A DNA stretch of 29,692 nt. It comes from Planctomycetota bacterium. Its GTDB lineage: Bacteria > Planctomycetota > UBA1135 > GCA-002686595. How positions within the stretch are numbered: position 1 is the first letter of the stretch; each line of letters starts with the position of its first letter. Location: positions 1 to 29,692 of the forward strand of contig JAJFFA010001003.1 in the NCBI GenBank assembly GCA_021776885.1. The letters run 5' to 3'. The translations under genes and the position numbers were made by a program. This document shows, piece by piece, positions 1-29,692 of the stretch. Under the pieces are notes generated by a model, which worked only from the letters and a program-made list of their open reading frames with translations, was not told the DNA's origin and did not search any database.

Positions 1-1927
1 CGAGCTGCGCCACGCGGCGCACCAGGGCCTCGCGGTTGACCAGGGTGACCCCGGGCAGCTCGCGCTCGAGGCGCGCCCCGAGGGCTTCGAGGGCCTCGAA
101 GTCGCGGGTGTAGATCGGCGTCTGCACGCGCCAGACGCCGTCCTCCAGGACGACGCGCTCGCCCAGGGTCTGCGCCGCTCCGCGCTGCACCAGGCGGGCG
201 TGGTCGAGGGCGGGCGGGGTGCGGGTGAGTCCCTCGAGGAAAGGCGTGAAGGCGCCTTGCTTGAAGCGCGAGCGCTCGCTCGCCCGCTCGAGGGCCGCGG
301 CCAGGCGCTCGCGACGCTCTGGATCGAAGAAGGCCTGCCAGCGGGCGAGTCGTGCGGCCTGGGTCGCGCGGGCGGGCAGGATGCCGGCGACGGACGCGTG
401 GCCCAGGAGATTCCCCGCGCGCTCTTCCTCGTTCAGAACCCGCGCCAGGGCGTCGTTCTGGACCAGGACGGCCTCGAGCTCGGGGCCTTCGATCAGGAGC
501 GTCGAGGACTGGTTCGCGCCCCAGGTCGCGCGCACCAGCTCCTCGTCCTGGGCCGCGTCCGGCCCCAGGCCGTTCAGGTTGCGCACGTCGCCGTCGAACT
601 CGAGGCGCAGGATGCCGAAGGCGAGCAGCGGCGTGGCCAAGAGCGCCAGCCAGCCGGCGCCGGAGCCCACGGTGTGGCGCCGCATCCAGCCCACCAGGTC
701 GATGGGAGCGGCCGCGGGCGCGCCGAAGAAGCGCTGCAGGGCGGGCAGCACGGCCAGGGCGTAGGCGGCCGCCGCCAGGATGCCGAGGCCGCCGAAGGTG
801 CCGATGTCGCGCAACCCCGGGATGGCGGAGGCGCGCAGCAGGAAGAAGGCGGCGCTGGTGGAGAGGGCGCCGAGGACCAGGGCGGCGATGGGCAGGCGCG
901 GCCCGCCGGCGTCACGCGTTGCGACGCTGGCAGCTCCTCCATCCGCTTCGCCGCCTCCACCCGCCGCGCCCGCGCGCAGCGCGACGATCACGTGCACCGC
1001 GAAGTCGAGGGTCAGCCCCAGCAGCACCGTCCCGAAGCCGATCACCGGCGCGGCGATCGTGTCCCGCCCCAGGGCGAAGAGCCCGGCGGCGACGAGGCCG
1101 CCCACCAGGGCTGGCGAGAAGGCGAAGAGCGCCAGGCGCAGGCGCCCGAGGCAGGCGATGGCGATGGCCGCCACCAGGGCCAGGCCGACCAGGGACGTGC
1201 GCGTCACGTCGCTCTTGATCAGGCGCTCGTTGTCCTTCGACGAGCGGTGCGCGCCGACGTGGGCCACGCGCAGGACGGGGAAGTCGGCCTCGATCGAGGC
1301 CTCGAGGGCGTCGAGCTTGGCCAGGAAGCGCTCGCTGCGCGCCAGGTCGCTGGCCGGGAAGCCGGGCTCGACCACCACCAGGAGGTGGCGACCGTCGGCG
1401 CTGAGCAGCCGGCCGTCCTCGATGCGCGCACCGGGCGGGCCGGCCGCGACCTGGGAGAGGGCGCTGAAGGCGGAGGCGGCCAGGCCCAGGGGATCCTCCG
1501 CCGCGTGCTGGGCGAGCCAGGCGCCATCGGGCTCCTGCAGGCGGCGCTCGAGGGTCAGGACGGCCTCGAGCACGGCGTCCTCCTGGGTGCGCGCCTCGAG
1601 GGTCTCGAAGCCCGCGTCGGGCAGGAGCTGGGGCAGGTGCTCGCGCACCAGGTCGGTCAGTTCGAGGGCGTCCCCGGGGGAGAACTCGGCCCGCGCGCTC
1701 TCGACCAGCTCGGCTGCGAGCAGCTCGTCCGCGATGCGGTCGGCGGCTCGACCCAGGGCGTCGAGTTCGCAGCCCGCGGCGCAGGAGACGTCGATGACCG
1801 TGCGCTCGAGGAAGCCGCGCAGGGTGCGCGTGCTGCGCGCGACGACGGCGTCGCCGTCCGGCAAGAGGCGCGCCAGGTCGTGGTCGAGGGACAGGCGCGT
1901 GGCGACCAGCGCCGCGGCCAGCAGCAC
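1..1927 (-). CDS. MMPL/RND-family exporter of aryl-polyene/flexirubin-type clusters (partial, 3' end outside window; start uncertain)
   Basis: Open frame from about 1930 to position 1, absent from the ORF track because it has no stop. It reads VLLAAALVATRLSLDHDLARLLPDGD...EDPLGL...GFGTVLLGLTLDFAVH...GALSTSAAF...GLRDIGTFGGLG, with multiple TM segments. The first in-frame GTG is at 1927; the GTG at 1977 overlapping the GT2 stop is out of frame by 1 nt. Confidence 0.88.
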   Translation of the reverse strand, partial: MLLAAALVATRLSLDHDLARLLPDGDAVVARSTRTLRGFLERTVIDVSCAAGCELDALGRAADRIADELLAAELVESARAEFSPGDALELTDLVREHLPQLLPDAGFETLEARTQEDAVLEAVLTLERRLQEPDGAWLAQHAAEDPLGLAASAFSALSQVAAGPPGARIEDGRLLSADGRHLLVVVEPGFPASDLARSERFLAKLDALEASIEADFPVLRVAHVGAHRSSKDNERLIKSDVTRTSLVGLALVAAIAIACLGRLRLALFAFSPALVGGLVAAGLFALGRDTIAAPVIGFGTVLLGLTLDFAVHVIVALRAGAAGGGGEADGGAASVATRDAGGPRLPIAALVLGALSTSAAFFLLRASAIPGLRDIGTFGGLGILAAAAYALAVLPALQRFFGAPAAAPIDLVGWMRRHTVGSGAGWLALLATPLLAFGILRLEFDGDVRNLNGLGPDAAQDEELVRATWGANQSSTLLIEGPELEAVLVQNDALARVLNEEERAGNLLGHASVAGILPARATQAARLARWQAFFDPERRERLAAALERASERSRFKQGAFTPFLEGLTRTPPALDHARLVQRGAAQTLGERVVLEDGVWRVQTPIYTRDFEALEALGARLERELPGVTLVNREALVRRVAQL

Positions 1928-1973
1928 CAGGGACGTCAGACCCGCGCGGCGGAGGGGGGAGGCGCGGATCGCG

Positions 1974-3143
1974 TCACTCCGTCTTCCAGCCCGCCGGTGG
2001 CCGCTTGAGCGCGGCGAAGGCGAGCAGGGTCAGGGCGAAGCCCGCGGCCGAGACCAGGCCGGCCAGGGCGAAGCTGCCGACGACCCAGTTGAGGAAGTCG
2101 GCGCGCTCCAGGTCCAGCCCGGTCAGGTCGCCCCCCGCACCCCCGCGGATGCGCCGGCCCAGGACCAGGGAGGCGTACAGGATGGGCGGGATCATCAGCG
2201 GGAAGGAGACGTGGGCGGCGAGCACCGCCACGGCCTTCGAAGCGCGCAGGAGGTGGGCCAGGGTCAGGGTCAACGCGACCTGGAAGCCCCAGAAGGGGGC
2301 GATGCCCATGAAGAGGCCCAGGGCCACGGAGCCGGCGACGTGCAGGGGCGGACCGTGCCCCTCGAGGAACAGGCTGCGCGCGCCGCGGGCCACGCGCGCG
2401 CGGAAGCCCAGGGCGTGGAACTCGCGTTTGCAAATCAGCGCCAGGAACATGGGCGGCAGGGCCACGCGCAGGAACACGAGGTGCGTGTTGAGCGCCGCGA
2501 TGCGCAGGAAGTCGACCACCGGGCGGAAGTGCGAGACGCGCTCGTCGCCCTGGTCGTAGACGACCCGCACCGGGACCGAGCGCAGGGGCACGCCGCACCA
2601 GGAGGCCTTGACCAGGACCTCGACCTCGTAGCCGAAGCGGCGGTTCTTCAGCACCAGGGAGCGGATCGCGTCGAGGGGATAGACGCGGTAGCCGGTCTGG
2701 GTGTCGGGCAGGCGCTCGCCGGTCTCGACCCGCGTCCAGAAATTCGAAACGCGGCACCCGAAGCGGCTGCCCTTCCCGGCCCCCGCGGCGAGTAGATCGC
2801 GGGCGCCGATGATCAGGGCCTCGGGCTCGCGCTCGAGGGCCTCGAGCAGCTGCGGCACGTCCTCGGGGTAGTGCTGGCCGTCCGAGTCGAGGGTGATGGC
2901 GTGGCTGAAGCCCCGGGCCTGGGCCTCAGCGAAGCCGGTCTCGAGGGCGGCGCCCTTGCCCTGGTTGAGCGGGTGGCTCAGGACGCCGATGCCCTCGATC
3001 CCCGCCAGCACCTCGCCCGTGCCGTCCGTCGAACCGTCGTCCACCACGAGCACCTCCAGACCGGTGGCCAGGGAGCGCTCGACCACGTCCCGCAGGCTGC
3101 GGGCGTTGTTATAGGTAGGGATCAGGATGCAGGCGGCGCTCAC
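1974..3143 (-). CDS. Glycosyltransferase family 2 fused to C-terminal DUF2062 membrane domain
   Basis: LIPTYNN, VVDDGSTDG, NQGKGAAL, TLDSDGQH, DTQTGYRVY and FGYEVEVL motifs, followed by hydrophobic ALGLFMGIAPFWGFQ...PPILYASLVLG. Start placed at GTG 3143; the alternative is ATG 3152. Confidence 0.9.
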   Translation of the reverse strand: MSAACILIPTYNNARSLRDVVERSLATGLEVLVVDDGSTDGTGEVLAGIEGIGVLSHPLNQGKGAALETGFAEAQARGFSHAITLDSDGQHYPEDVPQLLEALEREPEALIIGARDLLAAGAGKGSRFGCRVSNFWTRVETGERLPDTQTGYRVYPLDAIRSLVLKNRRFGYEVEVLVKASWCGVPLRSVPVRVVYDQGDERVSHFRPVVDFLRIAALNTHLVFLRVALPPMFLALICKREFHALGFRARVARGARSLFLEGHGPPLHVAGSVALGLFMGIAPFWGFQVALTLTLAHLLRASKAVAVLAAHVSFPLMIPPILYASLVLGRRIRGGAGGDLTGLDLERADFLNWVVGSFALAGLVSAAGFALTLLAFAALKRPPAGWKTE

Positions 3144-3150
3144 GCCGGGC

Positions 3151-3156
3151 ATCCTA
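3151..3156 (-). promoter_or_regulatory. Putative -10 hexamer TAGGAT, 7 nt upstream of the GT2 GTG start (leaderless-type)
   Basis: Minus strand reads gcggaTAGGATgcccggcGTG; no Shine-Dalgarno. Confidence 0.4.
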
Positions 3157-3180
3157 TCCGCCGGAGGCCCGGAAGCGGGA

Positions 3181-3200
3181 GCGCGTGCACAGCCCTGAAG
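3181..3200 (+). repeat. Left arm of interrupted inverted repeat (gcgcgtgc-aca-gccctgaag)
   Basis: Its 8-bp and 9-bp blocks are exact reverse complements of 6667-6674 and 6658-6666. It overlaps the halogenase 1 start codon. Confidence 0.7.
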
Positions 3201-4885
3201 ACTGCTACGACGTCGCCGTCCTGGGCTCCGGCCTGGGCGGCTCGAGCCTGGCCGCGATCCTCGCGCGCCAGGGCCTGCGCACGCTCCTGCTCGAGGCGCA
3301 GAGCCACCCGCGCTTCAGCGTGGGCGAGTCGGTGGTGGCCGAGTTCGGCGCCCGGGCCGAGCTCCTGGCGCGGGCCTTCGACGTGCCGGAGCTGGCGCAC
3401 ATGCGCAACTTCCAGCGCCTGGCGCGCATCAGCGCGGGCTCGGGGCCCAAGCGCAACTTCAGCTTCCTGCACCACACGCAAGGCCGCGAGCAGCGCCCCG
3501 GGGACGTGTGCCAGTTCGAGACCATGGCGCCGCCCCTCGGGCCCGACAGCCACATCCTGCGCGCCGAGCTGGACGCGTACCTGACCAGCGTCGCCGTGGG
3601 CTACGGCGCGGACTATCGCGACGGGAGCCCGGTGGAGAGCGTGGAGCGCAGGGGTGACGTCATGGCCCTGCGCGCCGGCGGGCGTGGGTACACGGCGCGC
3701 TTCGTGGTCGATGGGAGCGGCCCGGGCTCGTGCCTCGCCCGGCCCCTGGCGGACCCCGGACTGCGCGCGGACACGCGCTCGCTCTTCACGCACATGGTCG
3801 GCGTGGGCGCCATCGACGCGCTGCGCGGAGCGGGACCGCGGCTCAAGAGCTCCCCCGACCAGGGCACCCTGCACCACACCTTCGACGGGGGCTGGTTCTG
3901 GGTGATTCCCTTCGGCAACCACCGCGCGTCCCTGCACGACACGTGCAGCGTGGGACTGACCCTCGAGCGCTCGCGCTTTCCCGACAACGAGCTGCCCGCG
4001 GCCCAGGAGTTCGCCGAGTTCGCGGCGCGCTTCCCCACGGTCGCGGCCCAGTTCGAGGGCGCGCGTCCGATTCGGAGCTGGGTCAAGACGGGCCGTCTGC
4101 AGCGCCGGGTCGAGCGGGTGACGGGGGAGGGCTGGTGCCTGCTGCCCCACACGGCGGGCTTCGTCGATCCGCTCTTCTCGGGCGGCATGGTGCTGACCCT
4201 GCTCGGGGTACAGCGCATCGCGCAGCTCTTGCTCCAGGGTTTCGAGCAGGACGACCTGGCGCCGGCGCGCTTCGCCTCCCTCGACGAGGACGCCGCCGCC
4301 AACGCCGAGATCCAGGACACCCTGGTGCACAGCGCGTACCTCGCGTTCCGCTCCCACGCCCTGTTCCACGCCTGGTACCGCATCTGGGCCCTGGGCAACT
4401 TCCACGCGGCCCTGGGCCTGACCCGCGAGCTCCTGGCCCACGCCGCGGACCGCGGCCACGACCTCCTGGCGGGGGCCGAGGCTCCGCTGCACCGGCGCGT
4501 GATGGGCATGGGGCATCCGCGCTTGCGCGCGCTGCTCGACCAGGGTCACGCCGTGCTCGAGCGGGTGGCGGCGGGGGAGCTGGACGCCAGCCAGGGTGTC
4601 GACGCGCTCTTCGGTCTGGTCGAGGGTCTCGACTGGGTACCGCCCCAGTTCCACGTCGCGGACCGCGGCCGCGCGTACCTGACCTCGTTCACCGTGGCGC
4701 CGATGCTGCGCATGGTGACCTGGGGCAAACGCCACGCGCCGCCCGACGTGCGCGAGGCGTACTACGACCTGAGTCCCGTATACTTCCAGGAGCTGATCCG
4801 CTGCTTCGGCCGCGAGGGCGCAGGCGGACTTTCTTCTTTCTGGCGAGTGTTCCAGCACGCACACACATCCCGTGGCCGAGCCTGA
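3185..4885 (+). CDS. Flavin-dependent halogenase, PrnC-like (free-substrate type)
   Basis: 566 aa. GSGLGG FAD motif, HPRFSVGES, GPKRNFSF (catalytic-Lys position), QGTLHHTFDGGWFWVIPFGNH (WxWxIP), WVKTGRLQ and HTAGFVDPLFS. These match the motif series and length I recall for PrnC. Confidence 0.85.
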   Translation: MHSPEDCYDVAVLGSGLGGSSLAAILARQGLRTLLLEAQSHPRFSVGESVVAEFGARAELLARAFDVPELAHMRNFQRLARISAGSGPKRNFSFLHHTQGREQRPGDVCQFETMAPPLGPDSHILRAELDAYLTSVAVGYGADYRDGSPVESVERRGDVMALRAGGRGYTARFVVDGSGPGSCLARPLADPGLRADTRSLFTHMVGVGAIDALRGAGPRLKSSPDQGTLHHTFDGGWFWVIPFGNHRASLHDTCSVGLTLERSRFPDNELPAAQEFAEFAARFPTVAAQFEGARPIRSWVKTGRLQRRVERVTGEGWCLLPHTAGFVDPLFSGGMVLTLLGVQRIAQLLLQGFEQDDLAPARFASLDEDAAANAEIQDTLVHSAYLAFRSHALFHAWYRIWALGNFHAALGLTRELLAHAADRGHDLLAGAEAPLHRRVMGMGHPRLRALLDQGHAVLERVAAGELDASQGVDALFGLVEGLDWVPPQFHVADRGRAYLTSFTVAPMLRMVTWGKRHAPPDVREAYYDLSPVYFQELIRCFGREGAGGLSSFWRVFQHAHTSRGRA

Positions 4886-6098
4886 CGAGATCCCGCTCGA
4901 GACGGACGTGGTGGTGGTGGGCGCGGGCCCGGCCGGCGCGACCCTCGGCTACCTGCTGGCCCAGCGCGGCCGCGACGTGGTCGTGCTCGAGCGCGCGCCG
5001 GACGTGCCCTTCAAGATCGGCGAGTCGCTCCTGCCCGCCGGCATCGACCTGTGCCACCGCATGGGGCTCGAGGCCACCCTGCGCGACCACGGTTTCGTGC
5101 CCAAGCTGGCGGCCCAGTTCATCCTGCCCGACGGCGAACGCGGCCGCTTCCCCTTCTCGGACGGCCTGCCCGACAGCAGCCACGGCTCCCTGGCCTACGA
5201 GGTCAAGCGCCGCGAGTTCGACACGATCCTGGTCGACCACGCCCGCTCGGCGGGGGCGCGCGTCTACTTCGACACGCGCGTCGCGGACCTCGAGCTGCAC
5301 GACGGGGGCGCGCGCCTGGACCTGGCGGACGGGCGCTCGATCTCCGCGCGCTTTCTGGTCGACGCCACCGGCCAGGCCCACTGGGTCGCGCGCAAGCTGG
5401 GCCTGGCACGGCCCATCGCGGGCCTGGGCAAGGCGGCGATCTTCGCCCACTTCGACGGCATCCCCCACGGCGAGGGCGAGCAGCGCGGCGACATCGTCGT
5501 CTTCTGGGGCGAGACCTCGTGGGTCTGGATCATCCCCTTCAGCGACGGCACCACCAGCGTCGGCGCGGTCGCCGACCCGGCCACCCTGCGCGCCGCGGGC
5601 AAGACGGACCAGGAGCGCTTCGACACCCTCTGCTCCCTGACCGAGCACCACGGCGTGCTTCTGGGCGAGCGCCGCGCCCTGATGCCCCTCGAGCGCCGCG
5701 CCGACTTCTCCTACGAGTGCGAGCGCCTGTGCGGCCCGCGCTTCGCCCTGACCGGCGACGCCTCGGGCTTCATCGACCCGATCTTCTCGACGGGCGTCTT
5801 CCTGGCCCAGCAGAGCGCCTTCCTGATCGCGGACCCCCTGGCCGCGGCCCTGGACGAATCACGCCCCCTGAGCGATTCCGAGCAGGCCCACTACACGGCC
5901 ACCCTGCGCAAGGGCTTCGAGCGCTTCCGCTCGATGGTCCAGGGCTCCTACGACCACGGCTTCGTGCAACGCGCGGTCAAGCTACGCCGCCGCCGCGGCA
6001 TGCGCGCCGCCTTCACCTCACTCCTCGCGGGCGACGTCTTCGACGACGACAACCCCCTGATCACCATGGGCCTGCTCGAGAGGGGCATGCACTTCTAG
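4872..6098 (+). CDS. FAD-dependent halogenase-like oxidoreductase (PltA/CndH-like, carrier-protein type)
   Basis: 408 aa. GAGPAG, FKIGESLLP, GFVPKLAAQF (Lys), WVWIIP and GDASGFIDPIFSTG. GTG start overlaps the halogenase 1 stop by 14 nt. Confidence 0.8.
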   Translation: MAEPDEIPLETDVVVVGAGPAGATLGYLLAQRGRDVVVLERAPDVPFKIGESLLPAGIDLCHRMGLEATLRDHGFVPKLAAQFILPDGERGRFPFSDGLPDSSHGSLAYEVKRREFDTILVDHARSAGARVYFDTRVADLELHDGGARLDLADGRSISARFLVDATGQAHWVARKLGLARPIAGLGKAAIFAHFDGIPHGEGEQRGDIVVFWGETSWVWIIPFSDGTTSVGAVADPATLRAAGKTDQERFDTLCSLTEHHGVLLGERRALMPLERRADFSYECERLCGPRFALTGDASGFIDPIFSTGVFLAQQSAFLIADPLAAALDESRPLSDSEQAHYTATLRKGFERFRSMVQGSYDHGFVQRAVKLRRRRGMRAAFTSLLAGDVFDDDNPLITMGLLERGMHF

Positions 6099-6135
6099 GG
6101 TTTCCAGGGCTCGAGCTGGGGCCCAGTCGACCGAT

Positions 6136-6155
6136 ATACCAGAATATGGTATCAT
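6136..6155 (+). promoter_or_regulatory. parDE promoter/operator: extended -10 TGnTATCAT overlapped by inverted repeat ATACCA-N5-TGGTAT
   Basis: TG at 6147-6148, TATCAT at 6150-6155, inverted repeat at 6136-6141/6147-6152, SD GGAGG at 6173-6177 before ATG 6183. RHH antitoxins typically autorepress at such sites. Confidence 0.6.
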
Positions 6156-6182
6156 GGTCTGAGGCCACGTAGGGAGGTACCC

Positions 6183-6437
6183 ATGCCCAAGAACACATCT
6201 TTCATCCTCGGTGATCACTTCGACGCCTTCGTGGCGGCGCAGATCGATGCCGGCCGCTACGCGAATGCGACCGACGTGATCCGCTCGGGCCTGCGGCTGC
6301 TCGAAGAGCATGAGGACCAGGTGGCGGCACTACGCCAAGCTCTGATCGAAGGCGAGGAGAGCGGCGTGGCCGGTCCCTTGGACATGGCGAAGATCAAGAG
6401 ACAAGCGCGCGAAGAGGCGGGCCCGGCGCCGTCGTAA
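6183..6437 (+). CDS. parD: Type II antitoxin, ParD/CC2985 ribbon-helix-helix family
   Basis: 84 aa MPKNTSFILGDHFDAFV...GRYANATDVIRSGLRLLEE...LRQALIEGEESG; strong SD; TAATG coupling to the toxin. Confidence 0.92.
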   Translation: MPKNTSFILGDHFDAFVAAQIDAGRYANATDVIRSGLRLLEEHEDQVAALRQALIEGEESGVAGPLDMAKIKRQAREEAGPAPS

Positions 6438-6661
6438 TGCGCGCGCTGGTCATCAGCGTCCGCGCAGAGGCCGATCTTCGCGAGATCTGGCGCTACAGCT
6501 TCAAGGAATGGGGCGTAGAGCAAGCCGACCGCTATCTCGACGAGCTCGATGACGGCCTGCAGGAGTGCGGCGCAGATCCAGAACGTGGAAGGCATCGCGA
6601 AGCCGTGCGACCTGATTACTGGTCGCGGCTCGTGCGCAAGCACGTCGTCTTCTACACCTTC
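6437..6661 (+). pseudogene. parE: ParE-family toxin, C-terminally truncated at about 75 aa, with no own stop codon
   Basis: AEADLREIWRYSFKEWGVEQADRYLDEL...YWSRLVRKHVVFYTF is ParE-like. Similarity ends at the inverted repeat (6658), and the frame then runs antisense through the PKS operon to 8611. Confidence 0.8.
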
Positions 6662-6674
6662 AGGGCGCACGCGC
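6658..6674 (-). repeat. Right arm of interrupted inverted repeat (cttcagggc-gcacgcgc)
   Basis: Reverse complement gcgcgtgc-gccctgaag matches 3181-3188 plus 3192-3200. It coincides with the parE breakpoint, 6 nt from the deacetylase stop. Confidence 0.7.
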
Positions 6675-6679
6675 CAGCC

Positions 6680-7432
6680 TCAGACCGCGCACGTCTCGAG
6701 GCCGGCTCGGTCGAGGCCGTCGAGGAGGCCGCGGGTGATGGCGAGCACGCGCTCTGGCGGCAAGCCGCCGTCGTGGAGCAGGACGATGGCGCCCGGGTGG
6801 GTTGCGGCGAGGACGCGTTCGACCACCTGCTGCGCGGGCTCGCTCGAGCGGTCGTAGCTGCGCACGCTCCAGCCGACGACGGTCAGGCCCAGGGCGGCGG
6901 CGGTGGGGTGCACGGCCGGATTGCGCAGGCCGACCGGGGGGCGGTAGTGGCGCGGGGTCTCGCCCGTCAGGTCCGTGAGGGTGCGCTGGCAGGCTTCGAT
7001 CTCGCGCTGCATCGGGCCGCGGAAGCACAGGTTGAGGAAGGGGGAGTGGCGCTCCGAGTGGTTCCCGATGACGTGGCCCTCGGCGTGAATGCGGCGCAGG
7101 AGCTCGGGCTGGGCGCGGGCCTCCTTGCCGACGACGAAGAAGGTGGCCTGGACGCCGCGTTCCGCGAGCAGATCGAGCAGGGCCGGGGTGCTCGCGGGGT
7201 TCGGGCCGTCGTCGTAGGTCAGGGCGACGCCGGGGGAGTCCGGGAGCTCGCACAGGGCGCGGCCGAAGAAGGGCGAGCGGATCGAGATCACGCCCCAGGC
7301 GACGAGGCCCAGGTAGACCAGGGCCAGCAGGACCCAGGCGCGGGCGCGGACGGGCGGCGGCAGGGCGAAGCTGGCCGCCAGGAGTGCGAAGGCTGCGAGC
7401 TGGACGCGGCGGTAGGGCGTGAGCCGCTGCAT
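6680..7432 (-). CDS. Polysaccharide deacetylase (CE4/NodB domain) with N-terminal TM hairpin
   Basis: ALTYDDGP, ATFFVVG, IGNHSERH, HYRPPVG, WSVRSYD and IVLLHDGG motifs. Confidence 0.92.
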   Translation of the reverse strand: MQRLTPYRRVQLAAFALLAASFALPPPVRARAWVLLALVYLGLVAWGVISIRSPFFGRALCELPDSPGVALTYDDGPNPASTPALLDLLAERGVQATFFVVGKEARAQPELLRRIHAEGHVIGNHSERHSPFLNLCFRGPMQREIEACQRTLTDLTGETPRHYRPPVGLRNPAVHPTAAALGLTVVGWSVRSYDRSSEPAQQVVERVLAATHPGAIVLLHDGGLPPERVLAITRGLLDGLDRAGLETCAV

Positions 7433-7435
7433 GGG

Positions 7436-8260
7436 TCAGGCGCGGGCGAGGGCGATCAGGGCGCACTCGCCCCGCGGTGTGACCTCGAGCAGGGCGATGC
7501 GCTCGGCGCGCGCATCGAGTCCGAGGGCGGCCGGGCTCGACTCGCCGGCGAGGATGGCGGCCGCCAGGGCCGTGCGCGTGGCCAGGGAGGAGGCGTGCTG
7601 GGCGCCGCCGCTGGAGACCACTGCGGCAGCGTCGTCGGCGAGCTCTGCCCTGGCCCAGGCTTCGGGGTCGTCCGGCCTGCCGAAGGCCAGGGATGCGATG
7701 CGCGCCATGGGCGACGCGGCGTCGCGCGACACGAGGCACAGGGCCCCGCCCTCCTCTTCCCCCGCGACATCCCCGGCGCGGGCCAGCTCGAGGAAGGTCT
7801 CGCGCGGCAGCTCGTCGACGGCGCCGACGCAGAACGGACCCGGGCCCGTGGCGCGGGCGGCGGCAAAGAGGGCCCAGGCGAAGGACAGCTCCCCGTGCAC
7901 GAAGGTCGAGCACTCGCCGCGGGCGCCCAGCTCCTGGGCCGCGAAGGAGGCGATCGCGTTGTGCACCGAGGCCGAGAAGGCGCGCGGCTTGGGCGTGGCC
8001 TCCTCGGCCCGGAACAGGTGCGCGAGGAAGCTCTCGGTCTCCGTCTGGCAGCCCAGGTTCGTTCCGAAGAGCACGCCCAGGGTCGGCGCCGGGTCGCTGT
8101 CTCCCAGGGCGGCCCGGGCCAGGGACAGGCCCAGGTTCGGCAGGCGCCCGCCCTTGCGCACCGGCACCCGCTCGCGCAGGGCGACGCGCCGCGCCTCGGG
8201 CAGGGCTTCGCTCCCCGCTCCCGCGGCGGCGACGGCCTGGACGTAGAGCTCGGGGTTCAC
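7436..8260 (-). CDS. Beta-ketoacyl synthase chain-length-factor-like protein (KS N-terminal fold, no catalytic Cys seen)
   Basis: GVLFGTNLGC...PKPRAFSASVHNAIASFAAQELGARGECSTFVHGELSFAWAL. GTGA overlap with the upstream KS stop. Confidence 0.75.
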   Translation of the reverse strand: MNPELYVQAVAAAGAGSEALPEARRVALRERVPVRKGGRLPNLGLSLARAALGDSDPAPTLGVLFGTNLGCQTETESFLAHLFRAEEATPKPRAFSASVHNAIASFAAQELGARGECSTFVHGELSFAWALFAAARATGPGPFCVGAVDELPRETFLELARAGDVAGEEEGGALCLVSRDAASPMARIASLAFGRPDDPEAWARAELADDAAAVVSSGGAQHASSLATRTALAAAILAGESSPAALGLDARAERIALLEVTPRGECALIALARA

Positions 8261-9441
8261 GCCAGCGGCTCCGCGCGCTCGAAGACCAGGGCCGTGTTGT
8301 TGCCGCCGAACCCGAAGGAGTTCGAGAGGGCGACCTGTGGAGTCGCCTCGCGGGACTCGCGCAGGGGCTCGAGCCCGCAGGCCGGGTCGACGTCGCTCAG
8401 CCGTGCCGTGCCCGGCAGGAAGCCGCGCGACAGGGCCAGGGCGCAGGTCACCGCCTCGATCGCCCCCGCCGCACCGAGGGTGTGGCCGAAGAGGCCCTTG
8501 ACCGACGAGGTGGGCGGCGGCGCGCTCCCCTGCGCGGCGAAGAAGCGCGCGATGGCGTTGCCCTCCGCCAGGTCGTTGCCCTGGGTGCCCGTGCCGTGGG
8601 CGTTGATGTAGTCGACCCGGGCCGCGTCGATCCCGGCCCGCTCGAGGGCGCCGCGCATGGCCTGGGTCGCGCCGCGTCCCTCCGGGTCGGGCGCGGTCGG
8701 GTGGTGGGCGTCGCAGGTGTTGGCGAAGCCGGCCAGGAGCGCGAAGCTGCGCGCGCCCCGCGCTCGCGCCTCTTCGGCGCGCTCGAGGACGCAGAACGCC
8801 GCCCCCTCGCCCAGGCTCATCCCCGCGCGCCGCGCGTCGAAGGGGCGCGCCCCCTCGGGATCCATGGCCAGGAGCGACGCGAAGCCGTTCAGGGTCAAAC
8901 GCGTCAGGGCGTCGACGCCCCCCGCGACCACGGCGTCCGCCATGCCCGTGGCCAGGAGTTCCGCGCCGACGGCCAGGGCCTGGGCCCCGGACGAGCAGGC
9001 GTTCGAGATCGTCGTCGCCGGTCCGGCCAGGCCGAACTCTCGGGCCAGGGCGAAGGTCGTGTGCACACAGGCGTGGCGCGTCCAGACCGTCGCGTCGTGG
9101 TCGGCGCTCGCCAGGCGCGCCCCGAGGGCCGTCTCCGTCTCGGGCATGCCGCCGCCGCAGGTGCCAACGACCAGGCCGATGCGCTCGGGCGCGTGGACCA
9201 GGCCGGCGTGTTCGAGGGCGTCCGCCAGGGCCATGCGTCCCAGGGCCAGGTTGCGCGGCCCGGGCCCGACGCCCGCGACCTGCGCCACCGGATGCTGTCC
9301 CTGGCGCGGTGAGGCGAAGAGGGTCAGGCGCCCGAGCCCCGAGCGCCCCGTGCGCAGCGCGGCCTCCGTCGCGTCGAGCCCGCGCCCCACGGCCGAGACG
9401 AGCCCCAGCCCGGTGATCGCGACGCGCTCGGGCGAGCCCAA
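8257..9441 (-). CDS. fabF: Beta-ketoacyl-ACP synthase II-type ketosynthase
   Basis: TISNACSSG (Cys), NAHGTGT and KGLFGHTLGAAG (His/His), NSFGFGGNN. TTG start directly after the ACP stop. Confidence 0.92.
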   Translation of the reverse strand: MGSPERVAITGLGLVSAVGRGLDATEAALRTGRSGLGRLTLFASPRQGQHPVAQVAGVGPGPRNLALGRMALADALEHAGLVHAPERIGLVVGTCGGGMPETETALGARLASADHDATVWTRHACVHTTFALAREFGLAGPATTISNACSSGAQALAVGAELLATGMADAVVAGGVDALTRLTLNGFASLLAMDPEGARPFDARRAGMSLGEGAAFCVLERAEEARARGARSFALLAGFANTCDAHHPTAPDPEGRGATQAMRGALERAGIDAARVDYINAHGTGTQGNDLAEGNAIARFFAAQGSAPPPTSSVKGLFGHTLGAAGAIEAVTCALALSRGFLPGTARLSDVDPACGLEPLRESREATPQVALSNSFGFGGNNTALVFERAEPLA

Positions 9442-9699
9442 TCAGCCCTCGCGGTGCTGGGCGACGAACTCCGCCAGGGAGCGCACGCTGGCGAAGGCGG
9501 ACTTGGCCGTCTCCATGTCCGTCAGGCGGATGCCGTAGTGGCGCTCGACCATCACCACCAGCTCGACCGCGTCGATCGAGTCGAGGCCCAGGCCCTCCTC
9601 GAACAGGGCGTCGTCCATGCTGATCGACTGCGGGTCCACGTCCTCCAGCTCGAGGTCGTTGATGATGTGCGCTTTGAGTTCTTCGGCGAGCTGTTCCAT
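9442..9699 (-). CDS. Acyl carrier protein (ApeE-like)
   Basis: 85 aa, acidic; LFEEGLGLDSIDAVEL phosphopantetheine site; TGATG coupling to the upstream gene. Confidence 0.92.
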   Translation of the reverse strand: MEQLAEELKAHIINDLELEDVDPQSISMDDALFEEGLGLDSIDAVELVVMVERHYGIRLTDMETAKSAFASVRSLAEFVAQHREG

Positions 9700-10403
9700 C
9701 AATCGGCGTGTGCGCGTCGCAGTTGTTGCAGGGCAAGACCCGCCGGATCGCGTGCCTCGAGCAGCGCGTCGACGGGGGCCAGGTCGGATTCTAGTGCATC
9801 CCCGGGCTCGATGAGCAGCACGACCAGCCGGGCGCTCGCTTCCAGGCCGAGGTCCGCCGCGCTCGCCCCCGCCTCGACCCCGACCCAGTCGCCGAGGCAG
9901 ACCAGGACGCGCCCGGCGAGCCCCTCCTGCACCAGGCCCAGGGCTTCGCCCAGGGCCGGCGCCTCGCCCCCGGGCGGCGTCGAGTAGGCCAGGGTCGGGC
10001 CGGTCAGCCCGTAGCGCAGGGCCAGGACGCCCAGGAAGGTGCTGGGCAGGGTGTACGGAAAGAGCCCGGCCTGGGTGCCGTGGCTCGAGCCCAGGCTGGC
10101 CTCGAAGTGCCAGTCGGCGTCGAGACAACCCGCCGCCCCGATGGCGACCACGGCCGTGGTGTCGTCCGCGGGGGCGGCGCGCGCGGGCAGCCCCGCGCAC
10201 TCGGTCGCGGCGCAGGCGATGCGGCTCAGGCGGTCGAGGTGGCGCGCGCCGGGGAAGGAGGACTCGAACAGTGCGCGCCAGCGCAGCTTGTCGCGCAGGG
10301 GGTCGAGGGGTATGTCGCGCCAGGCGCGCGCGTAGCCGCTGGTGCCCAGGAGACCCTCGAGGTCGGCGCCGCCGGCGGCGGCCAGGCGCAGGGGCGCAGT
10401 CAT
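9699..10403 (-). CDS. Non-catalytic ketosynthase-like partner (short, flexirubin-type 3-oxoacyl-ACP synthase-like protein)
   Basis: 234 aa; HLDRLSRIACAA...AGLFPYTLPSTFLGVLALRYGLTGP. ATGA overlap with the upstream KS; lacks the His/His motifs. Confidence 0.72.
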   Translation of the reverse strand: MTAPLRLAAAGGADLEGLLGTSGYARAWRDIPLDPLRDKLRWRALFESSFPGARHLDRLSRIACAATECAGLPARAAPADDTTAVVAIGAAGCLDADWHFEASLGSSHGTQAGLFPYTLPSTFLGVLALRYGLTGPTLAYSTPPGGEAPALGEALGLVQEGLAGRVLVCLGDWVGVEAGASAADLGLEASARLVVLLIEPGDALESDLAPVDALLEARDPAGLALQQLRRAHAD

Positions 10404-11536
10404 GCCTGGAAGACCAGGGCCCAGTCGATGCCGCCGAAGCCGGCGGCGAGCTTGAGCGCGGTCTGCGCCCGGGGCAGGGGACGCGACGCGCCGCTCAGGG
10501 GGAACTCCAAGGCCGGGTCGACGTGCTCGAGGCGCAGGTTGGGCGGGGACACGCCACGCGCGAGGGCCTCGAGGGCGACCAGGCTCTCGAGTACGCCCGC
10601 CGCGCCCAGGGTGTGGCCGAGCTGAGCCTTGGAGCCGGCGGCGGCCGGGGCGACGGGCGCGCCCTCGAAGACGCGACGCAGGGCGTGGCACTCCATCGCG
10701 TCGTTGTAGGGCGTGCCCGTGCCGTGCAGGTGGACCAGGTCGACGTCCGCGGGGGTGCAGCCGGCGCAGTCGAGGGCGCGCTGCATGGCGCGCGCCAGTC
10801 CCGCGCCGTCGCGGCTCGGGCCGGTGACATGGTTCGCGTCGTTGCTCGCGCCGAAGCCGCACAGCCGCGGGCTGCGTTCCTGGCGCTGATCGGGGGCGGC
10901 GGCGAGCACCATGGCCCCCGCTCCCTCACCGACCGAGAGTCCGGCGCGGGTCACGTCGAAGGGCCGGCAAGCGAGCGGGTCGAGGGCCAGCAGGCTCGAG
11001 AAGCCCTGCAGCACGAAGGGCTCGAGCACATCGACGCCGACGACCAGCACGTGGCGCGCCACGCCACGCCGGATCCAGCGCGCCCCCTGGGCCAGGGCCG
11101 CCAGGCCCGAGGCGCAGGCACAGGACACGGCGATGCGCGGTTCGCCGGCTTCGAGCTCGGCCGCGAGGGCCTGGCACAGGCGCCAGGGGGCGGCGTGCTC
11201 GCCGGCCCGCGCGATCCCGCGCGAGAGGTCGGCCTTGGTGGTGGCCAGGACCAGGGCGACGTCGGCGCCCGCGAGGCCGGCGTCCTGCAACGCTTCGCGC
11301 GCGGCGCGCCGGGCGAGGGACAGGGCCGGCGGCAGGCCTGCTTCGAAGCACTCGTGCGGCACCTCCGCCGCGACGGACGTCAGGCACTCGACCTGGGCCA
11401 GGCGGCCCCGCGGGCGCACCCCCGAGCGGCCGTCGAACACGCCCTCGAGCAGCGCGGGAGCGCCGGCACCGAAGGCCGACACCGCGCCGCGCCCGACGAC
11501 CCATGCGACTCGGGCGACCTGGGCGGCGTCCTTCAC
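10400..11536 (-). CDS. Beta-ketoacyl-ACP synthase II-type ketosynthase
   Basis: AVSCACASG, HLHGTGTPYND, KAQLGHTLGAAG and AAGFGG motifs. GTG start at 11536 overlaps the thioesterase stop. Confidence 0.9.
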   Translation of the reverse strand: MKDAAQVARVAWVVGRGAVSAFGAGAPALLEGVFDGRSGVRPRGRLAQVECLTSVAAEVPHECFEAGLPPALSLARRAAREALQDAGLAGADVALVLATTKADLSRGIARAGEHAAPWRLCQALAAELEAGEPRIAVSCACASGLAALAQGARWIRRGVARHVLVVGVDVLEPFVLQGFSSLLALDPLACRPFDVTRAGLSVGEGAGAMVLAAAPDQRQERSPRLCGFGASNDANHVTGPSRDGAGLARAMQRALDCAGCTPADVDLVHLHGTGTPYNDAMECHALRRVFEGAPVAPAAAGSKAQLGHTLGAAGVLESLVALEALARGVSPPNLRLEHVDPALEFPLSGASRPLPRAQTALKLAAGFGGIDWALVFQA

Positions 11537-11991
11537 GGGTGCAGCGCGCGCTCCTTCCAGCGCTCGACGAAGCGGTCGAAGAACTCGGGGCGGCAGTAGA
11601 TCAGCTGGCCCTCGTGGTCGGTGAAGATCTGCTCGGTCGTGCCGCGCACCGCCGCCTCGCCCGTCGCCTTCGACACGAGGTAGGTGAAGACCAGCTTCGC
11701 GCCGGGCACGAGGTGCAGGCGCGTGCGCACGCTGAGCTCCTCGTCGTAGCGCGTCGGCAGGAGGTAGTCGAGGTCGACGTGGACCAGGGGCGCGAAGCAG
11801 CCGGCGGCGTGGATGTCCTCGTAGCCGAACTGATACTCGCGTCCGAAGGCCGAGCGGCCCTCCTCGAAGTACGACAGGTAGTGGCCGTGCCAGGTCATGC
11901 GCAGGGAGTCGACCTCCTGGAAGCGCACGCGCACCGGGCAGGTGTTCTCGAGGAAGTTTCCCGCAGGGGGGCCGGAGCGGCGGCGCTTCAC
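11533..11991 (-). CDS. Acyl-CoA/ACP thioesterase, hotdog 4HBT/YbgC family (ApeK-like)
   Basis: VRVRFQEVDSLRMTWHGHYLSYFEEGR...LDYLLPTRYDEEL; GTGA coupling. Confidence 0.9.
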   Translation of the reverse strand: MKRRRSGPPAGNFLENTCPVRVRFQEVDSLRMTWHGHYLSYFEEGRSAFGREYQFGYEDIHAAGCFAPLVHVDLDYLLPTRYDEELSVRTRLHLVPGAKLVFTYLVSKATGEAAVRGTTEQIFTDHEGQLIYCRPEFFDRFVERWKERALHP

Positions 11992-12434
11992 GCCGGCGGC
12001 CCCGCTTGCTCCGTGAAGAACTGGAAGTCGCCCGCGGCCAGCACCTCGCCCGCCACCCGTGCCTGACCGTGGACCAGGGAGATCGCGTCGAGCTCGCGCA
12101 CCAGGCTGACCTCGTACTCGAGCACCTCGCCGACCTTGGGCAGGCGCTCGATCGAGAAGCGCGAGAGGCCCACCAGCATGCCGCGTAGCACCCCGCGCCC
12201 ACGGCGCCGGGCGGCGGCGCCGTGCATGGCCGCGGCGGTCTGGGCGATGCCCTCGATCAGCGCGGCTTCCCACAGCGCGCCCTGCGCGTCGACATCGGGA
12301 CCCGGGCGCACCTCGCGGCGCGCGACGGCGCGCGCGTCCTCGAGCACGAGCAGCGCGTCCAGCCCCAGGATCGGCGGCCGATGGGGCACGTACTCGGCCA
12401 GATCGAAGGCCGACTCTCGCGGGGCGGACTCCAC
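11988..12434 (-). CDS. 3-hydroxyacyl-ACP dehydratase-like hotdog protein (ApeP/FabA-Z-like)
   Basis: YVPHRPPILGLD...LIEGIAQTAAA...GMLVGLSRF motifs. Confidence 0.85.
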   Translation of the reverse strand: MESAPRESAFDLAEYVPHRPPILGLDALLVLEDARAVARREVRPGPDVDAQGALWEAALIEGIAQTAAAMHGAAARRRGRGVLRGMLVGLSRFSIERLPKVGEVLEYEVSLVRELDAISLVHGQARVAGEVLAAGDFQFFTEQAGPPA

Positions 12435-12454
12435 CCGATGGCTCCGCGCCGCGC

Positions 12455-12715
12455 TCAGGCGCCCGTCTCGGCCGAGAGGCGCGAGTGGACCTGGTCGTAG
12501 ATGTCGCCGAGGGTGCGGATCGTCTTGGCGTTGGCCTCGGGGATCCGGCAGCGGAAGGTCTTCTCGAGGGCGACGACCAGGTCGACACCGTCGAGGCTGT
12601 CCATGTCGAGATCCTTCGCCAGGCTGGCCTCAGCGCGCAGGTCGCTGGCCGGCACCTCGAACTCTTCCACCATGATGCGGTTGACGAGTTCTTCGATCTC
12701 TTCGCGTTTCGGCAA
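12455..12715 (-). CDS. Acyl carrier protein (ApeF-like)
   Basis: 86 aa; LAKDLDMDSLDGVDLVVALEK; TTG start with strong SD AAGGAGG (12721-12727). Confidence 0.92.
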   Translation of the reverse strand: MPKREEIEELVNRIMVEEFEVPASDLRAEASLAKDLDMDSLDGVDLVVALEKTFRCRIPEANAKTIRTLGDIYDQVHSRLSAETGA

Positions 12716-12792
12716 GGTCCCCTCCTTGGGAGGCCGAAGGTACTCCGGCGGGGGTAGGGGGGCAATGGGTCGCGGGCCGGGTCCCTGCGGGT

Positions 12793-14487
12793 TCAGCTTC
12801 CGCCGCCGCGCAGCCGCTCGAGAGCCGCCCGCGCGGCCTCGACATGGGGCTCGAAGGGGGGCACGGCTTCCAGCGCCGCGGCGTACAGGGCCGCCGCCCG
12901 CGAGTTGTCGCCCTCGAGCTCCCTGGCGCGGGCCAGGAGCAGCAGGATCCCGGGGTCGTCCGGGCTCAGCTCGTGGGCGCGCTCGAGGCGCGCGAGCTCA
13001 TCGGGGCCGAGGCGCCCGTTCCCCTCGAGGGCGCTCTCGATGCCCTCCATCAGCCTGCGCTGTTCGACCAGGCGCGCGTAGCTGCCGTCCTCCAGGGCGG
13101 GGTCCGCGGGGACCGGCGCGAGGTCCGCCGGCGGGCCCTCGCCGAAGCCCTCGATGCTGTACGGATCGAACGCGCCGAGCTGGTGCGGACCGCGGCTGAC
13201 CCACAGCACTCCGCGGGTCACGTCGGCCACCACCGAGTGGGTGGCGATCATCGGGTTGATCGTGCCGCGGTGGCCCAGGGCGCGGGGCGCGCCCCCCGGC
13301 CCGTCCCGGTCGCGCAGGATGGCGACCGCCCTCTCGACGTCGAGCTGGCCCCGGGCCGCCTCGCACAGCTCGCTGGTGCGGGCGTGGCGGGCGCGGCTGG
13401 AGCCGACGCGCATGTACTCGGCATTCCCGGCGTCGTCCGCGAACTCGGGGGTCTCGAAGTGGTTGGCCTGGATCAGGAGCTCTCCCTCGAGCCGGCGCAG
13501 GGCGGACTTGCCCGGGGCGCGCTCGACCACGACCGCCTCACCCGTCTCGCCGTCGGCGATCAGGTAGGAGTCCGAGACGAAGATCTCGGCGCCGGCGACG
13601 ATCTCGATCGCCTGCTCCAGGTCTTGCGCGTACTGCAGCACCTCGCGCACGACCAGGGACACCGGGCGCCCGATGTTCGAGCGCTGCTCGGAGTGGGCCC
13701 CGTTCACGGAGCAGAAGATGCGCTCGGCGTTGATCCCGGTGACGGCCCCGGCCATCCCGGGCCAGGACACGGAGAGGAACGCCAGCCCCGCCTCGGGTCG
13801 GTAGAGGGCGATGACCTTGTTGCGGTCGAAGTGCTCGCCGGCCTCCCAGTCGAAGTTGCGGGCCACCAGGAGCCCGCCGTCCAGGCTGGCCGCGCCCCGC
13901 GCGGCGAAGGCCGTGCAGCCCAGGACCGGCTTGTCCCAGACCCAGTGGGAGATGTCGTGGGCGGCGTGGTAGTTCAGGATCCGGTGGTAGCGCGGTCCGA
14001 GGTAGCCGTACTGGTCCTCGGGGCCGCCCTGCGACAGGCCGAGGATCTCGAGGGCGTACTCGGGCTGGACGTAGTCGGGCAGGTTGCGGTTGTTGACCAG
14101 GACCAGGAGCCCCAGGCCGATGCGCTTCAGGAGCGAGGGGAACTTGGCCTCGACCGTGTCGATCAGGCTCTTCTCCTGGAAGGCCAGGAGGTCGTGGGTC
14201 AGGCGCGCGTTCGCGTAGCCCAGCTCGAAGGGCGAGCCCTCCAGATAGAGCAGCGAGCGGCCCTCCGCCGGCTGGTACCAGGAGGCCCCCAGGTGCACGC
14301 GGCCGTCCTCGGTGTGGCGCGCCTCGAGGTCGAGCAGGGCGGGACGGGCCGCCAGGACCGGAGGCTCGGCGAAGCAGAACAGGAGCGCCCAGCCCACGAA
14401 GAGGGCCAGCAGCAGGGCCAGCCCGAGGGCGCCCCCCGCCAGGCGGCGTAGCCAGCGCGGCCAGCGTCCGATGCCGATGTGAAGCAT
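12793..14487 (-). CDS. C45-family Ntn-hydrolase (acyl-CoA:6-APA acyltransferase-like) with N-terminal membrane anchor
   Basis: N-terminal TM (LALLLALFVGWALLF), LYLEGSPFELGY, HDISH...LGCTAFAARG (N-terminal-nucleophile Cys), ARNFDW, GAVTGINAERI, QANHF and ATHSVV. Confidence 0.88.
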   Translation of the reverse strand: MLHIGIGRWPRWLRRLAGGALGLALLLALFVGWALLFCFAEPPVLAARPALLDLEARHTEDGRVHLGASWYQPAEGRSLLYLEGSPFELGYANARLTHDLLAFQEKSLIDTVEAKFPSLLKRIGLGLLVLVNNRNLPDYVQPEYALEILGLSQGGPEDQYGYLGPRYHRILNYHAAHDISHWVWDKPVLGCTAFAARGAASLDGGLLVARNFDWEAGEHFDRNKVIALYRPEAGLAFLSVSWPGMAGAVTGINAERIFCSVNGAHSEQRSNIGRPVSLVVREVLQYAQDLEQAIEIVAGAEIFVSDSYLIADGETGEAVVVERAPGKSALRRLEGELLIQANHFETPEFADDAGNAEYMRVGSSRARHARTSELCEAARGQLDVERAVAILRDRDGPGGAPRALGHRGTINPMIATHSVVADVTRGVLWVSRGPHQLGAFDPYSIEGFGEGPPADLAPVPADPALEDGSYARLVEQRRLMEGIESALEGNGRLGPDELARLERAHELSPDDPGILLLLARARELEGDNSRAAALYAAALEAVPPFEPHVEAARAALERLRGGGS

Positions 14488-14493
14488 GGGGGG

Positions 14494-14499
14494 AGGATA
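14494..14499 (-). promoter_or_regulatory. Putative -10 hexamer TATCCT, 6 nt before the C45 ATG (leaderless start of the PKS operon)
   Basis: Minus strand reads gcgTATCCTccccccATG; no SD. Confidence 0.45.
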
Positions 14500-14803
14500 C
14501 GCGGGCCGGGCGCGAATGCTGCGACAGGCTCCTGGCCCCGGGACATGCGATCCGGGCCATGCGGATGGATCGATCTGTGCAACCGGAGTGCCGCGCTCCG
14601 CCTGGCGATGCCGAACGAGCGAAGATTAGGCCAGTTTAACCTTCGACCCAACAGGGGGTTACGGGAGGGTCGTTCTTTCAATGCGTCATCGTAGGGGCAA
14701 GAGCGCCTATAGCTTCGTACCCTGGGTACACCTCCCGTGGGTCCGTGCGCGCCGTCTCTTTCCCGGTGGCCCGGGCCCGTCCAACGAGGCGCGGCTGACT
14801 AAA

Positions 14804-15343
14804 ATGAGGGTTCAAAGCATCGTGCCCGCTGTGGACGCAGCCGGCATCTGGTTCGACCGGAACATGGGCGAGCCCTGGGTCGTGCTGGATCTGTCCAGCC
14901 GACAAGACTTCCGGCGCAAGCACATCCCCGACTCGATCCACGCACCGCTGGACGAACTCGAGGACTACGAGCTGCGCCTGCGGCTGTACGCCGAGGGCCG
15001 AAACGTGGCCTTCGTGACCCGGGGAGACCAGAGTCCACGGGTCGCGGCCCTCGAGTTGGCGCGCTTGGGGCTCCCGAGCGCCCATCACCTCGAAGGTGGG
15101 ATCGACAGCTGGTCTGCAGCGGGGTTCGAGCTCGAGAGTGACCTCGGGGGGCAAGCCCATGCCTGGTTGGTGGGGGTGACCCTGCTGCTCCTGTGGCTGG
15201 TCGGAGCGCTGCTCGAGCCGGCGATCCTGATCGTGGCCGCCAGCCTCAGCGGAGCCCTGCTCGGCCTCGTGCTCCTGGACCAGTTCCGCCGTGGCCGCTT
15301 CCTGCCTCGGCTGCCCGCCGTGCGCCTGCCGCGCTTGGCCTGA
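14804..15343 (+). CDS. Rhodanese-like domain protein with C-terminal TM pair (DUF2892-like)
   Basis: VVLDLSSRQDFRRKHIPDSIHAPL...HHLEGGIDSWSAAG followed by two hydrophobic helices. Start placed at ATG 14804; the extension from 14681 is not rhodanese-like. Confidence 0.8.
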   Translation: MRVQSIVPAVDAAGIWFDRNMGEPWVVLDLSSRQDFRRKHIPDSIHAPLDELEDYELRLRLYAEGRNVAFVTRGDQSPRVAALELARLGLPSAHHLEGGIDSWSAAGFELESDLGGQAHAWLVGVTLLLLWLVGALLEPAILIVAASLSGALLGLVLLDQFRRGRFLPRLPAVRLPRLA

Positions 15344-15361
15344 CCCGAACCGGGCCCACGC

Positions 15362-17332
15362 TCAGGCGCCCGGGCTCGTCACGGGTCGGTCGCGGGACGC
15401 GCGCAGGGCGAGGTGCACCAGAATGGCTCCGACGACCGCGCAGGCCAGGGCCCAGGCGGCAGCATGGGAGCGGTTCAGGAAGAACAGACCGACCCCGAGC
15501 ATCACGCCCCAGACCAGGGCCACTCCTCCGAGGGTGCCGGCCAGGGCCGCGAGGGCCTCGCGCGCCGGCGGTCCCGGCACCCCAGCCAGCCGGCGCACGG
15601 GTCCCCAGGCCCCGAGGGGGCGCACGCGCTCGTAGAACGGAACCAGGGACGCGGGGTCGGGACGCCGGGTGACCCCCATCGAGATCAGAGCCAGGAGCAG
15701 TGAGCCGAGGGCCACCAGCACCAGGCGCGCCTCGGGCGACAGGATCCCGTCGGGGGTCAGGGGCCCGCCAGGCCAGCCCGCGGGGTAGGCGTGGGTCAGG
15801 GCGACGGTCAGGACGCTCGAGGCGATCATGGCCGTGATCTCGGTCGAAGCGCGCACCCGCCACCAGAGCCAGCGCAGGACGTAGACCGGCCCGACCCCGC
15901 CCAGGAAGGCGAGGAAGAACTGGAACACGCCACTGATCGACGTGGCGCTGGCGGCGAAGAGCCCGCCCAGGACCAGCACCACCGCGCTCGAGATGCGCGC
16001 GGCGCGCACGTAGTGCGCCGCATCGCGTCCCGGCGCGAGGAAGCGGCGCCAGACGTCGTTGACGAAGAACGACGAGGCCAGGTTGACGTGGGTGTCGATG
16101 GTCGACATGAACGCGGCCAGGAGTGACGCGACGACCAGGCCCAGGATCCCGACGGGCAGGAAGCGGGCCATCATGACGACGTAGGCGCGCTCGGAGTCGG
16201 TGCGCGCCAGGGGGGTGCCCACGGCGACCCGCTCCTCGGGCGCGACGATGGCCAGGGGACGCCAGTCGGCGGAGGCCTCTTCGAGGGCGATGCGGCGCTC
16301 CTCACCGCCGTCGAGGGTCAGGACCACCTCCTCGCCCGTCACCTCGCGCACGACCCCGGCGGCGGGGGCGGTGACCTCGACCGGGGGCAGGACGATCAGC
16401 GACGCCAGGGCCACCAGGATCCAGGGCCAGGGCCGCAGGGCGTAGTGGGCGATGTTGTACCAGAGGGCAGCGAGCACGCCGTCGCGCTCGCCGCGGGTGG
16501 CGGAGATGCGCTGCACGACGGTCCCGCCCCCGTCCACCGACTCGACCGCCCACCAGGCGACGCCCATGTACACGGCGACGGTGGCGGCGTTGCGGGTCCA
16601 GAAGGCGGCGTCGAAGATCCCGCCGTCGCCCACGGCGGGGAACAGGGCCAGGGTGTCCGGCCGGAAGGCGCTCGACGTGCGCGCCGCCTCGAGGATCGCA
16701 TCGCTGCCGCCCACGGCGCTCCAGGACAGTGCGGCCAGGATCAACGCCCCGACCATGGCCATCGTGAACTGCACCAGGTCGGTCAGCACCACGCCCCAGA
16801 AGCCGGCCAGGAGCGAGTAGGACAGGGACAGGGCGCAGGCCAGGACCAGGGCGGTGCCCTTGTCGACCCCCAGCAGCACGTCCATGATCTTGGCCGCCGC
16901 CAGGAGCACCCAGCAGAGCACCATCGTGTTGGTGATGCCCGCGTGGTACACGCCCAGGAAGCCGCGCAGGACGCGCGCCTGGCGCCCGCCGTAGCGCAGC
17001 TCGGCCAGCTCCGCGGTGGTCATCACCTCGCCCCGGCGCCAGTAGCGCACGAAGACGAACACGGTCAGCATCCCGCCCGCGGCGTAGCACCACCAGAGCC
17101 AGTTCTTCCAGATCCCGAAGTCGCGCACCCAGCCGCTGATCACCAGGGGCGTGTCCGCGGCGAAGGTGGTGGCGACCATCGACGTCCCGGCGATCCACCA
17201 GGGCAGGGAGCGGCCGGCGAGGAAGAACTCGTTCACGTCCTGGCCGGCCCTGCGCGCGTAGCGCACGCCGATGAACACGGCCAGGGCGGCGTACGCGGCG
17301 ACGACGATCCAGTCCAGGGGGGCGAGGTTCAT
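15362..17332 (-). CDS. Sodium:solute symporter family transporter
   Basis: DVNEFFLAGRSLPWWIAGTSMVATTFAADTPL, QRISATRGE, LRPWPWILVAL and LLAAFMSTIDTHVNLASSFFVNDVW; many TM segments; ATG at 17332. Confidence 0.92.
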   Translation of the reverse strand: MNLAPLDWIVVAAYAALAVFIGVRYARRAGQDVNEFFLAGRSLPWWIAGTSMVATTFAADTPLVISGWVRDFGIWKNWLWWCYAAGGMLTVFVFVRYWRRGEVMTTAELAELRYGGRQARVLRGFLGVYHAGITNTMVLCWVLLAAAKIMDVLLGVDKGTALVLACALSLSYSLLAGFWGVVLTDLVQFTMAMVGALILAALSWSAVGGSDAILEAARTSSAFRPDTLALFPAVGDGGIFDAAFWTRNAATVAVYMGVAWWAVESVDGGGTVVQRISATRGERDGVLAALWYNIAHYALRPWPWILVALASLIVLPPVEVTAPAAGVVREVTGEEVVLTLDGGEERRIALEEASADWRPLAIVAPEERVAVGTPLARTDSERAYVVMMARFLPVGILGLVVASLLAAFMSTIDTHVNLASSFFVNDVWRRFLAPGRDAAHYVRAARISSAVVLVLGGLFAASATSISGVFQFFLAFLGGVGPVYVLRWLWWRVRASTEITAMIASSVLTVALTHAYPAGWPGGPLTPDGILSPEARLVLVALGSLLLALISMGVTRRPDPASLVPFYERVRPLGAWGPVRRLAGVPGPPAREALAALAGTLGGVALVWGVMLGVGLFFLNRSHAAAWALACAVVGAILVHLALRASRDRPVTSPGA

Positions 17333-17447
17333 GCGGGGCGCAGGATAGCGCGGGGGCCTCCCGGGGGGTCGTGGCCGGGCCGGGGGCGCTGCGGGCCGCA
17401 AATCCTGAAAGCTTGAAGAAACCGGGCGCAGCGCGTGATCTCGAAGG

Positions 17448-20042
17448 GTGATGGACGAGAGCAGGATCCTCGAGAACCTCGCCTGGCTGCGGCGCGTCGC
17501 GCTGCAGCTGGTCGGCGACCCGCACCTGGCGGAGGACGCGGTCCAGGACACCGTGCTGGTGGCCCTCTCCAAGGGGCCGACCCGTGGCGGCTCTCTGCGC
17601 GGCTGGCTGGCCAGCGTGCTGCGCAACCGGGCGGGCCAGCAGCGCCTCGAGCGCGAGCGCCGGATCGCCCGCGAAGAGCGCGCGCGCCCGCCGGCGGAGT
17701 CGCCCGACCCCGGCACGGTGGTCGAGGAGCTGGCCCTGCACCGCCGGCTGTCCACTCTCGTCGAGGAGCTCGAGGAGCCGTACCGCACGACGCTCCTGCT
17801 GCGCTTCCTGCGCGAGTCCACCCCGAACGAGATCGCCCGCGAGCTCGACGTTCCGCTGCAGACGGTGCACACCCGCATCCGCCGCGGGCTGGAGCGACTG
17901 CGCGAGCGCTTCGAGCGCGAACTCCCCGGCGACAGCGCGGCCTGGGCGGCGCTGCTGGCCCCGGTTCTGCCTCCGCCCCCGCCCGTCCTGGCCGCGCCCG
18001 ACGCCGGGCTCGGCCCCGAGACCCTGGAGATTGCGATGAAGACGAAGCTGGTCGTGGGTGGCGGTCTCGCCGCCGGTGCGTTGCTGGGCTTGCCCTTCCT
18101 CTTGCGAGCCGAGCCCGCGGACGGACCCGAGCCGTTGGCCAGGGACACGCAGCAGGGCGCCCTCGTGCAGCCCCCTACGCAGGGGCTCGAGGAGACCGCC
18201 CTACCCGCGCTCGAGGCTGCGCTGGTGCGCACGGCGTTGGCCCAGGCAGAGGAACAGGCCGCGGCCGCGGAGCCCGCAGCGCCCGTGCCCGTACGCGGTC
18301 TGGTCTGCACCCTCGAGGGAGCACCGGTCGCCGATGTGCGCGTGATCTTCGAGCGCTCGCACAGCTCCGGCTTCCGCCTCGACGCGGACGGCCCGCGTAC
18401 GACCAGCGCGGGGGACGGGACCTTCGAGCTGCCCCTGCCGCCGGCTGCGGGTCGCCTGAGCGTCGACGATCCCTACTGGGCCGCGGTCGTGCGTCCGCAC
18501 CTCACCGGCGCCGCGCCCCTCGAAGCCCTCGCGCTCGTGCTGGTTCCCGCGCGCGAGTGTGCGGGGCGCGTGCTCGACGCGGCGACGGGGGAGCCCATCG
18601 CGGAGGCGCGGGTCGAGGTGACCCTCGATGGCAGCTACCTCCAGGCCCTGGGCAGCGGGGTGCGGGTCGAGCACCTGAAGCTGCCCTTCGCCCACACCCT
18701 GACGGACGCGGACGGTGCATTCCACTTCTCGGACCTGGGCTGCGTCGACCAGGCGCTCGTTGCGGCGGTCGCCTCGGGCTACGACGAGGCCAGCGTGCTC
18801 CTGTCCGAGGTGGCGCCCTTCGAGATCGAGCTGCGCATGGGTACGACCATCCCCGGCCCGCGCGCCGTGCACGGCATCGTCGTCGATGCCCTGGGCGGAC
18901 CGGTGGCCCGCGCACGGGTCGCCGTCGGCTCACGCGAGACGCGCTCGGATGCGAGCGGTCGCTTCGCGGTGGAGTTCGCGCCCTGGAGCGAGGCCGCCGT
19001 GCTGACGGCCCTGGTCCCCGGCCTGGGTGCGACGTCGCGCTTCGTCGAGCTCGGCAGCGCGCCCGGCCAGAGCGCCGACGACCCGCTTCGACTGGAGCTG
19101 CCGGCGGCACCCCACGCGATCCGCGGCCGGGTGCTCGACGCCGCCTCGCAGCCGGTCGCGGATGCCCTGGTCTGGACGCCGGACACGTCGCACTTCGGTG
19201 ACGCGACCTTCCTGCGCGCCGAGGGTGCGCTGACCGGGCCCTCGACGGTGGAGGCCCTGCTGCGCGGTGAGGCGGGGCCGATGTTCCTCTCGGCCGCGAC
19301 CCGTACGGACGCGAGCGGCGCCTTCGAGCTGCTGGGCCTGCAGCGGCGTGAGTACGCGGTCTTCGCCATGCACCCGCGCAGCCTCGCCGCCGCGGGGCCG
19401 CAGGTGGCGTTGCCCGACGCCGGCGCCCTGCTCCTGACCCTCGCGCCCGCGCCGGGCGAGCGCGTCGCCGGCCGCGTGGTCTCGCGCAAGGGCCTGCCCC
19501 TGGCGGGGGTTCAGGTCGTCCCGGGTCGCAGCCTCGACTGGGAGCACCCACGGCGCGATCCCGATCCCTGGGCCTCGAGCCCCCTGCGGCCCCCCGGCGC
19601 GTCCTGGACCTTCGAGGAGTCGAGCGTGTACACGGATGCCGAGGGACGCTTCGAGCTCGAGGGGGTCGAGCGTGCCGGGATGTCCCTCTCGTTCCGCGGC
19701 GAGATGCTCTTCCTGGGCCCGTCGCTGCGCGTCGACCGCGAGGACGACCCGCTCGCCCTGCAGGCCGAGGTCGACGCGCGCTCGACCTTCCGCGTCGTGC
19801 TGAGCGACGCGCAGAGCGCCGACACGTTCAAGCTCGGCGACGAGGAGTCCTTCGTGCCGCTCTTCGTGCGTGCCGGCAGCTCGATCATCTCCGCCGGCGG
19901 CGTCGACCTGATCGGCGGCCGCTCGGGCCTGGCCTTCACGCGCGAAGGCGAGCACACGATCGTGTTCAGCCTGGAGGGCGTCGAGGTACGCCGCGAGCGC
20001 GTGCTCTTCCCCGCGGGGGGGCCGCACCAGATCGAGCTCTGA
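17448..20042 (+). CDS. ECF sigma-70 factor fused via Pro-linker and TM helix to five carboxypeptidase-regulatory-like repeats
   Basis: Region 2: WLRRVALQLVGDPHLAEDAVQDT...LRGWLASVLRN. Region 4: LEEPYRTTLLLRF...NEIARELDVPLQTVHTRIRRGLERLR. Then PPPPP, a TM helix and repeated G.V.d..g.Pva.a.V / TD..G.F.L motifs. Confidence 0.9.
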   Translation: MMDESRILENLAWLRRVALQLVGDPHLAEDAVQDTVLVALSKGPTRGGSLRGWLASVLRNRAGQQRLERERRIAREERARPPAESPDPGTVVEELALHRRLSTLVEELEEPYRTTLLLRFLRESTPNEIARELDVPLQTVHTRIRRGLERLRERFERELPGDSAAWAALLAPVLPPPPPVLAAPDAGLGPETLEIAMKTKLVVGGGLAAGALLGLPFLLRAEPADGPEPLARDTQQGALVQPPTQGLEETALPALEAALVRTALAQAEEQAAAAEPAAPVPVRGLVCTLEGAPVADVRVIFERSHSSGFRLDADGPRTTSAGDGTFELPLPPAAGRLSVDDPYWAAVVRPHLTGAAPLEALALVLVPARECAGRVLDAATGEPIAEARVEVTLDGSYLQALGSGVRVEHLKLPFAHTLTDADGAFHFSDLGCVDQALVAAVASGYDEASVLLSEVAPFEIELRMGTTIPGPRAVHGIVVDALGGPVARARVAVGSRETRSDASGRFAVEFAPWSEAAVLTALVPGLGATSRFVELGSAPGQSADDPLRLELPAAPHAIRGRVLDAASQPVADALVWTPDTSHFGDATFLRAEGALTGPSTVEALLRGEAGPMFLSAATRTDASGAFELLGLQRREYAVFAMHPRSLAAAGPQVALPDAGALLLTLAPAPGERVAGRVVSRKGLPLAGVQVVPGRSLDWEHPRRDPDPWASSPLRPPGASWTFEESSVYTDAEGRFELEGVERAGMSLSFRGEMLFLGPSLRVDREDDPLALQAEVDARSTFRVVLSDAQSADTFKLGDEESFVPLFVRAGSSIISAGGVDLIGGRSGLAFTREGEHTIVFSLEGVEVRRERVLFPAGGPHQIEL

Positions 20043-20087
20043 GCCGGCCCGGGTTCGGCAGCCGATCACCACCCGTGACGCAGACTC

Positions 20088-20849
20088 CTACGCCGGGTGC
20101 GGTTCGCCCGCCGGGCTGTGGCTCGCATCCGCCACGCGCAGGGGCACCGTGTCCGAGAACCCGCTCAGGCCGTCGGCCTCGGTGTGCAGGGCCAGGAGCC
20201 GCGACTCGAGCTCGGCGCGCAGCACCTCGGCCTGGGCCGCGTCCATCGTGCTCGGCACGGGGATCGGCTCGCCGTAGGCGACGTAGACCTTGGCGAAGGG
20301 CAGGGGCAGGACCGTGCGGTCCCAGGACCAGCGCCAGACGAAGCTCCAGCGCGCCGAGGCCGCCACGGGCACCAGGGCGCCGCCGGTCTTCTGGGCCAGG
20401 GTCAGGATGCCGGGCTGGGCCACGCCGCGCGGGCCGCGCGAGCCGTCGACCGCGAGGCAGGTCGAGTAGCCCTCCTTCTTCACGGCCCGGATGATCGCCA
20501 CCAGCGCCTTCGCGCCGCCGCCACCCGAGGAGCCGCGCACGACCCGATAGCCGAGGCCCTCCTCGATCTGCGCCATGGCGTCGCCGTCGCGGCTCTGCGA
20601 GCACATCAGGACCCAGTTGCCCTGGTCGGCCTGGCTGTAGTGGTGCAGCAGCGAGAAGGTGCGCGTGTGCAGGAAGGCGCCGATCAAGGGGCGGCCGGCA
20701 GCGCGTTCGCGCTCGACGATGTCGCCGTGGACCTCGACGTAGCGCCAGGTCGCGCCGAGGGCGCGGTACACGCAGAGCCCGAGCGGGGCGACCACGCGCC
20801 GCATCAGCCAGGCGCGCTTCCGCTTGTGCGGCTTGGGCTCGCTACTCAC
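20088..20849 (-). CDS. DUF374 / lysophospholipid acyltransferase-like protein
   Basis: MCSQSRDGDAMAQ, VVRGSSGGGG, LAVDGSRGPRG and WDRTVLPLPFAKV motifs. GTG start overlaps the HMGR-like stop by 8 nt. Confidence 0.85.
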   Translation of the reverse strand: MSSEPKPHKRKRAWLMRRVVAPLGLCVYRALGATWRYVEVHGDIVERERAAGRPLIGAFLHTRTFSLLHHYSQADQGNWVLMCSQSRDGDAMAQIEEGLGYRVVRGSSGGGGAKALVAIIRAVKKEGYSTCLAVDGSRGPRGVAQPGILTLAQKTGGALVPVAASARWSFVWRWSWDRTVLPLPFAKVYVAYGEPIPVPSTMDAAQAEVLRAELESRLLALHTEADGLSGFSDTVPLRVADASHSPAGEPHPA

Positions 20850-22053
20850 CGCTGCGGCGCCCCAGGGCGGCGTGGGCCGCGGCGAACGAGCCTCCGGCCA
20901 TGGCTCCGAACAGTCCGATCTCGCCGCACAGGGCGACGCCGGCGAAGATCTCGGCCAGCTTGACGGCGGTGCCCTCACCCGTGCAGCCGAGCATGGAGAG
21001 GCACTCGCGCGGGCCGGGCAGGCGCGTGCCGCCGCCCACCGTGCCGACGATCAGGTTGGGCAGGGTGACGGTGACCTCGAGGTCGCCGCACTCCAGAAGA
21101 CGCGCGCGCGTGATCCCGGCGGCGGCCTCGGCGACGCAGGCGACGTCCTGTCCACAGGCGATGAAGAGGCCGGCCAGGGCGTTCGCCACGTTGGTCTGCG
21201 AGCCGACCGCGCCGCTGGCGAGGGAGCCCGAGAGGGTGTGCTCGAAGCCGCTGGCGATCCAGGCCGCCGGGGTGCGGAAGTAGCGCTGCACCAGGCGGTC
21301 GGGGATCTGCGCTCGGGCGGTGACGCGTCGCCCGCGCACGCCGGCCAGGGCCATGTGGGTGGCCTTCTTGTCGCCGGAGTGGTTGGCTTCGAGCAACCAG
21401 GCCGTCGGCGCGATGGGCGCCTCGTCGAGCACCCGCGTGCACACCGACTGGGTGGCCAGGGTGACCATGTTCTGTCCGGCCGCGTCGCCGGTGGCGAAGT
21501 CCAGGCGCACGAAGACCGTGGTGCCGATCACCGACGTCCCGATGCCCTTCAGCCGGCAGTAGCGCGAGCCCCCGGCGACCACCTCGGCGAAGTCCGCCTC
21601 GCGCGTGGGCAGCCACTCGGCGAAGCGCCGCGCGTCGGCCAGGGTGTCGAAGGCGAAGCAGGGGCTGCGCCCCACACCCTGGGCCGTGATGCACAGCTCG
21701 ATGCCACCGCAGCGCCCGAGCAGGTTGGCGACGTGCTGGTACGAGGCGACCAGCGAGCCCTCCGTGGTGGCCACGGGCACGATGAAATCGCCCTTGGCGT
21801 GGTCTCCGTTCAGCCTGAGCGGCCCGAAGACGCCCACGGGCACCTGGGCGAAGCCGATGAAGCCCTCGATGCTCCCGCCGAGCTCCTCGGGCGGGATGCT
21901 GGGCCCCTGGCCGGCGAGCTGATCGGTGTTGTGACCGGCCCGCGAGAGCACCTCGCGTCGCTCGGCGGCGGCCTCGGCGGAGGAGTCCGTTGCGGAGGGC
22001 AGCCGCAGGTTACCGGGCTCGGAGCGGGACTTGCTGGAACGGGCGGACGACAT
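20842..22053 (-). CDS. Hydroxymethylglutaryl-CoA reductase (class I-like) or homologous acyl-CoA reductase
   Basis: VPVATTEGSLVAS (Glu), TGDAAGQNMVT, SGDKK (Lys), GQDVA (Asp), GTVGGGT and C-terminal AAAHAALGR (His). Start placed at ATG 22053. Confidence 0.88.
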   Translation of the reverse strand: MSSARSSKSRSEPGNLRLPSATDSSAEAAAERREVLSRAGHNTDQLAGQGPSIPPEELGGSIEGFIGFAQVPVGVFGPLRLNGDHAKGDFIVPVATTEGSLVASYQHVANLLGRCGGIELCITAQGVGRSPCFAFDTLADARRFAEWLPTREADFAEVVAGGSRYCRLKGIGTSVIGTTVFVRLDFATGDAAGQNMVTLATQSVCTRVLDEAPIAPTAWLLEANHSGDKKATHMALAGVRGRRVTARAQIPDRLVQRYFRTPAAWIASGFEHTLSGSLASGAVGSQTNVANALAGLFIACGQDVACVAEAAAGITRARLLECGDLEVTVTLPNLIVGTVGGGTRLPGPRECLSMLGCTGEGTAVKLAEIFAGVALCGEIGLFGAMAGGSFAAAHAALGRRSGE

Positions 22054-22185
22054 GGGGGGCTGAGGCACCGCTGGAGGAGACGAATGCGGTGGGCCAAGAA
22101 GCCTATCCAAGCCTCCGCCGCAAGGGGAGCGCCTATTCCAATAGCAGGCGGATCCCGGGGCCACGGGGCGGCAATGGACGCCGCC

Positions 22186-23802
22186 TCAGGGGGTGGCGGC
22201 CTTGGTCAGGCGCACGTCTTCCCACTGCTTGCGCTCGGCGGGCGCCAGTTCGTGGTCGCGCAGGTCCTCCGGCTGCCAGGTCTCGAACAGGGCGGCGTGG
22301 GCCGCGTAGTCGGCGGAGCGGTAGCGCTCGAGGAACTCCGCGAAGTGGCCGGAGTCGAGGTAGTAGAGCAGCTGGGCCATGTCGCTCTTGCCGACCTCGC
22401 GCCCGGCGCGCATGGCGCGCTGGTAGAAGCTGCGGCCGCCCGGGGAGATCAGGCGGCTCCTGGCGATGCGCCAGCGGATGAAGAGGCGCTCGGCCAGGGA
22501 GGAGCCCTTGCGCTCCGGGCGGCGCCAGGCGCGGGTCAGGTTGGCCAGGGCCTTGTCCGAGCGGTAGCACTCGTCGTACAGCCAGGCGTAGCCGTCCATC
22601 AGCTGCTCGCGCGTCATGTGCGTCGGCTCGTAGACGACGTGGCGCGTGTCGAAGCGGCTCCAGTCCAGGGTGTCCAGGCGCCCGGCCTGATGGAACTCGT
22701 CGTGCAGCTTGGTGCCCGGCATCGGGGCCAGGATCGAGAAGAAGGGGTACAGGATCCCGTTCTCGAAGACGAAGTCGCGGGTGTCCTTGAAGACCGAGAG
22801 GGTGTCCGTGTCGAAGCCCACGATGAAGTTGCCGACGATCGTGATGCCGCGCTGCTGGATGCGCTCGGTCGCCTCCTGATAGCTGAGGCAGAAGTTGATG
22901 CCCTTGTCCATCGCCTTCAGGGTCGTCTGGCTGACGGACTCGAAGCCGATGATCAGCGTCGTGCAGCCGGCGTCGCGGAAGAGGTCCAGGAGCTCTTCGT
23001 CCGTGGCCACGTTCAGGGTCGTCTCCGCGGACCAGTCCGCCAGCTCGCCCGCGCGGCGCAGCTCGGCCAGGGCCGTCAGGAGCTCCTTGGTGTAGCGCGT
23101 GCGGCTGATGAAGTTGTCGTCCACCATGTAGAGCGCCTTCATGCGCTCACGCAGACCGTTCGCCTTGGGCATCGAGCGGATCTCGGCCAGCACGCGCTCT
23201 ACCGGCTTGAAGCGGAACGACTGGCCGGAGATGTCGGGCACGCTGCAGAAGCGGCACTTGAACGGACAGCCGCGCGTGGTCTGGAGCTGGTGGAAGAGGA
23301 ACTGCGCCGGGTCCAGGTTCGCGTAGCGCGGCGGCGGGATCGCGTCCATCTCCGGGAAGCCCGTGGCGTCGAAGCGGCGCGCTGCGCGGCCCGCGGCGAA
23401 GGCCTCGAGGAAGGCGGGCCAGGCCTCCTCGGCCTCCCCCGTGACGATGTGGTCGACGTGCTCGAGGGCCTCCTCCGGGCGCAGGGAGGCGTGGATGCCC
23501 CCCAGCACGACGGTGCGGCCCTTGGCGCGGAAGCGCTCGGCGACGGCGTAGGCCTGCTTGGAGCAGGAGGTCTTGGCCGAGAGGGCGACCAGGTCCGCCG
23601 GCTCGTCGTAGTCGATCGGAGCCAGGTACTCGTCCTGCATCGAGACCTCGTACTGCTCCGGCGTGCAGGCGGCGACGGTCAAGAGACCGAGGTCGAGCAG
23701 CGAGCGCTCGAAGCCCAGGACCTCGTTCATGAGGTCCATCTCGTACAGCTCGCGCTCGCTGGGGTCGGCGTTCTTCCGGGTGGAGACGAACAGGATCTTC
23801 AT
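22186..23802 (-). CDS. Cobalamin-binding radical SAM enzyme
   Basis: B12-binding region (DLVALSAKT...VVLGGIHASL...TGEAEE) and QTTRGCPFKCRFC CxxxCxxC; VDDNF, IIGFES and GNFIVGFDTD. Confidence 0.92.
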   Translation of the reverse strand: MKILFVSTRKNADPSERELYEMDLMNEVLGFERSLLDLGLLTVAACTPEQYEVSMQDEYLAPIDYDEPADLVALSAKTSCSKQAYAVAERFRAKGRTVVLGGIHASLRPEEALEHVDHIVTGEAEEAWPAFLEAFAAGRAARRFDATGFPEMDAIPPPRYANLDPAQFLFHQLQTTRGCPFKCRFCSVPDISGQSFRFKPVERVLAEIRSMPKANGLRERMKALYMVDDNFISRTRYTKELLTALAELRRAGELADWSAETTLNVATDEELLDLFRDAGCTTLIIGFESVSQTTLKAMDKGINFCLSYQEATERIQQRGITIVGNFIVGFDTDTLSVFKDTRDFVFENGILYPFFSILAPMPGTKLHDEFHQAGRLDTLDWSRFDTRHVVYEPTHMTREQLMDGYAWLYDECYRSDKALANLTRAWRRPERKGSSLAERLFIRWRIARSRLISPGGRSFYQRAMRAGREVGKSDMAQLLYYLDSGHFAEFLERYRSADYAAHAALFETWQPEDLRDHELAPAERKQWEDVRLTKAATP

Positions 23803-24656
23803 CGCGGGGCTCCGAGGCGGAAGTCTTGGACGGTGGCGTTGAGGGCGCGGCGGTCACCGGGACTGGCGACGGACTGGGCGCTCGCGCGCACGGCGCCGCC
23901 CACGTGCAGTCCGGCGCGGGCGGCGTCCATGCTGACGGGCTGGCGCCAGGCGACGATCTCGCGCTCGACCCCGGTCCAGAAGCGGTAGCGCGCTTCGAGC
24001 GAGAGGCGCGCCCCGCGGCGCACCTGTTCGCGGCCCTCGTCGCTGGTGACGAGGAGGCTCAGGACCTCCGTCATCCAGGCCCCGTGGTCGATGTCCTGCT
24101 CGGTGTGCAGGTCGAAGTAGAGCCGCTCCTCGGCGCTGAAGCCGGCGCGGATCAGGCCCGGGATGATGTGCGCGAACATCTTCGGGATGGCCCACTCGTG
24201 CCCCGGGCCGAGGGCGCCCAGGCCGACCAGGAAGGGCTCCTGGCTGGTGATGCGCAGGTGCTCGCGTACGAAGGCCCAGACCTCGGGGCAGAGCGGCGTG
24301 GCGTCCATCTCCGCCTCGTGGGCCCCCGCGGCGGCGAGGAAGCGGCGGTACAGGGTCTCGTGGTCGTCGCCGTCCGAGCCCTCGCCGTACTCGGCCACCA
24401 GCACCTTCGCCAGCCAGAGCTTCTCGGTCGAGGAGGGGGCGCGCAGCAGCAGCAGCTCCATGTAGCGCGTGAAGAAGCCGACCAGGGCCACGTGCTGCAG
24501 CCCGAAGACGCGGTAGTCGCGGCGTGTGTAGGGGCCGGTCGCGAGGCGCGAGAGCAAGAGGTGGTTGACCCCGGGGTGCGTCTGCACCTCGCGCTCGAGC
24601 CGGTCGAGCCAGGTCTCCTTGCGCTGCGGCGGCGCCTGGGGAGTGAGGATCGTCAT
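23799..24656 (-). CDS. Heme-oxygenase-like diiron enzyme (iron-containing redox enzyme; CADD/PqqC/TenA fold)
   Basis: Ligand-like motifs EYGEGSDGDDH, GPGHEWAIP and YFDLHTEQDIDH. ATGA overlaps with both neighbours. Confidence 0.82.
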   Translation of the reverse strand: MTILTPQAPPQRKETWLDRLEREVQTHPGVNHLLLSRLATGPYTRRDYRVFGLQHVALVGFFTRYMELLLLRAPSSTEKLWLAKVLVAEYGEGSDGDDHETLYRRFLAAAGAHEAEMDATPLCPEVWAFVREHLRITSQEPFLVGLGALGPGHEWAIPKMFAHIIPGLIRAGFSAEERLYFDLHTEQDIDHGAWMTEVLSLLVTSDEGREQVRRGARLSLEARYRFWTGVEREIVAWRQPVSMDAARAGLHVGGAVRASAQSVASPGDRRALNATVQDFRLGAPR

Positions 24657-26146
24657 GACTGGGTCTGCAGCGCGGGTTCGCGCGGGGTCTCGACCTGCTC
24701 GAGGTCGTGGCCGATGATCTCGTACTCGTCGCGCAGGTAGCTCTCGGGGTCCTCCATGATGCGCCGCACCATCTCGCGCCGGCGCGTGAAGAGTTTCATC
24801 CCCGGCCACACGTCGAGGGCCAGGCGTGGGCGCTTGCGCAGGAAGCCCAGGCCCAGGGAGCCCCGGGTCGAGGCCATGGTGGCCTGGTTCCAGCGCGCGT
24901 AGTGCCGGTAGAACTCCGCCCGCGGCAGCTTGGTCGGCACCACGGCGTGCAACAGATCGAAGAGTCGCGCGTCGCGGGTCAAGAGCGTGTCGCCGGCCGC
25001 GCGGTACGACTGCGTGCCGGGCAGGGGCATGTGGATCACGACCAGCGGGATCGTGATCTTCATCTCGTTGATGGCGGCGTAGAGGCGCTCGAAGTCGGGC
25101 TCCTCGAACTCGGGGCGCACCATGAAGATGCCCGTGGTCAAGACTCCCGCGTCGTTGAGGAGCCTCGACGCGGCCAGGTTCTGCTCGCGCGTGGCGCCCT
25201 TCTCGAGGGAATCGAGCACGTCCTGGTCGTTGGTCTCGTAGCCCGAGAGCACCATGGAGAGCCCGGCCTTGGCGAAGCGCTTGACCAGGTCGGGGTTGTC
25301 GGCGACGAAGTCGGTGCGGCCCTGGATCATCCAGTGCTTCTTGACGCCGCGGCGCTCGATCTCGTCGAGCAGCTCCTCCATGCGCCCGCGGTGCGTCAGG
25401 AAGTTGTCGTCCAGGAAGAAGACGAACTTCTCCGGCGCCGCCTCCATGCGGTCGACGATCGCGCGGGCCGAGAGGAAGCGCACCTTCTTCTCGTAGAACT
25501 CCCAGATCGCGCAGAAGTTGCAGTCGAAGGCGCAGCCGCGGCTGGTCTGGATCGAGACCATGCCCTGCGCCGGGCCGAAGAAGTAGGCCCCGGCGTAGGC
25601 GTCGAGCAGGTCACGCGCGGGGGCCGGGAAGGTGTCGAGGGCTCGAGCCTGGCCGCGCTTGCCCGTCGCGATGCGCTCGTCGCCGCGCCGGAACTGCAGC
25701 CCGTCGATCCCGTCGAGGGCCTCGCGCTCGCCCCCCGCGGCCAGGTGCTCGACCAACTCCAGGAAGGTCTCCTCGCCCTCGCCGATGCAGATCGCGTCGA
25801 TGTAGGCCTCGTCGTGCTCCTCCGCGGCCAGGGTCGGGTGGTGCCCGCCGATCAGGGTGAAAACGCCGGAGCCGAGGATCGACTTGGCGCAGTGCAGGAC
25901 TGCCTTCGCCTGGTAGGCGTCGGTGGTCATCGACGTCACGCCGACGAGGTCGGGCCGGAACTCGTCGAGCACGCGCGGCAGGGCGTCGGCCTGCTCCAGG
26001 CGCATGTCGAGCACGCGCACCTCGTGTTCGTCGCGCACCATGGCGGCGAGGGAGGTCAAGGCCACGGGCTCGGACAGCCAGAGCACGTTCTCGAGGCCCA
26101 GGCGACCATTCTCGAAGGGGGAAGGTTGGACGAGGAGTAGGCGCAT
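24653..26146 (-). CDS. Cobalamin-binding radical SAM enzyme (HpnP/HpnR/BchE superfamily-like)
   Basis: LLVQPS...EPVALTSLAA, PDLVGVTSMT, GGHHPTL, CIGEGEE and QTSRGCAFDCNFC motifs. Confidence 0.92.
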   Translation of the reverse strand: MRLLLVQPSPFENGRLGLENVLWLSEPVALTSLAAMVRDEHEVRVLDMRLEQADALPRVLDEFRPDLVGVTSMTTDAYQAKAVLHCAKSILGSGVFTLIGGHHPTLAAEEHDEAYIDAICIGEGEETFLELVEHLAAGGEREALDGIDGLQFRRGDERIATGKRGQARALDTFPAPARDLLDAYAGAYFFGPAQGMVSIQTSRGCAFDCNFCAIWEFYEKKVRFLSARAIVDRMEAAPEKFVFFLDDNFLTHRGRMEELLDEIERRGVKKHWMIQGRTDFVADNPDLVKRFAKAGLSMVLSGYETNDQDVLDSLEKGATREQNLAASRLLNDAGVLTTGIFMVRPEFEEPDFERLYAAINEMKITIPLVVIHMPLPGTQSYRAAGDTLLTRDARLFDLLHAVVPTKLPRAEFYRHYARWNQATMASTRGSLGLGFLRKRPRLALDVWPGMKLFTRRREMVRRIMEDPESYLRDEYEIIGHDLEQVETPREPALQTQS

Positions 26147-26323
26147 GGGGGACGCTTGCGATCCGATGGGAAGCGAGGACGCTGCGAGTATGGAGCGCCG
26201 GCCCGGAACGATCGAGCGGATTCCTATCCGCGGCTATTCGGCGCGGCGCGGGGATCGGATGAGTCTCGCGGGGATAAGTCGGCCTGTGTGCATCCGGGCT
26301 GCCGCTCCGAGCGAAGTCCCGGG

Positions 26324-26337
26324 TAACCTTTAGAGGA
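26324..26337 (+). promoter_or_regulatory. Putative -10 (TAACCT) and SD (GAGGA) for the TIGR01777 gene
   Basis: gggTAACCTttaGAGGAgagttctgATG. Confidence 0.45.
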
Positions 26338-26345
26338 GAGTTCTG

Positions 26346-27248
26346 ATGCAAGTCTTGGTCACCGGTTCCAGCGGCCTCGTGGGCTCCGACCTCGTCCCGC
26401 GCCTCGAGCGCGCTGGACATGGCGTCTCACGCCTCGTGCGCCGGGCCCCGAGCGGCCCCGCCGAGGTCCAGTGGCAGCCCGAGCAGGGCCGGCTCGAGGC
26501 CTCGGACCTCGATCCCTTCGACGCTGTGATCCACCTGGCGGGCGAAGGCATCGCCAGCCGGCGCTGGAGCAGCGCGCAGAAGCAGCGCATCCGCGACAGC
26601 CGTGTCGACGGCACGCGGCTCCTGGCCGAGCGCATCGCCGCCGCCGGCTCGCCCCCGGGGGTGCTCGTCTGCGCCTCCGCGGTCGGGCTCTACGGGTCCC
26701 GGGCCGACGAGCTCTTGACCGAGGAGAGCGCGGCGGGGGAGGGCTTCCTGTCCGAGGTCTGCAGCGCCTGGGAAGCGGCCGCCGACCCGGCCCGTGCCGC
26801 GGGCACGCGCGTCGTGCACCTGCGCCTGGGCGTGGTCCTGTCCCCGTCCGGCGGTGCCCTGGGCAAGATGCTGCTGCCCTTCAAGCTGGGCCTGGGCGGA
26901 CGCCTGGGCAGCGGCGAGCAGTGGATGAGCTGGATCAGCCTCGACGACGTCTCGCGCGCCTTCGTGCACGCCCTGACGGACGCCGGTCTCGAGGGTGCGG
27001 TCAACGCCGTCGGCCCGGCGGCGGTGACCAACGCCGAGTTCACCAAGACCCTGGGCCGGGTGCTCGGCCGGCCGACGATCCTCCCCGTGCCCGCCTTCGC
27101 CGCACGCCTGGCGCTGGGCGAGATGGCCGACGAGCTGCTCCTCGGTGGCCAGCGCGTCCAGCCCGCACGCCTCGCCGCGACCGATTTCTCCTTCGAGCAC
27201 ACGACCCTCGAGGCGGCGCTGCGCCACGTGCTCGGCAAGCCCAATTGA
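26346..27248 (+). CDS. TIGR01777-family NAD-dependent epimerase/oxidoreductase (YfcH/SDR39U1-like)
   Basis: VLVTGSSGLVG, IHLAGEGIASRRW, SAVGLYG, GEGFLSEVCSAWE, GSGEQWMSWISLDD and VTNAEFTKTLG. Confidence 0.93.
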   Translation: MQVLVTGSSGLVGSDLVPRLERAGHGVSRLVRRAPSGPAEVQWQPEQGRLEASDLDPFDAVIHLAGEGIASRRWSSAQKQRIRDSRVDGTRLLAERIAAAGSPPGVLVCASAVGLYGSRADELLTEESAAGEGFLSEVCSAWEAAADPARAAGTRVVHLRLGVVLSPSGGALGKMLLPFKLGLGGRLGSGEQWMSWISLDDVSRAFVHALTDAGLEGAVNAVGPAAVTNAEFTKTLGRVLGRPTILPVPAFAARLALGEMADELLLGGQRVQPARLAATDFSFEHTTLEAALRHVLGKPN

Positions 27249-27850
27249 CGCGCCGTCCGATCCTCCTGATCGACGTGATGGACACGCTCGTGCGCGAGCC
27301 GTTCTACGACATCGTGCCGGCCTTCTTCGGCGTCTCGCTCGAGACGCTCCTGCGCGAGAAGCACCCCTCGGCCTGGGCCGAATTCGAGCGCGGTGAGATC
27401 GACGAGGCCGCCCTGCGCACGCGCTTCTTCCGCGATGGACGCGACTACGACCACGAGGGCATGAAGCGTGCGATGGTCGACGCCTACGCCTGGCTGCCGG
27501 GCATGCAGGAGCTCAGCGCGGAGCTGGCGTCCGCGGGCTTCGCGCTGCACGCCCTCTCGAACTACCCCGACTGGTACCGCCTGATCGAGGAGCGCCTGGC
27601 CCTCTCGCGCTTCGTCGCCTGGTCCTTCGTCTCCTGCGACATGGGCGTGCGCAAGCCCGACCCACGCGCCTACACCCTGCCCCTCGAGCGCCTCGGCGTC
27701 CCGGCCGAGGAGTGCCTCTTCATCGACGACCGCGCGGCCAACTGCGAGGCGGCGAGCGCCCTGGGCATCGACGCGATCCGCTTCACCGGCGCGCGCGAAT
27801 TGCGCTCGGTCCTGGCCCAGCGCGGGCTCCTCGCGGCGGCGCCCGGCTGA
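27245..27850 (+). CDS. HAD-superfamily phosphatase resembling plastid FMN hydrolase
   Basis: LLIDVMDTLVREPFY, ALSNYPDW, RKPDPRAY and LFIDDRAAN motifs. TTG start overlaps the upstream TGA (TTGA). Confidence 0.85.
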   Translation: MTRRPILLIDVMDTLVREPFYDIVPAFFGVSLETLLREKHPSAWAEFERGEIDEAALRTRFFRDGRDYDHEGMKRAMVDAYAWLPGMQELSAELASAGFALHALSNYPDWYRLIEERLALSRFVAWSFVSCDMGVRKPDPRAYTLPLERLGVPAEECLFIDDRAANCEAASALGIDAIRFTGARELRSVLAQRGLLAAAPG

Positions 27851-27900
27851 GGGCCTGGCTCGCTCGACAGGTGTCCCAAAGCGTGGTAGTCCTTGGGGTG

Positions 27901-29244
27901 ATGAAGCGTTTTCCTACCGCGCTCGCAGCGGGCCTCGCCAGCGGGATACTGACGCTCAGCGCCGCGGCCCAGCAGAACTTCCTGCTGCTCGTCGCGGACG
28001 ATATGGGGGTCGACCGGATCACGGCCTACGGCGAGTCCCCGACCCCGGGGCGCACGCCGAACCTCGACCGCCTCGCCGCGGGCGGAGTGCTGTTCCGGAA
28101 CGCCTGGGGGCGGCCCTTCTGTTCGCCCTCGCGGGCGACGCTGATGACCGGGCGCTACGGCTTCCGCTACGGCTGGGGCGCCAACCCCTCGAGCTCGCTC
28201 TCGGCCTTCGAGCTGGCCCTGGACGAGGTCACCCTGCCGGAGATGCTGTCCCAGGGCAGCGGCGGAGCCTACGCCAGCGTGGCCCTCGGGAAGTGGCACC
28301 TGGGACACCCCCTGGGCCTGGACGAGGGGCACCCCCAGGCCAGCGGCTTCGACTTCTACGCCGGCTCCCTGGCCAACTTGACCGGCGGGGGCTCGAGCTA
28401 CTTCCACTGGCCCAAGTCGATCAACGGCTGCAGCGAGGTCTTCGTCGACCGCTACGCGACCAGCGACACGGCGAACGATGCGGTGCGCATGGTACGCAGC
28501 CTGCCCGAGCCCTGGTTCGCCTACGTCGCCTTCCACGCGGCGCACCTGCCCTACCACGCGCCCCCGCCGCACCTGCACGGCTTCACGCTGAACGGCAACC
28601 CGGCGGACACGCCGGAGCTGCACCACAAGGCCATGGTGGAGGCCCTCGACACCGAGATCGGGCGCGTGCTCGAGGCTCTCGAGCCCGAGCTGCGTGCGCG
28701 CACGACCATCGTCTTCGTCGCCGACAACGGGACCCAGAACGACGCGGTCGAGGCGCCCTTCGTCGACGGGCACGGCAAGGGCACGACCTTCGAGGGCGGC
28801 CTCAACGTGCCGTTGATCGTCGAGGGCCCGGCGGTCGGCGCGCCGGGCTCGGAGTGCGGCGCCCTGGTGGACGTGGTCGACATCTTCGCCACCTTCGCCG
28901 AGCTGGCGGGCATCGACCCCTTGAGCGTCCTGCCCCCCGGGCGCGAGCTCGACTCGCAGAGCCTGGTGCCGTACCTGCTCGACCCGACCCAGCCGACGCG
29001 CCGCACCCACGTCTTCGCGGAGGAGTTCGAGCCCAACGGTGCGGGCCCCTACACCCTGATCAAGAAGGCGGTCCGTGGGCGCCGCTTCAAGTACGTCGAA
29101 CGCCAGGGCAACGGCCGCCTCTACGACCTCGAGAACGACCCCTTCGAGTCGACCAACCTGTTGCTGGGAGCGGGCCTCAACGGCCAGCAGCAGCGCGCCG
29201 TCCGCCAGCTCAAGGCCTGGATGGGCCGCCTGGGCGTGAACTGA
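27901..29244 (+). CDS. Secreted sulfatase (Cys-type, S1 family)
   Basis: Signal peptide MKRFPTALAAGLASGILTLSAAA, NFLLLVADDMG, FCSPSRATLMTGRY (CxPxR), LGKWHLG, FVADNGT and GKGTTFEGGLNVPLIV. Confidence 0.93.
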   Translation: MKRFPTALAAGLASGILTLSAAAQQNFLLLVADDMGVDRITAYGESPTPGRTPNLDRLAAGGVLFRNAWGRPFCSPSRATLMTGRYGFRYGWGANPSSSLSAFELALDEVTLPEMLSQGSGGAYASVALGKWHLGHPLGLDEGHPQASGFDFYAGSLANLTGGGSSYFHWPKSINGCSEVFVDRYATSDTANDAVRMVRSLPEPWFAYVAFHAAHLPYHAPPPHLHGFTLNGNPADTPELHHKAMVEALDTEIGRVLEALEPELRARTTIVFVADNGTQNDAVEAPFVDGHGKGTTFEGGLNVPLIVEGPAVGAPGSECGALVDVVDIFATFAELAGIDPLSVLPPGRELDSQSLVPYLLDPTQPTRRTHVFAEEFEPNGAGPYTLIKKAVRGRRFKYVERQGNGRLYDLENDPFESTNLLLGAGLNGQQQRAVRQLKAWMGRLGVN

Positions 29245-29256
29245 CCGGGTCTGGCC

Positions 29257-29628
29257 CTAGCCCTCGTCCCGCCAGACCTCGACCACCCGCTCGTCCGCGA
29301 ACTCGACGAAGACCGTGGCCGTGTCCTCTTCGTGCTTGTCCAGCGCGAAGACGAACAGGAACGCCCCGGTGCGGTTGGTCGAGCGGCGGTAGTACCAGCG
29401 CCACACCTCGCGCCCCTCGCCGCTGTCAGCCTTGGCGGTGGGCGGTCCGAAGAGGCCCGCCACGAACTCCTTGCTGGCGCCGGGCTCGACACGCTCCATG
29501 GTCGAGCTGCTGATCGGCCGCCCAGTGGAGTCCGAATCCTTCTTGACGTGAAACAAGCAGCCGGGAAGAAGCGCGCTGCAAAGCAACGCACCCACGAGAC
29601 GAATCCTGATATGCCGAATCGAGTTCAT
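29257..29628 (-). CDS. Lipoprotein, BamE/SmpA/OmlA-like domain
   Basis: Lipobox LLPGC; VEPGASKEFVAGLFGPP...EVWRWYY...VFVEFADERV. Alternative GTG start at 29631. Confidence 0.7.
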   Translation of the reverse strand: MNSIRHIRIRLVGALLCSALLPGCLFHVKKDSDSTGRPISSSTMERVEPGASKEFVAGLFGPPTAKADSGEGREVWRWYYRRSTNRTGAFLFVFALDKHEEDTATVFVEFADERVVEVWRDEG

Positions 29629-29634
29629 CACCCC

Positions 29635-29640
29635 AGCCTA
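29635..29640 (-). promoter_or_regulatory. Putative -10 hexamer TAGGCT, 6 nt before the lipoprotein ATG (leaderless-type)
   Basis: Minus strand reads catTAGGCTggggtgATG. Confidence 0.4.
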
Positions 29641-29672
29641 ATGGCGTACGGAGCCAGGCTCAATCTACCGGC

Positions 29673-29692
29673 AAAACGAGCCGGGCTCGTTT
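29673..29692 (-). terminator. Probable intrinsic terminator for a gene beyond the right edge
   Basis: Perfect 8-bp stem aaacgagc/gctcgttt with a 3-nt loop, ending in TTTT on the minus strand; cut by the window end. Confidence 0.5.

Follow-up and report, generated by a model that had tools for sequence, protein, structure and literature searches.

What pathway is encoded by a planctomycete locus in which ketosynthases (KS), acyl carrier proteins (ACP) and flavin-dependent halogenases lie side by side, and from what starter does it build its product? The window, 29,692 nucleotides in length, spans the full length of contig C7 in a fragmented 1060-contig MAG (G000; completeness 67%, with binning errors possible), and the genes of interest occupy positions 1–14,487. 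A planctomycete host, as proposed in a first-pass annotation, is supported by at least seven PSD1 proteins in this MAG, and the loci that bear the short chain length factor (CLF) described below all belong to Planctomycetota. Gene identities support the further proposal of a halogenase-bearing lipid cluster that is type II PKS/FAS-like and belongs to the aryl-polyene family. As judged from gene content, the segment probably forms one arm of an aryl-polyene (APE) pigment-lipid cluster of the xanthomonadin type in an uncultured planctomycete, with the remainder on contigs C589, C528, C255, C537 and C752.

Organization of the core block

Gene calls made from the GC3 frame signal together with Pfam and NCBIfam matches (Table 1) confirm the gene order described in the first-pass annotation, which had overlooked ACP1 and the ApeP-like dehydratase. 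The minus-strand genes mostly abut or overlap by 4 nt and thus form a single operon. Their order is kept in at least eight independent planctomycete loci at protein identities of 45–68%, a conservation far beyond chance.

Table 1 Features at positions 1–14,487 of the window
Feature	Position	Strand	Evidence
C45 proenzyme + TPR	12793-14487	-	NCBIfam C45_proenzyme NF040521 4e-54; Pfam AAT 1e-17, TPR_19
ACP1	12455-12715	-	Pfam PP-binding 1.5e-9
ApeP-like hot-dog 3-hydroxyacyl-ACP dehydratase	11988-12434	-	motifs; Pfam ApeP-like E=0.017, under cut-off
4HBT-fold thioesterase (ApeK-like)	11533-11991	-	Pfam 4HBT_2 1e-7, 4HBT 3e-5
Ketosynthase KS1	10400-11536	-	Pfam ketoacyl-synt N + C; NCBIfam AmcF 8e-63, PRK09185 3e-62
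Short KS-like partner of KS1, 234 aa, CLF-like	9699-10403	-	no Pfam match; Atlas neighbours; heterodimer model
ACP2 (ApeE-like)	9442-9699	-	Pfam PP-binding 1e-9
Ketosynthase KS2 (ApeO-like)	8257-9441	-	NCBIfam PRK09185 3e-98; PDB 6kxd 2e-62
Short CLF (ApeC / Lysobacter ORF16-like), 274 aa, KS2 partner	7436-8260	-	faint Ketoacyl-synt_2 match
NodB-type polysaccharide / chitooligosaccharide deacetylase	6680-7432	-	Pfam Polysacc_deac_1 9e-32; NCBIfam NodB 1e-43
3'-truncated parE	6437-6679	+	ParE_toxin 3e-13, profile positions 2-71 of 89
parD antitoxin	6183-6437	+	ParD_antitoxin 3e-30
HalB, flavin-dependent halogenase, PltA/CmlS/CndH-like subfamily	4872-6098	+	CmlS, PltA, 3nix matches
HalA, flavin-dependent halogenase, PltM/CtcP subfamily	3185-4885	+	PDB CtcP 4e-94, PltM 8e-74
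GT2 + DUF2062 fusion (ApeJ / 'dolichyl-phosphate mannose synthase'-like)	1974-3152	-	Pfam Glycos_transf_2 2e-25, DUF2062 1e-16
MMPL/RND exporter (ApeM-like), N-terminal 642 aa, cut by contig end	2-1927	-	Pfam MMPL 1.6e-5

The first gene of the operon encodes a predicted autoproteolytic Ntn acyltransferase/hydrolase of the C45 type, membrane-anchored at its N-terminus and ending in a TPR region. It also heads the block in loci L021, L027, L028 and L031, and its G|CTAFAA nucleophile motif and hydrophobic N-terminus are kept in its orthologs. Orthologs of ACP1 occupy the same position at 60–68% identity. The dehydratase translation contains the PHRPP...D and EGIAQT motifs and is 54% identical to an L021 ortholog that carries PF22817; the ApeP-like assignment, as well as that of the short CLF, rests on matches in the window below the Pfam cut-offs. 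Identities to the E. coli Ape proteins are 25% for the thioesterase (ApeK, by tblastn), 45% for ACP2 (ApeE) and 34% for the GT2/DUF2062 protein (ApeJ), the last of which is 41% identical to the GT2s of the metagenomic loci L092 and L093, while the deacetylase matches those of the same two loci at 40–44%. The MMPL protein is 47% identical to a 1237-aa MMPL-acyltransferase-methyltransferase fusion of L021, over fusion residues 25–647.

Candidate remainder of the cluster on other contigs

Genes lacking from the segment had been suggested to lie to its left, where there is no sequence since the window is the whole contig; they are present in the same MAG, on the five contigs named above. Together these contigs encode an FkbO/XanB2-type chorismatase, an AMP ligase, a third ACP, a KS with a full-length CLF, a FabG-like KR, an ApeI-like dehydratase (DH), LolA and acyltransferases, all dispersed in the MAG and 39–77% identical to their counterparts in single-contig reference clusters. 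Such complete clusters measure ~45 kb (a Logan/JGI contig) and ~50 kb (G042), and two further planctomycete assemblies have the dispersed genes contiguous with the window block. The linkage of the six contigs into one locus is based on this synteny in other genomes. Two genes are also divided between contigs: one is split across the ends of C528 and C255, and the MMPL fusion starts on C7 and continues on C589, which opens with its methyltransferase tail. True orthologs of FkbO and CLF406 were found only in the three assemblies that bear HalA and HalB, and the subtype has a frequency of ~1% in a sample of 400 Planctomycetota genomes.

The core block is also found by itself. Four genomes carry it alone, from the C45 gene to the deacetylase (G115, which is 95% complete, G123, G098 and G043), with no FkbO or CLF406 ortholog found in them, so that it may make a non-aryl chain. 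Could the block (C45, two ACPs, DH, thioesterase, two KS/short-CLF pairs and deacetylase) then be an independent pathway to an envelope lipid of the non-aromatic polyene or hydroxy-acyl type, a pathway which in a few genomes happens to sit beside an aryl-polyene module that alone is served by the halogenases? Consistent with such independence, the block of L027 has its own KR, unrelated genes follow the deacetylase in several loci, and ~11 kb of other genes separate the block from GT2-MMPL in G042. However, each of the three assemblies with halogenases has the block within or next to the larger cluster, HalA adjoins the deacetylase in each of them (with parD/parE inserted between halogenase and deacetylase in the window), and KS2 belongs to the ApeO/xanthomonadin-type KS group. 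We therefore consider an independent pathway unlikely. Moreover, a single cluster is known to supply both of the chains that APE lipids require (bioRxiv 10.1101/2020.12.19.423268), and as such this alternative refines the xanthomonadin-type assignment more than it excludes it.

Relation to known aryl-polyene systems

By published gene content, the closest xanthomonadin-type systems are the arc cluster of Azoarcus sp. BH72 (arcuflavin), the Xanthomonas pig/xan cluster and the Lysobacter enzymogenes yellow-pigment cluster. The arc cluster comprises XanB2, halogenase, PS-deacetylase, GT, LolA, exporter and AMP ligase genes (PMC3949708), and both the short CLF ORF16 and a Xanthomonas KS pair flanked by halogenase/GT2 have been described (PMC3691225). 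The planctomycete cluster shares with these systems the XanB2/FkbO-type chorismatase, AMP ligase and ACP for a hydroxybenzoate starter, a KS with a short (~275 aa) CLF, the FabG-like KR and two hot-dog DHs, as well as a flavin halogenase, polysaccharide deacetylase, GT2, LpxL/PlsC-type acyltransferases, LolA and MMPL exporter (PMC3949708, PMC3691225). In contrast, protein identity to the two arc-like loci L092 and L093 is only 37–45%, and the planctomycete cluster has a second KS/short-CLF pair, a KS/full-length-CLF pair, a PltM/CtcP-type halogenase, a third halogenase-like gene, the membrane-anchored C45 acyltransferase, the MMPL-acyltransferase-methyltransferase fusion, a B12 radical SAM enzyme and an amine-oxidase-like flavoprotein as extras. 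No MipA gene was seen in it.

Similarly, the ape cluster (ApeA-R) of E. coli CFT073 and Xenorhabdus doucetiae has counterparts of KS2 (ApeO), ACP2 (ApeE), the thioesterase (ApeK), GT2 (ApeJ), MMPL (ApeM) and KR (ApeQ), in addition to ApeI- and ApeP-like DHs, LolA and a short CLF; identities to the CFT073 proteins are 25–50%, with KR and ApeQ at 50%. The core gene set for APE lipids and their two-chain GalNAc-phosphoglycerol structure have been reported (bioRxiv 10.1101/2020.12.19.423268). Unlike the planctomycete cluster, ape has no halogenase, deacetylase, chorismatase or C45 gene, holds a single CLF and uses a 4-HBA starter activated by ApeH.

The locus had initially been placed closer to the flexirubin clusters of Bacteroidota, with which it shares a KS/short CLF, ACPs, DHs, GT, LolA, exporter and a halogenase-like flavoprotein. 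A flexirubin-type cluster would use a tyrosine ammonia-lyase-derived 4-coumarate starter and yield a dialkylresorcinol ester. In favour of such a cluster, Bacteroidota is the commonest label among the ESM Atlas clusters nearest to the short CLF (no more than a lead), HalB has a match at 6.5e-44 to 3nix, a flavoprotein of Cytophaga hutchinsonii, and flexirubin clusters share the GT, LolA, acyltransferase and exporter genes (PMC3949708). Nevertheless, the cluster contigs are free of aromatic ammonia-lyase genes, and those of G000 and G042 are on contigs unlinked to the cluster. Instead, the MAG has the chorismatase beside a halogenase-like gene and an AMP ligase-ACP-KS-CLF set, as do xanthomonadin and arcuflavin clusters (PMC3949708), and the deacetylase-halogenase-GT2 neighbourhood recurs in L092 and L093, all of which make a flexirubin-type cluster very unlikely. 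The starter, left unassigned in the first-pass annotation, is most likely chorismate-derived 3- or 4-hydroxybenzoate, as the chorismatase and the AMP ligase-ACP-KS-CLF set suggest, and not a product of flexirubin's tyrosine route.

Halogenases and the parD/parE insertion

HalA and HalB, thought at first to represent two different halogenase classes, belong to two subfamilies of one class, the flavin-dependent halogenases. HalA aligns end to end with CtcP and PltM, its Lys89 aligning with the conserved Lys of CtcP GQKSNF and PltM GIKLGF, and its GSGLGG and WFWVIP motifs are kept in orthologs. As such, it shares the conserved Lys, GxGxxG and WxWxIP with the PltM (pyoluteorin) and CtcP (chlortetracycline) enzymes but differs from them in its setting, a planctomycete aryl-polyene lipid cluster. 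HalB matches CmlS (1e-45; NCBIfam CmlS 2e-50) and PltA (2.5e-40) in addition to 3nix, and its GAGPAG, FKIGESL (Lys) and WVWIIP motifs are likewise kept. Enzymes of the HalB subfamily usually act on carrier-tethered substrates, and the PltM/CtcP subfamily acts on free phenolics. The substrate of HalA is uncertain, since other planctomycetes have HalA-clade homologs (~50% identity) as stand-alone genes outside any such cluster. A third halogenase-like gene adjoins the chorismatase gene in the same MAG and is probably a third flavin halogenase of the cluster. No flavin reductase was seen.

The halogenases lie on the opposite strand and adjoin the lower-GC parD and truncated parE, an arrangement that might be read as a recent or invertible mobile cassette not integral to the pathway, and the first-pass annotation had them fill an accessory-gene slot. 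However, L021 has HalA-HalB in the same slot and orientation without parDE, and three genomes with no more than 55–64% identity between them have both genes in the cluster, with GxGxxG, Lys and WxWxIP retained. Their GC content (0.72–0.73) is that of the flanks, with a local dip to 0.67 at parD/parE, and the best flanking inverted repeat, 29 nt at 72%, is unconvincing. Related clusters normally have HalB-family genes beside the deacetylase and GT2; two HalB homologs (38–39% identity) lie between these genes in Azoarcus arc-like clusters, and by its sequence HalB is of the type normal at this position in xanthomonadin-like clusters. A mobile cassette is thus highly improbable. The parD/parE pair, absent from the corresponding site in L021 and G042, was inserted where the halogenase and deacetylase genes converge and stands outside the pathway; it, and not the halogenases, is the only foreign part.

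Ketosynthases and their short partners

The Cys-His-His triad is intact in all KSs, including KS1 and KS2. KS2, which matches Acinetobacter baumannii ApeO (PDB 6kxd), shares 41–45% identity with the L092 and L093 KSs and 35–40% with E. coli ApeO. In the KS tree, KS1 and KS2 group with ApeO and the L092/L093 KSs (support 92/99), KS1 forming a separate planctomycete clade (100/100) within this ApeO/xanthomonadin-type group; the KS407 clade did not join ApeR. Although FabF structures rank near the top of the PDB sequence matches for both KSs, the notion that these are housekeeping fatty-acid synthase genes grouped by coincidence has next to no probability, as the tree places KS1 and KS2 outside FabF, each has a Cys-less short partner beside it, and the MAG's separate FabF gene, adjoining a FabG-like match on contig C444, joins E. 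coli FabF (99/98).

The short partner of KS1 lacks the catalytic Cys and has no match in the Pfam profile search; in the ESM Atlas it lies closest to clusters of short ketoacyl-synt / CLF-family proteins, for which Planctomycetota is the most common source. A KS1/short-partner heterodimer is supported by structure prediction, with an ipSAE of 0.93 (best control 0.00); 51 of 78 solved complexes attain this value, as do 2 of 108 mismatched pairs. The short CLF that follows KS2 shares an F..SVHN motif with ApeC, its orthologs bear PF13723, and its nearest Atlas clusters are labelled 'chain length factor family'; a search of 5.8 billion proteins yielded no more than ~20 clusters of homologs.

Proposed pathway

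The gene content is observed and the chemistry inferred from it. The FkbO/XanB2-type chorismatase would convert chorismate to 3- or 4-hydroxybenzoate, which the AMP ligase would load onto an ACP. KS/CLF heterodimers (the full-length-CLF pair encoded beside the ligase plus both KS/short-CLF pairs from the window) would then extend this starter with malonyl units to a conjugated polyene, working alongside the FabG-like KR and the ApeI- and ApeP-like dehydratases. On the model of the two-chain APE lipids known from Xenorhabdus, one window KS pair, working with its own ACP, may instead produce another conjugated acyl chain. The aromatic head would be halogenated by HalB and HalA, and possibly by the product of the halogenase-like gene beside the chorismatase. 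The 4HBT thioesterase, GT2/DUF2062 protein, NodB-type deacetylase and several acyltransferases would join the chain or chains to an amino-sugar or phospholipid anchor, with a possible further role for the membrane-anchored C45 Ntn-acyltransferase, and the MMPL-acyltransferase-methyltransferase fusion and LolA would deliver the product to the outer membrane. We agree with the first-pass annotation that this product is undescribed. The kind of cluster is well known; what the planctomycetes carry is a rare, lineage-specific version of it with two, probably three, flavin halogenases and extra enzymes.

Gene organization of the cluster

The window has a G+C content of 73%, and raw ORF lists are useless at this composition, so frames were picked by third-position GC together with the rule that codon position 1 exceeds position 2, and were then annotated with Pfam and NCBIfam. 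From 14487 a tightly packed minus-strand operon runs leftwards, in which most neighbouring genes abut or overlap by 4 nt. HalA and HalB overlap each other by 14 nt and converge toward this operon, and the divergent start codons of HalA and the GT2/DUF2062 gene lie 32 bp apart (3153-3184); therefore any promoters must overlap coding sequences. The gene list of the first-pass annotation is correct except that it lacks the first ACP and the adjoining dehydratase, of which the latter matches the ApeP-like family only at E=0.017 and is 54% identical to an ortholog that bears PF22817. The two ACPs of the window and a third on contig C752 are dedicated to the cluster.

Cluster genes and other loci of the metagenome-assembled genome (C7 is the window; identities are to the proteins of the reference contig)
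Contig	Feature	Coordinates	Strand	Remarks
C7	C45 proenzyme with TPR	12793-14487	-	
C7	ACP (first)	12455-12715	-	PP-binding
C7	ApeP-like hot-dog dehydratase	11988-12434	-	
C7	4HBT thioesterase	11533-11991	-	
C7	KS1	10400-11536	-	
C7	KS-like protein	9699-10403	-	234 aa
C7	ACP (second, ACP2)	9442-9699	-	PP-binding
C7	KS2	8257-9441	-	
C7	CLF-like protein	7436-8260	-	274 aa
C7	NodB-type deacetylase	6680-7432	-	
C7	parE	follows parD, pair 6183-6679	+	partial Pfam match
C7	parD	6183-6437	+	
C7	HalB	4872-6098	+	
C7	HalA	3185-4885	+	
C7	GT2+DUF2062	1974-3152	-	
C7	MMPL exporter	2-1927	-	runs off contig end
C7	ECF sigma factor fusion	17448-20042		864-aa ORF
C7	B12 radical SAM operon	20088-26146	-	
C589	methyltransferase tail, GNAT, LolA, LpxL-like acyltransferase	376-1275 (GNAT)	- (GNAT)	GNAT in L075
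C528	unknown gene, ApeI-like DH, KS, flavoprotein N-half			KS 77% identity
C255	C-half of C528 flavoprotein, acyltransferase			
C537	acyltransferase, chorismatase, third halogenase-like gene	2-844 (halogenase-like)	- (halogenase-like)	halogenase-like gene in L078
C752	CLF, KS, ACP, AMP ligase, B12 radical SAM, KR			radical SAM 73%, KR 77% identity
C8	divergent KS	~1466-4427		

Two further loci share the window. An operon encoding a B12 radical SAM protein, a heme-oxygenase-like diiron protein, a second B12 radical SAM protein, an HMG-CoA reductase and a DUF374 protein looks like a separate, uncharacterised pathway: its pair of B12 radical SAM genes (22-26 kb) was rejected as belonging to the cluster, being only 26% identical to the cluster radical SAM protein, whose true ortholog lies on C752. 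The second locus is a single ORF that fuses an ECF sigma factor (regions 2 and 4) to carboxypeptidase-regulatory-like repeats.

The remainder of the cluster probably lies on other contigs

The first-pass annotation had supposed that the genes it did not see might lie left of position 1. No such sequence exists, as the window is contig C7 in full, one of the 1060 contigs of a metagenome-assembled genome (MAG) that is 67% complete. The closest relative of the window block is a Logan/JGI metagenome contig (L021, L023/L024 and L032; the reference contig), which continues beyond the same block with HalB, a fatty-acid desaturase and HalA in reversed orientation, the GT2/DUF2062 gene, a 1237-aa MMPL-acyltransferase-methyltransferase fusion, LolA, an LpxL-like acyltransferase and an unknown gene. 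These are followed by an ApeI-like dehydratase (DH), a ketosynthase (KS), an amine-oxidase-like flavoprotein, two acyltransferases and an FkbO/Hyg5-type chorismatase, and last by a full-length CLF, KS and ACP (reversed), an AMP ligase, a B12 radical SAM protein (reversed) and a FabG-like KR. In a second Planctomycetota MAG, G042 (JAJDEW010000088.1), all of these cluster genes fall within 50 kb of one contig, with HalB adjoining the chorismatase and HalA adjoining the deacetylase.

A tblastn search of the window MAG with the reference-cluster proteins found every one of them, on 5 small contigs. The MMPL fusion is split between the ends of C7 and C589, and the flavoprotein between those of C528 and C255, which fits a single fragmented locus; the MMPL gene and LolA are neighbours in L021/L023 and G042. 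The chorismatase on C537 matches FkbO_Hyg5-like_N (2e-25), and the AMP ligase on C752, which adjoins ACP-KS-CLF, matches AMP-binding (6e-42). On the reference contig and in G042, where the cluster is contiguous, both genes fall within it, and both are present in the window MAG, where their families predict a XanB2/FkbO-type supply of 3-/4-hydroxybenzoate. The dehydratase on C528 matches FabA (3e-9) and the ApeI-like family (4e-5), and the KR on C752 matches adh_short_C2 (2e-55); its reference counterpart is contiguous with the cluster. Of the genes that had appeared to be missing, the ligase and FabG thus exist on other contigs, while the starter enzyme is a chorismatase and not an ammonia-lyase.

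On C589 a GNAT acetyltransferase gene separates LolA from the end of the MMPL-acyltransferase-methyltransferase fusion; at the corresponding place the reference contig and G042 have no gene. The KS on C8, which has a long tree branch and lies beside an amine-oxidase-like gene, might be part of another lipid or polyketide locus in the same MAG.

The cluster is closest in gene content to xanthomonadin-type loci

The core set of aryl-polyene (APE) clusters comprises the KSs apeO/R, the ACPs apeE/F, the CLF apeC, the DHs apeI/P, the KR apeQ and the transporter apeM (bioRxiv 10.1101/2020.12.19.423268). Features of this family found here are an ApeO-type KS apart from FabF, a short Cys-less CLF, at least two ACPs, ApeI- and ApeP-like DHs, a FabG-like KR, and an MMPL exporter with LolA. 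Compared with the ape cluster of E. coli CFT073, identities are 35-40% for KS2 and ApeO, 50% for the reference KR and ApeQ, 34% for GT2 and ApeJ, 45% for ACP2 and ApeE, and 25% for the thioesterase and ApeK. The KS407-like gene on C528 reaches 34% identity to ApeR in a tblastn comparison, but grouping with ApeR is absent from the trees.

Within the family, published xanthomonadin-type clusters share the accessory genes seen here: the Azoarcus arc loci combine a XanB2 chorismatase, halogenase, methyltransferase, polysaccharide deacetylase and exporter with LolA, acyltransferases, DHs, an AMP ligase and an ACP (PMC3949708). In Lysobacter and Xanthomonas a KS is paired with a 275-aa short CLF, 'ORF16', with GT2 flanking, and the Xanthomonas pair is flanked by a halogenase as well (PMC3691225). 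The window likewise places a flavin halogenase and a polysaccharide deacetylase beside GT2 and a KS/short-CLF pair. Two metagenomic loci around HalB homologs (L092 and L093; 38-39% identity), picked solely for their long contigs, both read methyltransferase-deacetylase-halogenase-MipA-GT2-KR-ApeP-short CLF-KS-MMPL-LolA-LpxL-ApeI-ligase, and their counterparts are 41-45% identical to KS2, 40-44% to the deacetylase and 41% to GT2.

Flexirubin-type clusters are marked by a FlxA-type tyrosine/histidine ammonia-lyase and by the dialkylresorcinol genes DarA/DarB, and xanthomonadin-type clusters yield a brominated aryl-octaene ester. No aromatic ammonia-lyase was found in the cluster, the PF00221 genes of the window MAG (C1021) and of G042 (C15) being on non-cluster contigs, and the Pfam matches on the cluster contigs included no DarA or DarB. 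The closeness to flexirubin clusters that was first proposed is therefore not borne out: the ammonia-lyase genes are unlinked, a chorismatase stands in their stead, and, judged by the published gene tables and by L092/L093, the predicted gene content and layout are nearest the xanthomonadin/arcuflavin type.

Ketosynthases and their CLF-type partners

All cluster KSs keep the Cys-His-His triad intact, and the full-length CLF is without the Cys. The possibility that the KSs fall among housekeeping FabF, raised at the outset as the outcome that would overturn a polyene assignment, was examined in a maximum-likelihood tree, which rejects a housekeeping fatty-acid synthase identity. The MAG's own FabF (C444, beside a FabG-like match) pairs with E. 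coli FabF (support 99/98), and KS1 and KS2 each form their own planctomycete clade (100/100 and 100/99) within a group (92/99) that also contains ApeO, the KS/CLF pair of C752 and the L092/L093 KSs.

The 274-aa and 234-aa proteins are CLF-type partners, each below the Pfam cut-off in the window itself. The 274-aa protein gives a faint match to PF13723, a domain that its orthologs carry, and shares an F..SVHN motif with ApeC. Compared by profile, the short CLF and E. coli ApeC share a 41-column motif match only (probability 1.8%), and a PDB profile search with the short-CLF alignment returned marginal matches only. The 234-aa protein is without a family match, and its BLASTP match to ApeC (E=0.008) is too weak alone. 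Its modelled heterodimer with KS1 scores 0.93 against 0.00 for the best control, a level that 51 of 78 solved complexes and 2 of 108 mismatched pairs attain; as structures of KS-CLF pairs are already known, the score expresses likeness and is not proof of binding.

Two flavin-dependent halogenases and a parDE insertion

HalA aligns end to end with the tetracycline 7-halogenase CtcP (4e-94) and with PltM (8e-74), and HalB matches CmlS, PltA, CndH-like enzymes and the Cytophaga flavoprotein 3nix (1e-45 to 5e-34). Both keep the hallmarks of flavin-dependent halogenases (GxGxxG, WxWxIP and the chloramine-forming Lys): GSGLGG, WFWVIP and Lys89, in the column of the conserved PltM/CtcP Lys, for HalA, and GAGPAG, WVWIIP and the Lys of FKIGESL for HalB. 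The motifs are kept in the orthologs of two other assemblies at 55-64% identity. The initial description of two halogenase classes needs amending: both are flavin-dependent and so represent two subfamilies of one class. A third flavin-halogenase-like gene lies directly downstream of the chorismatase on C537, cut by the contig end; it has WCWVIP and K-x-GEAT motifs and 31% identity to HalB, whose G042 ortholog occupies the same position.

The halogenase cassette is an integral, conserved part of the subtype, and parD with a truncated parE is the sole insertion. The GC of the cassette equals that of its flanks, only the parDE segment being lower (local GC 0.67), and L021 has the cassette in the same slot and orientation without parDE, a pair absent at the corresponding place of related clusters. 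While parD is intact, the parE match ends at position 71 of 89, and its frame continues antisense into the deacetylase gene. Inverted repeats flanking the halogenase-parDE segment were not found beyond chance level (best 29 nt at 72%).

HalA-clade homologs of ~50% identity are common in planctomycete metagenomes in unrelated neighbourhoods, and HalA may therefore be a recruit from a wider planctomycete family. In other Planctomycetota assemblies (L089, L090 and L091) such genes stand alone among housekeeping or unrelated genes, which points to a wider uncharacterised family of planctomycete halogenases.

Distribution and modularity

The planctomycete host suggested at first reading holds: all seven short-CLF loci found among species-representative genomes are in Planctomycetota MAGs, and PSD1-domain proteins, a family that none of 14 control genomes encodes, number at least seven in the window MAG. 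The 274-aa short CLF has only ~20 homolog clusters among 5.8 billion proteins, and full-length orthologs (E<1e-60) occur in four genomes besides the window's, or ~1% of the phylum in an even sample of 400 genomes. In 40 relatives, GT2/DUF2062 orthologs were sought and only GT2-domain matches of at most 42% identity were found; the cluster is therefore not a family-wide trait. One genome with the core block (the C45-to-deacetylase operon), G115, is listed in the same family as the window genome. In one planctomycete family, f62 (~20 genomes of 3-4.4 Mb; for example L045, L046 and L050), CLF-like ORFs of ~400 aa match the N-terminal half only of the short-CLF profile and probably belong to a different KS/CLF lipid cluster.

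Orthologs of the chorismatase and full-length CLF were not found in the four genomes with the core block alone (G115, which is 95% complete, G123, G098 and G043), where the best CLF matches reach 30-39% identity versus 64-69% for true orthologs and unrelated genes follow the deacetylase. Each of the three assemblies with an ortholog of the chorismatase or of the full-length CLF (CLF406) has both of these along with HalA and HalB, a comparison of three with four related genomes that is a pattern and not a statistic. This co-occurrence fits halogenation of a chorismate-derived aromatic head group. Xenorhabdus APE lipids carry two chains (bioRxiv 10.1101/2020.12.19.423268), and the window's two KS/short-CLF pairs may similarly build a second, non-aromatic conjugated chain.

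Proposed pathway and implications

From the gene identities, motifs, conserved order, co-occurrence and KS placement observed here, we infer a pathway in which chorismate would be converted to 3-/4-hydroxybenzoate, loaded onto an ACP and elongated by the KS/CLF pairs, with the KR and DHs acting in each round. The ring would be halogenated, by HalB probably on the tethered chain and by HalA on a free phenolic. The thioesterase and acyltransferases would free the chain and pass it on, an amino-sugar anchor would be built by GT2 and the deacetylase, and MMPL with LolA would carry out export. The N-terminus of the C45 protein is hydrophobic, and its nucleophile site, G|CTAFAA, is conserved. Enzymes of this family move acyl groups onto amines, and this one might hypothetically N-acylate the de-acetylated sugar.

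A more ambitious version, improbable when all its parts are taken jointly, is that the product is a two-chain aryl-polyene glycolipid, multiply halogenated and made by a small lineage of Planctomycetota. The PltM/CtcP-type halogenase would then act on free hydroxybenzoate or the released polyene, and the PltA-type halogenase on the aryl chain while it is bound to an ACP. Once the NodB-type deacetylase has freed the amino sugar, a C45 Ntn-acyltransferase anchored in the membrane would N-acylate it, on the pattern of NodB and NodA. An older non-aromatic polyene-lipid core, still carried alone by other planctomycetes, would have gained the halogenases together with the chorismatase starter module. 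If true, such a division of labour would be without a described precedent among APE pathways.

Few kinds of bacterial biosynthetic cluster are as widespread as the aryl-polyene clusters, and the known pigments of Planctomycetota are carotenoids. The literature found describes no aryl-polyene product from Planctomycetota, with clusters in a few isolate genomes, and planctomycete isolate genome papers list 'arylpolyene' as antiSMASH counts only (PMC10923784, PMC11588811). The kind of cluster is well known and the subtype is rare; its unusual additions are the extra KS/short-CLF pair, the full-length CLF pair, the PltM/CtcP-type and third halogenases, the C45 protein, the B12 radical SAM protein and the fused exporter. 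Our understanding of the APE family is unchanged by the subtype. The co-occurrence of halogenases with the chorismatase module suggests, in a form that can be tested, how clusters of this sort are put together from modules. Joining a xanthomonadin-like starter and tailoring set to three KS/CLF pairs, halogenases of up to three subfamilies and a C45 acyltransferase, the subtype is a concrete candidate for making a halogenated envelope lipid that would be new.

Follow-up and report, generated by a model that had tools for sequence, protein, structure and literature searches.

A widely conserved pairing of a radical SAM enzyme that depends on cobalamin with a heme-oxygenase-like diiron protein in Planctomycetota and Myxococcota, with a possible role in light-linked tetrapyrrole tailoring

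We describe a genetic module in which a B12-binding radical SAM enzyme (rSAM1) is encoded directly upstream of a heme-oxygenase-like diiron oxidase (HDO). The rSAM1-HDO system is widely conserved and so far undescribed, no description of the pair having been found in the literature searched. In the window (the whole 29,692-nucleotide stretch of planctomycetotal DNA analysed) it occurs within an operon that carries a second B12-binding radical SAM gene, rSAM2. As the best explanation, held with somewhat less than even confidence, we propose that rSAM1 and HDO form a light-linked complex that tailors tetrapyrrole side chains. The predicted rSAM1-HDO complex, the CarH and light context and the link to ferrochelatase are additions to an earlier, sequence-only reading of this DNA.

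The organization of rSAM1, HDO and rSAM2 as a real operon was confirmed (Table 1). The gene coordinates proposed earlier proved exact, and the overlaps said to lock the three genes both read ATGA; among 71 related loci, 42 could have such a 4-nt overlap, ATGA or GTGA, between rSAM1 and HDO. Both rSAM frames have a GC3 of 0.95-0.96, a codon-position GC pattern by which they fit real genes, and the cofactor motifs of all three proteins are intact. Since rSAM1 and rSAM2 share only 26-28% identity, their description as divergent was correct. The stated lack of an adjacent precursor peptide also agrees with our inspection: the window genes overlap, and the short rSAM1-HDO gaps of related loci contain no conserved small ORF.

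Table 1. Features of the module and its immediate surroundings, in window coordinates.
Feature	Position	Strand	Description
DUF374 gene	20088..20978	-	Overlaps end of HMGR gene; PF04028, 69 bits
HMG-CoA-reductase-family (HMGR) gene	20842..22164	-	Directly downstream of rSAM2; PF00368, 311 bits
rSAM2	22186..23802	-	Second B12-binding radical SAM enzyme, 538 aa; accessory module member
HDO stop/rSAM2 start	23799..23802	-	ATGA overlap, read from sequence
HDO	23799..24656	-	Heme-oxygenase-like diiron oxidase, 285 aa; ATG start at 24656
rSAM1 stop/HDO start	24653..24656	-	ATGA overlap, read from sequence
rSAM1	24653..26146	-	B12-binding radical SAM enzyme, 497 aa; first gene of operon
rSAM1/SDR intergenic region	26147..26345		Divergent; presumably holds both promoters
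YfcH-type SDR (Epimerase + DUF1731)	26346..27248	+	Divergent; TIGR01777, 337 bits (cut-off 207)

A comparison covering 80 loci at species level, drawn from Planctomycetota and Myxococcota, revealed that the conserved unit is the rSAM1-HDO pair and not the full trio. In 66 of the 73 loci with room for it, spanning both phyla, rSAM1 is the gene directly upstream of HDO. rSAM2 is a frequent yet dispensable addition, present in about 31-34 of the 80 loci (~40%), located away from the module in one genome (G062) and not found when looked for in two others (G063 and G064). The three-gene system first proposed stands insofar as the linkage recurs in many other genomes, but its conserved core is smaller. 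An MBL-fold gene, whose product matches a generic hydrolase model only, accompanies the module in 17 loci, and a multihaem cytochrome c gene adjoins rSAM1 in 14. In one genome ispH/lytB adjoins a lone HDO. As anticipated for an uncharacterised system, no protein of the trio reaches the curated cut-off of any characterised family (HpnR, BchE, CADD, BesC).

rSAM1 contains B12-binding (72 bits) and Radical_SAM (69 bits) Pfam domains, and its CX3CX2C motif (C205/C209/C212) is invariant across 32 orthologues in a family whose mean column identity is 63%. Its best characterised relatives among NCBIfam models are HpnR (214 bits, cut-off 650) and then BchE (145 bits, cut-off 481); judged by these scores it is HpnR/BchE-like, yet outside both families. 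The substrate site of BchE is a porphyrin propionate side chain. rSAM2 (Radical_SAM 67.5 bits, B12-binding 42 bits; CX3CX2C at C179) has its best NCBIfam matches at ~100 bits, to MJ_1487, HpnJ and the MCR Gln C-methyltransferase, all far under their cut-offs.

HDO matches Pfam Haem_oxygenas_2 at 90 bits. Its ligand set, which had looked complete, is indeed so: E89/H99/E154/H184/D188/H191 are all present and invariant in 84 of 84 orthologues, as are many second-sphere residues, the situation found in catalytic HDOs. Mean column identity in the family is 51%. The AF2 model (pLDDT 90.5) finds its best solved folds in CADD, BesC, HrmI and UndA, with TM-scores by target of 0.82-0.88 against CADD and BesC. 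Many of the orthologues bear the JGI label PqqC.

The two proteins are predicted to bind each other as a heterocomplex. Three runs returned ipSAE values of 0.85, 0.86 and 0.85 (best control, 0.00); 58 of 80 solved complexes, but also 2 of 110 mismatched pairs, come up to that mark, counts that are only a rough benchmark because our analysis used its own alignments. An independent check agreeing with the predicted complex comes from decay of the interface where rSAM1 is absent: six of seven such HDOs match the consensus at 28-50% of their predicted interface positions, versus 65-69% elsewhere, with all six metal ligands kept. The corresponding ratio of interface to other positions is 0.94 in partnered HDOs (Mann-Whitney p = 0.002, kin being not independent), and the partner-less rows have long branches.

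The tetrapyrrole assignment is suggested by what surrounds HDO orthologues that stand alone: of 41 such genes in Planctomycetota (50-59% identity), 27, spread over seven families, have ferrochelatase directly downstream on the same strand. Five near-complete genomes with this arrangement contain no HemF, ChdC or above-cut-off HemN, while they do have HemY-type and HemH genes. The kinship of rSAM1 to BchE, the multihaem cytochrome c genes beside rSAM1 and the alkene-forming decarboxylation known from UndA point in the same direction. In one family (f21) HDO and ChdC occur together in eight genomes, so that HDO is not a simple ChdC replacement there. No pair locus has hemH within 10 kb of rSAM1-HDO. 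Most genomes with the pair retain canonical HemF or HemN, so ordinary haem synthesis does not depend on it.

A connection with light emerges from the genes divergent to the module. Canonical CarH genes, with motifs Wx9EH and ExHxxG intact, are divergent from rSAM1 in six loci (L017, L031, L053, L055, L066, L088) and from lone HDOs in two (L019, L040). Tandem chains of the 11-bp TnnACA operator repeat, as defined in PMC9304148, number ten in 1.34 Mb, seven of them within 350 bp upstream of rSAM1; that paper on CarH contains no occurrence of "radical SAM" and no mention of a B12-rSAM/HDO operon. Since the strict operator is absent from ~57 of 67 related upstream regions, light control is shown for some lineages only. 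In L023/L147 and L056 the genes divergent from the module include RudS, a light-operon gene (PMC11417400), together with SRPBCC and a YfcH-type SDR. The SDR is a recurrent neighbour in Planctomycetota, divergent from rSAM1 in L021 and within the divergent gene groups of L023/L147 and L017, in company with SRPBCC, RudS or CarH. Of the light-operon genes RudS, SRPBCC and SDR, only the last occurs in the window, whose rSAM1/SDR intergenic region yielded no tandem TnnACA repeats or recognisable CarH operator, no sigma-70 consensus match and no motif in common with the corresponding upstream regions from eight related Planctomycetota loci. In the genome of origin (67% complete) the sole CarH-like gene is non-canonical and has lost the codon for the His ligand or never had it.

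In the mechanism we favour, a heterocomplex of the cobalamin-dependent rSAM1 and HDO would modify, one after the other, side chains of a single substrate of tetrapyrrole type, perhaps a porphyrinogen, porphyrin, haem or corrinoid. rSAM1 may perform C-methylation by B12/5'-dA radical chemistry, or BchE-type oxidation of an unactivated side-chain carbon. HDO would follow with an O2-dependent diiron oxidation, for example conversion of propionate to vinyl by oxidative decarboxylation of the type carried out by UndA, an HDO that decarboxylates a propionate-type chain to a terminal alkene. rSAM2 would be an optional tailoring enzyme for further radical alkylation, and the MBL-fold hydrolase an addition in some lineages. 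In several lineages the AdoCbl photoreceptor CarH would repress the operon, which light would thereby switch on; the position of the module beside other light-stress genes in Planctomycetota fits the handling of photosensitising tetrapyrroles.

The closest solved and curated relatives of HDO count against a tetrapyrrole, as CADD, BesC and HrmI use amino-acid-type substrates (Tyr or Lys-type). The HDO family also keeps many polar and charged residues, and B12-rSAMs commonly C-methylate amino-acid carbons (listed in PMC12931638). It is conceivable, if rather unlikely, that the substrate which rSAM1 C-methylates is a free amino acid or a comparable polar metabolite, that HDO performs BesC/HrmI/SznF-type N-oxygenation or C-C fragmentation and that rSAM2 methylates again, in a natural-product or signal pathway yielding a protective or signalling compound. 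However, every score falls far under its family cut-off (CADD, 46 versus 200 bits; BesC, 40 versus 500 bits), the sacrificial Tyr27 and Lys152 of CADD are Leu and Ile in HDO, and across the 80 loci the pair is not conserved alongside any NRPS, carrier protein, transporter or other biosynthetic gene. A core-metabolite substrate fits better both with the very strong conservation in two phyla and with the linkage of stand-alone HDOs to ferrochelatase.

The kinship of rSAM1 to HpnR, the usual deployment of CarH at carotenoid genes (PMC9304148), the ispH/lytB gene beside one lone HDO and the HMGR gene downstream of the trio, which may be co-transcribed with it as no terminator-like site was seen between that gene and rSAM2, would all suit a hopanoid, sterol or carotenoid C-methylase whose lipid HDO then oxidises during light-induced carotenogenesis or membrane adaptation. 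We consider this improbable: rSAM1 misses the HpnR cut-off widely, the 80 loci have no conserved crt, hpn or MVA gene within 10 kb of the module, and the HMGR gene is unique to the window contig. Nor is the earlier emphasis on a lipid substrate upheld, several carriers being without squalene-hopene/oxidosqualene cyclase (SHC/OSC) or without phytoene/squalene synthase; of five large Myxococcota carrier genomes, one only has a clear SHC/OSC and two are without an SQS_PSY homologue. There is likewise little to recommend HDO as an iron-handling or protective subunit, not an oxygenase, that would supply Fe(II) to the rSAM1 cluster (or, when stand-alone, to ferrochelatase) or scavenge O2 beside an oxygen-labile rSAM. 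The predicted tight complex, the known lability of HDO diiron sites and the mutually exclusive adjacency of HDO to two iron-using partners, rSAM1 or ferrochelatase, are compatible with such a role, but the invariant ligands and second-sphere residues resemble those of catalytic HDOs, and we know of no HDO that is an iron chaperone.

It is very improbable that the cassette tailors what the nearby type II PKS cluster (aryl-polyene/flexirubin-like) or the HMGR-like enzyme makes, the substrate source guessed from sequence; against proximity on a single contig, and HMGR and DUF374 genes on the same strand, stand the SSF transporter, rhodanese and ECF sigma genes between the PKS block and the trio, and the occurrence of homologues of the window HMGR, DUF374, KS, ACP, MMPL, GT2/DUF2062 and halogenase genes in 0 of 84 related loci, which leaves the guess unsupported and HMGR and DUF374 outside the conserved module. 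We give next to no credence to a PQQ-like/RiPP cofactor pathway, in which the rSAM would crosslink or methylate a peptide and PqqC-like and PqqB-like MBL proteins would finish the cofactor: despite the PqqC label, a PqqC fold match (TM 0.65-0.69) and the accompanying MBL genes, there is no conserved precursor ORF, RRE/PqqD, SPASM domain or peptidase, the MBL protein fits only its generic model, and PqqC is cofactor-less whereas HDO has a complete diiron site.

Of known systems, BchE (an anaerobic B12-rSAM) and AcsF (an aerobic diiron enzyme), both Mg-protoporphyrin IX monomethyl ester cyclases, resemble the role proposed for the pair in bringing B12-radical SAM and diiron oxygenase enzymes to tetrapyrrole side-chain chemistry. 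They are, however, alternative isoenzymes and not partners, whereas rSAM1 and HDO are linked by translational coupling and by a predicted complex; the fold of AcsF is ferritin-like and not that of an HDO, rSAM1 falls well short of the BchE cut-off, and the module is carried mostly by non-phototrophic Myxococcota and Planctomycetota. HpnR (hopanoid C-3 methylase, TIGR04367) shares the B12-binding and rSAM architecture of rSAM1 and its best, if sub-threshold, score, but has no HDO partner, and hopene cyclase is absent from most tested carriers. CADD (the Chlamydia 4-aminobenzoate synthase), BesC, HrmI and UndA have the same fold and 3-His/3-carboxylate diiron ligands as HDO, but only 20-21% identity to it, with all curated cut-offs missed and the two CADD residues replaced; to our knowledge none works bound to a radical SAM enzyme or is operonic with ferrochelatase. 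HemN/CgdH, HemF/CgdC and ChdC, the propionate-to-vinyl decarboxylases of haem synthesis, catalyse the oxidative decarboxylation of porphyrin propionates that we propose for HDO, and all three are absent from the five near-complete genomes with a stand-alone HDO in a hemH operon; they have no sequence or fold relationship to HDO and are usually present in rSAM1-HDO carriers. CarH/LitR regulons (carotenoid, photolyase and RudS operons) differ in the genes regulated, here a B12-rSAM/HDO operon that in the window shows no operator, but they share with the module of some lineages a divergent carH, a promoter overlain by tandem 11-bp TnnACA repeats, and light-operon neighbours.

The minus strand of the window carries two genes for cobalamin-dependent radical SAM proteins (rSAM1 and rSAM2) and, between them, one for a haem-oxygenase-like diiron oxidase (HDO), successive genes overlapping by ATGA at both the rSAM1/HDO and the HDO/rSAM2 junction. 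The window takes up the whole of a 29.7-kb contig (C7), which belongs to a metagenome-assembled genome (67% complete, 73% GC); the closest protein matches to the window genes bear Planctomycetota names. A search of sequencing runs located the stretch in two runs, both biofilm metagenomes, and no RNA run was shown to contain it.

Coordinates of the three overlapping genes in the window
Gene	Position	Strand	Product and coding character
rSAM1	26146..24653	-	497 aa, coding-type GC3
HDO	24656..23799	-	285 aa, coding-type GC3
rSAM2	23802..22186	-	538 aa, coding-type GC3

Both radical SAM proteins score above the Pfam cut-offs for the B12-binding (PF02310) and Radical_SAM (PF04055) domains, and in each a B12-binding Rossmann domain at the N-terminus precedes the radical SAM core, the arrangement of class B (cobalamin-dependent) enzymes, with the CX3CX2C motif as CAFDCNFC at residue 205 of rSAM1 and CPFKCRFC at residue 179 of rSAM2. 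The HDO protein matches Haem_oxygenas_2 (PF14518) at 90 bits, and its AF2 model (pLDDT 90.5) retrieves CADD, BesC, HrmI and UndA with a Foldseek probability of 1.00. Its residues E89, H99, E154, H184, D188 and H191 align with the ligands of CADD and are invariant in all 84 rows of the family alignment, so that both the helical haem-oxygenase-like fold and the 3-His/3-carboxylate diiron site of the HDO superfamily are present. Because reading frames, overlaps, domains and motifs were all confirmed, what the sequence-only reading had observed, an ATGA-locked trio of two cobalamin-dependent radical SAM enzymes around an HDO whose ligand set looked complete, proved accurate in every detail.

In an NCBIfam search no member of the trio approached the curated cut-off of a characterised family: rSAM1 and rSAM2 scored 214 and 73 bits for HpnR (TIGR04367, cut-off 650 bits) and 145 and 96 bits for BchE (TIGR02026, cut-off 481 bits), and HDO scored 46 bits for CADD (TIGR04305, cut-off 200 bits) and 40 bits for BesC (NF042919, cut-off 500 bits). 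Profile alignment places an invariant Leu (L35) at the position of the self-sacrificial Tyr27 of CADD, and Ile at that of Lys152. Queried by sequence against solved structures, both radical SAM proteins gave remote matches only (AprD4, OxsB, TokK, CysS, 9ccb), which do not indicate a substrate, and the ESM Atlas returned automatic names only. Judged by cut-offs and key residues, the trio belongs to the superfamilies of class B radical SAM enzymes and HDOs but to no characterised family within either.

A profile search with HDO of contigs representing one genome per species yielded 196 relatives, of which the best 80 were analysed. Of the 73 loci with room upstream, 66 have an rSAM1 orthologue (50-74% identity) that immediately precedes HDO in the same orientation, and a 4-nt overlap of the two genes is possible in 42 of 71. 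In the HDO tree the window falls among 13 rows that form a Planctomycetota clade, and the other 71 rows make up a large clade drawn mostly from Myxococcota. The second radical SAM gene occurs in about 31-34 of these best 80 loci, typically just downstream but at times upstream or on the opposite strand; it resides on a different contig in one genome (G062) and was not found in two others (G063, G064). Given this limited occurrence, variable placement and absence, we regard rSAM2 as an accessory; the conserved unit is the rSAM1-HDO pair, to which rSAM2 is a frequent addition. It is virtually certain that the operon of the window is real and conserved. In the same best 80 of 196 relatives, a gene for an MBL-fold protein follows HDO or rSAM2 in 17 loci, and rSAM1 has a gene for a multihaem cytochrome c beside it in 14. 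In a lineage of lake and groundwater Myxococcota (L033, L035-L037, L046, L065 and others), this cytochrome gene (~380 aa, with Cytochrome_C7/MtrC-like CXXCH repeats) immediately precedes rSAM1 in the same orientation. The HDO family comprises hundreds of clusters at 90% identity, almost confined to uncultured Myxococcota and Planctomycetota; accordingly, the product of the rSAM1-HDO system is probably ecologically widespread.

The strict adjacency and translational coupling of rSAM1 and HDO led us to suspect that their products bind one another, and a prediction of the complex was therefore run. Three runs gave ipSAE values of 0.85, 0.86 and 0.85, against 0.00 for the best control; of 80 solved complexes 58 attain this mark, as do 2 out of 110 mismatched pairs, counts that are only approximate because our own alignments were used. 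The predicted interface comprises an invariant N-terminal motif, the surface of the B12 domain and the conserved C-terminus of rSAM1, and residues 26-46 and 224-250 of HDO. Among seven HDOs that have lost rSAM1, six, from no fewer than three lineages, match the consensus of partnered proteins at 28-50% of interface positions, compared with 65-69% of other positions; in partnered HDOs the ratio of interface to remaining identity is 0.94 (minimum 0.68). The partner-less proteins occupy long branches and retain the six metal ligands. This decay is the pattern expected of a real interface, and we consider it likely from these models that rSAM1 and HDO form a complex, which remains a predicted one.

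Several lines of evidence connect the pair to light. A MerR/B12-binding gene is divergent from rSAM1 in six loci (one of the Planctomycetota type, five in the Myxococcota clade) and from a lone HDO, one lacking rSAM1, in two; the encoded proteins have both Wx9EH and ExHxxG, the defining motifs of AdoCbl-dependent CarH (PMC9304148), and the short stretches between the divergent genes contain tandem 11-bp TnnACA repeats, the operator form given in that paper. Ten tandem chains of this kind occur in the 1.34 Mb of fetched loci, and seven of them lie within 350 bp upstream of rSAM1, regions that make up about 1.7% of the sequence scanned. The repeats and a canonical CarH, the two marks of a CarH regulon, were found together in L017, L031, L053, L055, L066 and L088. 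In Labilithrix luteola a single CarH site has been predicted, upstream of an unlinked carH (PMC9304148, in which radical SAM genes are nowhere mentioned); in the Labilithrix MAG loci the predicted site of this type faces the rSAM1-HDO operon. The sequence concerned, TGGTCAATAGnTTGACAnnnnnTGGACA, lies between carH and rSAM1 in L031, L053, L055 and L066, and its two TnnACA repeats and one degenerate repeat fit the description of the L. luteola carH site in that paper.

Divergent neighbours of the module in Planctomycetota are a YfcH-type SDR (TIGR01777; in the window, L021, L023 and L017), an SRPBCC protein and RudS (TudS plus DUF1722), a tRNA s4U desulfidase typical of light-responsive operons (PMC11417400). 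Elsewhere (L056:4550-5461), a lone HDO neighbours a DUF2804 gene, divergent from RudS. L019:4162-6294 (= L111:2237-4366) encodes a 710-aa KedN5-like B12-radical SAM C-methyltransferase whose C-terminal portion is similar to ApyI, a RiPP-binding protein; this gene is grouped with SRPBCC and CarH genes beside a lone HDO and followed by genes of the ThiC family and of a ChaN-type haem-binding protein.

The window itself has, of these light-type neighbours, the SDR gene only. Its upstream region (26147-26345) contains no tandem 11-bp TnnACA repeats, nine Planctomycetota upstream regions including this one have no common promoter motif, and the five TnnACA repeat pairs in its genome all lie away from the operon, the best proving to be a plain sigma-70 promoter in front of a pseudopilin gene. 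The 67%-complete assembly yielded no canonical CarH, its only CarH-like gene lacking the His ligand, and on these grounds we reject control of this operon by CarH in the window. That gene (contig C819:2837-3790 of the window's genome, or L101:1474-2409) retains Wx9EH, with an excisionase-type HTH and GDPSALP in place of ExHxxG, and may specify a B12-binding regulator of another kind. Light regulation of the operon appears fairly probable in the lineages that bear CarH and doubtful in the window. Outside the trio and SDR, the window genes find a single match in 84 related loci, to an ECF sigma domain of L021, the closest relative. Not far from the trio, both the window (17448-20042, plus strand) and L021 (L021:3057-6368) encode an ECF sigma factor joined to CarboxypepD_reg repeats, the sigma domains being 35% identical. 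This fusion may be a lineage-specific, alternative regulator of the module. Two CarboxypepD_reg proteins also stand beside the CarH/HDO locus of L019.

The strongest pointer to the substrate emerged from HDO orthologues that stand alone. Among 401 sampled genomes of the window's phylum, HDO occurs in 46 and rSAM1 in only five, always adjacent to HDO. In 27 of 41 stand-alone loci (L105-L145, from G227, G192, G418, G275 and other Planctomycetota genomes), spanning seven taxonomic families, HDO is immediately followed in the same orientation by ferrochelatase (hemH), which lies downstream on the HDO strand also in L095, L096 and L098; in the last (L098:5151-5699) a response regulator intervenes. 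Five near-complete genomes of one family (f62) with an HDO-hemH operon contain neither HemF nor ChdC, and their best HemN scores (110-124 bits; cut-off 325) are no higher than HemW-like paralogues give, so that no known enzyme converting propionate to vinyl was found in them; HemY-type and HemJ-like genes are present. UndA, itself an HDO, performs oxidative decarboxylation on fatty acids, and conversion of propionate to vinyl is a reaction of the same type. By its gene context, the stand-alone HDO of these genomes is a candidate for the coproporphyrinogen or coproheme decarboxylase missing there. Simple replacement of ChdC by HDO is not supported in family f21, in which both occur together in eight genomes, and across the phylum HemF or ChdC is present in 11 of 46 HDO carriers and 116 of 355 non-carriers, with no clear exclusion. 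Moreover, hemH was not found within 10 kb of any rSAM1-HDO locus, and carriers of the pair usually possess HemF or HemN. For these reasons we take the ferrochelatase link as evidence that tetrapyrroles are the substrate class of the HDO family, without fixing the exact reaction of the trio.

For the rSAM1-HDO system, a tetrapyrrole substrate is our tentative reading, to which we accord slightly less than an even chance. BchE acts on a porphyrin propionate side chain, and the tetrapyrrole class fits both the relationship of rSAM1 to BchE and the cytochrome c neighbours; light control fits also, because free porphyrins are photosensitisers. The two proteins would act as a complex on one tetrapyrrole-type molecule, rSAM1 performing a methylation through cobalamin and the 5'-dA radical or a BchE-like oxidation, and HDO an O2-dependent diiron oxidation or decarboxylation; where present, rSAM2 would add a further radical alkylation and the MBL protein a hydrolytic step. 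A more inclusive proposal, which we consider unlikely, joins the O2-activating HDO and the O2-labile radical SAM protein as one obligate two-protein catalyst under light control, making a modified porphyrin or haem or detoxifying a photosensitising one. On this view the stand-alone HDOs would supply the aerobic coproporphyrinogen/coproheme decarboxylase that is missing from many Planctomycetota, and haem synthesis would have a fourth, unrelated way of turning propionate into vinyl.

The tetrapyrrole reading competes with others in which the substrate is an amino-acid-type metabolite or an isoprenoid lipid, HDO serves as an iron donor or in protection, or the genes tailor a PKS product or belong to a PQQ-like or RiPP pathway. 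Isoprenoid lipids are unlikely as a general substrate: among five large carrier genomes (assembly completeness not given), squalene-hopene cyclase (PF13243) is clear in one, with nothing in G061 and G064 and fragments only in G063 and G065, and SQS_PSY is absent from two, so that hopanoids, sterols and carotenoids are rejected as the general answer. The sequence-only reading had raised the possibility of a substrate supplied by the nearby PKS or HMGR-like enzyme. This coupling is rejected, since none of the 84 related loci contains a homologue of the HMGR, DUF374, KS, ACP, MMPL, GT2/DUF2062, halogenase and deacetylase genes of the window, and the linkage is accordingly accidental or private to the window contig. 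The HMGR-family gene, which scores 311 bits in Pfam but only 265 for the NADPH HMGR equivalog (cut-off 442), overlaps the DUF374 gene immediately after rSAM2 (20088-22164, minus strand), a pair that adjoins the trio in no other locus; second HMGR copies are found within light-regulated carotenoid clusters of some myxobacteria (PMC9304148). A precursor peptide is rejected because no conserved small ORF was found in related loci, large gaps between rSAM1 and HDO being N-terminal extensions, and the genes do not match PQQ biosynthesis, since in addition the diiron ligands are kept and the B12-type radical SAM proteins gave no SPASM or RRE hits.

Literature searches (radical SAM with HDO, CarH regulons, gaps in the haem pathway) disclosed no description of a radical SAM-HDO pair or complex, or of a CarH-controlled radical SAM operon; 2026 reviews of B12-radical SAM enzymes and of haem biosynthesis mention, respectively, no diiron or haem-oxygenase-like partner and no diiron or haem-oxygenase-like enzyme. 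Both superfamilies are known, but we know of no described case of the two as a bound pair. We see a realistic chance that something more novel lies behind this combination of known enzyme kinds: a catalyst that couples a radical SAM protein to a diiron one, and a haem-pathway decarboxylase of a fourth type. If the prediction holds, the system would be a first case in which radical SAM chemistry is joined to O2-dependent diiron chemistry within one complex, CarH photoregulation would gain an output beyond carotenoids, and the stand-alone orthologues would provide a directly testable candidate for the coproporphyrinogen/coproheme decarboxylase of Planctomycetota without HemF, HemN and ChdC. Among known systems, HpnR differs in that its hosts make hopanoids with a squalene-hopene cyclase, an enzyme that is clear in only one of the five large carrier genomes. 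PqqC is cofactor-less and works with PqqA, PqqD/RRE and the SPASM-type PqqE, whereas HDO keeps its diiron ligands. The nearest functional analogy to rSAM1-HDO is provided by BchE and AcsF of chlorophyll synthesis, although these are alternative enzymes rather than partners, and the diiron fold of AcsF differs from that of HDO.
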